A DNA stretch of 64,000 nt from Candidatus Poribacteria bacterium (GTDB lineage: Bacteria > Poribacteria > WGA-4E > WGA-3G): NCBI GenBank assembly GCA_965215265.1, contig OZ244048.1, positions 1,248,001-1,312,000 of the forward strand, in the 5' to 3' direction. Made by a program: the position numbers and the translations under genes. Shown here piece by piece: positions 1-64,000 of the stretch (the stretch's first letter is position 1; the number at the start of each line of letters is the position of its first letter). The notes beneath the pieces are model-generated. The model was not told where the DNA came from and made no database searches. It saw only the letters and a list, made by a program, of their open reading frames with translations.

Positions 1-2
1 TA

Positions 3-971
3 GCCGAGTTGCTTACTGTGAGTTGGACTGTTAAACCAGTTGGTGAGTCCCCATTTTAGAAAAACGTCTACAAACCTATCATTGGTACTGTGCAGTTTGA
101 GGGCGTTATCAATGGCTTGTTGACCGAGAGTGTCTTGTTCGATAATGGCGCGAATAATAGGCACGCCTCCGTACTGTTCATAGAGGTAGAGGAGCAGCAT
201 GAAAGAGCCCCCATAATAGACATCTGATGTGTTTGCGTAGGGGAGCGGGACATCAGGAGATTCAAGATATCCGTCGACAAAAATGTTATGTACGGTGCCG
301 TAGACTGCCCATTCAATAAAAGAGGCGGTGCCTTCCTCTAACCACCTTTGATCTATGGTGCCACCGTTCTGGTGCCAGTTGACAAGATGCGCGAATTCAT
401 GGGCAAGGCTGCTATAAAAGGTGTGTCGATCGCGTTCTCTGAATTGGTAGATGTCCATGAACAGCATTTCGCGTTGATTGCTGTTGCGGGCTGTTGGTAG
501 CTGATCTTCGGGTGCGAAATAGCCGCCGTAATCGCGCGCTGATTGGTTCATACCGACATCGTGCATTAATACGGTGATACGGTTGTCCCGGTCGATGCCG
601 GGGCGGGCTTCAGTGCCCATCCACTCTCTGACTTTTGGATAGATGCGCTGGTCAAATTCAGCTGCGATAGCGGTGGCATCTACTTGTGTGAAGAGGAGCT
701 GGACGCTATTTTCGACATAGATATAGATGTGTTTGCCGATTGCGACGCATGTCGCTTGCACCTCCATCTTAGGGATGTGGATGAAAAACTGGTCTATTTG
801 TCCGAGTTGTACGGGTGCGGCGGGTGCGGCGGGTGCGGTCCGTGTGTGTTGATGCTGTAGCGAGTAGGATGTATCAGTAATAAGCAGTGGTGTTCCACAC
901 AGCCACGGTTCTGCGTGTGCTGGGAAAACCGTTGCGATAAAAATTAAGGTGATGAATATGTGTCGCAGCAT
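3..971 (-). CDS. Secreted zincin metallopeptidase (M30/M6-like), 3' end beyond the window start
   Basis: Hand translation from ATG 971 (SD GGAGA): signal peptide MLRHIFITLIFIATVFPAHA, then YGGYF...SNQREMLFMD...AHEFAHLVN...WLEEG (HExxH plus downstream E). Absent from the ORF track because it runs off the window. Confidence 0.8.
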   Translation of the reverse strand, partial: MLRHIFITLIFIATVFPAHAEPWLCGTPLLITDTSYSLQHQHTRTAPAAPAAPVQLGQIDQFFIHIPKMEVQATCVAIGKHIYIYVENSVQLLFTQVDATAIAAEFDQRIYPKVREWMGTEARPGIDRDNRITVLMHDVGMNQSARDYGGYFAPEDQLPTARNSNQREMLFMDIYQFRERDRHTFYSSLAHEFAHLVNWHQNGGTIDQRWLEEGTASFIEWAVYGTVHNIFVDGYLESPDVPLPYANTSDVYYGGSFMLLLYLYEQYGGVPIIRAIIEQDTLGQQAIDNALKLHSTNDRFVDVFLKWGLTNWFNSPTHSKQLG

Positions 972-1053
972 CAGAAATCTCCGAATTTTATGGTAGTATA
1001 CCTTAAACGGTTTGCAATGTCAAGGGCAATCTGGGAGGGATTTCAATCAGGAT

Positions 1054-1082
1054 TTGACATTGCAGCGTCGCTGTGCTATACT
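1054..1082 (+). promoter_or_regulatory. Sigma70-type promoter upstream of archease
   Basis: TTGACA-N17-TATACT with extended -10 TG. Confidence 0.6.
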
Positions 1083-1157
1083 GATAGCATTGCTATATTT
1101 TGTCTATTTTTCTATTACTTCTCATTGAGTGTGGTTTATCGCTTTAATGGAAAAAAT

Positions 1158-1577
1158 ATGAAATCTTATGAATACCTTGAACACACCGCGGATATGGGGC
1201 TAAGGGTTTTTGGCGAGAATTTGTACGCGCTCTTCACGAACGCTGCACAAGGGCTTTTTGAGACGATAGCGGTGGTCGAAACAATTGATGAAATAGAATG
1301 TGTGTGTATCGACGTGACGGCGGCATCTGTTGAGGAGTTGTTCGTGGCATGGCTTGATGAATTGAATTTTCGGCATGAGACGGAAGAGGTGTTCTTTAGG
1401 CGGGCGCGGGTGCTTCAGTGTAGCGAAACAGAGATATCTGCGGAGGTTTATGGAGAATCGGCAAATTTTGAGAAACACCAGGTCTACACGGAAATAAAAA
1501 GTGTGACGTATCATCAACTGCAGGTTGCCCAAAAACCAGATAAGAGTTGGGTCGCCCAGGTAATTTTTGATCTGTAG
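1158..1577 (+). CDS. Archease (RtcB RNA-ligase activator)
   Basis: YEYLEHTADMGL N-terminal motif and EIKSVTYH...VIFDL C-terminal motif typical of archease; 139 aa from ATG 1158. Confidence 0.9.
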   Translation: MKSYEYLEHTADMGLRVFGENLYALFTNAAQGLFETIAVVETIDEIECVCIDVTAASVEELFVAWLDELNFRHETEEVFFRRARVLQCSETEISAEVYGESANFEKHQVYTEIKSVTYHQLQVAQKPDKSWVAQVIFDL

Positions 1578-1619
1578 GAGTGGTGTTTTAGGTTGAAAAG
1601 ATTATGCAGTAGCCATAAG

Positions 1620-1739
1620 GGTTCGTATATCTCCGTACGATCAACGCCCAGTGGGTTGCGAGATAGGTATTCTTTCTCGCAACTTATGTAATAATAACTC
1701 GTGTGTAAATCTCGTCGGAGATGACTTAGATAATGTCTT
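1620..1739 (-). repeat. 84-bp dispersed element (reverse copy) carrying a nested 36-bp hairpin element at 1648-1683
   Basis: TTCGTATATCTCCGTAC...CTCGTGTGTAAATCTCGTCGGAG; 28+56 bp = 84 after removing the insert. Confidence 0.8.
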
Positions 1740-1742
1740 TAA

Positions 1743-1826
1743 AAATCAAAACATCAAAAGGCTCTGGCGAGATTTGTAAAGGGTTTAACATTGCAGCAGC
1801 CTTTAGCGGGCTCCTGTAGACGAAAA
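1743..1826 (+). repeat. 84-bp dispersed element (subtype B)
   Basis: Aligns ungapped to the other copies: AAATC..AACATC..CTCTGGCGAGATTT..GCAGCAGC..TAGACGAAAA. Confidence 0.8.
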
Positions 1827-1831
1827 TAGGA

Positions 1832-3550
1832 TTAATTTCCGTGTGAATGTTCGCCTTCCTTAATGCGGAGATGCTGGTTCGGTTTTATGTTTTGGAGGAT
1901 GTCCACGGTGCCGCTTGGCCAGACAACATCAATTTTCTCAATCGTGCTGTCAGTATTTATGCCGAAGATAGCAGTGAATTCACTCTGGGAGCAGTAGCTT
2001 GAACCGCTCTTGACGGTTTTTGTCTGTGTTCTGCTCGGTGAGGTGAGGTGAATCTGTGTACCGATTCCGTCTCTATTACTTTTTTTGCCGATGAGTTGTA
2101 TTTTAATCCATGCATTTCGGTTTCCGCCATCGTTACGGAAAAGATGGGCGGGCCCATTGGAACTCGTGATGAGTAAATCCCAGTCGCCATCGTTATCAAT
2201 ATCTCCATAGGCGGCACCTCTACCGACGATGGGGTTGCCGAGCGCAGTACCAACTTCGGTGCGTGCCTCCCTGAATTTTCCGTTTGCTTGGTTATGAAAG
2301 AGATGTGGTGGTTGTGCGTAGGTGACATCGGTTTGTATGGCGTTAATGTCGGTTTCTACGTGGCCGTTTGCAGTGAAGATGTCAAGATTCCCGTCCAGAT
2401 CGAAGTCGAAGAAGAAGCATGCAAAGGTAAGCGTTAAGAGTGTCGCGTTGCCGATGTGCGCAACTGGGGCATCGTCGATAAAGAAGTCTCCTTCGTTGTG
2501 ATAGAGGTTAATCATTTCATTGGAGAAATTGCCGATAATGAGGCTTTCCCTACCACTGTTGTCGTAGTCGGCGGCATCGATACCCATTGCACCGGTCGCG
2601 ACTCCGTTTTCGTTATAAGCGATTCCGGCGAGCATTGCGGCTTCGATGAAAGTACCGTCGCCGTTGTTCTGGTAGAGTTTATTGGGTTGTGTATCGTTTG
2701 CTTCGAAGATGTCTGGCCATCCGTCGCTGTTATAATCGAAGATGCAAACGCCGAGGGATTTGCTGGTTTTATCCTCAATTCGTGCGATGCGTGAGACATC
2801 AAGGAAAGTGCCGTCGCCACGGTTTCTGAAGAGTTTGCTTGTCTGTCCGGTGTAGGATTCGGGAGTACAATAGGATTTATGTGTGCCGTCTAGGGTGCAA
2901 AAAAGGTCGGTTTCTATGCTCCATTCGACATAGTTCGCCACGTAGAGGTCAAGATGCCCATCTTTATTGTAGTCTACCCATGCACAACTCGTGCCGAATC
3001 CGGGGTTATAAATGCCGGCGTTTTCTGTCACGTCAATGAAGGTGCTATTTCCGCTGTTTTGAAAGAGCCGGTCGTTTTCGAGGCAGCTGATGTAGATATC
3101 CGCATCGCTGTCGTTATCATAGTCAGCAACGGCTATTCCCATGCCGTAGAGTGGGATGTTAAGCCCTACGTTTTCGGTGACATCGATGAAGGTGCCGTCT
3201 CGATTATTACGGTAGAGTGCCATAGTCTGACGTTTTCCGGTTGGGTGTCCTTCCCAATCCTTTCCGTTGACGAGGAGGATATCCATCCATCCGTCGGTAT
3301 CGTAGTCAATAAAGGCACAACCTGAGCCCATTGTTTCGGGCAGGTATTTTTTGCCGAAGGCACCGTTATTGTGGATGAAGTCGATGCCAGCTGTCTGAGT
3401 GATTTCGGTGAATTGCGGCAAGGATTGCGCGCGGCTCGTGAGGGGTGAAGAGATAGTAACAAGCAGCGTGGTTACCATTCCTAATTGAACAGACATAAAC
3501 CAGGTTCGCTGCCAAAATACTTGCGGTGAGATGGGTGCCGTGACGTTCAT
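1832..3550 (-). CDS. CRTAC1-family FG-GAP repeat protein with C-terminal ASPIC/UnbV domain
   Basis: Repeated DYDNDGxxD motifs, NRDGIG, SGSSYCSQ, WPSG. Start placed at ATG 3550 (SD AAGGAA); the ORF-track extension to 3655 reads through a repeat. Confidence 0.9.
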   Translation of the reverse strand: MNVTAPISPQVFWQRTWFMSVQLGMVTTLLVTISSPLTSRAQSLPQFTEITQTAGIDFIHNNGAFGKKYLPETMGSGCAFIDYDTDGWMDILLVNGKDWEGHPTGKRQTMALYRNNRDGTFIDVTENVGLNIPLYGMGIAVADYDNDSDADIYISCLENDRLFQNSGNSTFIDVTENAGIYNPGFGTSCAWVDYNKDGHLDLYVANYVEWSIETDLFCTLDGTHKSYCTPESYTGQTSKLFRNRGDGTFLDVSRIARIEDKTSKSLGVCIFDYNSDGWPDIFEANDTQPNKLYQNNGDGTFIEAAMLAGIAYNENGVATGAMGIDAADYDNSGRESLIIGNFSNEMINLYHNEGDFFIDDAPVAHIGNATLLTLTFACFFFDFDLDGNLDIFTANGHVETDINAIQTDVTYAQPPHLFHNQANGKFREARTEVGTALGNPIVGRGAAYGDIDNDGDWDLLITSSNGPAHLFRNDGGNRNAWIKIQLIGKKSNRDGIGTQIHLTSPSRTQTKTVKSGSSYCSQSEFTAIFGINTDSTIEKIDVVWPSGTVDILQNIKPNQHLRIKEGEHSHGN

Positions 3551-3564
3551 GCTAAACTTTCCTT

Positions 3565-3902
3565 CTTCTGTATACAGGAGCCCAATAAAGGCTGCTGCTA
3601 TGTCAAATCCTGTGTACATCTCGTCGGAGACTTTTGATGCTATGAATCTAAACATCGGAAAACTCCGACGAGATTTTTCGTATATTTCAGCCCAATAAAG
3701 GCTGCTGCTATGTCAAATCCTGTGTACATCTCGTCAGAGACTTTTGATGCTATGAATCTAAACATCGGAAAACTCCGACGATCTATAGATTGGCAGGATA
3801 AGGTAATCTTGTCTCATGGACAGACAAAGCATACCGAACCTGCCAAGATTTACACACGAACTATCAAAGCATAAGCGTTTATGGTACGGAGATATACTAA
3901 AA
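3565..3902. repeat. Cluster of 84-bp elements: reverse 3565-3648, partial forward 3644-3676, reverse 3675-3758, forward 3754-3902 interrupted by a hairpin element (about 3782-3845)
   Basis: Near-identical ~110-bp tandem duplication; GAATC ends shared by back-to-back copies. Confidence 0.8.
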
Positions 3903-3942
3903 ATAGAGGCATTTTGTAAAACCTAAATGCGTTTTGTATCCA

Positions 3943-4659
3943 TCAGCGTTTGATGTAGGGTGCGGCTTGTGCACTGCTCTTAAGGATGCCCCATGTGGTA
4001 GCAAGTTTTCCGCGCGATGCGACGGGACGTGGTTTACCAGGACCTCCGTTGCGGATATTCTGCCCAGTGATTTCGACATCATCAAAACGGGCTTGTCCAT
4101 CTGTTACAACAAGTCCGGCTTGTCCACCTTTTAAGGGTGCATCGTCAATAGTGGTGAACACGTCCTCGTCAACCTTAAATTCCAGGGTGCCATCTTCGTA
4201 AACAGTGGCAGTCAGTTCGTACCACGTATCAATTTCTGCTGAGAACGGGTAGGTGACCCAGAACCAATCATTAGGAAGTGCCTTGACAATTCGGACATAG
4301 CCCAAAAGGTAGTCAATAAAGAATAGATAGCGGGTATCTTCTTCTCCTCTATCGTGGAGGGTAAGTCCAATGCTTGGCGGTTCGTTCTTTTCTTGAACGA
4401 GTTTGGCCCGGCAGGAGAGAGAGTAGTATCTCCATGTGAGCTCTCCAGTGAGCCAGAGGCTCATGAACCCGGGCTGAAAAATTTCACCGACAGCTTCACC
4501 GTCATTAAGCCACCATTTTTCAACCTGCCGGTCAATGTTAAAAATTTTCCATTCGCGAGTGTCTTTGTCTTCAAAGTCGTCTCGCCACGTGCCAGCAATG
4601 CTGAGTGTGTTGAAAATAAGCATCGTGGTGAGAATTGTAAGAATGAGTTGTTTTTTCAC
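3943..4659 (-). CDS. Secreted beta-sandwich (DUF1080/ConA-like) protein with C-terminal VxxRGKLATTWGxLK motif
   Basis: Signal peptide, WRDDFED, GQAGL...RFDDVEI, tail motif. Confidence 0.65.
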   Translation of the reverse strand: MKKQLILTILTTMLIFNTLSIAGTWRDDFEDKDTREWKIFNIDRQVEKWWLNDGEAVGEIFQPGFMSLWLTGELTWRYYSLSCRAKLVQEKNEPPSIGLTLHDRGEEDTRYLFFIDYLLGYVRIVKALPNDWFWVTYPFSAEIDTWYELTATVYEDGTLEFKVDEDVFTTIDDAPLKGGQAGLVVTDGQARFDDVEITGQNIRNGGPGKPRPVASRGKLATTWGILKSSAQAAPYIKR

Positions 4660-4713
4660 AGTTTCTTCCGCTCTCTTGGGGCCGCGGTGCTTGCCGAGGT
4701 TTGGAGAGCCCTC

Positions 4714-7700
4714 CTATGACGTAGTTATTATACATCGTTGGTTGAGATTGTCATCTGCATACGGACAGGAAGGACAATGTGAGGGGTTCTTTAGATAAGT
4801 ACTGAGCTGTAGGCTCGCAATTGTTTCTGTCCAACGGTTGGCAAGTTGCTGTAATTCATTACGACTAAATTGCAAAGGCACCGACTGATTTAGGTGGGTA
4901 AAGAAGAGATTGATGGTCAGTTCTGGTTGTTCGGGATAACTTCGATGCACAAGCAAGGCATAAAGTTCCACTTGAGGTCGGTTTTCGTCGGTTAAAGCGA
5001 TAAGGCTCTCTTCGCCTGAATGCTCATCTACCGAGCTCAGAAGCGATGAAGTCATTCCTAATTTATCTACTGTACCAATTGTTTTGTAATCAATAGCCTG
5101 CCAGTGCCCTGTTGTTGGATGCTTAAAAAGCCGGTCGATTCTCCCGCCGATAATGTGTTCGCCAAGTTGTATGTGAATTTGTCGTTCGCAATAGGTTTGC
5201 TCAGATACGAGTGCAATTTGCCCAAGCTCAGACGTGAGAAACGCGTTGACATTTTCGCGGATGTCACTTCTGATGGATTCTTTGTAGTATTGTATTAGCC
5301 TCTCAAGTTGTCGGACATCGGTTTTCTGCCTGATTTGAGAGAGGATGTAGTGAACAGCACGCCCTGTTTCGGTCTCATCCCAATCCGGTGTGTCGGGTTG
5401 ATTCTGCGCTGTGCTGGGTTGGATAAATTCATTGCACTCGTCATTAATAGGGCGAATCGGGGGAATCCTAAGTACATTTTCAAGGTGGTACCGTAGCGGG
5501 CAACGAGCATAGTTGGAAAGTTCTGGGACGGAGAAGTATGCACCGGTAGTGCTTGGTGACAGCGGGGGTGCCGGAAGTTGTGACAATTCAGGCGAAATGA
5601 TTTCAGCCTGATTGGAGGCCGGTTCTGCGCTTTCTGGGAGGCACCGAATGATTGGGATTTCCAAGTTGAAGTGTTGTTGCTTTGTGCTGTTATCAGAAAA
5701 CGCCTCCAATTCAACAGGGATGCTGAGAGAAGTTTGTTGAGATAAACCGAGGTGTGTGCAGAGCGATTTTAGCATGCTTCGCGGTTTTTGGCTGTCGAAT
5801 AGGGTTCCGGATAAGATAAGCCGGTCGCTTGCGCGCGTTGTTCCAACGTAGAAAATTCGCTTCTTTTCGGCATCTGCTTTTGCGTTTGCGCGATTTTTCA
5901 TGAGTTTGATGATGCTTGGGTCACGTTTCTTGTAATCGTCATCTGGGTTAAGTGAAGTAAACCCGATGCCGCACTGTTCATCGATGAAAGGTTCCGTTTC
6001 AATTTGTCCACGTCTGTCAAGTCCGGGCAGAACCACTATTGGGAATTGAAGGCCCTTTGCTGCATGGATAGTCATTATTTGAACTGCTGTTCTATTCGCC
6101 TGAATTGGTGCTTGTCCTTCGCGGGGTTCCTCGTCCATTAAGATTGCCAGAAAATCAATAAAGCGCGTCAAGGTTTGGCTTCCGTCAAGGTTTGCATCCT
6201 CCTGCTGGAAATTTCGTGCGAGGTCTAATAGTTTTTGATAATTCGCCCATCTTTGTTGTCCTTGTGGTCCTGCTGTGATTGTTCCGATGATTCCTGTTTC
6301 CTGAACGATGGTTAAGATAAGTTGGTTTATCGGAATTCGTTGTGCAAGTTGTAGATGTTTTTTCAGGAGGCCTACTGCGAGCTGGAGGTTTTGTGAAGAT
6401 ATTTCGCTTTCGTCGGAGAGTTTTTTGCGAGGATTTTCCGGTGTTCCAATAACGTTATCTTGGGTGACTAGGTTTTGTAGACGCGCTTCAGTCTTCTCCC
6501 AAAAGCTGTCGCCGTGTTGCAGAGAAATCTCGTAGAGTTCCGTGTCGGAGATGCCGAAGAACGGGCCGCGTAAGATAGCGGCAAGTGCAACGTGGCTTTC
6601 AATGGGGGCATCTAGGAATTGGAGGTAGTTCCAAATATCGTAGATTTCTTGCCGCTGATAGAACCCGATACCGCCTGTGGTCAGGTAGGGTACCCCTTTG
6701 TCAAGAAGTGCGCGTTCAAGGTCGGGTAGATGTGTTCGATTACGGATGAGGATGGCGATGTCCCCGTATTCGATTTGACGTAAGCTTTCTCCATTTTCGT
6801 CTCGGTTGATAACAGCTACTTTTTCCGTTATCATGTTTTTTATACGGGTTGCGATGAGTTCATTTTCATTGACTCGTTCCTCACCTTTGTTGCCCAAAAT
6901 AATTTCTATGCTGCCATTTGCTACTGCCGATTCTGCTTCTGTCCCTAAAGGGGCGGTTCGTGCTTGGACGAGAGGTTCATACGCGACTTCAAATTCGCTT
7001 TCAGTTCCTTCATGCATCAACCGTTGAAAAAAGTAATTGACAAATCCGACATCATCGCGTAGTGAACGAAAATTCTCACTGAGGCTAACAGCCATGCCGT
7101 TGGATTCACAGATTTTTTCTCGGGTCTGGTTAAAAACGCGAATATCGGCACCGCGAAATCCGTAAATTCCTTGTTTCACGTCGCCAACGATGAAAAGATT
7201 TCCGTGTTGGAGTTTGTTCGTCAACAGCATGACAAGTTCAAACTGCAGCGGGTTTGTGTCTTGATATTCATCTATCATGAAGTATTTATAGCGGTTTTCC
7301 AAGGTCCGGCGAATCTCTTTATTCTCTTTGAGTAATTCCCGGGTTTTGAGCTGCAGGTCGGTGTAGTCCAGTTTGCCTTGTTCCAATTTCGCGCGTTGAT
7401 AGGCGGTTTCTATGTGGGTGTAGAGAGCCAGTAGGTGTCTGGTTGTCTGAATGAGTGCATCGTCATCGTCGTTAATCGGAGGCGTATTTCGGAGTTCTTT
7501 AGCAGCAGATCCAAGGAAGTTAATTTCGCTTTCGATGGCGGTTATATCGGTTCCCTTCCCGAGGAAATAATTTTTGGCAATTTTGCCGCTTTTGTTGAGA
7601 ATTAACTTTTCAATTTTTCGCAGTTGTTGCAGCTGCGTCGGTTTTGCGATGTCTGTATTCAGATTTGCTGTTAATTGGTCTGTTAGATTCCTAATTTCTG

Positions 7701-8430
7701 GAGCGTTTTTACCTTTTGCCACTTTTAAAACAGTGTTGAGACAGTGTATCCACTCTTTTACCCATGCCTGAACGCTTTGTTCCGATTCGTCTGTGCCACC
7801 GTTTTGGAGGAGTTGTTCAATGCTTAGCGTTTCCCATAGTTCCCGTATTTCGGCGTTACTGTGCTCATCATAGAGTTGCTGTTTGAGGCGTTCGATCGTT
7901 TCGCGTTGATTCAGCATGGCCGTGAGGATTGTCTCTAGTTTCCGTCTCCCTGCGCAGCAGTAGAGTAGGTGTCTAAGTTTGCTGTATAGTTCGTGGTGAT
8001 GTTCGGTAGCGATTGTCTTCAATTCTTCCTGAAGTGTTGCGCGCAGTAATAATCTCGTATCGATACCTTGTAGGATTCCAAAGTTTGCTGGAACTCTGGC
8101 TTGGAAAGGGAATTCTCTCAGGATACGCGAACAGAAAGCGTGAATTGTTGAGATGGGTGCCGTGGTCATCTGTTCTTGGAACTTGCTTCTGTTATGGAAT
8201 TTTCGTGAGTCTAGTTCGTTCAACCTTTCGATAATTCTCTCTTTCATTTCAGTAGCGGCTTTCTCAGTGAACGTGATGGCGACAATTTCACGTGGTGAGG
8301 CATCGGCTTCGTGCAGAATTTTAAGATACCGTTCTACGAGTACGGTGGTTTTTCCAGACCCAGCACCTGCAGTTACACAAACGTGGGTATTAAAAGTGAG
8401 GGCTTTTTGCTGATTTGGTGTGAGTCTCAT
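4714..8430 (-). CDS. addA: AddA/UvrD-type ATP-dependent helicase with C-terminal PD-(D/E)XK nuclease
   Basis: AGAGSGKT, ITFTEKAA, STIHAFC, IDEYQDT, VGDVKQGIYGFRGAD, MTIHAAKGLQF, YVGTTRA, GRIDRL...IDYKT, Cys-rich end. Confidence 0.85.
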   Translation of the reverse strand: MRLTPNQQKALTFNTHVCVTAGAGSGKTTVLVERYLKILHEADASPREIVAITFTEKAATEMKERIIERLNELDSRKFHNRSKFQEQMTTAPISTIHAFCSRILREFPFQARVPANFGILQGIDTRLLLRATLQEELKTIATEHHHELYSKLRHLLYCCAGRRKLETILTAMLNQRETIERLKQQLYDEHSNAEIRELWETLSIEQLLQNGGTDESEQSVQAWVKEWIHCLNTVLKVAKGKNAPEIRNLTDQLTANLNTDIAKPTQLQQLRKIEKLILNKSGKIAKNYFLGKGTDITAIESEINFLGSAAKELRNTPPINDDDDALIQTTRHLLALYTHIETAYQRAKLEQGKLDYTDLQLKTRELLKENKEIRRTLENRYKYFMIDEYQDTNPLQFELVMLLTNKLQHGNLFIVGDVKQGIYGFRGADIRVFNQTREKICESNGMAVSLSENFRSLRDDVGFVNYFFQRLMHEGTESEFEVAYEPLVQARTAPLGTEAESAVANGSIEIILGNKGEERVNENELIATRIKNMITEKVAVINRDENGESLRQIEYGDIAILIRNRTHLPDLERALLDKGVPYLTTGGIGFYQRQEIYDIWNYLQFLDAPIESHVALAAILRGPFFGISDTELYEISLQHGDSFWEKTEARLQNLVTQDNVIGTPENPRKKLSDESEISSQNLQLAVGLLKKHLQLAQRIPINQLILTIVQETGIIGTITAGPQGQQRWANYQKLLDLARNFQQEDANLDGSQTLTRFIDFLAILMDEEPREGQAPIQANRTAVQIMTIHAAKGLQFPIVVLPGLDRRGQIETEPFIDEQCGIGFTSLNPDDDYKKRDPSIIKLMKNRANAKADAEKKRIFYVGTTRASDRLILSGTLFDSQKPRSMLKSLCTHLGLSQQTSLSIPVELEAFSDNSTKQQHFNLEIPIIRCLPESAEPASNQAEIISPELSQLPAPPLSPSTTGAYFSVPELSNYARCPLRYHLENVLRIPPIRPINDECNEFIQPSTAQNQPDTPDWDETETGRAVHYILSQIRQKTDVRQLERLIQYYKESIRSDIRENVNAFLTSELGQIALVSEQTYCERQIHIQLGEHIIGGRIDRLFKHPTTGHWQAIDYKTIGTVDKLGMTSSLLSSVDEHSGEESLIALTDENRPQVELYALLVHRSYPEQPELTINLFFTHLNQSVPLQFSRNELQQLANRWTETIASLQLSTYLKNPSHCPSCPYADDNLNQRCIITTS

Positions 8431-8444
8431 TTTTCCTCTGTAAG

Positions 8445-9527
8445 TTAATCAATTAAGGGAATAACGGCTTCAGCTGCGATTGCAAGTTCGACAGCATCGC
8501 CGGGTTTTTTGGCTTCGGTGCCCGGGTCGTATTGCACAACTTTCAAGGGTATATCCGATGCAATTAAGTGATATTCTTCCATTCTGCCTAAATAGTTGAC
8601 ACCGGTGACTTTTGCGTTAAGGCGGTTCTGGGCAGGCTTATTGGCTGCTTCTTTGGTTATGTCAAGATGGATTGCCTCAGGACGTATTGAACATTGTACA
8701 TTCGTGCCATCTGTCAATTCGTGGTAAACCTTTTCAGAGAATAGGGTGCCGACTGGTGTCTCGATTGTAGCGCTGCCATTTGATATATGCTGAATACGGC
8801 CTGGGACGAAGTTAGTCTCGCCGATGAAACTGGCGACAAAAGCGTTTTTTGGGGCTTGATAAACCTCGCGTGGCGTGCCCACTTGAACGATGATTCCGTC
8901 TTGCATAATTGCCATCCGGTCTGCCATTGAGAGTGCATCAACCTGATCATGGGTAACATAGAAAGTTGTGATATGAGTTCGACTGTGAATCAATTTGATT
9001 TCGTCGCGCATGTGTTGGCGTAAGGCCGCGTCAAGGTTGCTGATAGGCTCGTCAAGGAGGAGTACGTCAGGTTCAATCACGAGGGCGCGGGCGAGTGCAA
9101 TGCGCTGTTGCTGTCCGCCGGAGAGCGTATTAACAGGGCGAGCGTGGTATCCATCCATCTGGACCAGTTTTAGCACCTCTGTGATTTTCTGTTTTCTCTT
9201 CTCTTTTTTAAATTTGCGCAGTGTCAGCCCATATTCAATGTTTTCTGCAACGGACATGTGGGGCCACAAGGCATAGTTTTGGAACACCATTCCGGTGTTG
9301 CGTTGATGCGGTGGGACGTTATTCATAACAGAATTGTCAAACCGTAGTTCGCCAGAATCGGGCCGGTAGAATCCGGCAATGATGCGGAGAAAGGTGGATT
9401 TTCCGCATCCGGAGGGCCCGAGAAGAAAAAAGAATTCGCCTTTCTCTATTTTCAGTGTTACATTGTTGACAGCAACAGTGGTATCAAAGGCTTTGGTAAC
9501 CTGAGTTAATTCAACGGCAACAGCCAT
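8445..9527 (-). CDS. ABC transporter ATP-binding protein (PotA/FbpC type, TOBE domain)
   Basis: GPSGCGKS, VFQNYALWPHM, LSGGQQQR, LLLDEP. Confidence 0.9.
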   Translation of the reverse strand: MAVAVELTQVTKAFDTTVAVNNVTLKIEKGEFFFLLGPSGCGKSTFLRIIAGFYRPDSGELRFDNSVMNNVPPHQRNTGMVFQNYALWPHMSVAENIEYGLTLRKFKKEKRKQKITEVLKLVQMDGYHARPVNTLSGGQQQRIALARALVIEPDVLLLDEPISNLDAALRQHMRDEIKLIHSRTHITTFYVTHDQVDALSMADRMAIMQDGIIVQVGTPREVYQAPKNAFVASFIGETNFVPGRIQHISNGSATIETPVGTLFSEKVYHELTDGTNVQCSIRPEAIHLDITKEAANKPAQNRLNAKVTGVNYLGRMEEYHLIASDIPLKVVQYDPGTEAKKPGDAVELAIAAEAVIPLID

Positions 9528-9596
9528 AGTTCATAATGTCTCCGTAGGCTAGCGAATTTGAAGGGCAAAAATTGCTTGTGTTCTTAGGTAATTGAC

Positions 9597-10466
9597 TCAA
9601 TTCTGTGGTGGTATCTCTTTGACACAGCGGAATCCGATAGTGCTTCCGGATGTGAGATGGTACCACCGGTCTGCGACGCGAAGATCTTGGGGGCTGCCGC
9701 CCCATCCGCCACCGCGTAGGATACGAAAATTTTCGCTTTCTGGGGCGGATTCTCTACCGAACCGGGGATTATTCTGCGGACTGACTTTGTAGAATTGGGA
9801 ATTGTATTCATCAAAACACCATTCCCATGCGTTGCCTGCCATATCGTACAGGTTGTATCCGTTCGGTGGGAAACTTCCCACGGGTGCTGTCCACTTCCAC
9901 AGGTCTTTTTTGGCGATTCCGCCCAAATTGGCATCATTATATGTTATTATATCACCGTTCGGGTACAGTTTTCCAATAAGATTTCCTCGTGCAGCGTACT
10001 CCCATTCGGCTTCGGTTGGTAATCGTTTTTTTGCCCATGTTGCATAGGCGGTAGCGTCACGCCATGTTACTCGTACAACGGGGGTATGCGGTGCATTGAA
10101 CTTTGGGTTGTGGGCGAGTGGCGGTTGAGGATACCCAGTTTCTTGTATGAATCTCTGATATTGCGCGTTTGTTACTTCGTATGCATCCATGTAAAATGCG
10201 TTCAGGAAGACAGTATGAATGGGTTGTTCGTCGCTGTCGCCTGTGAGGGAGCCCATTTCAAAGGTGCCTGCTGGAATTAGTACCATTGTTGCGCCATCAG
10301 TTTCTGTTATAATTTCTGTGGACAATGTGTCTGAGTCGCGTGTGCATCCACAGAGACATGCAAAGAACAGAGTCAGGTGGACGAGATGTTTACTTAAACA
10401 CAATCCGCTTGCAGTGTGAGAGATGTTAGACTTTTTGCAGGACGTTACAACTGTTCCTAACGACAT
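9597..10466 (-). CDS. FGE-sulfatase/SUMF1-domain lipoprotein (start uncertain)
   Basis: RLPTEAEWEYAARG, YDMAGNAWEW, RGGGW, GFRC; lipobox-like LCGC. Confidence 0.85.
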   Translation of the reverse strand: MSLGTVVTSCKKSNISHTASGLCLSKHLVHLTLFFACLCGCTRDSDTLSTEIITETDGATMVLIPAGTFEMGSLTGDSDEQPIHTVFLNAFYMDAYEVTNAQYQRFIQETGYPQPPLAHNPKFNAPHTPVVRVTWRDATAYATWAKKRLPTEAEWEYAARGNLIGKLYPNGDIITYNDANLGGIAKKDLWKWTAPVGSFPPNGYNLYDMAGNAWEWCFDEYNSQFYKVSPQNNPRFGRESAPESENFRILRGGGWGGSPQDLRVADRWYHLTSGSTIGFRCVKEIPPQN

Positions 10467-10476
10467 TTTAGAGGTT

Positions 10477-11892
10477 TTAAAAAGATTGCTCCACCTGTTT
10501 AGCCGTTTCAACTATCCATGTTTGTTCTTTCTGATAGATGGTGCGCAGGTCGAACCACAATTGCGCGTTTTTGATTCTGCCGATGATAGGAATTTTGGCG
10601 TTTCGGAAATGGGCGGCGAGCCCTTCAGCAGAAATCAGGGTGGATTCTAAAACTAAAGCGACACTGAGCAATGTTTCGACGGGGAGGGCACCACTTCCGA
10701 TTTGGCCGTGCGTTTCGGCGACGTAGATTTGAACCTTATTGGCAAAAACGGTTTCGAGTGCCTGCTTTAACTGCTTTGCTACTTGATGTAATTCGTCCAT
10801 TGTTCGGGTATAACGGTTGAGCATGGGGAGCTGCGCTGCCAATTGATCTTCTGCGGCGGTTGTGAGATAGAGTTGCAGTGTGGCTGCCAATGCAGCGATG
10901 GTGAGCTTATCAACTCTGAGTGCGCGCATGATAGGATTTTTGCGAATCTTTTCAATCCATGCTGCTTTCCCTACGATGAGTCCCGCTTGTGGCCCACCGA
11001 GGAGTTTATCTCCGCTAAAGGTGACGATATCGACACCGCTGGCGATGGCTTCAGTGACAAGAGGTTCATGGGGGAGTCCATATTGTGTCATGTCAACGAG
11101 TGCACCACTTCCTAAATCCTCCATCGTGGGGATGCCATACCGTGTGCTAAGCGCGGTGAGCTCTTCTACTGCAGGAGTTGTCGTGAAACCGAGAATTTTG
11201 TAGTTGCTCGGATGCACCTTAAGTAGGAGTCCTGTGTTTTCAGTGATAGCCTCTTCATAATCGCGCAAGTGGGTGCGGTTGGTGGTTCCAACTTCTCGTA
11301 GGAGTGCGCCGCTTGCTGCCATGACATCGGGGATGCGGAACGCGCCGCCGATTTCAACGAGTTCACCGCGCGAGACAATAACCTCTTTTCCACTCGCGAC
11401 GGTTTGAAGTGCTATCAAGACGGCTGCAGCGTTGTTATTCACGACGGTAGATGCTTCACAGCCTGTTAACTGTTGCAGGAGTGGTTCTGTTATCCTGTCT
11501 CTATGTCCTCTTTTACCTGTTTCTACGTTGTATTCGAGGTTGATATAATTTTGTGCGGCTTGCTGGAGTGCTTCACACGCCGTGATGCTTAGTAATGCTC
11601 TACCCAAGTTAGTATGGGTAATGGTGCCAGTAGCGTTGACAACCGGGAGGAGACGAGGCCGCATCTTGTTCTCGATTCGCTGACGTGTCCATTTGGCATA
11701 TTCTGTGGGTTCTGGTAATTGAATTTCGGATTTTAAAACCTTGCTTCGGACTTCGGCGACCACGGCGCGTAGGGTTTCTGTTACTAGCGAACGCGCGTAG
11801 GTAGTTTGCAAATCAAGCAACTCTTGTGTGTTCAAAAGTTTTTCAATAGCAGGCAACTGCCTCAGCAGATTTCTAGGTGTACTTGGAGTCAA
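10477..11892 (-). CDS. selA: L-seryl-tRNA(Sec) selenium transferase
   Basis: VVNATG..HTNLGRA, VNNNAAA, SRGELVEIGGAFRIPDVM, EVGTTNRTH, FSGDKLLGGPQAG, RALRVDK. Confidence 0.97.
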   Translation of the reverse strand: MTPSTPRNLLRQLPAIEKLLNTQELLDLQTTYARSLVTETLRAVVAEVRSKVLKSEIQLPEPTEYAKWTRQRIENKMRPRLLPVVNATGTITHTNLGRALLSITACEALQQAAQNYINLEYNVETGKRGHRDRITEPLLQQLTGCEASTVVNNNAAAVLIALQTVASGKEVIVSRGELVEIGGAFRIPDVMAASGALLREVGTTNRTHLRDYEEAITENTGLLLKVHPSNYKILGFTTTPAVEELTALSTRYGIPTMEDLGSGALVDMTQYGLPHEPLVTEAIASGVDIVTFSGDKLLGGPQAGLIVGKAAWIEKIRKNPIMRALRVDKLTIAALAATLQLYLTTAAEDQLAAQLPMLNRYTRTMDELHQVAKQLKQALETVFANKVQIYVAETHGQIGSGALPVETLLSVALVLESTLISAEGLAAHFRNAKIPIIGRIKNAQLWFDLRTIYQKEQTWIVETAKQVEQSF

Positions 11893-12019
11893 TCTCTTTC
11901 TCCGTGGCTTCTCTATCTCTTTTTTCTATAACTTTAGTATAGCATGCAATGGAATTGTAGTCAAACTTTTTTGTGGATACTCACTTACCCCCATTTTTTT
12001 TCAAGGTTTGGCGTGAATT

Positions 12020-12192
12020 GAATCTAAACATCCGAACCCTCCGACGAGATTTGTACAGGGTTTTACATAACAAACGCCTCTATTGGGCTGCAGTAGACGA
12101 AAAGACGAGATTTGTAAAGATTTCAGAAAAACAGACTGCTTTAATGAACGCCTTAGCACAAATCTCGCTAGAGATTTACGTTGTTATGATTC
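12020..12192. repeat. Two 84-bp elements in opposite orientation (12020-12103 forward, 12109-12192 reverse)
   Basis: Ungapped alignment to consensus; CGAGATTTGT...ACAAATCTCG inverted arms. Confidence 0.75.
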
Positions 12193-12208
12193 AATACATC
12201 TAAGTCAG

Positions 12209-12377
12209 GCAAAAAAAAGTTTGCCAAAAAGTGTTGTTTTCGGCTAAAATGTGTTCGTCTCTTTTTTATTTCGAAAAAAAAGAGTTGACAAAAAATGTTC
12301 ATTGTGCGATAATGCAAAACAACTTTTGAGTTATGCAAAAAAAAGTTTGCCAAAAAGCGTTGTTTTCGTCTAAACTG
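12209..12377 (+). repeat. 43-bp direct repeat pair (12209-12251, 12335-12377) flanking a promoter
   Basis: GCAAAAAAAAGTTTGCCAAAAAGYGTTGTTTTCGKCTAAAMTG twice, 3 mismatches. Confidence 0.85.
12285..12313 (+). promoter_or_regulatory. Sigma70-type promoter for the 13.0-16.6 kb block
   Basis: TTGACA-N17-GATAAT with extended -10 TG. Confidence 0.6.
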
Positions 12378-12382
12378 AAAAA

Positions 12383-12466
12383 TACGAAAAACCGCGAAAA
12401 TCTCCGTCGAGATTTGTAAAAAGATACTCATTAAATCTGTCGGTGATGCGCTGAAAGATACGAGAA
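12383..12466 (+). repeat. Diverged 84-bp element
   Basis: CTCCGTCGAGATTTGT and ATACGAGAA fall at the consensus positions. Confidence 0.55.
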
Positions 12467-12680
12467 CTCGAAGAGATGAAACACCGAGAGTCCGTGTATC
12501 CCATAAGTAGAGTGAGCTGCCCTGTGCTGCGGGGTTGGCATCTTTGCGCGAACGCGTGCATATACCGTGCTGTCGTGTGTTTTAACTGCCTGTTAAGACG
12601 ATTGATCCCCCCCCCGACTTTACGTACGTTAACCATTTTATTAACTCAAGCCGCATCACCCTTAGTCGCTGCTTTCTTAC

Positions 12681-12730
12681 GCCTGCACGCCTACCGTCTC
12701 GGACGGTGGAGGCCGTTGCAGGCTTTTTTT
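12681..12730 (+). terminator. Intrinsic terminator inside a long leader
   Basis: GCCTGCA...TGCAGGC stem with inner ACCGTC/GACGGT, followed by T7. Confidence 0.7.
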
Positions 12731-12999
12731 CTGATGCGTGCGGCACCCCTTGTCGGAGCCCCGGGCTTCTGTGTGCGGGTACGCCTGTAACAAACCGAGT
12801 CGGCTTATGTCAAAGGTGCCGGGGCGACACTCGCCCGGCACCCTACCGTGGGCTCGTATTGGCTATTCACCTATTTGTGCGTGGACAGCGTGCTTCGGCA
12901 CGCCTGCCCACCCGCAATCAAACCGATAACGACTTATAAACCTAACCGGTGCGATAACCGCATCGACAACGGACACATCGTCCGAAAGGATATTTTGAA

Positions 13000-13608
13000 A
13001 TGAAAGATTGGATGAACCCGCAAAAATGCGTGGTAGTTTTATTAGGGGGGCTGGTGTTAGTGTTTGCCTGCTACGGGCTGGTAAAAGCACAACACGGCTT
13101 GATGCCGGCTCCCTCAGAGACGCGGCACATCGCCCCTCCGATTGACGGGCTCACAAGCATAGAACGTAGCTTGCCTGCAGTCTCCTCTGACTCGGTTTCT
13201 CCTGAAACGGTTGCAGAGTGGTTGTCGCTGTTACGTGCCAACAATGACGGCTCCGCGGTTTTTGCAAAGGGGATAGCGAACCTTGAGCAGGTGCTGTGGG
13301 AGATGCAGCCTGTGGAGCGGCCGCGGCTGTTAGCGAACTATCCGAATCCGTTCAACCCAGAGACGTGGATACCTTATCAGCTGGCAGTGCCAGCGGATGT
13401 GGAGGTGTCCATCTATGCGTTGGACGGGCGTTTGGTTAGGACGTTAGCGTTGGGGCATCAAGCGGCGGGCCGCTACGAGAGCAAGGCACGCGCCGCGTAT
13501 TGGGATGGGCGCAACGCCTCTGGTGAGCGTGTTGCGAGTGGTATCTATTTCTATACGCTGCGTGCAGGCGACTTCTCTGCGACGCAGAAGATGTTGATAA
13601 GGAAGTAA
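13000..13608 (+). CDS. Small secreted protein consisting mostly of a FlgD-Ig/T9SS-like C-terminal tail
   Basis: Hydrophobic N-terminus; LLANYPNPFNPETWIPYQL...YWDGRN..GE.VASGIYFYTL...KMLIRK. Confidence 0.8.
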   Translation: MKDWMNPQKCVVVLLGGLVLVFACYGLVKAQHGLMPAPSETRHIAPPIDGLTSIERSLPAVSSDSVSPETVAEWLSLLRANNDGSAVFAKGIANLEQVLWEMQPVERPRLLANYPNPFNPETWIPYQLAVPADVEVSIYALDGRLVRTLALGHQAAGRYESKARAAYWDGRNASGERVASGIYFYTLRAGDFSATQKMLIRK

Positions 13609-13720
13609 AGGGAGAGGGATGTGTAAGGGGGTGTGTGCCGTCTGCGTTTGACGCGGCGGTCTCGCCTCCAACCCCTCGTATTTTTAGCCGCGAGTGTTTC
13701 GCGGCATTTGGAGGACTGTA

Positions 13721-16594
13721 ATGTGTCATAAAAAAGTTTCAAAGGTTTGGAGGGCTGTAATGTCCGCTAAAAAAGTTTCAAAGGTTTGGAGGGCTGTAAT
13801 GAATAATAAAAGCGTGTCAGTGATGTTAGCCATATTGGCGTGTATAGTTTTGAGTTTGGGTGGTTTGGGTGATGTGTGTGCGCAAGGGGTAAGCGTGGCT
13901 GCGGATGTCGGTGTGCTTTCGGCTGTGAAAGGTGATGCGGATGTGAATGGTGATGGCCGTGTGGATATAGTGGATTTGGCACTGGTAGCGGCGCACCTGG
14001 GAACCCGCGGTAACAGTTCGGCAGATTTGAACGGGAATAGTGTAGTGGATATAGGGGACGTGGCGTTAGTAGCGGCGGGGTTTAACGGTGCAGCGTCTGC
14101 ACCTGCGGCGCAGGTGTCTGCGCCTGCAGGGATGGTGCTCATCCCCGGCGGCACCTTCCAGATGGGCAGCAACGATGCCGAGGCCGCTGGTGAAGAGCAG
14201 CCTGTGCATCTGGTGCATGTGGACGCGTTCTATATGGATACGCACGAAGTGACGAACGCCGAGTATAAAAGTTTTGTGCTGGCGAATCCCGAGTGGCAGA
14301 AGGGGCGTATTTCGGCTGCCTTCCACAGCGGTAAGTACCTAAAACATTGGAACGGTAATAACTATCCAGCGGGTAAAGGGGACCATCCTGTGACGTATGT
14401 GTCGTGGTATGCGGCGATGGCATATTCTGCTTGGGCAGGGAAGCGTCTGCCAACGGAGGCAGAGTGGGAGTATGCGGCACGCGGTGGGGAGGCAGGTCTG
14501 AAGTATCCGTGGGGAAATACGATATCCCCTGCGAACGCGAACTACGATAGGAATGTAAACGATACAACGGCTGTGGGGAGTTATGCTGCGAACGGGTATG
14601 GGCTGTTCGACATGGCCGGGAACGTGTCGGAGTGGTGTCTGGACGAGTATAATGCGGCATTTTATGCTGCGTCTCCGTCTAATAATCCGCTGAGTGGTGT
14701 GTCTGGTAGTCTGCTCGCGAATCTGGATGAGATTGTATCGGACTACACAGGCGTAAATGTGAAGTCACTGCGGGTGTTGCGGGGTGGTAATTGGCGTGCT
14801 GATGTGCGTCACCTGCGCGTCGCCGATAGGTTCAAGAGTGTGCTGACGTTCACGAAAAAACACACCGGGTTTCGTTGTGTGAGTGCAGTGCCGGCGGAGC
14901 CACCCACACCGGAGCCTGAGCCACCCACACCGGAGCCTGAGCCACCCACACCGGAGCCTGAGCCACCCACAACGGAGCCTGAGCCACCCACACCGCAGGC
15001 ACCTGCAAGGATGGCACTCATCCCCGCGGGCACCTTCCAGATGGGCAGCAACGATGCCAAGGCCGATGGTGACGAGCGGCCTGTGCATACGGTGTATGTG
15101 GACGCGTTCTATATGGATACGCACGAAGTGACGAACGCCGAGTATAAAAGTTTTCTGCTTGCGAATCCCGAGTGGCAGAAGACGCATATTCCGGATGCCT
15201 TTCATGATGGTAATTATCTAAACCATTGGGACGGTAATAACTATCCTGTGGGTAAGGGGGACCATCCTGTGGGGTATGTGAGTTGGTATGCGGCGATGGC
15301 ATATTCCTTCTGGGCAGGGAAGCGTCTGCCAACGGAGGCGGAGTGGGAGTATGCGGCACGCGGGGGGTTAGTTGGTAAGAAATACCCGTGGGGAGACACG
15401 ATAACGCCGAACGATGCGAACTACGGTAGGAATGTAGGGGACACTCGTCCTGTGGGGAGTTATGCGGCAAACGGGTATGGGCTATATGACATGGCGGGGA
15501 ACGTTTACGAGTGGTGTCTTGATCTGTATGATCGGAATTTCTATTCTCGTTTGCCGTCTAGTAATCCGCTGAATGGTGTGTCTGGCAGTACGCTCACGAA
15601 TCTGGATGAGCTCGCGAATCTGGATGAGATTGTGGATATAAATGTTAACTCTGAGCGCGTGTTGCGTGGCGGTAGCTGGTCCTTTGATTCACTCTTCCTG
15701 CGTGCCGCTAATCGCCGCGGGGATACCCCTACGGACACCAATAATCGCCGCGGGGATACCCCTACGGACACCAACGGCAGCTACGGTTTCCGGTGTGCGT
15801 GGGCTGTTACTCCTTCCGTGCCGCCAGCACTAGTAGGGATGGCACTCATCCCCGCGGGCACCTTCCAGATGGGCAGCAACGATGCCGAGGCCGGTGGTGA
15901 CGAGCAGCCTGTGCATACAGTGTATGTGTACCCGTTCTATATGGATACGCACGAAGTGACGAACGCCGAGTATAAAAGTTTTGTGCTGGCGAACCCCGAG
16001 TGGCAGAAGACGCGGATTCCGGATGCCTTCCATAATGGTTTTTACCTGTTCCATTGGGAAGGTAATAACTATCCAATGGGTAAGGGGGACCATCCTGTGG
16101 TGCATGTGTCGTGGTATGCGGCGATGGCATATTCCGCGTGGGTAGGTAAGCGTCTGCCAACGGAGGCGGAATGGGAGTATGCGGCACGCGGGGGGTTAGT
16201 TGGTAAGAAATACCCGTGGGGAGACACGATAACGCCGAACGATGCGAACTACGGTAATAATGTAGAAGATACCCGTCCTGTCGGGAGTTATGCGGCGAAC
16301 GGGTATGGGCTATATGACATGGCCGGGAACGTGTGGGAGTGGTGTCTGGATGCGTATAATGGGGCATTTTATTCTGCGTCTCCGTCTAATAATCCGCTGA
16401 GCGGTGTGTCTGGCAGTACGCTCGCGAATCTGGATGAGATTGTAGATAACTATGAAAATGTACCTGTTACCCCCCGTCGCGTGTTGCGCGGCGGTAGCTG
16501 GTCCTTTGATTCACGAAGCCTGCGCGCCGCTTTTCGCCACAGGGATTCCCCTTTGGGCCCGGGCGTCACCTTCGGGTTCCGGTGTGTGCGGTAG
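13721..16594 (+). CDS. Secreted protein: dockerin-like EF-hand pair plus three tandem FGE-sulfatase (CLec-fold) domains; alternative starts 13721, 13760, 13799
   Basis: DVNGDGRVDIVDL and DLNGNSVVDIGDV; three copies of RLPTEAEWEYAARGG...DMAGNV.EW...RVLRGG.W...GFRC; the catalytic FGE cysteine pair is not evident. Confidence 0.9.
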   Translation: MCHKKVSKVWRAVMSAKKVSKVWRAVMNNKSVSVMLAILACIVLSLGGLGDVCAQGVSVAADVGVLSAVKGDADVNGDGRVDIVDLALVAAHLGTRGNSSADLNGNSVVDIGDVALVAAGFNGAASAPAAQVSAPAGMVLIPGGTFQMGSNDAEAAGEEQPVHLVHVDAFYMDTHEVTNAEYKSFVLANPEWQKGRISAAFHSGKYLKHWNGNNYPAGKGDHPVTYVSWYAAMAYSAWAGKRLPTEAEWEYAARGGEAGLKYPWGNTISPANANYDRNVNDTTAVGSYAANGYGLFDMAGNVSEWCLDEYNAAFYAASPSNNPLSGVSGSLLANLDEIVSDYTGVNVKSLRVLRGGNWRADVRHLRVADRFKSVLTFTKKHTGFRCVSAVPAEPPTPEPEPPTPEPEPPTPEPEPPTTEPEPPTPQAPARMALIPAGTFQMGSNDAKADGDERPVHTVYVDAFYMDTHEVTNAEYKSFLLANPEWQKTHIPDAFHDGNYLNHWDGNNYPVGKGDHPVGYVSWYAAMAYSFWAGKRLPTEAEWEYAARGGLVGKKYPWGDTITPNDANYGRNVGDTRPVGSYAANGYGLYDMAGNVYEWCLDLYDRNFYSRLPSSNPLNGVSGSTLTNLDELANLDEIVDINVNSERVLRGGSWSFDSLFLRAANRRGDTPTDTNNRRGDTPTDTNGSYGFRCAWAVTPSVPPALVGMALIPAGTFQMGSNDAEAGGDEQPVHTVYVYPFYMDTHEVTNAEYKSFVLANPEWQKTRIPDAFHNGFYLFHWEGNNYPMGKGDHPVVHVSWYAAMAYSAWVGKRLPTEAEWEYAARGGLVGKKYPWGDTITPNDANYGNNVEDTRPVGSYAANGYGLYDMAGNVWEWCLDAYNGAFYSASPSNNPLSGVSGSTLANLDEIVDNYENVPVTPRRVLRGGSWSFDSRSLRAAFRHRDSPLGPGVTFGFRCVR
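14897..14995 (+). repeat. 21-bp tandem repeat (about 4.7 units) encoding an EPPTPEP linker
   Basis: GAGCCACCCACACCGGAGCCT repeated. Confidence 0.95.
15710..15775 (+). repeat. 33-bp in-frame tandem duplication (NRRGDTPTDTN x2) in the domain-2 C-terminal loop
   Basis: AATCGCCGCGGGGATACCCCTACGGACACCAAY twice. Confidence 0.95.
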
Positions 16595-16608
16595 GCTTAT
16601 GAGCAGCG

Positions 16609-16676
16609 AAAGATAAAACCAGAGGTGTGATGGTGAGTAGGCCGTGTGCCAAATGCCATCACATCTCTTTCTCTTT
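16609..16676 (+). repeat. 68-bp hairpin-forming direct repeat, copy 1 (terminator-like)
   Basis: Matches 18001-18068 with 6 mismatches; GAGGTGTGATGG/CCATCACATCTC stem followed by a T-rich tail. Confidence 0.85.
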
Positions 16677-16700
16677 TTTCTCCGCCTGATTTATCTCTGC

Positions 16701-16729
16701 TTGACAATGATTCCCTGATGTGTTATTAT
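16701..16729 (+). promoter_or_regulatory. Sigma70-type promoter for rpn
   Basis: TTGACA-N17-TATTAT with extended -10 TG. Confidence 0.6.
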
Positions 16730-16790
16730 AAAGACAGAGTCGTTTTGAGAAGGGAAGCACTTGACAACTCATACGTTTTAGGAGTCTAAT

Positions 16791-17867
16791 ATGCAGAAAG
16801 GGGACATCCACGACTTTTTGTCCGAGATGTCTGTTTCGAACTTTTCCGATCGGAGTATACGCCGCTTATTAGAAAACAGGGAAAACGTCCGGGGCTTGTT
16901 AGAAATCGTGTCGGCAGAACTCGCCGAACTGATTGATTTTGAGCATCTGGTTCTAATCAATAGGAGTCTACTGCCCGCCACTCTCCGAGAACAAGAGGCA
17001 GACATTGTGTATCGGGTGCCCTTCAAAAGTGATACGGATGAGGGTGGTGAGGAGCTGCTCCTCTATCTACTGATTGAACATCAATCGACGGTAGATGCGA
17101 CGATGGGGTTTCGTGTGCTTTTCTACATGATGCTGATTTGGGACGCGGAGCGGCGGCGGTGGGCGGCCGAGAAGGTGCGGAGAAGAGAGCGTGTATTGCC
17201 GCCGATTCTGCCCGTGGTGTTTTACACGGGGGAGCGGCGGTGGGAAAAGCCACTGACACTTGAGGCGATGATGAATCTGCCCGCGGCGCTCTCTAGATTC
17301 GTTCCGAGATTTGACATCCTGTTTCTGAATCTGAACCGCACAGACAAGGCAACGCTGACAGAGGCGGCGCATCCGTTCGGATGGCTGATGAGAGTGCTGC
17401 AGCAAGGAGATTCGGACAAAGCGTCTATAAGCCGCGCGTTAAAAGAGACTTTGACGCAGTTGGAGACGCTTGATGCGGCGGATTCTGGGCAGCGTCGGGA
17501 AGCGATAATGTATCTAGTATCGCTGATTCAGCATCAGCGTCCAAAGGAAGAACAAGAAGAGTTGATAGAACTGGTAGACCGGCATACGCGTGACATGGAG
17601 GTAGCACCGATGGCAGAGACAATGGCCGAATTCCTCTTCGAACGAGGCATAGCACAAGGCATAGAACGAGGCATAGAAAAAGGGGCGTGCCAGACGGCTA
17701 TCAAAAATATAACCGCCGTCCTCAACGCGCGATTTCCTCATTGTGACATACACACTGCCACGCAGCAACTCGAAACGCTTTCTAACCTAGAACACCTCGA
17801 GCACCTGCTGCTGACAGCCGTCAAAGCCGACAGTTTTGAAGCATTCCTACAAGCTTTAGAACTATAG
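16791..17867 (+). CDS. Rpn/YhgA-like PD-(D/E)XK nuclease (recombination-promoting nuclease / putative transposase)
   Basis: ADIVYRV, YLLIEHQSTVD..MGFR.L.Y, LPPILPVVFYTGE..W, C-terminal ERGIAQGIERGIEKG. Confidence 0.9.
   Translation: MQKGDIHDFLSEMSVSNFSDRSIRRLLENRENVRGLLEIVSAELAELIDFEHLVLINRSLLPATLREQEADIVYRVPFKSDTDEGGEELLLYLLIEHQSTVDATMGFRVLFYMMLIWDAERRRWAAEKVRRRERVLPPILPVVFYTGERRWEKPLTLEAMMNLPAALSRFVPRFDILFLNLNRTDKATLTEAAHPFGWLMRVLQQGDSDKASISRALKETLTQLETLDAADSGQRREAIMYLVSLIQHQRPKEEQEELIELVDRHTRDMEVAPMAETMAEFLFERGIAQGIERGIEKGACQTAIKNITAVLNARFPHCDIHTATQQLETLSNLEHLEHLLLTAVKADSFEAFLQALEL
17610..17867 (+). CDS. Putative internally initiated RpnS antitoxin (85 aa, in frame)
   Basis: GGAGGT SD followed 8 nt later by in-frame ATG (MAETMAEFL...). 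Confidence 0.6.
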   Translation: MAETMAEFLFERGIAQGIERGIEKGACQTAIKNITAVLNARFPHCDIHTATQQLETLSNLEHLEHLLLTAVKADSFEAFLQALEL

Positions 17868-18000
17868 AAACGCACGCGCCGAACGCCATGGCCGGCACCG
17901 GGCTGCTCTTGTCGGGGTGTCAGGTAGGAACCCTACCGTTATTATGCCCTCTGACAAGCGGAGCATGGAAGGTTGCGTACTATACCGTGTGAGATGAGCC

Positions 18001-18068
18001 AAAGATAAAACCCGGGGTGTGATGGTGAGTCGGCCGTGTGCCGAATGCTATCACACCTCTTTCTCTTT
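18001..18068 (+). repeat. 68-bp direct repeat, copy 2
   Basis: See 16609-16676. Confidence 0.85.
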
Positions 18069-18288
18069 GAGGCGATACCGATTTCTCAGCCTGATTCCTG
18101 ACGAAATGAAAAAGGTTGCTTGAAAAAACGAAATAGGGTAAAATTATATTGAGAAATAGAAACGGTTGTTACTTTAAACTCCAAATTTACGTTGATTAAT
18201 GGCAAAGGACATGAAAAATCTCATGTGAGATTTTCACTCTATTGTTCGCGCTTCAAGAGCCTTACCGAGTTAATAGATATAGAACATT

Positions 18289-19323
18289 GTGAATTTAAAA
18301 ACTATTTTAGGACAACTGACAGGAAAACGCGTGATGGTTATTGGGGATATCATTCTGGATGAATATGTCTGGGGGGCTGTAACCCGGATTTCACCGGAGG
18401 CACCCGTTCCGGTATTTGAGATAAGTGGGAAGGTGGTAGGCTGCGGAGGGGCGGCGAACGTTGCTCAGAATGTTGCAAGTTTAAAGGGGGAGGTCGAGCT
18501 AATCGGTGTTATCGGTAAGGACGGTGCGGGTGAAAAACTTGTCCAGAAGCTAAGCGAGTTGAACATAGGGGCGACAGGCATCTGTATTGATCGGGAACGT
18601 CCTACGAGCACGAAAACACGTGTGATTGTGGGTTCGGGTACTGGGCTACAGCAAGGGCACCATCTGCTGCGTATTGACAAGGAGGCAAAGTGCAATATCT
18701 CTGTGGCGCTGCGGGAAACGCTGTTGAGTACTGTGGTTTCACGTTTGTCTCGGGTTGATGCAATTGTGTTCGCGGACTATGACAAGGGTGTCGTGAGTGA
18801 TGCGCTCATCCAATCCGTCGTTGCACATGCATCACCGTTCGGTATCCCAATTATCGCAGATCCGAAGCGGAATAACTTTTGGTATTATGAGGGAGTGACG
18901 GCGGTTACTCCAAATCAGAAAGAGGCAGCGGGGGCAGTACGTCGAGAAATTAGAGATGACGCAGACCTGGTTGCGATTGGCGAAGAAATTTTGGTCCGAT
19001 TGGGTTTGAAAGTGGTGCTGATTACACGTGACGAGGCAGGCATGACGTTATTCTTTCAGAATCTGGATGGCGGCTTAGAGGTATTGCATCTTCCTCCACA
19101 CTCAGGAACGGTGACGGACGTGACTGGCGCGGGCGACACAGTAGCGGCGGTATTTACCCTCTCGATGGCTGCTGGTGTGGACATCCGGGGTGCTGCGCAA
19201 CTGTCAAGTTTGGCAGGCGGCGTTGTGGTTAGAAAAATGGGGTGCGCGACCGTAACACCCGGAGAGTTGTTAGCAGAAATTGCAGCTGAAGGCGAAAGGT
19301 CTGATGAAGACGGTTTTTCTTGA
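18289..19323 (+). CDS. rfaE1: D-glycero-beta-D-manno-heptose-7-phosphate kinase (HldE kinase domain)
   Basis: GDIILDEY..G.V.RISPEAPVPV, GGAANVA, DYDKG, TPNQKEA, DVTGAGDTV. Confidence 0.9.
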   Translation: MNLKTILGQLTGKRVMVIGDIILDEYVWGAVTRISPEAPVPVFEISGKVVGCGGAANVAQNVASLKGEVELIGVIGKDGAGEKLVQKLSELNIGATGICIDRERPTSTKTRVIVGSGTGLQQGHHLLRIDKEAKCNISVALRETLLSTVVSRLSRVDAIVFADYDKGVVSDALIQSVVAHASPFGIPIIADPKRNNFWYYEGVTAVTPNQKEAAGAVRREIRDDADLVAIGEEILVRLGLKVVLITRDEAGMTLFFQNLDGGLEVLHLPPHSGTVTDVTGAGDTVAAVFTLSMAAGVDIRGAAQLSSLAGGVVVRKMGCATVTPGELLAEIAAEGERSDEDGFS

Positions 19324-19906
19324 TCGGGATGGCGTTATTAACCAGAACGTCCCGAACTGCGGTTATGTGATGGACTGGAAGGACTTCGTTTTCATTCCGG
19401 GGGCACGGGACGCGATACGGCACTTGACACAAAGTGGATATCGTATTATTATATTAACTAATCAGGCAGGAATCGGTCGCGGGCTGACGAGCGAGCAGCA
19501 AGTGATGAATATCCACGACCAGATGGTTACGCAAATTGCGGAAAGAGGGGGTAAGATTAGGGCGGTTTACTACTGTCCACACGCGCCTGATGATAAGTGT
19601 GGCTGCCGAAAACCGAAGCCGGGGATGTTAATCCGTGCAGCTCGCGAGCACGAGGTTGAGGTGTCAAGTAGCTATTTCATTGGCGATTCGTTGACAGACA
19701 TAGCTGCAGGTAAAACGGCCGGTGCACCAACGATACTGGTTTTAACAGGACATGGCAAGGCGAGTTACCGTCGGTATATTGATTCGATTAAATCTGAAGA
19801 AATGCTATGTGAACGGCAACCTGCTCCTGATAAAATTTTTACAGATTTATACGCGGCCGCGTGTTGGCTACAAGATGCGAGCGAACACAAAATAGACGGT
19901 GAATAG
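19304..19906 (+). CDS. gmhB: D,D-heptose 1,7-bisphosphate phosphatase
   Basis: FLDRDGVIN, TNQAGIGRG, CPH....C.CRKPKPGM, IGD. Confidence 0.9.
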   Translation: MKTVFLDRDGVINQNVPNCGYVMDWKDFVFIPGARDAIRHLTQSGYRIIILTNQAGIGRGLTSEQQVMNIHDQMVTQIAERGGKIRAVYYCPHAPDDKCGCRKPKPGMLIRAAREHEVEVSSSYFIGDSLTDIAAGKTAGAPTILVLTGHGKASYRRYIDSIKSEEMLCERQPAPDKIFTDLYAAACWLQDASEHKIDGE

Positions 19907-20139
19907 TGAAACGGTAGTAGGGCAACGGTCTAAGTTTTGTGAGAAATAGTAGTAGATTCGTCAAGTTATTTTTTTTCGGGGTGTCTAACAACCACACCCA
20001 AGCAGGAACAGGACAGGTCTTGAAATTGAAATTTAATTATATCAACACTGTAATAAACTAAGCGTCCGTTTGCCTTGCGTGAACTGAAAACTTAAATCTG
20101 CTTACATCAATCAGGTAATAGTCACAATGTCTGTTAAGG

Positions 20140-21492
20140 TTGACACTTGTGCAGCCTTATCGCTTCCATGTACGAAAAATGATTTTAAAAAAAATAGAAA
20201 GTCGTCGTGCCCATGCTGGCGTTATCGGGCTTGGCTATGTAGGGGTTCCCCTCATGGTTGCGATTGCGAATGCCGGTTTTCGGGTTACGGGCATTGATGT
20301 CTGCCATGAGAAAGTAGAGCGGTTAAAACGTGGTATCTCTGGTGTTCCAGATGTTTCGGTTGAGATGTTGGGCTCGCTTATTAGTGGAGATCGGATTCAG
20401 GTAACGACGGATTATAGTGTCGTGCGTGAATTAGATACGGTTAATATTTGTGTGCCAACACCGTTGAGCGTAAATAGAACGCCGGATATACAGTTCATTG
20501 TCTCCGCGGTTAAACAGATTGCCCGGTATTTGCAGCGTGAACAGTTGATTATATTGGAGAGCACGACGTATCCTGGTACAACTGAAGAGATAGTGCTTCC
20601 GATTTTGGAATCTGCCCCCGAGTTCTCGGGTGCGCGAGTGGGCAGGGATTTTTACCTCGCCTTTTCACCCGAACGGATTGAGCCCGGAAATAGCACCTAC
20701 TTCATAAGCAATACGCCTAAGATTGTTGGGGGCATCACGCCGGAATGCACCCAGTTAGCGTGCTACTTCTATGAACAGTTTATCAATAAAACGTATACAG
20801 TGTCTTCTTCTCGCACTGCAGAAATGGTTAAATTATTAGAAAACACGTTCCGAAGTGTTAATATAGGCTTAATAAATGAGATTGCGTTGATATGTAACCT
20901 GATGGATTTAGACGTGTGGGAGATGATTGATGCAGCGGCGACGAAGCCGTTCGGTTTTATGCCGTTTTATCCGGGTCCTGGTTCCGGTGGGCACTGTATT
21001 CCGATTGATCCGCACTATCTTTCTTGGAAGGCTCGGACGTATCAATACCATGCACGGTTTGTTGAGTTAGCCAGTGAGATAAACGGGGCGATGCCCAAAT
21101 ATGTGTGTGACAAAATCATTGATGCTCTGAATCAGCGTCAAAAATCGCTGAACGGTTCAAATCTTCTTATATTAGGGGTTGCTTACAAAAAAGAGATAGG
21201 CGATATCCGCGAGTCTCCTGCGATTGAAGTGATTCGATTACTTCTTGACAAAAAAGCGAATGTCGTATATCATGATCCGTATGTACCGTCGTTCGCGCTT
21301 GGTGATAGGAAAAGCTATCATTCTCAGCGGTTGACATCGGATTTAATAAAAAGTGTTGATGGGGTTGTAATTTTGACAGACCATGGTGTGATAGATTACG
21401 GTTGGGTTGTGGCGCATTCGCGATTTGTCGTTGACACGCGTAATGCTACCGGTGGCATTGCGTATCGCCATGACAAAATTATCAAGATTTAG
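20140..21492 (+). CDS. UDP-N-acetylglucosamine 6-dehydrogenase (WbpA/TviB-type nucleotide sugar dehydrogenase); start uncertain
   Basis: GLGYVG, CVPTP, ESTTYPGTT, FSPER, KLLENTFR, GGHCIPIDP.YL, D.RESPA. Confidence 0.9.
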   Translation: MTLVQPYRFHVRKMILKKIESRRAHAGVIGLGYVGVPLMVAIANAGFRVTGIDVCHEKVERLKRGISGVPDVSVEMLGSLISGDRIQVTTDYSVVRELDTVNICVPTPLSVNRTPDIQFIVSAVKQIARYLQREQLIILESTTYPGTTEEIVLPILESAPEFSGARVGRDFYLAFSPERIEPGNSTYFISNTPKIVGGITPECTQLACYFYEQFINKTYTVSSSRTAEMVKLLENTFRSVNIGLINEIALICNLMDLDVWEMIDAAATKPFGFMPFYPGPGSGGHCIPIDPHYLSWKARTYQYHARFVELASEINGAMPKYVCDKIIDALNQRQKSLNGSNLLILGVAYKKEIGDIRESPAIEVIRLLLDKKANVVYHDPYVPSFALGDRKSYHSQRLTSDLIKSVDGVVILTDHGVIDYGWVVAHSRFVVDTRNATGGIAYRHDKIIKI

Positions 21493-21630
21493 GTTTTCGT
21501 CTCTTGCTTTATATTATATAAACGGGCAAGGCAAAGTTCTAAAGGGCGCTAAATTCTTTTCTGACATGCCTTGTGGATGTAAAAAAAATTAGAACGGTTA
21601 TAGGGATTATAAAAGATAACGGAGTATTGC

Positions 21631-23199
21631 ATGATGTCAAGACTGAATCTAAAATTGCAGATGCACCGGGCTCAGCTGAAGTGGTTTCTCGATCTGTTTT
21701 TAGATGAAAGGGCGACTTTCCAATTGGCTGTGAGTGCCGGTCTTCTCTTGGATATAGACCGGTTGTACTCATTGTCAAAACGTGAACTAATGGAGAACTT
21801 AACGGATGCCTTTTTTATACAGGATAACGTAAAAGAGGTCGTGATTCGATTCTTTACAGACCAGGCACAAGCAGCAATAGAGCGGGTGGGCTATATGAAG
21901 GTAGAGGAGATTGAATCGTTTTTCAATACTTCAGAAATACTATTTGAAGCGGATGAATTCGCGGAAGTGGTTTGGGCCCTTTTAACAGACCAACGGACAG
22001 CAGTTGCTCAGCACGGGTATAACCTTCTCAATGCGACGTATGAGTCTGCCGGTGTGCTGGAGGCGGATAGGGACGAAAACGTTCACGCCAATCAAATTTC
22101 TGCAGAGACAGTCAAGAAACTTCATGCAGCGTATGCATCGGATGTGGCACGTGCGAAGGCGGAATTTGACAATCGTAGCCGTGACCTGGAGCAGCTTCAG
22201 CGAAAATGTACAGATTTAAAAGGGCAGCGTGCCGCTCTTGAAAAAAAGCAGCAACGTTTGGAACAACACGTGGCGTTTCTGCTTGAAGAGAACGAGGTAT
22301 TGAAGCGACGGGCGGAAGACTATCACACAGATCAAAAGTGTCTGAAGGAGTTGGAGCATGAGAATAGTCTTCTCCGTGAAAAGGAGACGCAATATGTAGA
22401 AACGGTGGCGAGTCTTCAACAAGTGCTCGCAGAAAATCAGCAGCTAGTCGCGGAACAAGAAGCAGGTGCCGCGCGATTGAAGGAATATGAGCAAATTAAG
22501 ATCGCAAAAGAGACATTTGCGGCTGAGTTGACTTTGGTAGAAGAAGCCGTTTACAAAGGCAATCAAGGCTTAGAAGAACTTCAAACGAACCTTGATACAC
22601 ATCTGAGTGCGTTGCAAAAATTCCATGAATCGGCGCGTGGCGCGCTGACGCAGATGCGCGAAACAATGGCCCATCTAGATACACCGCAGCCGGGAGCGCC
22701 GGATGGGCAGCAGACGAAAGTTGCCCAACAGCCGCGCGTAGGCGTATTCGTTGATGTTCAAAATATGTTCTATGCTGCGAAAGACCGGTTCGCACGGCGT
22801 GTTGATTACATAAAACTCTTAGACCTAATAGTGGGGCCCCGGCAATTGCTGGCTGCATACGCTTACGTCGTCCAGATTCCTGAAATTAATCAGTCCAGTT
22901 TTCTGTCGTTGCTTGAACATAATGGGTACACAATTAAAAGCAAAGACTTACGGTTACGCGGAGATGGTTCTGCCAAAGGAGATTGGGATGTCGGGATAGC
23001 GGTTGATGTTGTCTCCATGCTCGGTACTTTGGATGTGGTGATTTTAGCAAGTGGAGATGGAGATTTTTGTCCGCTCGCGGAACTCATCAAGCAGCAAGAT
23101 AAACGAGTAGAGGTTGTTGCCTTTGAGCATAATACTTCAATGGATTTACAACAAATCGCAGATCAGTTTTTTCCTATAGGTAATGAACTTTTAATTTAA
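21631..23199 (+). CDS. Coiled-coil protein with C-terminal NYN (LabA/DUF88) domain
   Basis: VFVDVQNMFY, KGDWDVGIAVD, LASGDGDF, VEV.AF. Confidence 0.85.
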   Translation: MMSRLNLKLQMHRAQLKWFLDLFLDERATFQLAVSAGLLLDIDRLYSLSKRELMENLTDAFFIQDNVKEVVIRFFTDQAQAAIERVGYMKVEEIESFFNTSEILFEADEFAEVVWALLTDQRTAVAQHGYNLLNATYESAGVLEADRDENVHANQISAETVKKLHAAYASDVARAKAEFDNRSRDLEQLQRKCTDLKGQRAALEKKQQRLEQHVAFLLEENEVLKRRAEDYHTDQKCLKELEHENSLLREKETQYVETVASLQQVLAENQQLVAEQEAGAARLKEYEQIKIAKETFAAELTLVEEAVYKGNQGLEELQTNLDTHLSALQKFHESARGALTQMRETMAHLDTPQPGAPDGQQTKVAQQPRVGVFVDVQNMFYAAKDRFARRVDYIKLLDLIVGPRQLLAAYAYVVQIPEINQSSFLSLLEHNGYTIKSKDLRLRGDGSAKGDWDVGIAVDVVSMLGTLDVVILASGDGDFCPLAELIKQQDKRVEVVAFEHNTSMDLQQIADQFFPIGNELLI

Positions 23200-23323
23200 T
23201 TTTTGTACATCTTTTTTCCCTAAGGGCACCCAAAAGGATGGATTTATGTGTTGATATAGATTTGTGTAAAAACATATTTTTTCTCTTAATTAGCATTGTA
23301 CGCCTTAACCAATTTATAAAAAA

Positions 23324-23590
23324 ATGGAACGTATTAATCCTGTTTTCTGGGCCCCGCCAGCGGTACATAAGATAAGCGTTGATTGGGAGAAAACGGTTCG
23401 GGAGCAAGGCGGGGATCCTGCCGAGATTGAGAAGCTTGCGAGAAAAGTGGTTGAAGAATCATAACCCAGTGAGGCTCTGACGAGATTTACACACGAGTTA
23501 TCAAAACATAGACGTTGATGGTACGGAGATATACGAAAGAGCGTAGAAGTTATCATACGCTACTACACTGCAAAAATTATGAAAGGATAA
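23324..23590 (+). pseudogene. Small (60 aa) ORF interrupted by an 84-bp element at 23456-23539
   Basis: MERINPVFW...ARKVVE | element (brings TAA) | SVEVIIRYYTAKIMKG*; removing 84 bp gives one open frame ending just before the M23 gene. No clear SD, so the gene is tentative. Confidence 0.55.
23456..23539 (+). repeat. 84-bp dispersed element (subtype A)
   Basis: GAATCATAAC...CTCTGACGAGATTTACACACG...GTACGGAGATATACGAAAG. Confidence 0.9.
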
Positions 23591-23598
23591 TTGATTGG

Positions 23599-24570
23599 AT
23601 GTATACACTCATTGTTATGTCATCTGGTGGTAAGTCAGTACGTCAGCATGCAATTACTCATTGGCACGTGCTGCTCTTCGCTGTTTTAATCTTTGCAGCG
23701 GTTGTTGGAACCTTTGGTGGTATCGGTTACGGGCTATTCCAAAAAAAGAGAGAGATGCGGGCTGAAGCCGAGTTACAGAAAAGTTTGGAGAGAATTGAAA
23801 GCTTAGACCGGGAAAGGCTTATCATTAACACCAAGCTTGAGAACGTTGAAGAGGAGATGCAAAATATCCGCGAGATGGCTAACAAGGTTAAGGAGGGATT
23901 AGGCATCCTCGGACAAGGTGGTGGCATTCATGACCCCGTATCGGTATCAGAAAACGGATCTGATTTTTGGGCGGATAATGGTTCAGAAGTCGTTGAGTCC
24001 GATTCGTATTATAACGAGGTGGCATCACCGTTAATACCGGATCAAGTGCGTGAAGAAATTTTACCTCTGTACGATTACGTTGTTACGTACGAAAAACTTC
24101 TTAATGAATATCCTTCAATCCTGCCAATTCAACTTGAAAGTAAAACTGGAGCGGAGAAGCAGAGGTACGTTTTTTGGTATTCCTCGCGTTTTGGCATGCG
24201 CGTCCACCCGTTAACGCGTAAACGTGAATTTCACTACGGCTTGGACATTAAAACCCGTTCCGGCGCACCTGTTATTGCTGCTGCTGCTGGGTTCATTACG
24301 AAGGTTACAAGAGATCCTTATCTAGGAAAAATGGTTGAGGTTCACCACAAATCGCAAAAACTGAAAACGATATATGCGCATTTGAAAGACTACGCTGCAG
24401 GTCTTAAAAAAGGACAGGAAGTGAGCCGCGGACAGATTATTGGTTATGTAGGCAGTACTGGGCGTAGCACGGGGCCTCATCTACACTATGGCGTTTATGA
24501 TACGCGGAGAGGGAAGTGGGTGAATCCGATTGGCTACATTCTCGATCAGCAACCAACTTTTTCGCCTTAA
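23599..24570 (+). CDS. M23 family metallopeptidase with TM helix and coiled coil
   Basis: FG.R.HP...FHYGLDI, YAHL, G.VGSTGRSTGPHLHY. Confidence 0.9.
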   Translation: MYTLIVMSSGGKSVRQHAITHWHVLLFAVLIFAAVVGTFGGIGYGLFQKKREMRAEAELQKSLERIESLDRERLIINTKLENVEEEMQNIREMANKVKEGLGILGQGGGIHDPVSVSENGSDFWADNGSEVVESDSYYNEVASPLIPDQVREEILPLYDYVVTYEKLLNEYPSILPIQLESKTGAEKQRYVFWYSSRFGMRVHPLTRKREFHYGLDIKTRSGAPVIAAAAGFITKVTRDPYLGKMVEVHHKSQKLKTIYAHLKDYAAGLKKGQEVSRGQIIGYVGSTGRSTGPHLHYGVYDTRRGKWVNPIGYILDQQPTFSP

Positions 24571-24577
24571 GGTTCAT

Positions 24578-26008
24578 GTGAACGCAGTACGACATCATTG
24601 GCTCTGCTTTATTGTTGTTCCGGTAGTGTGCCTGTTTGTTCACGTGGATGCAGTTTTAGCCGGGTGGGTTTCTTCACCTTCAGAGAATCTTCCGCTTTGT
24701 ACGGCCCTGAATGAACAACACTTTCCGGTACTGACAAGCGATGGCACAGGTGGTGCCATTATGACTTGGAGTGATGCGCGGGCGGAGAACCGGGATATTT
24801 TTGCCCAGCGCGTGAGTGCAAGCGGAGAGATGCTCTGGAACGCCGACGGTATCCCGGTTTGTGATACACCAGCATCACAAAGCTGGCCGCTGATTGTTAG
24901 CGATGAAGAGGGTGGGGCTATCATCGTTTGGGGAGATACACGTTACGGTAATCAAGACATCTACGCACAGCGTATTGACACAAACGGGCTCAAACAGTGG
25001 GTACGTGAAGGCGTTTCTGTTTGCACCGAGCCCGCTTTACAAGATGGATTGAAAGTTATTGCTGACGGTGAGGGTGGCGTAATTGTTACGTGGGAAGATT
25101 GGCGCAACGGAAATCAGGATATCTATGCGCAAAGAATTAGTGGAACTGGGGTGCCGTTGTGGGAGGCGAATGGTGTGCCGGTTTACAAAGGCGTGGGGGA
25201 TCAGTACGACCCGGTTTTAATAGCAGATACGATGGGCGGCGCGATTTTCGCTTGGTGGGATATCAGTACTCCGGATTGGAACATTTTCGCGCAGCGTCTG
25301 TCGGCAAATGGCACGCCTATGTGGGGTTTGGCTGATGGCGTCGATGCTCGTTCTAGGGCGATTCCTGTTTGCACAGCCATGGGCAACCAAGGCGGTCCTG
25401 CTGTTGTAGGTGACGAGAAAGGTGGCGCTTTTTTCGTCTGGTCTGACTACCGCAACGATCCGAATTTCTACACGACTGCACAGCTGTACGCGCAGCGTAT
25501 TAGTTCAGCAGGTGTCGCGCAGTGGCAAAAAGACGGCATCCCGATTAGTACGTTACCTTACAATCAACAACAACCTGCTTGTGTCGGCGACGGAGCAGGG
25601 GGTTTCATTGTGGTTTGGTGGGATGAGCGTGATGTTTTCGCGGACATCTATGCTCAGCGTGTCAATGCTGAGGGTACAGTGCACTGGGCGATAGAGGGTG
25701 TGCCTGTATGTACTGGAGCAGGTGTACAGCGCGAGCCGCAGCTAGTCGCCACAGGTGATGGCGGTGCAATTGTCTACTGGCTAGATTATCGAGAAGACTT
25801 TGGCGATTCGACTGAGGATGCTATTTACGCGCAGCGCCTTGATGCAACAGGTACAGTATTGTGGGAAATGGATGGAATGCCTGTCTGTACAGCGAGCAAA
25901 GAGCAACGGAGCCCGCAGGCTATCGCCTCTGGTGATGGCAGCGCGATTATCATCTGGAGCGATGCTCGTGGGGCAGATGACGATATCTATATTCACCGTG
26001 TCCCATAA
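24578..26008 (+). CDS. Secreted repeat protein (GGAIIxWxDxR...DIYAQR repeats, probable beta-propeller)
   Basis: About 7 repeats of DG.GG.I..W.D.R....DIYAQR; signal peptide. Confidence 0.75.
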   Translation: MNAVRHHWLCFIVVPVVCLFVHVDAVLAGWVSSPSENLPLCTALNEQHFPVLTSDGTGGAIMTWSDARAENRDIFAQRVSASGEMLWNADGIPVCDTPASQSWPLIVSDEEGGAIIVWGDTRYGNQDIYAQRIDTNGLKQWVREGVSVCTEPALQDGLKVIADGEGGVIVTWEDWRNGNQDIYAQRISGTGVPLWEANGVPVYKGVGDQYDPVLIADTMGGAIFAWWDISTPDWNIFAQRLSANGTPMWGLADGVDARSRAIPVCTAMGNQGGPAVVGDEKGGAFFVWSDYRNDPNFYTTAQLYAQRISSAGVAQWQKDGIPISTLPYNQQQPACVGDGAGGFIVVWWDERDVFADIYAQRVNAEGTVHWAIEGVPVCTGAGVQREPQLVATGDGGAIVYWLDYREDFGDSTEDAIYAQRLDATGTVLWEMDGMPVCTASKEQRSPQAIASGDGSAIIIWSDARGADDDIYIHRVP

Positions 26009-26337
26009 TAATTATTTTTCGCTAATTGTCCTAACCTTCCTGCAAGTATACTCTGTAAATACCGCCTCGGGAAATCACTCCTCACAGTCAGCCGGTTGAC
26101 GGAGATATCGCGATGTGGAGAACATGCCGACATTTTCTATGAACAGGTTGCTCTGCTCGCGCGAAAACCTTTATGCTGAGTCGCCGGTTGATAGGCGATG
26201 AATCGCCCTATGACAAATCTACCGTATCCAAACCAATGGCCGGCCAGGGTGTACTCCTCATTCCATTATCAGGTGCCTCCGGCACGAGGTGATGGAAAGG
26301 TTCTGCCCCCGCAAGTGGAGGGCGAGGCAGAATAGTC

Positions 26338-28440
26338 TTAGCTATTTGTCAATTCGGCGAGTTTGGTTAGATGCCAATTGACATCCTCTAATGCCTCATA
26401 AACGACCCCACCTTCAACGTTCTCAGGCATTGGGAGTCCGAGTAAGTAGCAGAGAGTTGGGGCGACATCGACGACGCGAACTTGCCGCTTGAGTGCGATG
26501 CCTTCTCTAACGCCGGCTCCCGATAAAATAAACGTGGAGTGTTGTCCGCCAATGCCGAAACTTACAGAGGGTAATTGCTTGCCATGCGCGCCGTCAAACT
26601 CGGGTCTAAGTGCGTAGACTACGTCTCCGACTAACTCTCCGTGTAGGTTCAACATTTCTGCATCGGCACGCGTTACAGCTAATGTGAAGGGCTGTCGCCC
26701 TGTTTCTGGATCTTGGTAAGCGTGAAGTGCGTCGATAATTTCGCGCTGAGTTGCTTCATAGGCTTCCAGTGTAACGATGCCGTTGGGTTCGCGGCCGGCT
26801 AGATTGATAAAGATATGCACGAGTCCGACGTTGACAGCGCGCGTTTTCGTCCAGTCTATTTCCCCGTCTGTCGTTCGGACGATGAAGCCTGTTTCTTCGA
26901 GGACCTTTTCAATATCAACGGCTTTAAATTGGTTAGGTGTGCCGCCGTGGTCTGAGCAGACGAGGATAACGGTGTTTTCATCGGCGAGCTGCATCAAACG
27001 TCCAATCATCCTATCAACAGATTCATAAGTACGGCGGATTCCTTCGCGGCAGCGGTGGATGGTTTCTGGTGCGGCACCACTAATTTCATCGGCTTGGCTG
27101 AGGAAGAAATGGCTGGCGTAATCGGGTGCATGGGATTCAACCATGAGGACATCCCAATTGTTGATTGTTGCGAGGTGCGTTGCAACATCCGCGAGCCGTT
27201 GATGGTGGTATTCAAGAAGTTCAAAATAGGTATCGTCATCGATCTGACCGAGCGCGTCGCGTGCCGGATTTTGAAGGAAAGAGCCGACCTCGGCATCAAT
27301 CTGGACTGCTACTGTTGAAGGCACGGTGTATTCTTCTCGTGGCCAAACCTGTGGTACGAACAGCTCAAAGGCATCCGCAGTCGGTGTGAGGGTGATAAGC
27401 TTCAGGCGGACGTAACCTTCAACCTCTTTTCCGTCAATCTCATTAGAATCATAACATCGGAACCCTCTGACGAGATTTACACACGAGCCATCAAAGCAGA
27501 AGCGTTGACAGTACGGAGATATACAAAAAAAGGTATCGAGCCACCAATCGCTCCAGTCGCCTACACTGAGTTCTGCGATTCGCTCTGCTCCGGAACGGCT
27601 TCGGCAGATCTGTATTTTGTCGTATCCGTTTTTTCCAGAGGCATATATGAATCCATACGAGACTATACCTAAGGAACCTCCGACGAGATTTACACACGTT
27701 TTATCATAGCATCAGCATTGACGGTACTGAGCTATACGAAAAAACGTTTTGGGTGTTCCTGTTTCGCCGCGGTTCATCTCTTCTCTACCGCGTGCTAGGG
27801 GTTGGATAGTGAGTTCAACTTCCAGGACTGGCTTTTCCGATTTAGGCAAGCGATTCGCTTCGGCACTGTTGGCCAGTTGGAGTGTCACCGCATCTATGTG
27901 GCGTACTTTCTGTAATGCACTCGGATCTAAGGTTTCTGGGTCTCGTTGGCCACCGATAGGGCGCGGTGCCCATTTTCCTGCGACAAAGAGGTGATATCCT
28001 GCAATTTGATGATGGTTTGAGACACCGGGGCCGGTTCCTTCTACCTGAATTCCGGTTTTGACGGTTGGTGGCCAGGACATTTCCCACTTAACAAAGATCG
28101 GTTTTCCGCCGGCACGTTCAACAAGATTCCAGAGGTATTCGGATTGACATAGAGCCGTGTTGATTCCCCAGACGGTTTTGTCGAGTTTTTCGCCGATTGC
28201 TCTGATATTGAAGTCCATGACCTGATGCGTCCCGGGCCATGAGCCTGTGGAGAGAGCGGTCCAACCGGGTGGGGTAAGTGTTGGGAAGAACCCGATCATC
28301 GGTCGGTACACCCCAGTCTGTAGCAGCTGCGCCATATTGGGGGCATGTCCCCAGTCAATGGAATTTTTGACGAGTTCCATGCTGGCACCGTCCATTCCGA
28401 TAATAATTGCGCGTTTTGCAGGTGCGAGTTGTGTCCGCAT
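26338..28440 (-). CDS. Alkaline-phosphatase-superfamily phosphodiesterase/nucleotide pyrophosphatase; one reading frame with two in-frame 84-bp inserts and a single TGA (27712-27714) inside one insert
   Basis: IIIGMDGAS, PTLTPPGW..LSTG, CSDHG, VDVAPTL. ORF-track pieces 27712-28440 and 26338-27324 are in the same frame and the 129 codons between them are open. Confidence 0.85.
27446..27529 (+). repeat. 84-bp element inserted in frame in the phosphodiesterase gene
   Basis: Reads FCISPYCQRFCFDGSCVNLVRGFRCYDS in the gene frame. Confidence 0.9.
27659..27742 (+). repeat. 84-bp element inserted in frame, contains TGA
   Basis: Reads FRIAQYRQC*CYDKTCVNLVGGSLGIVS in the gene frame. Confidence 0.9.
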
Positions 28441-28444
28441 ATTA

Positions 28445-28528
28445 GAGTCAATACATCAGGAGCCTCCGACGAGATTTACACACGAGCTGTCAATACCTAA
28501 GCGTTGATGGTACGGAGATATACAAAAA
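28445..28528 (+). repeat. 84-bp element between the SD and the ATG of the phosphodiesterase gene
   Basis: Minus strand AAAAGGAGCAA|element|TAAT ATG. Confidence 0.9.
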
Positions 28529-28637
28529 TTGCTCCTTTTGGTTTCTGTAGGCGTTAGCGTTGCCTTTGGCTTCAATCTCCCGTTGCCTCCACAAGTGGCA
28601 GGCTAGGTTTTCTTTTTCTCTCCTCGAGGACAGAAAA

Positions 28638-28730
28638 GTGACGAGATAGGTATTCTTTGTCTGTCCATGAGACAAGATTACCTTTTATCTGCCACCCACT
28701 GGGATTACCTTTTACCTGCCACCCATTGGG
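28638..28730. repeat. REP-like hairpin element (second family)
   Basis: CGAGATAGGTATTCTTTGTCT...CAAGATTACCTTTTA...GCCACCCACTGGG shared with 31468-31527, 1648-1683 and (reverse) 3782-3845. Confidence 0.75.
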
Positions 28731-28775
28731 GCAGAGGCGGCATGGTAACCCGTTTGCGTCTGTCCTTTTTAGGGG

Positions 28776-30539
28776 TTATGAGCGTGTTTTGCCGATGCCG
28801 AATCTTGCGGTTAATTCTTCCAAGGTGTAGGTGTTGATAATATCTCGTTTTGTTAACCAGCCGCGGCGGGCGACGTTGATGCCAAAACGGCGGTGTTGTA
28901 GTTGTATGATACCGTGTGCGTCGGTATTGACAGCTAATAGGGCACCGGTGTGCTTTGCTTGCCGTGCCCATTCGGGTCCCAAATCCAATCGGCGGGGTGA
29001 GCTGTTAATTTCTAAAACTGTTCCATTTTCCGCGGCGGCTTCAATGATAGTGTCAAGATCGAGGGCGTACATCGGTCGCTGTCCAAGGAGTCTACCGGTG
29101 GGATGTCCAATGATATTGACTAACGGATTTTCAATAGCACGAATCAGCCGCTGGGTCATCTGTGCTTCTGATAGCGAGAAGTTGCTGTGGACGCTCGCAA
29201 CAACGATATCAAGTTGGGCTAAAATTTTCTCCGGAAAATCTAACGTTCCGTCTCTTCGAATATCTACTTCGGAACCTGCCAGGATAGTGATATTTTCAGT
29301 TTTGGCATCAAGTTCACGAACTCGCTCTATTTGTTGTAACAACCTTGTCTGATTCAAACCGTTAGCAATGATGGATGAGACAGAGTGATCGGTGATTGCA
29401 ATGTACTCAAACGCTTCTGCTTTGGCAGCTTCTACCATTTCTTGCATGGTGTTACGTCCGTCACTGCATGTAGTGTGTGCGTGCAGGTCGCCGCGTAAGT
29501 CGTTGAGTTCGACGAGATTTGGCAAAGTGCCTTCCATGGCTGCTTTGACAGCCGTTTCATCCTGCTGCAGTTCGGGTGGAATATTGGGTAGATGTTCTAT
29601 TTTTTTGTAAAGGTTCGTGAGCCGACTTTTTGGGGGTGAGTTTTCCGGTTCAGAGTTCGTTGTAGATTTTTGCGGCTGTTCCACTTTCCCATGTGCTGCT
29701 AGCTGCTGTAGCGCGTCGAGATATTTATCCGTACCTGTAGTGAGAAAGAGGATTTCATCGTATTCATCAAGGGTGCAGAAATAGATAATTGCGGGAAAAT
29801 CTTGCGCGATGTGGAATTGAAGTGTTGGAATAGTGTTGGCGAACGCGGCTTCGGCCTGTGGTGTTTTTGATACGAGGGCTTGTGACAGCAGTTGGGTTAA
29901 GGATTGTCGGATAGTGTCTCCGTTCCCTTCGTATTGAACGATGAGTTCAAGGCTGCGACAGTTCTCCTCATACCGGCGGAGTTCGCCGGTGAATTGGTAT
30001 CGTTGGATGTTTGCGGTTTTCAAGATGTCGGCAAGTTGTTCGGCAATTTTCAAAACTTTAGCAAGCGGAAGTGTCCCTTTCTGTTTAAGATAAAACTGAA
30101 AGTTGTGAGCGATTATTTGCAAGTTTTTTTTTCCGATGCCTTTCATAGCGCTGAGCTGCCCTTTCTCGAGTGCTTCACCGAGGTTGTCAAGATTTCTAAT
30201 TCCGAGTTCGTGATAGAGTCTGGCTGCAGTTTTCACGCCGATGCCGCGTATGTTTAAGAGTTGAAGTACGTCTGTGCCGATTTCGGTGGTAAGTTCATCG
30301 TAGAGTTCGCACCGTCCGGTGGTGAGCATTTCATCTGTTTTGTCTTGAATGGCTTTGCCGATGCTGGATAGGCTACGGAACTCTTGTAGGATGATGGCGT
30401 TTTCTGCAAGTTCCGCGGATAATCCATCAATAATATCGGCTGCGCGTGCATAAACCCGGGCACGGAATGGATTATCACCTCGGATTTGCAGCAAGTTGCT
30501 GATGTTGTTGAAGATTGTGCTGATTTCGCTATTTGTCAT
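28776..30539 (-). CDS. polX: Family X DNA polymerase / PHP domain protein
   Basis: NPFRARVY, GIGVKTA, PPEL, DLHAHT..SDG, TDHS, GHPTGR, EINSSP.RLD, NTDAH. Confidence 0.9.
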   Translation of the reverse strand: MTNSEISTIFNNISNLLQIRGDNPFRARVYARAADIIDGLSAELAENAIILQEFRSLSSIGKAIQDKTDEMLTTGRCELYDELTTEIGTDVLQLLNIRGIGVKTAARLYHELGIRNLDNLGEALEKGQLSAMKGIGKKNLQIIAHNFQFYLKQKGTLPLAKVLKIAEQLADILKTANIQRYQFTGELRRYEENCRSLELIVQYEGNGDTIRQSLTQLLSQALVSKTPQAEAAFANTIPTLQFHIAQDFPAIIYFCTLDEYDEILFLTTGTDKYLDALQQLAAHGKVEQPQKSTTNSEPENSPPKSRLTNLYKKIEHLPNIPPELQQDETAVKAAMEGTLPNLVELNDLRGDLHAHTTCSDGRNTMQEMVEAAKAEAFEYIAITDHSVSSIIANGLNQTRLLQQIERVRELDAKTENITILAGSEVDIRRDGTLDFPEKILAQLDIVVASVHSNFSLSEAQMTQRLIRAIENPLVNIIGHPTGRLLGQRPMYALDLDTIIEAAAENGTVLEINSSPRRLDLGPEWARQAKHTGALLAVNTDAHGIIQLQHRRFGINVARRGWLTKRDIINTYTLEELTARFGIGKTRS

Positions 30540-30587
30540 TTTACGGGAGCCGTTCCTTACTCACACTTTCTCCGGTGTGTTGGTGTG

Positions 30588-31445
30588 TTACAGTAGGCGC
30601 GTTGTTTTTCGTTGCGCAAAGATGGCGGAGATAATTCCAACGCACAGTCCTATTCCGACAATTAGAATATATTGATAGCCGGGCAGAAATTCAAGGGTGC
30701 CGAGCTGCTGTTCAAAGAGAAAAAATAGCCCGTAAAAACCAGCGATACCGCAGGCTGTACCGAGGATACCGAGGAAAATACCATGGGTAAGCAGCGGAAT
30801 CAATAGGTAGCGCGACGATGCGCCGAGGAGTTTTACGAGAACAATCTCTTCATGTCTATTGACTGTGGTTTTTGCGAGGGTATGTTGAATAAGCAACCAG
30901 CATGCGGCGATTGTCATGCATATAGCTGCGATGGTGATGTGCTCGGCATTGCGTAAACGTTCGTTCCAGGTGCCTTGTGCTGTCAATAAAACGTCCTCAA
31001 CTTCTTCGTGTACCTTGATATCCAAAGCGAGTTGTTCTAACATCGTCTGCGTTTTTGTTTCGACATCTATATAAATTTCGATGGATGCTGGAAAAGGGTA
31101 TATTCCAGTAAATCCTTCTTGAATGAGTTTGCCGAGTTCCTTAAATTGGTATTCGCTGCGTTCGAAGACTTCCTGCTTTGAGATGTAATTGGCATCAAGA
31201 ATTCGCTCATCTTTCTCAATTTGGCTGAGAAAGGCTCGTCCTTTCGTCTCATTGAGTGTATCTTTAAGTGTTGCGATGAGGGTTGGTGCGTCTTTCTCAA
31301 ATTCAAGCTGCTGGGCAATAAAACCGTGATGCAGCAGTACAGTGATTAAGGTGCCGGTGACTAACGCGATGCTGAGGAGGCTCATAAGATTTGCGATGCC
31401 TGCATGTCTAATATGGGAGATGGCATTTTCAATATAATAACGCAT
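30588..31445 (-). CDS. ftsX: Cell division permease FtsX
   Basis: 4 TM segments, YISK, P.PASIEI, EEI..VKLLGA; adjacent to ftsE. Confidence 0.8.
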   Translation of the reverse strand: MRYYIENAISHIRHAGIANLMSLLSIALVTGTLITVLLHHGFIAQQLEFEKDAPTLIATLKDTLNETKGRAFLSQIEKDERILDANYISKQEVFERSEYQFKELGKLIQEGFTGIYPFPASIEIYIDVETKTQTMLEQLALDIKVHEEVEDVLLTAQGTWNERLRNAEHITIAAICMTIAACWLLIQHTLAKTTVNRHEEIVLVKLLGASSRYLLIPLLTHGIFLGILGTACGIAGFYGLFFLFEQQLGTLEFLPGYQYILIVGIGLCVGIISAIFAQRKTTRLL

Positions 31446-31467
31446 TTTGGGTTAAAATTGTCTCTGA

Positions 31468-31527
31468 TGGCGAGATAGGTATTCTTTGTCTCATGGCAAG
31501 ATTACCTTTTACTCGCCACCCACTGGG
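31468..31527. repeat. REP-like hairpin element (second family)
   Basis: TGGCGAG...CTCGCCA arms around the shared core. Confidence 0.75.
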
Positions 31528-31620
31528 TTGCGTATTCTCTCGTTATTGTGTCAATTTGTGCTGTTCCGCGTTAGGAAGCTGCATGAGCGTAATTTCTATC
31601 CGTTTCATCTAGTTGCAACG

Positions 31621-32268
31621 TCAATGAATAGTTCCGTCTCTCAGTTCAATAATTCGCTTATTGCATTTCTGAGCGAACTGTTTGTTATTAGTTGTGACAA
31701 GAATTGTTATGCCTTGAAAGTTAAGTGCGTCCAAAAGCGCGATGATTTCAAGTGAAAGTCGGTTATCCAAGTGTGCTGTAGGTGTGTCAGCAAGTAGTAG
31801 GAGCGGGCGATTGATAATGGCTCTGGCGATAGCGAGCCGTTGTCGTTCGTTGCCGGAGATTTGCGTTGGGTGTGCGTCTTTATGATGTGCGAGTCCCATC
31901 TGCTGAAGGAGTTTGTTGACATTTTCCTTCAGATTGGCCGGTTTAGTTCCCATTATTTTTTGTGGGAGTGCGAGATTTTTTTCGAGCGTTTTATTATTCA
32001 AGAACTTGTAGTCTTGAAAAACGAGTCCTATCTTCTGTCTAAAGTAAGGAAGATTTAGGCGATTTAGTTCAGCGAGGGGTTGCCCAAGGACGTTCAGATG
32101 CCCTTCGGTTGGTATTAAGTCGCGGTATAACAATCGCAGTAGGGTTGTTTTCCCTGCTCCGCTTGGCCCGACGAGAAAAACAAACTCGCCGCGTTCAACG
32201 CGAAAACTAACCTTCTCAAGCACGCTGAGTTCGCTATAACTGAAACTAACCTGATGAACCTGGATCAT
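31621..32268 (-). CDS. ftsE: Cell division ATP-binding protein FtsE
   Basis: GEFVFLVGPSGAGKTT, IGLVFQDYK; signature ISGNE and Walker B LADT are degenerate. Confidence 0.85.
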   Translation of the reverse strand: MIQVHQVSFSYSELSVLEKVSFRVERGEFVFLVGPSGAGKTTLLRLLYRDLIPTEGHLNVLGQPLAELNRLNLPYFRQKIGLVFQDYKFLNNKTLEKNLALPQKIMGTKPANLKENVNKLLQQMGLAHHKDAHPTQISGNERQRLAIARAIINRPLLLLADTPTAHLDNRLSLEIIALLDALNFQGITILVTTNNKQFAQKCNKRIIELRDGTIH

Positions 32269-32345
32269 TTTTCTCTAAAAGCACTAAGGTGCATTTGGCC
32301 TGAGCCGTTCGGAGGCAAGGGGCATCTTGTCAGTGCTGTTGTGGT

Positions 32346-34646
32346 TTATGTCTCCTTATATTTACACGTTTTGGAATCGCAGACGATAAATGTCTTTCCT
32401 GTCGTTTTTTCGATTTTCTCAACGAGGTAAGGAGCTTCGCATTCAGGGCATGGTTGCGGTAAGGGTTTGTCCCATGTTGAAAATTCGCACGTCGGATAGT
32501 TGCTACATCCATAAAAGATCTTTCCGCGTCGGGTTCGACGTTCTCCGATATAGCCGTTGCAGTTAGCTTCAGGGCAGTCAACGCCCATGGGAATTGGCTT
32601 TGCGTTTTTGCATGCTGGAAATCCACTGCAGGATAAAAATTGTGCCCCGGTGCGGCTAGTTTTGATAACCATCTGTTCCCCGCACTTTTCGCAAGTGTAC
32701 TCGGTAGTTTGGGGTTCTGCTATGGGTTCTTCATCAGCGTTGAGGCGTTTGATATTCTGGCATTCTGGATAGTTTCCGCATCCGAGGAAACGTCCGTAGC
32801 GTCCCCACTTGACAATCATGGTAGCTCCGCACTTTTCACAGACGGAGTCGGATTCGGTTTCCATTGCCTTTCGTGCCTGATACATCTTATCAGGTGCCTC
32901 TTGCAAGGCGGTTTGAAATGACGGATAAAACTCGTCTAACATAAATGCCCACTTAACATTGCCATCTGCGACGGTATCGAGTTGTTTCTCCATCTGTGCT
33001 GTGAATTCAACATCAACAATGTTGGGGAATCCATAAATAAGGAGTTGATTGACAAGTCGTCCAACATCTGTAGGTAAGAGGCGGCCTTGTTCTTTTGTCA
33101 CGTATCCACGGTCTTGAATGGTTGAGAGAATGCTTGCGTACGTGCTGGGCCGACCGATTTCTTTCGCTTCTAACGTTTTAACAAGCGTTGCCTCATTATA
33201 ACGGGGTGGCGGTTGCGTCCAATGTTGCTTAGGTAACAGTTTGTGAAGTTTGAGGGTATCGCCTTCTTTTACTACAGGCAGGTTTGGGTTTTCTGTGGAT
33301 GTCTCACCTATAGGTGTTTTTTCTCCGTTTTGTTCTATGTCATCTTTCCCTTCCATATAGACGCTCCGGAACCCCTTAAACTTGATAACCGACCCGGTCG
33401 CCCGAAACAGGTACTGCCCTGCTTTTATATCGATGGTGGTTGCGTCAAAAATAGCGGGCCTCATTTGACTGGCGATGAACCGCATCCAAATCAGTTCGTA
33501 GAGGCGGTACTGTTCCTGAGTCAGGTAAGGTTTCAGTGCTGTCGGTGTCCGCAACGGCATGGTGGGGCGTACAGCTTCGTGTGCATCTTGCGCACCCTTT
33601 TTGGTTTTGTATTGGACAGCACGGGTAGGCAAGTATTCTGTTCCGTATGTTGTTTTAATGTATTTGCGTGCGGCTTGGAGTGCTTCCTGGGCGACGCGCG
33701 TTGAATCGGTGCGCATGTAGGTGATGAGCCCGATGGCTCCTTCCTTTCCAATTTCTAATCCTTCGTAGAGTTGTTGCGCGATGCGCATCGTTCTTTTGGC
33801 AGTAAACCTGAGTTTACGTGAGGCTTCCTGCTGCAAGGTACTGGTAATAAAAGGTGGGACTGGCCGTTGTTTTCGCTCACGTTTTTGCACCTTATCGACG
33901 ATGTATGTTTGATTTTGTGCGTCATCGGCGATTTCTTTTGCCAGGTCTTCATCGATGCGGAATCCGTAGTTATTGATGTCGCCTTTCTTAGTCCCGATTC
34001 GGTATAGTTTGGCAAGGAACAGATGTTTCTGCAAGTTTTGCTCTGTGATGGGTGAGAGGGTTGCAGTGAGTGTCCAATATTCTTTCGGTTTAAAGGCTTC
34101 AATTTCCACTTCGCGTTCGCAGATGAACCGTACTGCGACGGATTGCACGCGTCCTGCGCTCAGTCCGGGTTTGACACTACGCCACAAAATGGGGCTAATC
34201 TGATATCCGACGAGTCTATCTAAAACGCGCCGTGCTTGTTGCGCGTCGACGAGTGACATGTTAATCTGTCCTGGATTCTGAATGGCTTGTAATATCGCGT
34301 CTTTGGTGATTTCGTTATAGACTATCCGATAAATGGGCTTTTTCGTCTTTTTTAATTCTTCAGCAATATGCCAGCAGATGGCTTCGCCTTCCCGGTCCGG
34401 ATCTGCGGCGAGGAAGATGCTGTCTACCTTCCGTGCGGATTCTGTGAGAGCTTTAATAACCTTTCCTTTTCCGTGAATACGGACATATTTAGGCTTAAAA
34501 GCATTTTCTATATCGACACCGAGTTCCTTTTTCGGCAGATCTCGGATGTGCCCGACGGAAGATTCGAGAATGTAATTCTTACCTAAAATCTTCTTAATGG
34601 TTTTCGCTTTCGCGGGGGATTCAACAACGACGAGTGACTTGGACAT
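32346..34646 (-). CDS. topA: DNA topoisomerase I with C-terminal zinc ribbons
   Basis: VVESPAKAKTI, DPDREGEAI, SAGRVQS, ITYMRTDS, AHEAVRPT, IGRPSTYA. Confidence 0.97.
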   Translation of the reverse strand: MSKSLVVVESPAKAKTIKKILGKNYILESSVGHIRDLPKKELGVDIENAFKPKYVRIHGKGKVIKALTESARKVDSIFLAADPDREGEAICWHIAEELKKTKKPIYRIVYNEITKDAILQAIQNPGQINMSLVDAQQARRVLDRLVGYQISPILWRSVKPGLSAGRVQSVAVRFICEREVEIEAFKPKEYWTLTATLSPITEQNLQKHLFLAKLYRIGTKKGDINNYGFRIDEDLAKEIADDAQNQTYIVDKVQKRERKQRPVPPFITSTLQQEASRKLRFTAKRTMRIAQQLYEGLEIGKEGAIGLITYMRTDSTRVAQEALQAARKYIKTTYGTEYLPTRAVQYKTKKGAQDAHEAVRPTMPLRTPTALKPYLTQEQYRLYELIWMRFIASQMRPAIFDATTIDIKAGQYLFRATGSVIKFKGFRSVYMEGKDDIEQNGEKTPIGETSTENPNLPVVKEGDTLKLHKLLPKQHWTQPPPRYNEATLVKTLEAKEIGRPSTYASILSTIQDRGYVTKEQGRLLPTDVGRLVNQLLIYGFPNIVDVEFTAQMEKQLDTVADGNVKWAFMLDEFYPSFQTALQEAPDKMYQARKAMETESDSVCEKCGATMIVKWGRYGRFLGCGNYPECQNIKRLNADEEPIAEPQTTEYTCEKCGEQMVIKTSRTGAQFLSCSGFPACKNAKPIPMGVDCPEANCNGYIGERRTRRGKIFYGCSNYPTCEFSTWDKPLPQPCPECEAPYLVEKIEKTTGKTFIVCDSKTCKYKET

Positions 34647-34884
34647 GTTAGGTTCCTATAAGTTTTATCAAAATATCCTCTTATGTTAATGCCTTTTTAC
34701 TATTAACGCAACATGAAATCAGAAAGTTGCAAAGTTTGTAAAGTCTCTAAATTTTTTTGTGCAGTATCGGCTTAGTTTTATTTTTGGGGAGGGTTTTCAT
34801 GTTCTTTATGTTTCTAATGTATTGTATTGATTGTCAAAATTCCTTATAAAAAGCGGTGCCCTTTCGTGTCTTGTGTAGTTGGTT

Positions 34885-35661
34885 TCATTCTTGGGCAAAT
34901 TCGACAAGTTCTGTGAGGCGCTGTCGCATTTCTGTGCGATGGACGATAGTATCGATGAAACCGTGTTCTAATAATGCCTCTGCTTTCTGAAAGTTTTCTG
35001 GGAGTTCTTCGTGTAGGCTGGCGACGGCTAAGGGTCCAGCAAAACCGATGCGTGCCCCGGGTTCTGCGATAATGACATCACCGAGGGAGGTATAACTGGC
35101 GGTGGCACCGCCAAACGTTGGATCGGTGACGACAGAGATGTAAAAAACGCCCTTTTTCGCGTATTCCGCACAAGCTGCTGCAGTTTTTGCCATTTGCATT
35201 AAGGCGAGGGTGCCTTCCTGCATCCGCATGCCGCCGCTGACAGAGACGATGATTAAAGGCAGCTTGTTCTCAAGGGCACGTTCAATACAGCGAGTCACCT
35301 TTTCACCGATGACGGAACCGCAAGTTCCGCCTATGAATCCGACATCGCCTACCGCGATTGCAGTGGGATGTCCGCCGATGTTTGCGATGCCTGAGAGCAT
35401 TTCAGATCGGAGTCCTGTTTTGGCAATGTCACGGGCGAGCTTCTCCGGATAGTCCGGGAATTTTAACGAATCAATTGAATAAAGATGTGCATCGTATTCC
35501 TCGAAGCTGCCTTTATCTATGATGAGGTTGAGCCGCTCGTGAGCTGTCAGATAGTGATGATACCCACAGTGCTGGCACACTTTCAGATTTTTGATAAATG
35601 TCTCTTCGGTGAACTGAAGGTTGCAATTTTTACAAAAGAGTGTTTTTGAAGTGTCGTTCAT
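34885..35661 (-). CDS. accD: Acetyl-CoA carboxylase carboxyltransferase beta subunit
   Basis: CxxC...CxxC zinc finger, GEK, SGGMRMQEG..ALMQMAKT, PT.GG.TAS, IGFAG. Confidence 0.92.
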   Translation of the reverse strand: MNDTSKTLFCKNCNLQFTEETFIKNLKVCQHCGYHHYLTAHERLNLIIDKGSFEEYDAHLYSIDSLKFPDYPEKLARDIAKTGLRSEMLSGIANIGGHPTAIAVGDVGFIGGTCGSVIGEKVTRCIERALENKLPLIIVSVSGGMRMQEGTLALMQMAKTAAACAEYAKKGVFYISVVTDPTFGGATASYTSLGDVIIAEPGARIGFAGPLAVASLHEELPENFQKAEALLEHGFIDTIVHRTEMRQRLTELVEFAQE

Positions 35662-35822
35662 TTTTTGTTTAACAGAATTTGCGTTTTTGTTTTGTGTGTA
35701 GAAGAATGGTGTATCGCGCTTTCCGATTGTACTTTAGCGAAAGCGCGACACGAATAATTATACAGCCGTGTGTGAAACTTTCCAAGGTACAACAAAGTTG
35801 GATGCGATGGAAAAAAGATGGG

Positions 35823-36640
35823 TTAACGTCCTGTTTTGAGACGGCCCCAGGTCATCGAGAGTTTGCCGGCAGGCTCAACGTCGAGTGCCTCCTTCGCCCC
35901 TTGGTCTTTGAAGGTGTTAATATCATCTTCGCTCAGCGCTCGGTTCCAGAGCCGAACTTCGTCAATAATTCCTGCGAAAATGTAGTTTTCCCGTTCACAA
36001 TCCTGTCCGATTCGCCATGGATCGTCATTGGCACCGAGTTTCCCTGGAACGTTGCCATCAACGACAGGTTCTCCGTCGACGTATATTATGCCGGTCTTGC
36101 CATCGTTGGTAAAAGCAATATGTACCCATTTTCCGGTTTCAGGTAAATCGGTTGCGATATCATTTCTGCCGGCTTCGGTTTCAACTCTAAGCTTGAAGGT
36201 ACCACCTTCGCTAAACAGTCCGTATTGCACTCTACCTCCGCAGCCGCCATGGACGGATTTTCCAACGATTTGGCGCACTCCGTTCCAATGTTCAGCGTTA
36301 ATCCACGCCATGAAGGTGCATTCGTTAACATTAAGTTTGTCTGTGCTTTCGCGGTAACGAAGGTACCACTACCATCTCCTCCAAATTCGAGTGCTGTTTC
36401 AAATTTTCCTTTGACCCATACAGGATTGTCAATTTCGCCGTCGTGTCCGTTTCCGCTGAGGTCTTCAGCTCTCGCGCCTTTGCCTTCATCGTAGGCATGG
36501 TAGAGTACCAAGCCTTCGATAAAGTCTTGTGCCGCGGCAAACGGTATAGCACCTATAAGGATGGTTAGTACTATACCACTGAATGCTACCTTGCGTAGAT
36601 TTTTACGACACGACTCATTGTAAAAAATAGCTTTTTTCAT
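35823..36640 (-). pseudogene. LamG/ConA-like secreted protein with a 1-nt frameshift near 36351 (true lesion or assembly error)
   Basis: Frames join as GTFVT|ESTDKLNVNECTFMAW if one base is added; C-terminal DVEPAGKLSMTWGRLK. Confidence 0.75.
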
Positions 36641-36832
36641 TTTCGGAACTTCCTCCTTATTTTTTGAAAGATAAAATATTTTACCAATATTCAGGGTTTT
36701 TGTCAAGTTTATTTAGAGAACGTTCATAACGTAGGGCTAAATCGCACTGCCTATGCTCGGCCCTCCTTGAAATTTTTCAGAAATTCTGATAGTCTTATAC
36801 TTAATCACATTAGCAATAGCGGAGAATAATGC

Positions 36833-37669
36833 ATGCACACCATCTACTCCACTTTGACAGAAGAAGAAAAGTGGTATTTTGATTTACACGGATTTCTCAT
36901 CTTACGGAATGTTATTCCTAAGGCTGAGGTTGGAGAGATGTTGAAGGTGCTTCGGCACTGGTTAACTATTGACGAGAGTGGTCTCCCATCTCCGTTAAAA
37001 CGGAGTCGACAAGAACCGTGCAAAACGCATCTTGATCATGTTCAATACGGGCATAAGTTGTTCGCGGAGCTCGCGATGAATCAGGAGCTTATGCGGGTCG
37101 TAGCAGGGTTAACGATGAACGCGCCGCGCTTGTTCCACTGTAATTTCACGATGATGACGAAACACGATTCGCCACAACATTTTCATAGGGATGATAGCGG
37201 TTTTAAGTTTCCCCCGGGGTTTCGCAATCCACATAACGATTATCAGGCTGCGGCGGGGCATATCTACTGTAGTCACATTGCGACGTGGGTTGCCCTCGTG
37301 GATGTGCCTCCGGGCACAGGTTTCTGTCTCGTTCCGGGCAGTCATAAATCTGAGTTTCCGATGCCGGTGCATCTGCCGGTGAAACATAATCCTCCGACAT
37401 CTATCACATTGCCAATGAATGCGGGTGATATAGCCATTTTTTCTACCAATCTTCTACACGATGCGAGTCCATGGACAGAGGAGTACCCCCGCATGAATAT
37501 CTTTCAACGTTATCAACTGAGTGCCTATTTCAATGAGTCGGGAAAGGGTGGGTACCCTCTTGACGAACATCGCCACAAGATTCCGGATGAGCAGTATGAA
37601 TTGGAATCACTCTCGAAAGACGTGAAAGCGGTTGTGCAGCGTATTTTACCAAAAGGAGGTAAAGAATGA
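36833..37669 (+). CDS. Phytanoyl-CoA dioxygenase (PhyH) family 2OG-Fe(II) oxygenase
   Basis: FDLHGFLILRN, HxD (FHRD), VPGSHKS, AGD..IF...LLH. Confidence 0.85.
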   Translation: MHTIYSTLTEEEKWYFDLHGFLILRNVIPKAEVGEMLKVLRHWLTIDESGLPSPLKRSRQEPCKTHLDHVQYGHKLFAELAMNQELMRVVAGLTMNAPRLFHCNFTMMTKHDSPQHFHRDDSGFKFPPGFRNPHNDYQAAAGHIYCSHIATWVALVDVPPGTGFCLVPGSHKSEFPMPVHLPVKHNPPTSITLPMNAGDIAIFSTNLLHDASPWTEEYPRMNIFQRYQLSAYFNESGKGGYPLDEHRHKIPDEQYELESLSKDVKAVVQRILPKGGKE

Positions 37670-38430
37670 GTTTGAAAGATCAAGTCTGTCTTATCACCGG
37701 TGGCGGGAGCGGCATTGGACGTGGTGCTGCCTGCATCATGGCGAAGGACGGTGCGACAGTGGTTCTTGCCGGCAGAACTGCTGCAAAATTGGCGGCTGTC
37801 ACAGCTGAAATTGAAGCGGCGGGCGGAAGTGCCATCAGCTACACGGTTGATGTTGCAGACTATTCTGGTGTCCAAGCGATGGTTGCCGATGTACTGGCGA
37901 AGTTTGGACGCATTGATGTCCTCGTGAACAATGCTGGACACAGTTCGCTTAACCGGCGGCTTCTCAACACAACACAGGAAGAAATGCGTTCAGTTATCGA
38001 TTCAAATCTGATCGGTACTTTCTTTTGTACGCAGTCAGTCGTGCCGGCGATGTTGAAAGCGAAATCGGGTACAATTATCAATATCTCTTCGCTCGCTGCG
38101 ATGACCCCCGGTCCGTTTAGCGGTTTTCCGTATGGCGCGGCGAAAGCAGCAGTCATCAATTTTACAGAATATCTCAATACAGATTTAAGAAACACAGGCA
38201 TCCGTGCAAGCGTTATTATCCCTGGTGAAGTTGCCACGCCGATTTTGGACAAACGCCCGGTTCCTCCGGATGCCGAAGCACGCCAGATGATGGTAGATGT
38301 TGACGAGACATCCGCTGCCATACACCTCATAGCAACGTTACCGCAGCGAAGCAACATCCCTGAGTTAGTTATCCGTCCTACGATGCACCGGAGCACAGAA
38401 GGCGAGCTCGTTCAATTTAACGAAATATAG
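37666..38430 (+). CDS. SDR family oxidoreductase
   Basis: TGGGSGIG, NNAG, YGAAK. Confidence 0.92.
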   Translation: MSLKDQVCLITGGGSGIGRGAACIMAKDGATVVLAGRTAAKLAAVTAEIEAAGGSAISYTVDVADYSGVQAMVADVLAKFGRIDVLVNNAGHSSLNRRLLNTTQEEMRSVIDSNLIGTFFCTQSVVPAMLKAKSGTIINISSLAAMTPGPFSGFPYGAAKAAVINFTEYLNTDLRNTGIRASVIIPGEVATPILDKRPVPPDAEARQMMVDVDETSAAIHLIATLPQRSNIPELVIRPTMHRSTEGELVQFNEI

Positions 38431-38454
38431 GGTATCTTGAGCAAGGCTATGCTC

Positions 38455-39495
38455 CTACCGGTAAATTGACGTTTGCGGATGATAACGTGCCCAAGCGAAC
38501 CAATAGATATTGACAGCAGGCAGCCGTTCTAAATATTCGCCTTTGTATTTGCCGGCAGTTGCCGCCCCGGTAATGAGGTTCCACTGTGTGCCGGAATCGT
38601 CTTCTGCTACATGGCCGTTTTGCGAGATAAAGGTTAGTAGCGTATTCCCTAACTGCCGCGTAAAGACTGCTGTTGCAAAAGAATCTGTGTCGTGAAAAAT
38701 TAACAACGGCACTTCATTCAAAGTATCGTTGATTAAAGTGGTTTCTGCAAACTGTGTGAGCGGATAGGCGCGATACCGGCTTTCTCCGTTTTTGTTCGGT
38801 ACTTGAACGCCGATGACGAGTGCTTTATTTGGGAGCCGGTCATCGGTGTAGTTCATCCCGCTCACGCCTGCGCGGGTACTGGCATGGTAGTCTGCGTAGA
38901 CATCTCGTTTTTTGCTTTCACTCGTTCTATTTCCCGACATGACAGATAGCACCTGTGTCGTCGGGTAATTCATCTGCCATGTTTTCCACGCAATCTGTGG
39001 CATAGCGGCAAGGGGTTTTAACCGCTTGCCCTTGAGTTCCCCTTGTATCGCTTCACCCGTAATGTGGGACCAGAGTGAACGGGTCTGATGATCGTACATC
39101 AAAAGTGCGTCTCGCCATAGTTTGCCGCTGACTCCGAACGTATAGGTTTTTCCTTCCAGTTCTCGGCTATACACGATAGCGGTTTTGCACAAGGGTCACC
39201 AGGTTGTGGCAATCTTCTGTCCACCGACAACGTCATTGACAATTTCATGCCCATTTAGCAGATAGAGGGAGTAGGCGTGGCTTTCCCCGTTGAAGCTAAC
39301 ACCGATAACAGGTGCAGCCGCGTCTAATTGTGCGTTCGCTGCAGGAACGAACTGTGGTTCAGTGATTGCCGGGATGGCATCAAACGGGAGCAGCGTCCGA
39401 ATCGCGTCCTTTGAATAATCGGTTACACTGCGTTCAGCGGAAGTAACAAATGGGAAAATGGACATTAGGAGTATGAGGAGGCTGTAGATTTTCAT
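38455..39495 (-). CDS. DUF3179 family selenoprotein (in-frame TGA at 39196-39198, UxxC)
   Basis: DAIPAI..P.F, HEIVNDVVGG...ATTW-TGA-PLCKTA, FGVSGKL...LLMYD.QTRSLWS; TGA sits at the first Cys of the family CxxC; selA is in the window. Confidence 0.88.
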
Positions 39496-39679
39496 AAGAG
39501 TTCCTTTCGTTTTTCGACATAAATATGTTGAGAATAGCGGAAACGAGTTAATAACATTATACTTCAAGAGACTTAAGAGATGCAAGTTATACGCAGAGAT
39601 GGGCAAAACTATGTGACACCTGCAGGGCGAAACCGATTGATGAAGATAACCAGGCGTAAGAGTTTGCAGATGGCCCCGA

Positions 39680-42322
39680 TTAGACCTCCTCCGCAGTCGT
39701 CACGACTTGGTAATCCACGTTCAGGGCTTCTAGGAAATGCCGTTCACCGCATCGGATTTTATCGCTCTCACCCCGCCTAAGCTCCCCTACATCCGTTGTG
39801 CCTTTCGTCTCTCGCACTAAGTACAGCGTCTCACCCATCGATTCACCATGCGCATCACGCTCCTCTTTCACTATCGCCCAATCCGGATTATACGCACCTA
39901 TCGGCGTCGGAACGGTAAAGAACGCCGGAAGTTTGAGGTAGCACCGGATGTCATCCCGGTTTTCTAAACCCTTAACAAACTCGCGTTCTACCTCCGAATC
40001 ACATATCACCTTATCATAGACGCAACGCTTCGCCGGCACCAGATATTTCTCCCAACTTTCCAACTCGCAATCCAATTGGCACATCTCGTAAACTTCGCCT
40101 ATCTTCTCATATTTTATCCCCGCAATCAACTGCTCTCTAAGCTTCTCTCTGATGAGCCGTACCACAACCTTTACGAATTCAGGGGGATTGTCTATCGCCG
40201 CACGTTGCTGTTCAGTGCGCTTGAGGATTTCTAACAGCGTCGCGCGCGTCAACCGCAGCGGCGGCGTGGTATGCTCCAACCGATGCGCTATGTCACTCAA
40301 AACGTCCGAACGCCCCGATAACTGATAGGTAAAATGACTCTCCCCACTGTGCCGCCCCTCAAACCTCGTCGTTTCTTCATCAATCACCACGTCCCCTTTA
40401 CCAATTTTGAGGGTAGGCGCTAAAATCTTTGTTTCATCTAAGCCGGCGACAACGGCTCCAACTAATGCCTCCGTCTCAATCTCGACCTGGTATCGCGTCT
40501 TATGTTTTATCCGTTCCCACAACGTCTGAAACTCAGGCGTAAGCACTTTCATTTTGTCTAAGCGTGCGGTGTCCCGTTTTCGCGCATCCGCCGGGGTGGA
40601 CGAGTGCCCCACATCCCCTAGCTCCTCACGCACCTCACTTTGCAGCTGCTCTATGTAGCTCGTATAACTCTCGTTTGCGATGACAGTCAGCACATTGATG
40701 GACTCATCAGGAATCCGTTTACCCGCCTGATTCACCGCAAGCCGAACACCGCGCCCGATTTCCTGCCGTTTTTTCATCTCGGAGACAGTCTGGTTTAGCG
40801 TGCAAATTTGAAACACATTCGGACTATCCCAGCCTTCACGCAGTGCGGAGTGTGAAAAGATGAAGCAAGTCGGCTCATCAAACGAGAGCAGTCTCTCTTT
40901 GTCTTTCATGATGAGTTGATACGCCTCGGCATCTTTCTGTGCGTCTCCGGTTTTGCTATCTTCATAGACGACTTTCCCGCCCTTCCTGCTTTGGGCAAAA
41001 TAGGCGGCTTGCACATCCGCGGCACGCAGCGCTCGCCAGGCCGCAAATCCCGCCGCTTGTTTCAACTCATTGAAACATTTCTCAAACAGCTGACGAATGA
41101 TACCGGCTTCGCTGGCATAATTATCCACCTTATCAATAAAGAAGAGCGATAGCACCTTGATGTTATGTTCTCGGAGCCGCGCTTGTTTTCGAAAGTGCGC
41201 TTCTATTGTATACCGGATTTGCGCCTCAAAAATATCAGAGTTATCTGCCCCATGTGATTCGCCCGTTCTGATTTCTATACCGTTATCAAAGCGCACAGAT
41301 GCCCAGCTCAAGTCAATCTCGTTGACACGGTAGCCGCGATATTCCGGCAGATTTGTCTTGCGAACGGCTCCCAAATCATCTCCTGTTTTGACAGTGAGGG
41401 TTGTGCGTTTGACAGTGCCGCTCTTCTGCAGTTTATGAACTGCGAGCTTCGCCGTCACGCGGGTTTTCTGACTCTGAATGCTCTTGACTTCTATGAACGC
41501 CCGAGTTGTGTTTTCGCTCTTTTCAATACCCGCGACTTCTATCCGTTTGACTAAGCCTTGGCGATAGGCATCATAAGGTGTGAGGCGATAGACGCAATTG
41601 TAGAGATGCCGATGTGTGGCACTGTAGCGCAATGCGAAGAGCGGAGATAAGTTTGCCAACGATTTGAGGCTGAGGGTGCTTTCCATGTGCTGCGGCTCGT
41701 CTAAGATGAGAATAGGGCGCGCTGCTTGAATGAGGTGAATCGGGGTGTCGCCCTGCAGCCTGTCGGTGCGTTGCTGAATGATGTTAGTCGCTTTGTTGAA
41801 GGAGGCAAGCGTCATCACCAGGAACTCCACACTCCCCGAGAGTGCGAATTGCCGAACTTGCGAGAGATTCGCAGAATCGTAAGCATAGTAACAATAAGGT
41901 AGGTTCTGATATAAGTTTTTGAAGTGCGCCTCCGTCATCTGAAGGGTTTTCACCACGCCTTCACGAATTGCGACAGATGGCACGACAATAATAAACTTCC
42001 GCATGCCGTAATGTTGAAAGAGTTCCAGCGCGGTGCGTAAGTAGATGTAAGTCTTCCCGGTGCCGGTTTCCATCTCTACAGAGAAGTTTGGAAACTCCAT
42101 GGATTCTGTTAGATTAGCGTCAAGTGCATCGCCAATGAGCGGCTGAAGATTGGCGTTCAGTTGTTCTGGTTCTAAGTCAAGCCGGTTTGGTATAACGGCG
42201 GCGTGAGTGTCGCCACCGAATTGAAGGCTAACCTCAACGCGGGGCTGCCCTTCAAACAGCTTGATAACCGCATCTATTGCCTCCCGTTGGTAAGCTTGAT
42301 TGGCATCAAATTCAAACTGCAT
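39680..42322 (-). CDS. res: Type III restriction endonuclease subunit
   Basis: METGTGKT, VVPSVAIREG, ILDEPQ, RYSATH, LREGWD.PNVFQIC, QEIGRG.RL, YNPDWA...ETKG. Confidence 0.93.
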   Translation of the reverse strand: MQFEFDANQAYQREAIDAVIKLFEGQPRVEVSLQFGGDTHAAVIPNRLDLEPEQLNANLQPLIGDALDANLTESMEFPNFSVEMETGTGKTYIYLRTALELFQHYGMRKFIIVVPSVAIREGVVKTLQMTEAHFKNLYQNLPYCYYAYDSANLSQVRQFALSGSVEFLVMTLASFNKATNIIQQRTDRLQGDTPIHLIQAARPILILDEPQHMESTLSLKSLANLSPLFALRYSATHRHLYNCVYRLTPYDAYRQGLVKRIEVAGIEKSENTTRAFIEVKSIQSQKTRVTAKLAVHKLQKSGTVKRTTLTVKTGDDLGAVRKTNLPEYRGYRVNEIDLSWASVRFDNGIEIRTGESHGADNSDIFEAQIRYTIEAHFRKQARLREHNIKVLSLFFIDKVDNYASEAGIIRQLFEKCFNELKQAAGFAAWRALRAADVQAAYFAQSRKGGKVVYEDSKTGDAQKDAEAYQLIMKDKERLLSFDEPTCFIFSHSALREGWDSPNVFQICTLNQTVSEMKKRQEIGRGVRLAVNQAGKRIPDESINVLTVIANESYTSYIEQLQSEVREELGDVGHSSTPADARKRDTARLDKMKVLTPEFQTLWERIKHKTRYQVEIETEALVGAVVAGLDETKILAPTLKIGKGDVVIDEETTRFEGRHSGESHFTYQLSGRSDVLSDIAHRLEHTTPPLRLTRATLLEILKRTEQQRAAIDNPPEFVKVVVRLIREKLREQLIAGIKYEKIGEVYEMCQLDCELESWEKYLVPAKRCVYDKVICDSEVEREFVKGLENRDDIRCYLKLPAFFTVPTPIGAYNPDWAIVKEERDAHGESMGETLYLVRETKGTTDVGELRRGESDKIRCGERHFLEALNVDYQVVTTAEEV

Positions 42323-42336
42323 CTCTCCTCTTCTTT

Positions 42337-42564
42337 CTCGTATCTGCTCGTAAAATGTTACCTTTTGGTAACATTTTCTTAGACTGCTTTTTGGTTGTGA
42401 GAACGGCCTGTAATTCAGTCACCGTGTGGGTTTTGAGGCGATTCGCACACGTTGTTTCCTCGTATCTCCTTGTAAAACGTTACCATTTGGTAACATTACC
42501 GGCTTGTTGTGGGAACGGCTAAGAAATCAGTCACCGTGTGGGTTTTGAGGCGATTCGCACACGT
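42337..42564. repeat. Imperfect ~120-bp tandem duplication between mod and res
   Basis: Identical 38-bp core at 42415-42452 and 42527-42564; GTTACC-N4-GGTAAC palindrome in each unit. Confidence 0.85.
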
Positions 42565-42623
42565 CATTTTTCGCAGAAAAAAAATAAATTGCAAAAAGTG
42601 TAACGTTTTCCATATGCCGTGTG

Positions 42624-44439
42624 TTAGATTGTCTTGAGTCTGCATTGTAGCGCCAGATTGGCGGCAAGCGTATCGGTTAGCGCGATATCTCGGCAGACAA
42701 ACACCGTCTCTTTTTCAAGCGGCAGCCGAACTATATCCGCAGGTGTGAGTTCGGCATCTAAACAGATGAGAAACGACTGCGCATCTCCCGGCGTGCTAAC
42801 CCGAACGACACGGTTTCTCTCAAGTCCTGCTACCCGTTCAAAAGTGCAGTTGAGGGGGTATCCCTCTTTGAGTGCGACTTCATAGAGCACATCCTCTTCC
42901 TGCCAGCCGGGGCGGAGGGGCTCCACGGTGTTCTCCAACTGTTGGATATAGATTTGCGGATCGTCGGTTTGGAGCGTCTCTTGTTCTCGATAGTTGGATG
43001 CTGCGAGTTTGAAGACGCGGAAGCCTGTGGGTGTGAGCATATTTTGACAGGCGCGGCGGATGCGTTCCTTACCGATTTGTGCGATGTCTTCAAACCCGGC
43101 GTTGCGTGCGGCAGATTTTTGGGGTGTGCGTTCAGGCAGCTGCACCATGATGAATTGGCGATTGCCGCCGTCTTCTTGATTGAGTTCCATAACCGCTTGT
43201 GCCGTCGTGCAGGAACCCGCAAAAAAATCTAAAATCAAATCGTCTGCGTCAGCCGCTATCTGCAAAAATAGTTTGATAAGTTTTACAGGTTTCGGATAAT
43301 CAAAAACGGATAGGTCTAATTTTTCTAAGTCACACCGCCCATCAGAGGTTAGTGCGATGTCAACCCATGAACGCGGCGTGAGTCCTTCTTTGTCTCTAAG
43401 AAACCTTTTCCTTTTTGGCTTTGAGTTACCGGTTTTACCCCACCAGATTAGATTTTCATTAACCAATTTTTGAAAATTTGATTTGGTATAGGTCCAGCAG
43501 CGTGTAAATTTTTTGTTTGTAGGCGAGACGATTTCATAAGTCCGTGTTGGATCGTTATCTCCAGTTCTCGTCAAGTCCGTTGAGGCCCATGGACCTCGGG
43601 GATCATTATCTGGGTTTTTGTATTCTGCCCGTTGTTTTTTTGTAAGTGGTTGAAATAATTGCCCAATATTTCCTACACTCCGAGCGTACATCAGAATATG
43701 TTCATGTTGTCTGAAAAATAATTTTGAATCAGCCCCGGCCCCAGCTTTTTTACGCCATACAAAACCGCCGATGAAATTTTCTTCGCCAAAGATTTCATTC
43801 ATCAAGAGGCGAAGATTATGCACTTCATGATCATCAATACTGACGAAGATGATACCGTCGTCCGTGAGCAGCTGGCGTGCTAGAAAGAGGCGCGGATACA
43901 TCATCGAGAGCCACGCGGAATGATAACGACCGCTGCGCTCCGGATTGCTGGTTAGCAGGTTGCCCTCGGCATCGCTCTGTCCTGACAGTTGGAGGTAGGT
44001 ATCTAACGGGTTAGCGTAGTTATCGGTGTAGACAAGGTCTTTGCCCGTGTTGTAGGGTGGATCAATGTAGATGGCTTTGATGCGTCCGAAATACGGTTTA
44101 TAGAGGAGTTTGAGGACTTCAAGGTTGTCGCCTTCAATGAAGAGGTTTGGGGTGTCCTTGAAGCGTAGCGATTCTTGTGTGGCTGGTTTTAAAGTTGCCT
44201 GGGTAGGTGTGCTGAGAATTCGGATGGCTTCGCGCTTACCTGCCCAATTGAAGTTATATCTCTCTGCGGTATCGGTTTGTTTCTGCTCTACCCCCCCCTT
44301 GATAATTGTTAAGTAAAGCGTTAAGTTTCTCGGTATCAAATGCGCCTTCGGACACACATTCAGGGAAGAGGGCCTTGAGTTCGCGGAGGCGTTCGTCATT
44401 TGCGGTGGTGGCAATGCTTTGGATTTTCTCTGTTTTCAT
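42624..44439 (-). CDS. mod: Type III m6A methyltransferase 1, frameshifted at G8 tract (44291-44298)
   Basis: IEGDNLEVLKLL, IYIDPPYNTG, HSAWLSMMYPRL, YPKPV.LI, LDFFAGS.TTA; the 61-aa N-terminal ORF joins the main frame with G7. Confidence 0.9.
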
Positions 44440-44620
44440 CGGTGTGACTTTATGATTCGTCGACGCTATCTAGTGCAGCGTTAAGTTTTCGTAGTTTCAT
44501 AACTACAGCGGTGATTAGATTATCCGGATCGGACTGGATCCACTTTTGTGAACTGTTGTAGAATTATAGCACAATTGCGGAAGGGAACGCAAGGATAAAT
44601 CAAATTTAAAATGCCGTGTG

Positions 44621-46460
44621 TTAGATTGTCTTGAGTCTGCATTGTAGCGCCAGATTGGCGGCAAGCGTATCGGTTAGCGCGACATCTCGGCAGACAAACA
44701 CCGTCTCTTTTTCAAGCGGCAGCCGAACTATATCCGCAGGTGTGAGTTCGGCATCTAAACAGATGAGAAACGACTGCGCATCTCCCGGCGTGCTAACCCG
44801 AACGACACGGTTTCTCTCAAGTCCTGCTACCCGTTCAAAAGTGCAGTTGAGGGGGTATCCCTCTTTGAGTGCGACTTCATAGAGCACATCCTCTTCCTGC
44901 CAGCCGGGGCGGAGGGGCTCCACGGTGTTCTCCAACTGTTGGATATAGATTTGCGGATCGTCGGTTTGGAGTGTCTCTTGTTCCCGATAGTTGGATGCTG
45001 CGAGTTTGAAGACGCGGAAGCCTGTGGGGGTGAGCACATTTTGACAGGCGCGGCGGATGCGTTCCTTGCCGATTTGTGCGATGTCTTCAAACCCGGCGTT
45101 GCGTGCGGCAGATTTTTGGGGTGTGCGTTCAGGCAGCTGCACCATGATGAATTGGCGATTGCCGCCGTCTTCTTGATTGAGTTCCATAACTGCTTGTGCC
45201 GTCGTGCAGGAACCCGCAAAAAAATCTAAAACAATAGCATCCTTGTTCGCAATGAATTGGAGGAGGTGTTTGATTAAACCCACTGGCTTCGGATAATCGA
45301 ATATATGATATTCTTTAAATATTTCTCGTAGTTGTGTTCGCCCATCGCTGTTTCTTTCCACACCGGCTAAGAAACTTCGTAGAACTCTTTTAGATTCATT
45401 GAGGTAAAGTTTATATGCTATCTGCCATTCTTCGTTTTGATTTTTCATAAAAACAATCCTGCTATTTTCCTTGGCTTGAAGGAAACGTTTTTCTGACCAT
45501 CGCCACTTGTTCAGGACTGTTGAATTGTCAGGGCAGATGATTTCATACTGATGTCCCACATAACCGCCATATTGTTCTTGTGATTCAAATGGACGAGTTT
45601 TATAGGGGCCTAGCGTTGTATAATGCTCATCTTTCTCTGTATATGCCTCCTCCTCTTCTTGAGTTAAAGGTCGTCTTAATTTATCAATTGCTTGGAGATG
45701 TTTAGCGTAAGCGAGGATATATTCGTGGTCAGTCGCACAGTACTTAGCCTGATTCCCCGCCCCGCTGTGCCGCTGCCACACTAGCTGTTGCAGGCAATTT
45801 TCTTCGCCAAAAATTTCATTCATCAAAAGACGGAGATTGTGTACCTCATGATCATCAATACTGACGAAGATGATACCGTCATCTGTTAGCAGCTGACGTG
45901 CAAGGAAGAGGCGCGGATACATCATCGAGAGCCACGCAGAGTGATAACGACCGCTGCGCTCCGGATTGCTGGTTAGTAGGTTGCCCTCGGCATCGCTCTG
46001 TCCCGACAGTTGGAGGTAGGTATCTAACGGCTTGGCGTAGTTATCAGGGTAGACAAAGTCTGTGCCCGTGTTGTAGGGTGGATCAATGTAGATGGCTTTG
46101 ATGCGTCCGAAATACGGTTTATAGAGGAGTTTGAGGACTTCGAGGTTGTCGCCTTCAATGAAGAGGTTAGGGGTGTCCTTGAAGCGTAGCGATTCTTGTG
46201 TGGCTGGCTTTAAAGTGGCCTGGGTAGGTGCGCTGAGGATTCGGATGGCTTCGCGCTTACCTGCCCAATTGAAGTTATATCTCTCTGCGGTATCGGTTTG
46301 TTTCTGCTCTACCCCCCCCTTGATAATTGTTAAGTAAAGTGTTAAGTTTCTCGGTATCAAATGCGCCTTCGGACACACATTCAGGGAAGAGGGCCTTGAG
46401 TTGGAGGAGGCGTTCGTCGTTTGCGGTGGTGGTAATGCTTTGGATTTTCTCTGTTTTCAT
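44621..46460 (-). CDS. mod: Type III m6A methyltransferase 2 (different TRD), frameshifted at G8 tract (46312-46319)
   Basis: Same conserved motifs; N- and C-terminal parts nearly identical to mod1, central region unrelated. Confidence 0.9.
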
Positions 46461-46512
46461 CGGTGTTACCTTATCAAGACAGCGTTATGCTGATGCGTAA
46501 GATCGCGCTACG

Positions 46513-47970
46513 TTACACTTCACTTGAGGAATCTGCTTTTTTATAAGCCTCCAGCTTCCGGTGTAATGTGCGCACGCCAATGTCCAGAATTTTCGCTGCC
46601 TCTGTTTTATTACCGTCGGTTTCTTCTAACGTTTTGCAGATAGCAGCCCTCTCGATTTCCGCCATTGTCATGCCAACCTGACCGATGTTTTCACTCCGCG
46701 GATCACGGAATGTTACCGGGACTGCTCCTGATTGTAAACCCTCGACCTGATTACCGCTCTGCTGTACAACATCAGTAGGCGAAAACGTCAAAAACTCTTC
46801 CGTACTCCCCTGTTCCAGCACCTTCGCAGCGGCTAAAATCACTTCTAATGTTTTACGGATAACCGCTGGTTCGATGTCGGCTGGTGCTTGAGCCCAGTTA
46901 GGAACCTCATCTGAAATCAAAATCGGCTCTTCGTTTGTCTGAAGGGCTTCGGAAAAATCTTTGTGTTCGAGCAGGCGGATGGCGGATAAGATAATCGCCA
47001 TTGTTGTCTGGTAGATGGTTTGTTCGAGTTCTGGGGGCTGCTTTTCAATAGGGCTTATCACCGTTGTCCCCGGTCCTCCTTGCGCCCGTGGAACTGCTGG
47101 AAGTAGCACCTTTGCCTCCTCATCTCTATCTGAAGATTCGGAAGGAACGAGTTCGGCTGCGGTCGAAAACGGGGCCATCGCTAACTCAGGTTCAAGAGCA
47201 AAATCTTTAAGTTCAAGGATGTCAGATGTCGCTAAGATGATAGCAGCTTCAACAGCATTTTTGAGTTGGCGAATATTACCGGGCCATGGTGCATTTTCGA
47301 GATAATTGAGTGCGTCAGGCGAGAGCCCCCGGATCGATCTCTCATATTTCGTGCTGAATTCTTTAATAAAAGTATGCACCAGCGGCGGAATATCTTCGCG
47401 CCGCTCACGAAGTGGCGGAATGTGAATGCGAAAGGAGTTCAGACGGTAGTAGAGGTCCTCCCTGAATTCCTGATTCTCAACCGAGCTGCTAAGTTCCTTG
47501 TTTGTGGCAGCCACGATGCGGACATCAACTTTAATATTCCGATCGCCCCCGAGTCGTGTAAATTCATGCGTCTCTAAAACGCGGAGAAACTTTACTTGTA
47601 CCTCAAGGGACATTTCCCCTACTTCATCAAGCAGGAGCGTGCTCCCATCTGCCTGTTCAAACACCCCGCGCCGTTGCGCCACCGCCCCCGTATACGCACC
47701 CCTTTCATGCCCAAAAAGTTCACTCTGTAGCAGTTCATTGTTGTTGAACGTACTACAGTTGATAGCTTTAAAGGGCCTCTCTTTGCGCGGACTCGCGTCA
47801 TGAATGGCTTGCGCAATAACCTCTTTGCCGACACCCGTTTCGCCGGTGATGAGAACCGTCGCTTTCGTCGGGGCAACCTTGCGGATGAACCGAAAAATCT
47901 CCCGCATCGCTTTTGAGGTACCGATAATCGGTTGTGAATTACCACCAATAAGGTGCGTTTGAAGATTCAT
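46513..47970 (-). CDS. Sigma54-interacting AAA+ activator with Fis HTH and no N-terminal sensor
   Basis: GETGVGKE, SELFGHERGAYTGA, LLLDEV, FREDLYYRL, WPGNIRQL, GNKTEAAKILDI. Confidence 0.9.
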   Translation of the reverse strand: MNLQTHLIGGNSQPIIGTSKAMREIFRFIRKVAPTKATVLITGETGVGKEVIAQAIHDASPRKERPFKAINCSTFNNNELLQSELFGHERGAYTGAVAQRRGVFEQADGSTLLLDEVGEMSLEVQVKFLRVLETHEFTRLGGDRNIKVDVRIVAATNKELSSSVENQEFREDLYYRLNSFRIHIPPLRERREDIPPLVHTFIKEFSTKYERSIRGLSPDALNYLENAPWPGNIRQLKNAVEAAIILATSDILELKDFALEPELAMAPFSTAAELVPSESSDRDEEAKVLLPAVPRAQGGPGTTVISPIEKQPPELEQTIYQTTMAIILSAIRLLEHKDFSEALQTNEEPILISDEVPNWAQAPADIEPAVIRKTLEVILAAAKVLEQGSTEEFLTFSPTDVVQQSGNQVEGLQSGAVPVTFRDPRSENIGQVGMTMAEIERAAICKTLEETDGNKTEAAKILDIGVRTLHRKLEAYKKADSSSEV

Positions 47971-47990
47971 ACGAGTTCCCTATATATTTG

Positions 47991-48749
47991 TTAAAGAGAT
48001 GACGCTGCTGCTTCTAAGTGAGTGCCGAGGACAATCTCAACAAGTCGTTCTGGATGCTGCGTGACCTGCTCAAAAACGTGAAAACCTTCACGACATGCTG
48101 CGGCACATAATTTTTTGAAGATGAGCGCTTTCAGGGCCCAATTGCTAGTTTTCAGACTGTCACGCAACGCCTTCCCTGTTTCAATAACGTGAACATTCAG
48201 TAAATCATCAGCAATCAGATACCTGTGTCTCCGAGCAATGAGGAAAATCAAGGTTGCTGCATGTTGCCGCTCAAAAGCGTGCTCAAATATCCAAATGTCT
48301 TCTTGCCTCAAGAGCGACAAAACAAGGTTATACCTGCTAATTAAAGCAGTGAGGAATTCGGGAATTTTATGCTCGCCGAGCAGAGTCGGACGCGACGGAA
48401 TATTAAAAGGGACGATAACGTCATGCTCACTGGTCAGGCGTTCGCTGTCTATAACCCGTGGATGATTCCACGGGAAATACCAATCAACCCTTGTTTTTCC
48501 ATAATCCGCGTGCCCCCGAACCTGTTTTAAGCCTTCCCTGATTAACTTGGCCTGCGGTCCTTTAAACATCTCGCCTGCACGGGCACTGTAATCCCGGTCC
48601 TCATGATACCAGCCTTCCGCGTTGTAACCGCTCAGCTCCTTTTTTCTACGTGCGAGCCGCTTATATGAACAGTAATCTGCTTCTCGCAGCAGGTTATCGG
48701 GGGTATGTTTCTGCCGCTTTGTGTAAGAACTCAACACCAATATCTTCAC
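47991..48749 (-). CDS. Hypothetical protein (weak DUF6884-like resemblance)
   Basis: 252-aa ORF in operon position; MKILVLSS.TKRQ...A.EMFKG. Confidence 0.55.
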   Translation of the reverse strand: MKILVLSSYTKRQKHTPDNLLREADYCSYKRLARRKKELSGYNAEGWYHEDRDYSARAGEMFKGPQAKLIREGLKQVRGHADYGKTRVDWYFPWNHPRVIDSERLTSEHDVIVPFNIPSRPTLLGEHKIPEFLTALISRYNLVLSLLRQEDIWIFEHAFERQHAATLIFLIARRHRYLIADDLLNVHVIETGKALRDSLKTSNWALKALIFKKLCAAACREGFHVFEQVTQHPERLVEIVLGTHLEAAASSL

Positions 48750-48752
48750 ATA

Positions 48753-49919
48753 CTAAGCCTCTTGTTGCTGGCGCGTTCGGTTCCACAGATACAGAATCGG
48801 GCTGGCGATGAACACTGATGAGTAGGTACCTACCATCACTCCAACGATAAGCGCTAAGGCGAACGTGTTAATTTCCTCTCCTGTACTCGACAGCAAGAAG
48901 ATAACCAGCACAACAAATAACGTAGTCAACGACGTTATGACTGTACGACTCAGCGATTGATTGATGCTCCGGTTAAGTACCTCTATATAGGGCACACCGC
49001 GCAACGTACCTAGGTTTTCACGAATGCGGTCGAATACCACAATCGTATCATTAAGCGAGTACCCGATAATGGTTAGAAACGCAGCCACAGTGGGTAGGTT
49101 AATCTCTTTTGACAGCACGGCGAAGATGCCTAATGTAATCAGAACGTCGTGGACGAGCGCTGCAATTGCCCCGACGGCGAAACGGAGCTCAAACCGCCAC
49201 GAAATATAGACTAGTAAGATCACGATCGACCAGAGCACGGACCAGAGCGCTGCCCATTTTAAATCGCGCCCGACACTCGGACCTACCTCGGAAACGTTCA
49301 CCCCACTCGGCAAGGCCTGCCATCCTTCACCGCCTTCGAGCAGCGCATCCGTCAGAATTCTACCGATGCTTGCCTGGATTTGGAGTGTTGCGTTTTCGCT
49401 GGCATCAATTCCGAGTCCCTCTGCGAAGGTGAGTTGGAGTGCTGTTCCATCTGCTATCGGTTCCAGTGCACTAATCTGAACCCGTCTTTGTAAATCGCCA
49501 TCAACTAGCTGCACCGTGTCACCGACTTCCAAAAGATGAACTTTCTCTGCACTACTACTCACCTGAAGCATCGTCGCCGTGGAATCCCCCGGATCACCCA
49601 AGAGCGGAATGTCAATCAGTTGTTGTTGAAACTCTGGGCGATGTCCCATAGAGATGGTCGCTTCGTTTTCGCTTGGATCCAATTGAATTTTCGCCCGGTC
49701 GTAACCTAAGGCTGCCAGTTTCGTTTGCAGCTCCGATTCTGTTACCGTTCTATTGAATTTCGCCCGGATTTTCACACCACCACGAAAGTCTATTCCAAAA
49801 TTCGGTCCTTGATGGATGACAAGGAAAATCACTCCGATAACAATGAGTGTGCCGGAAAATAGAAATCCGGTGCGGTGTTTGTTGATAAAATCGAAATTTG
49901 TATTTTTCAGTAATTCCAA
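48753..49919 (-). CDS. secF: Protein translocase subunit SecF
   Basis: GIDFRGG, VGPSVG, ALVHDV, IGYSLNDTIVVFDRIRE, SLSRTVITS, GTYSS.FIA. Confidence 0.96.
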   Translation of the reverse strand: MELLKNTNFDFINKHRTGFLFSGTLIVIGVIFLVIHQGPNFGIDFRGGVKIRAKFNRTVTESELQTKLAALGYDRAKIQLDPSENEATISMGHRPEFQQQLIDIPLLGDPGDSTATMLQVSSSAEKVHLLEVGDTVQLVDGDLQRRVQISALEPIADGTALQLTFAEGLGIDASENATLQIQASIGRILTDALLEGGEGWQALPSGVNVSEVGPSVGRDLKWAALWSVLWSIVILLVYISWRFELRFAVGAIAALVHDVLITLGIFAVLSKEINLPTVAAFLTIIGYSLNDTIVVFDRIRENLGTLRGVPYIEVLNRSINQSLSRTVITSLTTLFVVLVIFLLSSTGEEINTFALALIVGVMVGTYSSVFIASPILYLWNRTRQQQEA

Positions 49920-49953
49920 TGCTCTGTCCTTGTTTTTCGGGAATCCTGCTTCC

Positions 49954-51909
49954 CTATATGCTTAGTTTTTCCACTTTCCTGTTCCCAATTGCTAAGCCGT
50001 AGATTTCTCTAGTGACAATAATCGCCGTGAACATACTGGCGAGAATACCTATACCGAGTGTAATCGCGAACCCCTTGATAGGCCCAGTACCGAAATGATA
50101 CAGCACGAGTGCCGTAAAAAATGTCGTCAGATTCGCATCCAAAATCGTCAGAAACGCACGTTGATAGCCGTTGGTAATCGCGTCCCAGACCAGCTTCCCC
50201 GAACGCAACTCCTCCCGAATCCGCTCGAAGATGAGGACGTTAGCATCAACAGACATCCCGATAGTCAGTACCAGGCCTGCTATGCCGGGAAGTGTTAGCG
50301 CTGCACCGAAACCTGCCAAGGCACCCAGAATAATCAGCATATTAAACACAAGGGCAATAATCGCAATGAGTCCAGATAGCCTATAGTAAAATAGCATAAA
50401 TAATAGGACAACACCCAGGCCGATCACGGCAGCGGTAATTCCGTCGTCAATAGATTCCTGACCCAAGGTCGGCCCCACAGTCCGCTCTTCAGCAATTTGG
50501 ACGCCGACGGGAAAAGCACCTGCCTTCAGAATGTTCGACAGATAGCTCGCCTCATCAAACGTGAAATTTCCTTCAATTATCGCATTCCCGACAATCTGGT
50601 CTTGGATAATAGGCGCAGATTGAATTTTGCCATCAAGAAGAATCGCTAAATGTTCACCAACGTGGTTCCCTGTAATCTCAGCAAACTTACGGGTACCGCT
50701 GCTATCAAAACTCATTGAGACGACAATGTCAAAACTAGTTCTCCCTGCCGACGGCCTCGCGTCTGTAATCCGGTCGCCAGTTAATAAAATAGGACTTTGC
50801 AAAACATACCAGTCGCCAGTTTCATAATGATACCCGATTTCACTCCCATCAGGAATTGTGTCTGGCGGTGCACTATCAGCTCTGCCGCTCCATAAACTCC
50901 CACCTGTCGGGGATTTTTCCACTACCTTAAATTCTAAACGCCCCATCGTCCTCACAATTTGGAGCGGTGCTGAAGAGTCTTTCGCACCGGGTAATTCGAC
51001 AATGATGCGCGGACTATTCGCCTCACGCCGGATAGATGGTTCGGAAACGCCGAACGCATCAACACGATTCCGCAAAACGATAAGGACCTGTTCAATAGCC
51101 TGCTCGCTATATTTCTCAATACCAGACTCGCCCAACCGCACTTGATAGGTGACTTGCGTTCCGGAATCCGCAATTACGGTTGTATCTTCAAAAAAATCTA
51201 ACTCGTTTAGCAGCTGCTCTGCTTTCTTCAGGTATGTCTGCTTGCCTGCAGCATCTGACCGGAGACGCGAAGGGATACCTACGAACACCTTCAATGCACC
51301 TTCGGCAGTTACTGGTTCCACGTCCCTGCATAACACCTCTTCTGCTCTCAACGTCTCTGGAATCGAGAGCCTATGTTCGCGGAGCAGCTCCCGCTTTGAG
51401 GTCTCTAAATCTACCTCAAGCACCAGATGAACTCCACCCTTCAAATCTAAGCCTAACTTTAAACGGTTATCCGGTAGCAGTCGCCGCAGCATTGTGGGAA
51501 GGCTGCCATATAGGTGTAAGTTTTCCAGCGTTTCGTGCGGGGTTTCCCGGGCTCCATCCGAGAGGAGCCGGACATAAAATTCATGAACCTCGGTCGTATC
51601 AAATTGATAATCAACGTTCTCTTCAAATTCAAGTTTGTTCAAATGAACTCGGAAAACATCTTCCAGATTATGAATCGCGTCCTGAAAGTTAATGCCCTCA
51701 GGATAGGTAACTTCTGATAGGTCCACCTTGAAAGCAACAGTGTCATCCTCTTCACTTATCTCAAAATTCGGCAGTTTTTCCTGCATCCAAAGCGGTAGAT
51801 TGCCATACAAAGGATTGTAGAGGCCATCCGGTGTCGGAATAAGATATAGGGCTGCAAACAGAAAAACCCCGATAATTAAAACAATTTTCCAGATATTGAA
51901 TGTATACAT
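49954..51909 (-). CDS. secD: Protein translocase subunit SecD
   Basis: LKLGLDLKGG, RNRVDAFGVSEP, VGPTLG, LTLPGIAG..LTIGMSVDANVLIFERIREE. Confidence 0.96.
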   Translation of the reverse strand: MYTFNIWKIVLIIGVFLFAALYLIPTPDGLYNPLYGNLPLWMQEKLPNFEISEEDDTVAFKVDLSEVTYPEGINFQDAIHNLEDVFRVHLNKLEFEENVDYQFDTTEVHEFYVRLLSDGARETPHETLENLHLYGSLPTMLRRLLPDNRLKLGLDLKGGVHLVLEVDLETSKRELLREHRLSIPETLRAEEVLCRDVEPVTAEGALKVFVGIPSRLRSDAAGKQTYLKKAEQLLNELDFFEDTTVIADSGTQVTYQVRLGESGIEKYSEQAIEQVLIVLRNRVDAFGVSEPSIRREANSPRIIVELPGAKDSSAPLQIVRTMGRLEFKVVEKSPTGGSLWSGRADSAPPDTIPDGSEIGYHYETGDWYVLQSPILLTGDRITDARPSAGRTSFDIVVSMSFDSSGTRKFAEITGNHVGEHLAILLDGKIQSAPIIQDQIVGNAIIEGNFTFDEASYLSNILKAGAFPVGVQIAEERTVGPTLGQESIDDGITAAVIGLGVVLLFMLFYYRLSGLIAIIALVFNMLIILGALAGFGAALTLPGIAGLVLTIGMSVDANVLIFERIREELRSGKLVWDAITNGYQRAFLTILDANLTTFFTALVLYHFGTGPIKGFAITLGIGILASMFTAIIVTREIYGLAIGNRKVEKLSI

Positions 51910-51937
51910 CAATTCTTCCTATACTGAAACGATTATG

Positions 51938-52010
51938 CGCGCCTGGGAGGAATCGAACCCCCGACACGAGGCTTAGGAAGCCCCTGCTCTATCCGCTGAG
52001 CTACAGGCGC
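51938..52010 (-). tRNA. tRNA-Arg (anticodon CCT), CCA not fully encoded
   Basis: GCGCCTG acceptor stem, TAGCTCAGCGGATAGAGC D arm, GGGGC-TTCCTAA-GCCTC anticodon arm, GGTTCGATTCC T arm. Confidence 0.95.
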
Positions 52011-52036
52011 ATGTATTTCTGTCTATAAAGCAGTAC

Positions 52037-52588
52037 TTAAAATTCAAGAAGCGAGAAAACCACATCCGTGCTCAACTTGGCTCGCCCGTTGAGTGCTGTC
52101 AACTCAATTAACAACGCCACCCCCACTAATTCACCCTCCAGTTTCTTGACGAGTTCGATCGACGCAGCAAGCGTACCGCCTGTTGCCAACACATCGTCAC
52201 AGATGAGAACCCGGCTCTGCTTCGGAAACGCATCTTGGTGAATGGCAAGCGTATCCGTCCCATACTCCAAGTCGTAACTAACTTCGTGCGTTTCCCACGG
52301 CAGCTTCCCTTTTTTACGGATTGGCACAAAACCAACCCCTAACCGGTATGCCAAAGCACCGGCGAGAATGAAGCCGCGCGCATCAATGCCAACAATCACG
52401 TCGATCGCATGAGATTCATACGCCGCCGCCAATACCTCAATGGCATCACGAAGTGCCGTTTTATTTCCTAAAAGCGGCGTAATGTCTTTGAATAAGATAC
52501 CAGGCTCCGGAAAATCAGGAACATTCCGAATAAATTGTGAAACCGTCTTACAAACTGAGAGTCTATCTGAGAAATCTGGCATACGCAT
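52037..52588 (-). CDS. apt: Adenine phosphoribosyltransferase
   Basis: PDFPEPGILFKDITPLL, ARGF, RKKGKLP, LEYG, DDVLATGGT. Confidence 0.96.
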   Translation of the reverse strand: MRMPDFSDRLSVCKTVSQFIRNVPDFPEPGILFKDITPLLGNKTALRDAIEVLAAAYESHAIDVIVGIDARGFILAGALAYRLGVGFVPIRKKGKLPWETHEVSYDLEYGTDTLAIHQDAFPKQSRVLICDDVLATGGTLAASIELVKKLEGELVGVALLIELTALNGRAKLSTDVVFSLLEF

Positions 52589-52589
52589 T

Positions 52590-53645
52590 TTATCCTTCCT
52601 GCTGTCCGTTTGGATGAATCATAATCTTCATGCCTTTTCGCGATTTCATCGTCTCAAACGCCTTTTCAATTTCAACAAGTCCGAAGTGGTGCGTGATGAG
52701 TGGACGCACGCGCACAAGTCCTTTTTCGAGCAGCCGTACTGCCAATTCATGATGACGTGGAACACAGCCATGGGAACCTGTTACAAAGCACTCTTTGTAA
52801 TGGATGGTATTGGACAAAATATTCATGGGACGCGTCGTCTTGGGCAGTCCGCCAAACAGATTGACATAACCCCGGTGTGCTACCATCTCAACCGCTTGTT
52901 CATGTGCTTTAACCGACGCACACGTCGTCACAACGATGTCTGGCCCTGCACCCCCGGTCTCTTCACGGCAACGTTCGACTACGTCCTCTTCTTCAGAGGC
53001 GATATAGGTGTCTGCTTCATAAAACTTCGCGATTTCCATCCGCAGTTTGCTACGTTGCACCCCGATAACCTGCGTTGCGCCCATTAACCGTGCCAGATCG
53101 ATCATCATACATCCGATCGGACCTAACCCGATAATAACAACCTTTTTGCCCAAGGACATGTTGACTAATTCAAGTCCATTAATCGCACAGCCAAGCGGTT
53201 CAGCAAGTGCTGCCTCGTCAAAACTCAGCGACATCTCGAACGGCGTAACCGGACCTTCCTCCAAAACCAGACGCGGAAGTTTCATATATTGTGCAAAAGC
53301 ACCAGGGATCTGGTAACCGATGGCGTAGTTAATAGCACAGTTGTTCCCGATGCCGTTCCGGCACCAGTGGCACTGACCGCATGGCACATCTGCCCCGATT
53401 GAAACCCGGTCTCCTTCCTGAACACGCGTTACGTTCTTACCCGTTTTCACAATCACACCGGAATTTTCATGCCCAATGATTGTAGGCGGCTTGACGCGCG
53501 GATTGCCATGATGCAGGATGCGCACATCTGAACCACAAATACTCACAGATTCAACACGCATCAAAGCCGAATCATCGTCAATCGCCGGATCCGGAACCTC
53601 TTTGACACTTAAATTTTCAAGGTTTTCAAGTATAGCCGCTTTCAT
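52590..53645 (-). CDS. Zn-dependent alcohol/polyol dehydrogenase (L-iditol DH-like)
   Basis: ICGSD, GHE, CGQCHWC..G..N.C, GLGPIG. Confidence 0.88.
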   Translation of the reverse strand: MKAAILENLENLSVKEVPDPAIDDDSALMRVESVSICGSDVRILHHGNPRVKPPTIIGHENSGVIVKTGKNVTRVQEGDRVSIGADVPCGQCHWCRNGIGNNCAINYAIGYQIPGAFAQYMKLPRLVLEEGPVTPFEMSLSFDEAALAEPLGCAINGLELVNMSLGKKVVIIGLGPIGCMMIDLARLMGATQVIGVQRSKLRMEIAKFYEADTYIASEEEDVVERCREETGGAGPDIVVTTCASVKAHEQAVEMVAHRGYVNLFGGLPKTTRPMNILSNTIHYKECFVTGSHGCVPRHHELAVRLLEKGLVRVRPLITHHFGLVEIEKAFETMKSRKGMKIMIHPNGQQEG

Positions 53646-53715
53646 CGTTTCCCTCTTTCCGTTTTCGTTTGTATGCTGGCACAGCAAAAAATAGCCCACC
53701 GCGTAACAGCTGAGC

Positions 53716-54783
53716 TCAAGGATGAATCAATACCTTGGCGTAAAATTCGCCTTTATCCCTCATCTTATGCAACATTTCTGTGCTATCTACCAACGGGACG
53801 CGATGCGTAATTAAAGGCGAGAGTATCAACTGCCCAGAGGCCATTGAGGCAAGCACGGCACGCCAATCATCGTCATTGCCGGCTGCACTGTAATCAGAAT
53901 TCCATGTACCAAAGAGGTTCAACTCGCGTCGCATTATCTGAGAAAGAAGCGATGCTGGGAACGTCACATCGGCAATCGGATTTCCGAGAAAAACGACGCT
54001 GCCACCATGCCCGACACAGCCAAGTGCCTGGCAATAGGTAGCCGGCACGCCTGCGGCTTCAATTGCCACGTGCGCGCCCTTACTGTCCGTCTGCTCGTTG
54101 ACGATATCAATCGCCTCGTGCCCGGCCGTTATGCTGTTAAAGGCACGTTCGAATCCTAATTGCTTTGCTAATTCAAGTTTCTCTGCAATAATATCAAAGA
54201 GAATAACGGTTGGTGCGCCCATTATCCGTGCCCACTGTGCCACCATCAATCCGATTGGACCAGCGCCGAAGATTACCACTGTTTTGCCCACGAGTGAATT
54301 GGACACACGGCGCAACGCATGCAGGGCTACCGCTGCGGGCTCTGTCATCGCCGCCTTTTCTAGTGATACCCCGACCGGTACACGAATTAAATTCTCCACC
54401 GGGGCTACCACGAACTCAGCAAACGCACCATCACTGCGTGAACCCAGGTAGTCGTAATCATCGCATTGCACATATTTCGCTTGTTCACAAGCACGACAAT
54501 TCCCACACCACAACAGCGGAAAGACAACAACCGCGTCACCCGGCGAAAATCCGTTAACCCCGGGACCACAAGCATCAACAATCCCAGCGAACTCGTGCCC
54601 GCATATAGTCGGAAAACTATAAGTCCCTTTCGAAAAAATACGTGGTATATCCGAACCGCATACCCCACAGAAACCGACGCGAACACGCACCTCACCCTGC
54701 GAAACCGCCGGAACAGGGAGCTGTTCCAACCTCAGATCACCGAGCCCGTGTAGAACCAGTGCTGCCATCTCACTCTCTGTCAT
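53716..54783 (-). CDS. Galactitol-1-phosphate 5-dehydrogenase-like Zn dehydrogenase
   Basis: VCGSDIPR, GHEF, CGNCRAC, YLGSRSDGAFAE, GAGPIG, GTWNS. Confidence 0.85.
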   Translation of the reverse strand: MTESEMAALVLHGLGDLRLEQLPVPAVSQGEVRVRVGFCGVCGSDIPRIFSKGTYSFPTICGHEFAGIVDACGPGVNGFSPGDAVVVFPLLWCGNCRACEQAKYVQCDDYDYLGSRSDGAFAEFVVAPVENLIRVPVGVSLEKAAMTEPAAVALHALRRVSNSLVGKTVVIFGAGPIGLMVAQWARIMGAPTVILFDIIAEKLELAKQLGFERAFNSITAGHEAIDIVNEQTDSKGAHVAIEAAGVPATYCQALGCVGHGGSVVFLGNPIADVTFPASLLSQIMRRELNLFGTWNSDYSAAGNDDDWRAVLASMASGQLILSPLITHRVPLVDSTEMLHKMRDKGEFYAKVLIHP

Positions 54784-55495
54784 TATGTCCTTTTTTCTGC
54801 AAACCTTTTTCAATAGCGTGCTGAATCCGAGCAATGTTTTCTGAGCGAGAACCCGTTTTATGAAAGACGCTACTCGTACCGCCCACGAGGATATTCGCAC
54901 CCGCTTCAATCATTTTAGGGATGTTATTAAAACTCACGTTGCCGTCAACTTCAATCGGAACAGAGAGGCCCCGCTTATCTAAAAATTCACGGCACCCCGA
55001 AATCTTACGCAGGGCAGCCGGAACCAATTGCTGGCCTGCAAATCCCGGATTCACCGTCATAATCAGTACAAAATCGAGACGTTCGACGACATAACCTAAG
55101 GTAGAGAAGGGGGTGGCAGGATTGAGCGCAGCACCTGCCCTGATACCGTTGGCCTGGATAACCGACAGCGTCCTATCCAGATGTCTCGCCGATTCTACAT
55201 GAACTGCGATTTGCTGCACGCCAATCTTTGTAACCGCATCCACAAAGAAATCATTGTGTTCCACCATCAAGTGAACGTCAAAGGCGGATGTCGTCTTCGC
55301 ACGGAGCTGCTCAAGCAGCGCCAATCCTATCGGCATATTGGGAACGAAGTGCGCATCCATCAAATCGAAGTGGAACAGGTCAATTCCGCACGATTCCAAT
55401 GAACGAATATCTGCCTCAAGGTTACATAAATCCGCGCACATTACAGACGGCGCAATCTGAATCTTTTCTTCTACTGACAGCAAAAAAATCTCCAA
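54770..55495 (-). CDS. Ribulose-phosphate 3-epimerase family (Rpe/AlsE)
   Basis: APSVMCAD, HFDLMDAHFVPN, DVHLM, MTVNPGFAGQ, EVDG. Confidence 0.9.
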   Translation of the reverse strand: MEIFLLSVEEKIQIAPSVMCADLCNLEADIRSLESCGIDLFHFDLMDAHFVPNMPIGLALLEQLRAKTTSAFDVHLMVEHNDFFVDAVTKIGVQQIAVHVESARHLDRTLSVIQANGIRAGAALNPATPFSTLGYVVERLDFVLIMTVNPGFAGQQLVPAALRKISGCREFLDKRGLSVPIEVDGNVSFNNIPKMIEAGANILVGGTSSVFHKTGSRSENIARIQHAIEKGLQKKGHNDRE

Positions 55496-55580
55496 TCTGC
55501 TTGAAGTTGCTTAATTAGTATACCATTAAATGCAGCATTTGTCAAATTTTTGCTGGGCAGTACATGGGCAGCTTTTAACG

Positions 55581-56642
55581 CTATCCTCTCGTGCTCAGCT
55601 TATGGGACAAAGTACCCCTAAGCTGAGAATAAAGGTCGGCCGGCGGATCAAAGGGGATGTTGATCGGTTGGTGAGAGATTGTGCTAGCATAGATGCCCAA
55701 AACGGCATTCCATTGGTGTAATGCACGCTTCAGATGGGTGCCGGCCGGGCGGTTATCATCTTCAAGCCAGTCAAACATTGCATTGGTAAGTGCCGCTTGG
55801 GCTGAGTCGTTGCTTTTTACACGGGCCTCCTCTGTCTGAAACATCGGCGGACCGTACTCACTTACCTTCCTGGTTGCAATGCCCCAGTCCCCAAATTCCT
55901 CATAGAAAACCATTCCGTCTTCGCCATAGGCGGCAATACGGCAGTGCTTATAACTCTCCGGATCGGTTGTCACACGAGGGGCAGTTGTTCCAGTGTTCCA
56001 CTGTCCATGCACGCCGTTTTCAAACAGTACCTGACAAGTGGTGCTCTCTGGTGCTGGATACGGTCCATCCAGAGATGCTGCACCACTGGCGTTCCCAAAA
56101 ACCCTAACTACGTGAGCATCATCATTGAGACACATTGCCCAATCAATGATATGGGTGCCTTGCGCAGCGAGATTCATACCACATGAGAAATCTAAAAACA
56201 GCAGTTTGCCCAGGTACCCGTATTCCACTGTTTTACGACAACGTATCAAGTGTGGATGCCAGCGGAATTGCTTACCTACAGCGAATTTCGTAGCAGTTTC
56301 GGCCTCCAATTCACACAGCATCCGCCAATCGGCTACCCCGCAAGCGATAGGCTTCTCAACGATACACCCCGGCACCTGCAATTCAGAGACCATGGGCATC
56401 AATTCACCCCACTGGTCAGGCATCGTAACAAGGTGTACCAAGTCCGGTTGCTCCGTGCGAATCATCTGTTCGGCATTCGCGTAACTTGTAATCCCGAAAG
56501 TTTCAGCGAATTTTGCACGTCGTTCCTCATCCGAACGGTTGGCACATCCAACCAGCTCGCCTCGATAAACATGTTTATAGGCGTTCGCGTGCCTATATGC
56601 TCTACTTCCACATCCTATGATAGCACATCGGTATTTTCGCAT
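55581..56642 (-). CDS. Gfo/Idh/MocA family oxidoreductase
   Basis: AIIGCG, EKPIA, GTH.ID. Confidence 0.85.
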   Translation of the reverse strand: MRKYRCAIIGCGSRAYRHANAYKHVYRGELVGCANRSDEERRAKFAETFGITSYANAEQMIRTEQPDLVHLVTMPDQWGELMPMVSELQVPGCIVEKPIACGVADWRMLCELEAETATKFAVGKQFRWHPHLIRCRKTVEYGYLGKLLFLDFSCGMNLAAQGTHIIDWAMCLNDDAHVVRVFGNASGAASLDGPYPAPESTTCQVLFENGVHGQWNTGTTAPRVTTDPESYKHCRIAAYGEDGMVFYEEFGDWGIATRKVSEYGPPMFQTEEARVKSNDSAQAALTNAMFDWLEDDNRPAGTHLKRALHQWNAVLGIYASTISHQPINIPFDPPADLYSQLRGTLSHKLSTRG

Positions 56643-56645
56643 ATT

Positions 56646-57368
56646 TTAAATACCTGACTTTTCAACCATCTGCCTGACGGTGTTCACGGATGCCTGCAAA
56701 CATGCCTTTCCATGAGGGACAGTTGCATCGCGCGGATCTTCGCCTCCGACCCCTTGGGGCCAAACCGACCGGTCCGATGAAAGTTGAGAAAGATCTACTA
56801 GCTCCTCTCGCAGTGCCATCACGCAGGCGGTTTCATTTTTGGCTGCGTGGTCCATCTGCGTCTGCCAAAAACCGTGAAATTCAGGCGTGACACCTAACAG
56901 TTTAAGACCGAAACGGGCTTCACGCTCCGAAAGGTTCCTTGTCCAAGAATGCCGCGACGGACCGTGCCCATCCGCAAACACGCCCTGAAACCCGGCACGT
57001 TTAAGTTGTTCTAGAATCACGTCGATTAACTGCAGGAAAAACCCGTCTGAAACCCAATAGCAACTTCCATCTAGCTGCCGGGGCGGGGTGGTTACGTCCG
57101 CGTAATCCATCCCTTGCAATTGCTTGCCCTCTACCGAAAGACGCGAACGATCCGGCCCCAAGTGAATCGGCGGCATGACAATACCGCCGAACTGCCGTGC
57201 GCATTGAACCATCACGCCCTCACTTATAATCGCATCAGAACCGAGGGGTAGATGTTCACCATGCCATTCAAGCGTGCCCAAGGGTAAATAAGCGAGCGGA
57301 CACGCAGCAAGCCGAGAACGAAACTCATGAGGTAATAGTTCAGTGTAATGCACTTTATCTGTATTCAT
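56646..57368 (-). CDS. Creatininase family amidohydrolase
   Basis: LPLGTLEWHGEHLPLGSD, GHG, DHA...ET. Confidence 0.88.
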   Translation of the reverse strand: MNTDKVHYTELLPHEFRSRLAACPLAYLPLGTLEWHGEHLPLGSDAIISEGVMVQCARQFGGIVMPPIHLGPDRSRLSVEGKQLQGMDYADVTTPPRQLDGSCYWVSDGFFLQLIDVILEQLKRAGFQGVFADGHGPSRHSWTRNLSEREARFGLKLLGVTPEFHGFWQTQMDHAAKNETACVMALREELVDLSQLSSDRSVWPQGVGGEDPRDATVPHGKACLQASVNTVRQMVEKSGI

Positions 57369-57379
57369 AACAATTCCAA

Positions 57380-58220
57380 CTAATGCGCTGATTTAATCCT
57401 GCCCCACACTGACGTTAATCTACCTTCCGGAGATACAGAGGTAAAGCCGAAAATTTTACCTAATCCGTCGTTCATGATTTCGTTAATATCGGCCTCAGTT
57501 AACGCTGTGTTAAAGATAGCAACATCGTCCATGAGCCCCCACCCTGGGCGCTGGTCCGGCATCCCCCCGATATGCAGGTTTTGCCCCGATAATCCAAAAA
57601 CGCCACCTGTTTTTGCTTGCGCGTCAACCTTCCCATCAACGTAAGCTATCATCTCTTCACCATCGTAGGTGAAAGCGATGTGATGCCACTTGTCGTCATT
57701 CACAAGCGTCGGGCCAGAAACCCATGACGGTGCGAGCTGCCCGCTGCCAATCTCTACCTTGCCGTGTCCGCCCCCCCCTACCGGGCCCGAAAATATTCAA
57801 CAGGCAGGTATACATGAAATTGATGATGGCGTGGTCGTCGTTACAACAGCCACCAAGCACAACCTTATCTTTTTTCTGTAGCTTAACCCAGGTCGTAGTG
57901 GTGTACGCTTCCGCGCAGCTATCCAAACTCTTTGAGGTTTCAACCCGGGCATGTTGGAATTCCTTATCACCTGACAGGCTTAACGCCTTTTCAAATTTCC
58001 CATCATCTACCAATTCTGCACCCTTTATCAGCTCGGCATCGTTCCCATTGTCTGATGAATCAGGGGACATATCTCTGTTATCAACTTCATCAAAGAGCCA
58101 TACGCCAACCAGATTATCCGTATCAATTGCCGCACCGCTCACCCCTATGAATATCACCGCAATAGCGATAAAACAGGTTACCGCCAAAAAAGATAATTTC
58201 TGCACAGTAATTTCCCTCAT
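57380..58220 (-). pseudogene. LamG/ConA-like secreted protein, frameshifted at G8 tract (57771-57778)
   Basis: G7 gives FGPGRGGGHGKVEIGSG...VNDDKWHH, collinear with paralog 62774-63586. Confidence 0.8.
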
Positions 58221-58592
58221 CGTTTTAAAATATACGGTTATTCTACATGAGCGTGATGAGTGCCTATGTTATGAACCGAAAACCAGGAACACAATCACAC
58301 CCAAAATTATATAGAAAAATAGGATAGGTTTCATCACGTATCTCTTTACGTTCAGTTCAAAAAAACTTGAGAAAACAAGACGGCAATGCTATTATATACT
58401 GCAGATGTCGCAAGTCCTGCTCTGATTAATAAAGTTTAACGTATCAAACCTTTTTTGTCAAGAAATTTGGGATTCCCTGGGGAGGCGCGCTAAAATCCTG
58501 GAGGGCAGGTTTGCTCCGGTTAACCTGATTGTAAATAGATAAAAGGTAGGAGCGATTTACCGTGAAATGGCTAATTGTTCTAATAGGTATCG

Positions 58593-60752
58593 TCAGCGTT
58601 TCATGTGCTTTTGCCGCTGCTGATGCAGCATCGCCACAATCGCATCATGTCCATTAGATTCCGCAAGTGTCAATGCTGTGTCCCCCTCTCGGTTTTTCAG
58701 CGTGACATCGGCATCATGGGCAAGCAGCAGCTGCACGATATCAGGATAACCGCGCCACGCTGCATACATCAACGCTGTTTCCCCGACACCGTTTTGTGCA
58801 TCAACAGCCGCGCCCTTCTCAAGCAAACGTCTTGTTATTTCCACGTTGCCGATTTTGTGAGCGACAAAGATAAGGGGCGTGTTCCCTCTTGCATCCGCCA
58901 CATTAACTTCGGCACCGTTCTCAAGCAGGAGCATCACCATATCCGGATAACCTTTCTGGGCAGCGATGAGCAGGGGCGTACGTCTTAACCAATCCGGTGC
59001 GTTCACGTCAGCGTGCCTTGTTTTTATGGAGACATGCGCGCCTTCCACATCTCCCGCCCAGACACTCCTGAGAAACAGATCGGATAACTCAACCATCACG
59101 TGTTCCTTATTTGCTGGGAGATGCTCATACACTTCCATAACTCCACTCGGCCAACGTAACTCTAACCTGTCCACAGTAGTGTTTCCGTCGATACCGAAAA
59201 GCACACGTGCATCTTGGCTACTCATGTAACTCGCCCCCGGCTGCACCTCGCGTATCTGTGTTGTTCCCCCGGTTGTTAAGGTGAGGCGCGTCCCAATTCC
59301 GTCACGATTGCTGATTGTGCCCACCGTTTTTATCCGCACCCAATTCTGACGATTTCCGCCATCGTTTCGGAGTAAAGTTGCATGCCGATTAGACTGCATG
59401 ACAAGAATGTCTGCATCGCCATCGTTATCGTAGTCTGCAAAACTCGCGCCACGGCTTACGCCCATACTCTCAAAATATGCACCTGCACTTCTGGAGATTT
59501 CCTCAAACGTGCCGTCGCCTTTATTGCGAAACAGTTGATCCGGTTGTGCATAAGTCAGAATATCATGCGTCTCTTCAATGTTGTCAATGATGTGCCCATT
59601 CGCAATAAAAATATCAAGCCGGGCATCATTATCTGCATCAAAAAAAAGGGTACCGAATCCAACGTAGAGATAACTCTCTTTTCCGAGATGTGCCTCATAG
59701 ATAACATCCGTAAACGTGCCATCCCCATTGTTGCGATAGAGGACGTTTGTTTCATAGGAGAGATTTGTGACGAAGATATCCAGCAGCCCGTCTCCGTTGT
59801 AATCCCCAGTTGCAGCGCCCATTCCTGCTTGAGCAATGCCATCGAAACTATAAGCAGAACCTGCGAGAAGCGAGATTTCACTGAAAGTACCGTCCCCGTT
59901 GTTGTAAAAAAAATCGTTCCGCGTGTCGTCGTTTGCAACGTAAAGATCCGGTGTGCCATCGTTGTTGAAATCCGCTGAGACTACGCCCAACCCTTTGCCA
60001 TGGAACAAACCGCCGATATTCCCTACCCCTGCTGCTTGAGTGATATCGCTAAACGTCCCATCGCCGTTGTTATGATACAGTCTGTCTGGTGCACCTTCAA
60101 ATAGAGATGGATGGCAATAGGTCACCTTTCCATCTTCCCCGCACGGCCGATAAGAAATATCAAGCGAATACACAAGGTAGTTTACTACAAAAAGATCGAG
60201 GTGCCCGTCCCGGTCATAGTCAAAAAATGTGGCGCTACTGCTCCAGGCCGCGTCACCGACACCTGCCTTGTTTGTCACATCCGTGAACGTCCCGTCCCCG
60301 TTATTCCGATAAAGCACATTAGGACCGAAATTCGTAATGTAGATATCAACGTTGCCATCGTTATCGTAATCCGCGCATGCTACGCCTTGTCCATAGTTAC
60401 CCGAATTGCCTACGCCTGCCGCCGCTGTAATATCTATAAACGTCCCATCTCCTTTATTTTGATAGAACGCGCTGCTCCCAAGGGCAGCTGCATTTTTGAC
60501 AGTTGAATCAGGCCAATACCCGCTGTTCACAAGATAGATGTCCAGGGCCCCGTCATTATTGGCATCAAAGAAGGCACCACCGGCACCGAGCGTCTCAGGT
60601 AGACGGTACGCGCCCGCCGCACCGTTGATATGATGGAAATCAATGCCCGCCGCCGTTGTAACATCAACGAATTGAACGTTTCCGAAACAGAGAGAGGAGA
60701 TTGGACACAAAAGGTAGGAGATTAGCGTCAGAAATCGTGCGCTGTTTATCAT
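58593..60752 (-). CDS. CRTAC1-family FG-GAP/ASPIC-UnbV protein with C-terminal ankyrin repeats
   Basis: DYDNDG repeats, NRDGIG, WPSG, then TPLLIAAQKG, TALMYAAWRG ankyrin motifs. Confidence 0.9.
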   Translation of the reverse strand: MINSARFLTLISYLLCPISSLCFGNVQFVDVTTAAGIDFHHINGAAGAYRLPETLGAGGAFFDANNDGALDIYLVNSGYWPDSTVKNAAALGSSAFYQNKGDGTFIDITAAAGVGNSGNYGQGVACADYDNDGNVDIYITNFGPNVLYRNNGDGTFTDVTNKAGVGDAAWSSSATFFDYDRDGHLDLFVVNYLVYSLDISYRPCGEDGKVTYCHPSLFEGAPDRLYHNNGDGTFSDITQAAGVGNIGGLFHGKGLGVVSADFNNDGTPDLYVANDDTRNDFFYNNGDGTFSEISLLAGSAYSFDGIAQAGMGAATGDYNGDGLLDIFVTNLSYETNVLYRNNGDGTFTDVIYEAHLGKESYLYVGFGTLFFDADNDARLDIFIANGHIIDNIEETHDILTYAQPDQLFRNKGDGTFEEISRSAGAYFESMGVSRGASFADYDNDGDADILVMQSNRHATLLRNDGGNRQNWVRIKTVGTISNRDGIGTRLTLTTGGTTQIREVQPGASYMSSQDARVLFGIDGNTTVDRLELRWPSGVMEVYEHLPANKEHVMVELSDLFLRSVWAGDVEGAHVSIKTRHADVNAPDWLRRTPLLIAAQKGYPDMVMLLLENGAEVNVADARGNTPLIFVAHKIGNVEITRRLLEKGAAVDAQNGVGETALMYAAWRGYPDIVQLLLAHDADVTLKNREGDTALTLAESNGHDAIVAMLHQQRQKHMKR

Positions 60753-61564
60753 CGCTCTACGTCTTTCGCGAGCCGGAACCCAATAAAACTCGTCCCGAGC
60801 TCCGGATAATGGCCGATTCGCGTAGAACACCGGGCCAATCCCTCACGGTTTAACCAGGAACCACCACGCACAACCCGCCGGCTCCCTATACGCGGACCCA
60901 TCGGATTACGGGCATCACGCCGATGGTAATACGTATCCGAATACCAATCTGACACCCATTCCCACACGTTGCCTGCCATATCGTACGCACCGTACGGACT
61001 CGCACCCGTCGGATAGTGCCCCACCGGCGAGAGGCCGGCAAACCCATCTTTGCCACGCCAAACGTTCGCATGCAACGTTTGCGCCTGAATCCTTTGTGCG
61101 AACCGGCTGCCCCACGGCCACCGACGCGCATCTGTTCCTCTAGAGGCCTTTTCCCATTCTGCTTCTGTGGGTAAACGCTTGCCTATCCATGCTGCATACG
61201 CAACCGCCGAATACCAAGAAATGCCCACAACCGGGTAGTTCGCTCTGGTACGTGCAATATCAGGCCACGTACCAAACTCGTTCCCGTAACTTATCGGTGT
61301 GTGTTCGCTCTGCTTGTCACCCAACGCCACCCAAAACCGGTGATACTCCGCATTCGTTACTTCTGTTTTGTCGATGTAGTAGGCATCCAAATAGATTTTA
61401 TCTGCAGGGGACTCATTCGGCATTTCTTCATTACTCCCCATCACGAAATTACCGGCAGGAATAAGACACATCTCATCTGCTGCGAGTGTGCAAAACACGA
61501 TGCCGAAAAAAGCCGATACGCAAATTAATACTGTTCTATTTACTGTGTGCCCTAAGACGTTCAT
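60749..61564 (-). CDS. FGE-sulfatase/SUMF1-domain secreted protein (start uncertain)
   Basis: RLPTEAEWEKA, SPYG.YDMAGNVWEW, VRGGSW, GFR. Confidence 0.88.
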   Translation of the reverse strand: MNVLGHTVNRTVLICVSAFFGIVFCTLAADEMCLIPAGNFVMGSNEEMPNESPADKIYLDAYYIDKTEVTNAEYHRFWVALGDKQSEHTPISYGNEFGTWPDIARTRANYPVVGISWYSAVAYAAWIGKRLPTEAEWEKASRGTDARRWPWGSRFAQRIQAQTLHANVWRGKDGFAGLSPVGHYPTGASPYGAYDMAGNVWEWVSDWYSDTYYHRRDARNPMGPRIGSRRVVRGGSWLNREGLARCSTRIGHYPELGTSFIGFRLAKDVER

Positions 61565-62681
61565 ATTCTTGATAGGTGGTATCTGCCGCAGCATCACCTG
61601 CAAGCCGGTACGCTTTCGAGAGATTCAGGTAGAAGCGTGCCTCGGACGGTTCTAAGCGGATCGCAACTTCATACTGTTTTATCGCTTCGGTATACTGCTC
61701 CAACATCACATATACACCACCCAGACTATTCCGATAAGTGGCAACATCCGGTTGACGTTGAATGACATTTTGGTACATTGAAAGTGCCTGTCTGTACTTT
61801 TGCTGCTGGAAATAGAGATAACCGAGCATTTCATAGCCGCGAATCTCTTCGGGTGCAAGTCTAATATAATGTTCTAAAGCAACTCTTGCCTTATTCCATT
61901 TTTGCCTCTTCAACTCCAGCCTTCCTACTTCATACCACGCTGCAGCGTTGTCGGGTTCTTGTTCTACATACCTTTCTAGGTGCATGAGTTTTTCTTCTTG
62001 AAGTGACAAGGTTTCAAAACGTTGTAAGATTTCGTGTGCCTCTGCTATCTTACCGATACGCCGGTACGCTGTTCCTAAACTAAAATGCGCCTTCGTGTGA
62101 AGCCGATCTAATTCAAGTACATGCTGAAAGACAGCAATAGCAGCGTTCCACTCCTCTTTTTCGAGCAGGACAAGTCCCAACGTATAGCGTGCCGCTTCAG
62201 ATATCGGGTTAAGTCTGATTGCCTCCTGAAGTTCTGTGCGTGCAGCCTCAAGCTCGTGTTCACGAAAATAGGCGATGCCTAACAACGTGCGCGCCCGTGC
62301 ATGCTCACCATCTAACATAACCGCTTGCCGCAATACCTCAATCGCCTTCGCGGGTGTACCCAACTGAATCAGCAACGCATCGCCCAGCTCGTAGTACGCC
62401 TCGATATAGTCCACATCAGCAGTGATGGCGTGCCGGAAAGATTCCACCGCAGTCTGAAATTCAGAGGCATCTTTATAAATTAAGCCCAACACGCAGTGTG
62501 CGTCCGCTAACGTAGAATCAAGTGCAACCGCCTTCTCCAAAGCGACTTTCGCTTTTTCTGCTTCGCCCTGTGACAGCGCACGCAATCCCTGGTCGTACAA
62601 CCGCGCCGCTTCCGGATTATACCGTGCATTCCCACCCTGAACCCATACGAGCAGCGCGATTAAGCTGATAATAAACTTCAC
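61536..62681 (-). CDS. Secreted tetratricopeptide repeat protein
   Basis: Multiple TPR-like A...LG..Y......A...F..A units; GTG start with GGAG SD. Confidence 0.85.
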   Translation of the reverse strand: MKFIISLIALLVWVQGGNARYNPEAARLYDQGLRALSQGEAEKAKVALEKAVALDSTLADAHCVLGLIYKDASEFQTAVESFRHAITADVDYIEAYYELGDALLIQLGTPAKAIEVLRQAVMLDGEHARARTLLGIAYFREHELEAARTELQEAIRLNPISEAARYTLGLVLLEKEEWNAAIAVFQHVLELDRLHTKAHFSLGTAYRRIGKIAEAHEILQRFETLSLQEEKLMHLERYVEQEPDNAAAWYEVGRLELKRQKWNKARVALEHYIRLAPEEIRGYEMLGYLYFQQQKYRQALSMYQNVIQRQPDVATYRNSLGGVYVMLEQYTEAIKQYEVAIRLEPSEARFYLNLSKAYRLAGDAAADTTYQEYERLRAHSK

Positions 62682-62773
62682 AGTCTCACTCCGAATCGCA
62701 ATTTTCCCAGCATGTTTGGCCTGGAGGATGCATCGCCCGAGCACGATACATCCGCCTACTGCCTAAACTGTAA

Positions 62774-63586
62774 TTATTGCGATTTTATCGCAGCCCAAGC
62801 CGTCGTTAACCGACCTTGTGGAGAAACCGGCGTTAATCCAAGCACAGAACCGAGCCCATTGTTCATCAACGTCTGAATGTCAGCTTGTTCGAGCGGAACA
62901 TTAAACACGGCAATCTCGTCTATTAAGCCGAGTGCCTGTCTTTCTGTAGCTGTACCACCCAAATTCACATCAAGTCCTGCAATTCCAAAATTACCGGTCG
63001 TATCCTGCTCAGCATCGACTTCGCCATCAACGTAGATAATTTTCTTCGCGCCATCATACGTGAAAGCGAGGTGGTGCCACGTATCATCGTTAACCGTAGC
63101 AGTACCGGAGAGCCACCGAGGGTTAAGGCTACCGCTCCCTACCTCAATTTTCCCTTGGTTCCCACTTCGCCCTGGGCCGAACACATTCAAAATGTTCTGC
63201 CAACCGGCAGCATAAGCGAGAATCATGTGATCGTCCGCGCAGCACGCGCTATGTGGATCCCCTTTTCGCTGGATTTTCACCCATGCTACACCTGTATACG
63301 CTTCACTTGTGCTTTCTAAACTAGCGGAACTCGGAACGTTAACGTAATCATCATCACCGTCGAGACTGAGTGCTTTTCCCCACTTGCCTCCGTCGGCAAC
63401 CGCTGCACCGTTCATCAATTCACCATCGTTTCCATTGTCGCTTAAATCGCTAACATCGCCGTCGTCAAAAAGCCAAACCGCGACAGCCGTTGTGCTATCA
63501 ACTGCTGCGAAACTCTGCAGTGCCAAAATAAAACATATTCCCAGCACCGCGGCCGTGACAACAACCGTTTGCAAATTTTTCCGCAT
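62774..63586 (-). CDS. LamG/ConA-like secreted protein with C-terminal VSPQGRLTTAWAAIK motif
   Basis: WLFDDG..SD.S.NGNDG, WHHLAFTYDG, IDEIAVFN..L. Confidence 0.88.
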   Translation of the reverse strand: MRKNLQTVVVTAAVLGICFILALQSFAAVDSTTAVAVWLFDDGDVSDLSDNGNDGELMNGAAVADGGKWGKALSLDGDDDYVNVPSSASLESTSEAYTGVAWVKIQRKGDPHSACCADDHMILAYAAGWQNILNVFGPGRSGNQGKIEVGSGSLNPRWLSGTATVNDDTWHHLAFTYDGAKKIIYVDGEVDAEQDTTGNFGIAGLDVNLGGTATERQALGLIDEIAVFNVPLEQADIQTLMNNGLGSVLGLTPVSPQGRLTTAWAAIKSQ

Positions 63587-63734
63587 CGTTATATCTCCCT
63601 ATAAGTACATGATAGTTTCGTAAACCAAATCCATTTAGGTTTCCTATTATATCATAAAGTGAGCATCACGTCAAATCACTTTCTTTCTGTCATGCACAAA
63701 AAACTAAATAGGCTCTCTAAAATAAAACATCCTC

Positions 63735-63763
63735 TTGACATTTTTAAGGTTTTTCGGTATATT
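63735..63763 (+). promoter_or_regulatory. Sigma70-type promoter
   Basis: TTGACA-N17-TATATT. Confidence 0.55.
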
Positions 63764-63853
63764 AATACTAAGATAACAGTCAATAACGCATATCCGGTAA
63801 AAAATCCAAACCCAGCGTAACATACAAAAACGTGACATTAGGAGGAATATGGC

Positions 63854-64000
63854 ATGTTAGTAGATGACAACAGAGAAGAACACCGTATGATGATTTTCGG
63901 TAACGATAGTCGATATGTCCAGGATCGGTTAATCCATGAAGCGCATGAGAACCCTGGGGGTATCCTGGCGCAGAAAGTCCATGCCCAATCCTATACCGTC
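63854..64000 (+). CDS. Start of an unidentified CDS running off the window
   Basis: AGGAGG SD then an open frame MLVDDNREEHRMMIFG... Confidence 0.6.
   Translation, partial: MLVDDNREEHRMMIFGNDSRYVQDRLIHEAHENPGGILAQKVHAQSYTV

Follow-up and report, generated by a model that had tools for sequence, protein, structure and literature searches.

Short repeats of 84–87 bp without the usual transposon end marks have moved into genes in a Candidatus Poribacteria genome

Results

Twelve near-full copies and three fragments of one repeat family

The DNA analysed here (the window) is a 64,000-nucleotide stretch of contig OZ244048.1 from a Candidatus Poribacteria bacterium (GCA_965215265.1). Between positions 1620 and 28528 it contains a repeat family of 12 near-full copies and three fragments, together with an AlkP/phosphodiesterase gene (26338–28440, minus strand) that was hit by three copies and is otherwise not decayed. 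The first-pass annotation had listed 12 coordinates; a copy is present at 12 of 12, those at 1620, 3565, 3675 and 12109 being on the minus strand, and the three fragments are additions to that list. An exact left-end pattern occurred at 8 places and a looser one at 12, each against 0.00 expected from 100 shuffles of the sequence.

A subtype-1 copy at 1620–1739 (−), bearing a 36-bp REP-like hairpin insert (1647–1682), stands head-to-head, across a 3-bp gap, with a subtype-2 copy at 1743–1826 (+). The subtype-2 copy at 3565–3648 (−) has GAATC (3644–3648) in common with a truncated plus-strand partner, a left fragment of columns 1–33 (3644–3677) that is cut at the invariant core and lies within a 110-bp tandem duplication. 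A further subtype-2 copy at 3675–3758 (−) shares GAATC (3754–3758) with the subtype-1 copy at 3754–3902 (+), which has a 65-bp hairpin element in its core (3782–3846). The single subtype-2 copy at 12020–12103 (+), whose left segment is nearest to subtype-1 copies (84%), is abutted by a core fragment of columns 24–39 (12104–12119, +). Two copies are diverged: 12109–12192 (−), with a replaced outer end and with GATTC in common with a partner copy truncated to its left end (12188–12207, +; read by eye), and the chimeric 12383–12466 (+), with a replaced left end. The others are single subtype-1 copies on the plus strand. One, at 23456–23539, apparently interrupts a putative small ORF starting at 23324; a homologue of this ORF was sought and none was found, so that there is no empty allele for the site. 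The remaining three, at 27443–27529, 27658–27741 and 28445–28528, are those of the AlkP gene; copies elsewhere lie in either orientation relative to genes. Ten copies are located within about 4.4 kb of non-coding DNA. Copies often land in other copies.

Uniform spacing and block-wise variation

The copies had been described as a gap-free alignment of invariant 84-bp length. With the 36-bp and 65-bp inserts skipped, all 12 fit 84 columns, but homology is solid for only 10: compensating gaps improved the alignment in 19 of the 21 pairs involving 12109 or 12383, the copies with replaced ends (score gain 2–24), as compared with 13 of the 45 pairs without them (gain 1–5). What is invariant is the internal spacing of these 10 copies and not the unit length, which is 84–87 bp for singles and 163 bp for pairs. 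Parsimony places about 115 substitutions and zero indels across the 10 copies, the variation clusters in blocks (runs test, p = 0.005) and the element inserts as a discrete unit. These features bear out the earlier view that the family is not simply a decaying MITE, and because of them the spacing looks selected for an enzyme.

Two interior subtypes are present, as reported. Mantel tests of the left segment against the rest gave r values of 0.00 and 0.04, whereas that of the middle against the right gave 0.70 (p = 0.001); left segments and arms reassort against the remainder of the element. The proposed 42-bp half period is indeed the best offset, but once corrected for the search it is of marginal significance (40% identity, p = 0.051), and concerted change between the halves was not supported (p = 0.15–0.40). 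DGR-type adenine-specific mutagenesis was rejected, with subtype-1 variation of 0.15 at A, 0.10 at C, 0.18 at G and 0.15 at T. We also considered that the interior might act as a guide, as its 7–8-mers match the copy's own right flank in three simple copies (permutation p = 0.058); this was rejected on the basis of an unselected test (p = 0.06–0.65 per copy).

Ends, flank motif and core

In agreement with the first-pass annotation, single copies have no terminal inverted repeat (TIR; 1–8 of 15 terminal matches among the 12 copies) and no clear target-site duplication (TSD), the five singles showing only 2–3-bp matches at four different boundaries. A one-sided host motif, based on 10–12 sites, adjoins the outer end, reading 5′-WCSWNY and then the element on the minus strand; the outer flank of 1743 fits it. 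WC occupies −6/−5 in 8 of the 12 copies (search-corrected p = 0.0025), and in 8 of 10 when two copies joined to other copies are set aside (0 of 400 random sets). No strict or fixed target tetranucleotide was found in the flanks. The hexamer that closes the element beyond the axis has a pyrimidine as its last base in four of the five singles and in none of the four distinct pair arms (by eye, post hoc). One of the five singles has a C|T boundary at each end (by eye).

About 20 nt from the end opposite the flank motif lies a CTC-N4-GAG core. The ATCTC-GTCG-GAGAT hairpin noted previously retains its 3-bp CTC/GAG arms in 12 of 12 copies, but its full 5-bp stem in only 4 of 12, even with G-T allowed; all copies have this one 3–5-bp stem, and no palindrome was found at the outer end. 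The tag 5′ of the palindrome is GTGT in eight copies, TTAC in two, and GTAC and GCAC in one each. The WCSWNY motif, the invariant core and the reassorting left segments are new beyond the earlier observation. GANTC was rejected as a host target or methylation signal, being neither over- nor under-represented (238 vs 247); at 27446 (the copy at 27443–27529) the sequence belongs to the insert.

Head-to-head pairs, folding and copies in outside proteins

The back-to-back pairs were confirmed: three window pairs overlap in GAWTC and one has its members 3 bp apart. A subtype-1 and a subtype-2 copy that are head-to-head and share the central GAWTC make a 163-bp form; pairs have long imperfect inverted arms. 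As single-stranded DNA, the pair axis folded with z-scores of −6.6/−5.8 (3615–3677) and −2.3/−0.6 (1700–1780). Singles did not fold more stably than shuffled sequences (z = −0.55 to +1.5; five copies, both strands), and the alignment contained no compensatory pair (0 among four predicted and seven named pairs), contrary to the suggestion that the element is an RNA-processing substrate. An Rfam search returned only tRNA and no family for the element.

A full HMM protein search yielded seven proteins, two true element carriers and five short repeat matches, and a peptide-profile word search gave 233 candidates, none of which scored. One outside protein, P0124, is a methylase whose gene contains a 54-codon subtype-1(−)/subtype-2(+) pair, which is the 163-bp form; in the other, P0127, the reading runs out of one arm into the next. 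In both, a Ser stands two codons ahead of the element, which fits the flank motif provided that a TCN codon is used. Relatives of the P0124 methylase reach only 35–44%, too distant to set its empty allele.

Insertions into the AlkP gene

As had been proposed, copies lie within genes: two are inside the AlkP gene and the third, at 28445, is between its AAGGAG ribosome-binding site and ATG (84 or 87 bp net). The three share one orientation and one reading phase. The AlkP protein of the window has 28 and 29 extra residues at two sites where homologues have only three, within K-x-F-Y-G in 103 of 120 and between WWxD and ID in 100 of 120 (the rest being unparsed). The net insertion relative to these empty homologues is 87 bp at 27446, or 29 codons with no stop, and 84 bp at 27659 (the copy at 27658–27741), or 28 codons with one TGA; no candidate duplication fits the empty allele at either site. 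The gene deviates at 5 of 382 conserved columns, relatives having a median of 3 (n = 83; 23 of 83 as high). These repeat units moved into genes recently, without the usual transposon end marks.

Search for relatives and a cognate enzyme

The window has 110 ORFs of 90 aa or more, and none of them is a Y1/RAYT, IS91, IS110 or tyrosine-recombinase gene, in line with the earlier failure to identify an enzyme here. The Rpn/YhgA gene at 16791 was rejected for this role: the nearest copy is 4.3 kb away and the repeats flanking the gene are unlike the element. A GTDB scan with the left-end pattern, an exact-match search that diverged relatives can escape, gave no true copy; it hit four loci, which we regard as chance because the match is confined to the first 33–35 columns and the taxa are unrelated. 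Blastn of one copy gave no match in plasmids and nothing useful in phages (one 30-bp match, E = 0.7).

Discussion

The element is a non-autonomous mobile DNA that has spread within one lineage, probably of Poribacteria. As to how it moves, we put at about even chances a single-strand, HUH-type transposition, like that of palindrome-associated transposable elements (PATEs) and REPINs/BIMEs, driven by an enzyme whose gene lies elsewhere. An HUH-type transposase (a Y1 enzyme, TnpA/RAYT-like, or an IS91-like one) would recognise the element in single-stranded form by its small core hairpin. It would make one cut at the outer end and another either at the GAWTC axis or just beyond it (in pairs, alternatively at the far arm), and would join the cut strand 3′ of a target that matches loosely. 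The fixed spacing would be a requirement of the transposition complex, recombination between inverted cores would flip the middle of pairs, and the AlkP gene may have been inactivated recently and gathered further copies afterwards. In favour of this mechanism are the insertions relative to empty alleles, the missing TSD, the flank motif, the reassorting left segments and the folding of the pair axis, as well as hairpin repeats nested in copies, amplification in tandem and the formation of heterodimers, as in PATEs, BIMEs and REP dimers. Against it stand the 3–5-bp stem without covariation, the small number of sites (10–12) behind the motif, the lack of a GTAG/CGTC tag, of a strict target tetranucleotide and of a cognate HUH gene in the window, and the 3-bp microhomology loss needed for the 84-bp net insertion at 27659 if the unit is 87 bp. 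In addition, GC skew suggests that the proposed active (−) strand is on the leading-strand template in 5 of 5 singles, opposite to the lagging-strand preference of IS608/ISDra2 reported in PMC3333891.

The first-pass annotation held that a match to a known IS or REP family would speak against its reading. The behaviour of the element is close to that of PATEs and REP doublets, but there is no defining sequence match, and we do not count it as a REP or IS605 member because it lacks the strict diagnostic features of both. PATEs, which are IS200/IS605-derived and known from Haloquadratum, likewise have no TIR, target duplication or transposase, and have a near-terminal palindrome, a conserved terminal oligonucleotide, variability that is highest beyond the palindrome, and small hairpin repeats that invade it (PMC3119063). 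Here, however, the one weak palindrome is not near both ends, the flank motif is degenerate rather than a fixed 4–6-mer, the spacing is very uniform, inverted heterodimers occur and no parent IS was found. REPINs/BIMEs, as described in PMC3116915, PMC3333891, PMC8266576 and PMC3733652, share inverted pairs at fixed spacing and heterodimers of two subtypes. The pair that folds as one hairpin, tandem amplification, mosaicism and occasional in-frame gene insertion are also common to both, and the N4-N2-stem5-loop4 core layout resembles that of group-3 REPs. They differ in the tag (GTAG or CGTC there) and in arm length (20–40 bp there, 84 bp here, with an imperfect stem); REP singlets are reported as remnants, whereas the singles here insert cleanly as units. 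IS91 ends (oriIS/terIS) agree in the absence of TIR and TSD, the one-sided target motif, a terminal cleavage site resembling the target and a variable far end, but the flanks here are not CTTG/GTTC-like (PMC13181058), and two clear subterminal palindromes and a Y2 transposase are missing. Prokaryotic MITEs and Rickettsia palindromic elements are also small, non-coding and multicopy, and insert in-frame into genes (PMC10969869), but the singles here are without TIRs, direct repeats and stable stem-loops.

It is unlikely that a tyrosine (Tn916-like) or serine recombinase moves the element as a minimal double-stranded circle bearing a 3-bp coupling sequence from its last site. In Tn916, coupling sequences are carried from the previous site. 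Such a circle would make 84 bp (8 helical turns) a looping constraint and accords with the A/T runs at outer ends without TSD, the unlike 3-mers on the two sides of 27446, the absence of indels in 10 copies, the 42-bp internal period and a palindromic core suited to a dimer; however, coupling predicts a constant net length instead of 84 and 87 bp, the period reaches only p = 0.051, no recombinase was found in the window, and the 163-bp pairs are not simply explained. Rather improbable, in our estimate, is that the family represents a kind of minimal mobile DNA not described before. Its 84–87-bp unit would have neither TIR nor TSD nor a real hairpin, and the helical spacing would be selected by an unknown enzyme able to move one arm or the 163-bp heterodimer, to invert the dimer middle and to excise precisely enough to restore genes. 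It is quite improbable that a DDE transposase moves the 163-bp pair as a conventional MITE with the outer arms as TIRs, and that singles come from one-ended events at the axis. By definition, MITEs have TIRs and flanking direct repeats (PMC10969869); TIRs are absent from the five singles, whose candidate duplications lie at differing boundaries, and the flank motif occurs on one side only, although the long imperfect arms, a possible 3-bp duplication at 28445 and the 3-bp distance between 1620 and 1743 would suit it.

We give very little credence to the idea that an RNA-guided recombinase moves the element in trans as an IS110-family module, in the manner of the ssr9 minicircles of ISPpu9. In its favour, IS110-group elements have no terminal IRs, form circles, target repeats and can mobilise a transposase-free module (PMC12288879), and the copies here are frequently placed inside other copies. 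Still, no core dinucleotide is common to both ends, the motif is weak and one-sided, the apparent interior-to-flank match fails without selection, and the window has no IS110 gene. Removal of the copies by RNA splicing or precise DNA excision, leaving the AlkP gene functional or switchable, is hardly credible: three copies in one gene with the same orientation and phase, and so few deviant conserved columns, are in its favour, but there is neither conserved RNA structure nor an Rfam match, three copies is a number to be expected for neutral sequence, the phase at 28445 could be chance and other copies lie either way round relative to genes.

For the question of how REPINs/BIMEs and PATEs move in vivo, this family offers dated, scoreable events, in that it has inserted cleanly into conserved genes whose relatives supply the empty alleles. 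The one-sided target motif and two unit sizes make the enzyme findable by one genome-wide search; if a RAYT or IS200-type TnpA adjoins copies, the family is an ordinary lineage-specific repeat. A scarless, cargo-free unit of about 85 bp with loose targeting would interest tool builders.

Insertion of the element into an AlkP-family gene

Three copies of the element lie at one AlkP-family gene (26338-28440, minus strand), which reads through to 700 aa versus 644-645 aa in its closest relatives. Gene content and the NCBI labels of four AlkP homologues indicate Ca. Poribacteria as the probable host. Alignment with 13 of 120 listed homologues reveals clean inserts at two sites, one of 28 and one of 29 residues, and the spacing between anchors at these sites is constant in 103 and 100 of the 120 homologues, the remainder not being parsed. 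The inserts thus correspond to net insertions of 84 bp (copy 27659) and 87 bp (copy 27446), the former bringing in a TGA. The third copy (28445) parts AAGGAG from the ATG; removal of 84 bp leaves a spacing of 7 nt, inside the range of 5-8 nt read by eye from other genes of the window, and removal of 87 bp one of 4 nt. The gene deviates at 5 of 382 conserved columns (median of 3 in 83 relatives, 23 of which are as high). Apart from the insertions it is not decayed, and these are therefore recent. The three copies, 73-82% identical to one another, came from already diverse donors. The element is almost certainly mobile DNA. No common boundary accommodates a target duplication, and single copies have no terminal inverted repeat; the lack of either reported by the first-pass annotation holds for singles.

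The six host bases preceding the outer end, read on the minus strand, follow WCSWNY. WC occupies -6/-5 in 8 of the 12 copies (search-corrected p=0.0025), or in 8/10 without the two that are joined to other copies (random sets, 0/400). Since the motif bases at both AlkP sites are host Thr-Phe codons, they lie outside the element. The motif does not hold for the two joined copies, for copy 28445 or at the distal end of the 1620 pair; nor does it at the distal end of the pair in P0124, an outside protein described below. A hexamer just past the axis, the GAWTC centre of head-to-head pairs, resembles the motif in four of five singles and none of four pair arms (by eye and post hoc); on this reading the unit would measure 87 nt and copy 27659 would have lost 3 bp through microhomology.

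Copies, length and probable exchange between arms

About 12 copies had been counted, and we located all 12, four on the minus strand. An exact left-end pattern matched 8 window sites and a looser one 12 (expected 0.00 from 100 shuffles). An 84-column profile HMM gave no credible copy beyond 28528 (best E 0.83), where non-coding DNA amounts to about 2.5 kb, versus 4.4 kb in the first half. Once the 36 bp nested in copy 1620 and the 65 bp nested in copy 3754 are skipped, the 84 columns fit every copy. The gap-free alignment claimed earlier stands for ten copies but is weak for 12109 and 12383, whose pairs align better with gaps in 19 of 21 cases (gains up to 24), versus 13/45 for the other pairs (gains 1-5). 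Likewise, the strict 84-bp length survives as columns in these ten copies and not as a unit, given the net 84 and 87 bp and the pairs of 163 bp. The ten are 55-90% identical (median 70%; 28 invariant columns), with about 115 substitutions and no indels, an outcome of probability at most 0.02 if the ratio of indels to substitutions is assumed to be 1:30 to 1:10. The six subtype-1 copies vary in blocks (runs p=0.005), without adenine bias.

Both copies share the palindromic GAWTC in the head-to-head pairs at 3644, 3754 and 12188; 3 bp separate the copies of the 1620/1743 pair. Among 1.84 billion proteins, a profile built from three open-frame element translations hit seven, two of them over its whole length. 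P0124 is an adenine-methylase N-terminus broken by a subtype-1 arm followed by a subtype-2 arm, in 54 codons that are exactly the 163-bp shared-axis form; in P0127 a subtype-2 arm runs into the start of the next arm. Neither element is identical to any window copy. All three classifiable pairs combine the two subtypes; by eye, each axis half sits on one arm in P0124 and on the opposite arm in 3675/3754. Distances in columns 1-19 are uncorrelated with the remainder (Mantel r 0.00, 0.04), those of the middle and right segments being correlated (r 0.70, p=0.001); columns 24-33 also hold truncation points and one nested insert. From the swapped halves, the uncorrelated columns and these breaks we infer that arms may exchange at the invariant core, CTC-N4-GAG.

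An RNA-processing substrate, also considered in the first-pass annotation, is not supported: single copies fold no differently from shuffles, the consensus fold consists of the 4-bp core stem only, the suggested covariation check found no compensatory change in it, and the Rfam search yielded only a tRNA and no match to the element. The proposed 42-bp half period is marginal (p=0.051), and the two halves do not change together. An apparent guide match between interior and flank was lost in an unselected test.

Proposed mode of transposition

Single-strand transposition, in which an HUH-type transposase would move the element as single-stranded DNA, is the best fit, and our confidence in it is evenly balanced. 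It draws jointly on the one-sided target, absence of duplication, small subterminal palindrome and variable far end, on the heterodimers in inverted arrangement and the amplification in tandem, and on the REP-like hairpins that have invaded copies. Other readings are kept alive by the weak stem, the lack of a tag, the degeneracy of the target and an orientation that runs against the lagging-strand preference reported for IS608/ISDra2. Movement as a recombinase circle, to which Tn916 coupling sequences form the background, is unlikely; a DDE-mobilised MITE would be distinctly improbable, an IS110 module somewhat more so, and an excision switch very improbable indeed. As the first-pass annotation had it, no cognate enzyme is at hand in the window: no Y1, IS91, IS110, DDE or tyrosine-recombinase transposase is encoded among its 110 ORFs that are 90 aa or longer.

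The element is mobile and works like PATEs and REPINs but falls outside their sequence criteria, for PATEs as described in PMC3119063, whose end tables (Table S9) may bear on membership. Further papers served for comparison: REPINs/BIMEs (PMC3116915, PMC3333891), REP (PMC8266576), REP dimers (PMC3733652), IS91 ends (PMC13181058), prokaryotic MITEs (PMC10969869), IS110-type module mobilisation (PMC12288879) and PMC4853749. Our literature search found no description of the family, which does not prove absence. A GTDB scan returned four hits, all chance; the species represented there thus either lack the family or carry it in diverged form, and it is lineage-restricted.

Other features of the window

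A second, REP-like family consists of GTGG/GTAG-tagged hairpins with variable loops (28639-28720, 31468-31527, 1647-1682, 3782-3846, 12810-12846), two of them nested inside element copies; it suggests that the genome encodes a RAYT outside the window. An Rpn/YhgA-like nuclease gene (16791-17867) was rejected as the cognate enzyme, being flanked by its own, unrelated 72-bp direct repeats (16605-16676, 17997-18068; 90% identical, internal hairpin), with which it looks like a small mobile cassette. Copy 23456 breaks a putative 60-aa ORF (23324-23590) with no homologue found. Cumulative GC skew, whose polarity is the background to reading strand and terminus, peaks at about 47455, possibly the replication terminus, with every element copy on one side.

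Two back-to-back near-perfect sigma-70-type promoters (TTGACA-17-TATACT) occupy 995-1082; the plus-strand promoter looks like the interior of the element (a weak hit to the HMM at E about 1.6) and is perhaps an old domesticated copy, or a coincidence. At 12203-12377, in the 12 kb cluster, a 49-bp direct repeat (90%) surrounds a strong promoter-like site, with no Pfam or Rfam match in the 500 bp downstream. Two tandem type III methyltransferase genes with different middles (42624-46378; common ends of 621 bp at 99% and 679 bp at 95%) precede a single Res gene, a possible specificity-shuffling locus. The sole break in a DUF3179 gene (38455-39606) is an in-frame TGA (context W-stop-P-L-C), which, with selA in the window, makes a selenoprotein probable. 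A single protein (13694-16594) carries three FGE-sulfatase-like domains, whose DNA repeats are 84-86% identical, and a 21-bp tandem linker.

Follow-up and report, generated by a model that had tools for sequence, protein, structure and literature searches.

The locus considered here raises the question of how a strongly conserved gene comes to contain three copies of a repeat, one of them carrying a stop codon, in a reading frame that is otherwise intact. It lies in a window of 64,000 nucleotides, the whole stretch of DNA analysed, from the complete 4.83-Mb assembly of an uncultured sponge symbiont, Candidatus Poribacteria (orthologous contigs bear the same name). The gene, a member of the alkaline phosphatase superfamily (PF01663), occupies positions 26338–28440 of the window on the minus strand, with its ATG at 28438–28440 and its TAA at 26338–26340, and is 700 codons long with the inserts and 644 without them. 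A first-pass annotation had offered two readings: that the inserts are intron-like or otherwise excisable elements, or that already-divergent copies of a repeat struck the gene and damaged it. The second fits the evidence of a dispersed repeat family and of empty sites in orthologs. The inserts are of a known type, selfish repeats dispersed through a genome and able to enter coding sequence as well, and we judge it likely that these ordinary insertions have left the gene a young pseudogene or a badly crippled one.

The three direct copies, each of about 88 nt, lie on the minus strand, sense to the phosphatase gene, at 28441–28528 (copy A), 27655–27742 (copy B) and 27442–27529 (copy C); the annotation had likewise recorded three copies in one orientation. 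It had also described them as mutually divergent, and the identities to the reference copy are 72% and 83%. Alignment with orthologs (11 protein and 9 DNA sequences) reveals large gaps exactly at copies B and C and nowhere else; the empty sites that had been anticipated were found at both internal positions in all 11 aligned orthologs, and no element match was found within the phosphatase gene in the loci of 11 relatives. These alignments place copy B at 27658–27741, where it forms an in-frame insert of 84 nt, or 28 codons, after Phe233 (PKTF), slightly inside its HMM match at 27655–27742. Copy C, at 27442–27528, is in frame and open and follows the Phe of WWLDTF. The uniform length of 84 nt originally assigned to the inserts holds for B and fails for C, which by the orthologs is 87 nt, or 29 codons, and ends one codon beyond the junction claimed, since 10 of the 11 orthologs read F|E there and an 84-nt version would leave one extra codon. 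The middle host segment between B and C (27529–27657, minus strand) has the 43 codons described for it and aligns without gaps to 11/11 orthologs. Copy A stands between the native Shine–Dalgarno sequence and the ATG; its ends can be placed only to within about 4 nt, and its length stays at 84–88 nt because the leaders of the orthologs do not align. The frame has a single internal stop, as first noted, a TGA at 27712–27714 (minus strand) inside copy B. Directly before the insertion point at sites B and C the orthologs carry TTT or TTC, and copy A, which is preceded by GGAGCAA, itself starts with a T-run, so that targeting of T-runs (TTT^) by the family may reasonably be inferred. The simplest account would be that a lineage-specific repeat, about 85 nt long, inserted three ordinary copies of itself at T-runs in a strongly conserved gene.

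Given the abundance of the family and the tendency of short-read contigs to break inside the repeat, one might suspect that repeat units had been misplaced into the gene during assembly. This is scarcely credible. Short-read contigs of three runs from three studies (X1, X5 and X7) cross the host–element junctions, running from unique host sequence 30–52 nt into each element with the same junctions, which argues that the inserts are no assembly artefact, and a second public assembly encodes the same fragments of 242 and 328 amino acids, with matching replacements. At one joint in X1, precisely the 129-nt middle segment is missing (27530 to 27660, side 21); the simplest reading would be that a tandem array located at another place in the genome has been aligned to two copies.

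PF01663 is the type I phosphodiesterase/nucleotide pyrophosphatase family, and its profile is matched at positions 2–126 by the N-terminal open frame and at positions 157–329 by the C-terminal one (Pfam). An ortholog of the gene is present in all 24 same-family genomes searched, with 82–90% identity across the C-terminal part, so its loss would be unusual; 73 of the 91 loci read have intact frames of 643–683 amino acids. A sequence search of solved structures with the phosphatase gene gave no match. The predicted fold of the same-genus ortholog (pLDDT 85.9, pTM 0.89) is closest to those of the PafA/SPAP alkaline phosphatases and the NPP enzymes. On this model the insertion points fall at 235|236 and 278|279, at the ends of two β-strands beside loops in a β-rich middle domain, an accessory domain outside the catalytic core, and next to site B is a loop that differs in length among the orthologs of the protein alignment. 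B and C would thus be in-frame inserts at the edges of two strands. The AlphaFold prediction for the read-through protein itself, with the TGA read as Trp and a 25-row alignment, had a pLDDT of 35.5, too low for use.

Positions of this kind might suit a gene that is still used, in which B and C form extra segments on the surface of the protein, read-through of the TGA is inefficient or the stop serves to lower expression, and ribosomes re-initiate after a mini-frame carried by copy A (see below). We regard this as a possible but unlikely state of affairs, and the evidence on it is taken up with the family, the leader and the strain comparisons.

Searching the genome with a profile of the family (nhmmer) gave 835 matches, 425 on the plus and 410 on the minus strand. 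Full-length matches number about 497, and those that end near model position 60 about 129. They group into 480 clusters, many of them tandem and head-to-head arrays, and with a unit of about 85 nt they make up about 1.3% of the genome. No replication-strand bias was seen (366 plus versus 341 minus, and 59 plus versus 69 minus). Within the window a 22-nt core of the repeat occurs seven times, against no occurrence in 100 of 100 shuffles; the cores of further family copies are at 1700–1721 and 3609–3630 on the plus strand and at 12038–12059 and 23474–23495 on the minus strand. With copy A as the query, the family was detected in 2 of 41 related genomes, its own included; the second positive genome, from another genus, yielded the core motif only, and the family was not found in the same-genus genome. 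Among 103 solo copies there are no terminal inverted repeats, the ends TTTTTGTATA... and ...TGATTCTAAA not being complementary, and neither these copies nor the two ortholog-defined sites show a target-site duplication; just a T-run is seen, on the 5′ side. The Y1/RAYT transposase PF01797 has no match in the genome (95% complete), while a control search with the same profile found matches in 6 of 14 reference genomes, and no parent insertion sequence was identified.

The family is depleted from coding sequence. Of the 480 clusters, 47 are flanked on each side by 80 or more open codons of one strand, as compared with 1041 of 2000 random positions, and about 90% of clusters are intergenic. Long open frames contain no more than 38 of the 835 matches (28 of them antisense, 10 sense), a figure that is an upper bound because part of them are in leaders. 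Thirteen clusters are in frame and open. Pfam matches flank in-frame copies on both sides in gcvP (glycine dehydrogenase), rpoC (RNA polymerase β′), a UvrA-like protein of 2068 amino acids with four clusters inside it, a fused glycyl-tRNA synthetase (glyQS), in which the copy lies between the α and β parts, and a protein matching PGA_cap; as judged from Pfam, the intragenic copies fall between domains or in insertion regions. The gcvP match splits around the segment in 8 of 8 relatives (families f1 and f4, genus g10), and at this point the same-genus gcvP ortholog lacks about 24 residues. A hydrophilic peptide, ..RRDLHTS..DDGTEIYEK, recurs in the translations of the antisense copies and is seen in most of the tolerated inserts; the peptides of the sense frame are hydrophobic and rich in Cys. 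Since the intragenic copies are in frame and open, they are translated, as is the case with Rickettsia palindromic elements. A random insertion would be a multiple of 3 and open with a chance of only about 0.07, which points to filtering of intragenic copies by translation. Copies inside genes would on this evidence simply be translated, with selection retaining only those that are in frame and open. That essential genes of the same genome tolerate such copies speaks for a phosphatase gene still in use; against it, the sense-frame peptides of the kind encoded by B and C are unlike most of those tolerated.

The translation filter bears more directly on the proposal that a normal 644-residue enzyme is made because the elements are spliced from the RNA, precisely excised from the DNA in some members of the population, or bypassed by ribosomes. 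The intact host frame, the insert lengths in multiples of 3 and strain differences that look constrained (see below) all suit this proposal. Removal would make such a filter unnecessary, however, so its presence argues against a general removal mechanism. So does the outcome of a removal test on 24 other clusters, about nine more being left out, in which long open frames flank the element but the element itself closes the frame: in none of the 24 was a stop-bearing copy seen to divide a Pfam domain in two. In 18 of the 24 the junction comes within a few profile positions of the start or end of a Pfam domain, which indicates two neighbouring genes, and in the remaining six (L132, L133, L134, L135, L136 and L137) the Pfam match at the junction is absent or incomplete.

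Nor does the repeat itself look like an excisable RNA. Rfam at E ≤ 10 gave no relevant match, the two chance matches to snoRNAs both lying outside the elements. RNAalifold found no consensus structure on either strand for 200 of the 387 distinct full-length copies, and mutual information yielded a single Watson–Crick covarying column pair (26:46), the rest being linkage between neighbouring columns. Folds of single copies ranged from z +1.05 to −2.80 against shuffles and shared no structure, and no inverted repeat was found in the region of the three inserts. Group I and group II introns are far larger than 84–88 nt. The codons flanking the inserts (TTT | ... TCG TAT for B, TTT | ... AAT GAG for C) do not pair as take-off and landing sites, there being no match at the 3′ end of either. 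Contigs of four runs join no skip of 84 or 87 nt, though such contigs break inside the repeat and so inform on junctions and not on excised forms. The family is found in either orientation, for the most part outside genes. We conclude that nothing in the repeat resembles an intron or a ribozyme, and the intron-like or excisable element proposed in the first-pass annotation is not borne out by these searches or by the in-frame, open copies in other genes. Removal or bypass is therefore most improbable here. If true, it would mean that a selfish repeat with an unrecognised splicing or bypass signal sits cheaply in a conserved gene, stop included.

Gene leaders, by contrast with coding sequence, are the commonest address of the family. 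Clusters abut the ATG of frames of at least 150 codons (within 5 nt) in 56 cases, 54 of them antisense and 2 sense, one of the latter being copy A. In the antisense leader clusters the end of the element before the ATG is GGAGATATACAAAAA, a Shine–Dalgarno-like GGAG plus spacer. A native Shine–Dalgarno sequence is found upstream of leader-borne elements in 9 of the 56, compared with 11% of random 18-mers, and so the antisense copies did not merely split such a sequence from its ATG. The low number of sense leader copies suggests that this arrangement is selected against, and it counts against a phosphatase gene still in use.

In copy A this rare arrangement is seen in full. As the annotation had it, the copy separates the native GGAG (28532–28535, minus strand) from the ATG; orthologs have GGAG or GGA 6–7 nt ahead of the ATG in the DNA alignment. 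Copy A places the native ribosome-binding site 91 nt from the ATG, and a TTG that is out of frame, with a frame of 11 codons, is what this site now faces. The element brings a GGAGG and a mini-frame of its own (28448–28467, minus strand), the GGAGG at 28463–28467 being separated by a 6-nt spacer from ATG-TAT-TGA at 28448–28456; the family consensus at this position is GGAG-N7-ATG-TTT-TGA. The mini-frame stops 7 nt short of the gene's ATG, a geometry that might suit continued use of the gene and makes re-initiation there conceivable. Downstream, the TGA in copy B would halt the frame, and no in-frame ATG, GTG or TTG follows for 129 codons (the next GTG being at 27324). At best, traces of the 700-residue protein would be made. 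Given these two independent lesions, we take it most probably to be a young pseudogene, or a gene that yields traces of product at best.

TGA is the leakiest of the stop codons. Conserved in-frame stops under purifying selection have been reported in bacteria (PMC7918605), and this precedent too would favour a gene in which the stop is tolerated.

Several known systems invite comparison. The Rickettsia palindromic elements of Ogata et al. 2000, according to PMC10969869, are a high-copy short repeat of one lineage found in frame in unrelated conserved genes, where they add an extra peptide. The present family behaves likewise in gcvP, rpoC, glyQS, the uvrA-like gene and the phosphatase-family gene, and the analogy drawn in the first-pass annotation is a good one. 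Its reservation, that the analogy fails for the copy between the Shine–Dalgarno sequence and the ATG, is answered by leaders being the family's commonest address (56 clusters abut an ATG), even if the sense orientation of copy A is rare there. The two differ in that the units here are about 85 nt and not palindromic when single; in that about 90% of clusters are intergenic, with tandem and head-to-head arrays, in another phylum; and in that the phosphatase gene has one copy with a stop and another disrupting the leader. The REP/BIME/REPIN repeats of proteobacteria resemble the family in their full and truncated units, alternating orientation and species-specific, mainly extragenic mosaic clusters. 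The units here are longer, however, and are not hairpins, no PF01797 Y1/RAYT protein was found in the genome, and many copies lie exactly at gene starts with a Shine–Dalgarno-like motif. The family may be described as a mosaic, REP/BIME-like in its arrays and RPE-like in entering coding sequence. Bacterial MITEs (Correia/NEMIS, ERIC, Coxiella QMITE and others) are likewise small non-autonomous repeats that, according to the review PMC10969869, can make in-frame fusions, supply expression signals and inactivate genes, but the present repeat is without terminal inverted repeats, target-site duplication or an identified parent insertion sequence.

With its short inserts, one of which contains a stop, and a frame that is intact elsewhere, the gene also resembles the cases of T4 gene 60, the byps of yeast mitochondria and self-splicing introns. 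In T4 gene 60 bypass and in the byps, matching take-off and landing codons flank the skipped insert. Here there are no such matching codons, no RNA structure and no Rfam match, and the family is mostly intergenic and in both orientations. A literature search of titles and the beginnings of abstracts found no paper on such repeats in Poribacteria.

The phosphatase gene would be an ordinary casualty of a repeat burst, and the more useful result is the family behind it. The repeat adds peptides to essential proteins (RNA polymerase β′, glycyl-tRNA synthetase and glycine dehydrogenase) and stands directly before more than 50 genes, bringing its own motif resembling a ribosome-binding site. Split or lengthened genes annotated in such genomes may be repeat insertions.

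The host sequence of the gene gives a different impression from its lesions. Since the split from the same-genus lineage, its own lineage has accumulated 59 synonymous and 20 non-synonymous changes, against 76.5 and 38.5 in the other, so that, on these counts, the host sequence appears without decay or relaxed selection in its own lineage; the lack of an excess of non-synonymous change favours a gene still used. The value of dN/dS had been proposed as a means of telling the readings apart, a pseudogene hit by MITEs being expected to give a value near 1. The pairwise values of 0.03–0.08 uphold constraint, and the value near 1 attached to the pseudogene was not found.

The allele is shared by a second strain. 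The X5 contigs, from a separate study, represent a strain diverged by about 0.55% (12 differences in 2173 nt) that carries all three insert junctions and the same TGA. Eleven of the differences are coding, seven synonymous and four non-synonymous. At least seven synonymous differences would arise under neutrality with P of 0.005–0.036, which hints at constraint after the insertions, and these differences, having arisen after insertions that the strains share, are a point in favour of continued use. The four replacements are somewhat many for the usual constraint of the family (P 0.025–0.28). One of them, L116F in our genome, falls at a position that is Leu in at least 90% of 25 rows, and this tells against continued use, as does the finding that among proteins of 385–1225 amino acids in a collection of 5.8 billion there is no insert-bearing allele free of the stop. 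The strain differences are consistent with a gene that was constrained until recently or may still be weakly so. A clean host sequence, strain differences that look constrained and an ortholog in 24 of 24 genomes are observations that do not sit easily with a pseudogene.

The ages of the copies appear to differ. Copy A has its nearest siblings elsewhere in the genome at 98.9% identity over 87 nt and 100% over 80 nt, which places it in a recently active subfamily, and a 65-nt stretch of copy C is 100% identical to a copy elsewhere. The nearest other copy to B, in contrast, is only 85.5% identical, and with no close sibling copy B may be old, the gene having stayed clean meanwhile. Where copy B has its TGA, the seven nearest family copies read TTA, a difference of one base; across the family this column is T in 223 of 387 copies and G in 159 of 387. 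The TGA may thus have arisen in place or have been inherited as the G variant that is common in the family.

The dispersed repeat of about 85 nt is also encountered within long reading frames of the window's own genome, G000. In the glycyl-tRNA synthetase frame (L122; G000:C1:4244340-4247525), which comprises 1062 codons and carries the alpha and beta parts together, the linker between the two parts is the exact site of two element matches spanning 129 nt. Two genes may have been joined by the repeat here, or it may serve as a bridge between them. In L124 (G000:C1:1092382-1098132), a frame 1917 codons long that encodes RNA polymerase beta', a 17-residue stretch derived from the element lies within the long insertion of domain 5.

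Element matches are very unevenly spread over G000, ranging from 4 to 104 per 250 kb. The regions at 1.25-1.75 Mb and 4.0-4.5 Mb were singled out for their element density, and the window itself sits within one of the genome's element-dense zones. Two regular arrays are present. In one, 84-nt units recur five times with a period of 122, the spacers being 38 nt long (G000:C1:1578933-1579504); the other consists of five units with a period of ~154 (G000:C1:2976145-2976690). Both probably arose as tandem duplications of a composite unit. Beyond G000, the 25-30-nt core of the element was matched at 7 scored places, for example L110, L112 and L114, with 226 first-look candidates, in G004, a genome of another Poribacteria genus, though none was found in the same-genus genome. 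A patchy distribution, horizontal spread or independent loss may each account for this.

The family consensus contains a conserved mini-frame, GGAG-N6/7-ATG-NNN-TGA, in the 3' part of the element (model positions ~62-85). The motif of copy A, the copy between the Shine-Dalgarno sequence and the ATG of the alkaline-phosphatase-superfamily gene, matches this consensus at window 28448-28467 on the minus strand. Element copies in sense orientation ahead of genes are rare. Two orthologs of the gene's protein from other assemblies, P0136 and P0140, one of which is encoded on a 6.1-Mb contig, stop early, with an identical frameshifted tail after WEMSWPP; this shared tail represents either a real frameshift common to both or an error at a homopolymer, introduced by long-read assembly.

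Directly upstream of the gene's leader are two tandem 27-nt units, 93% identical (window 28676-28729). The mosaic repeats appear to have in them a second module; words related to these units (…ACCTATCCTGCCAAC…) border element clusters elsewhere in G000.
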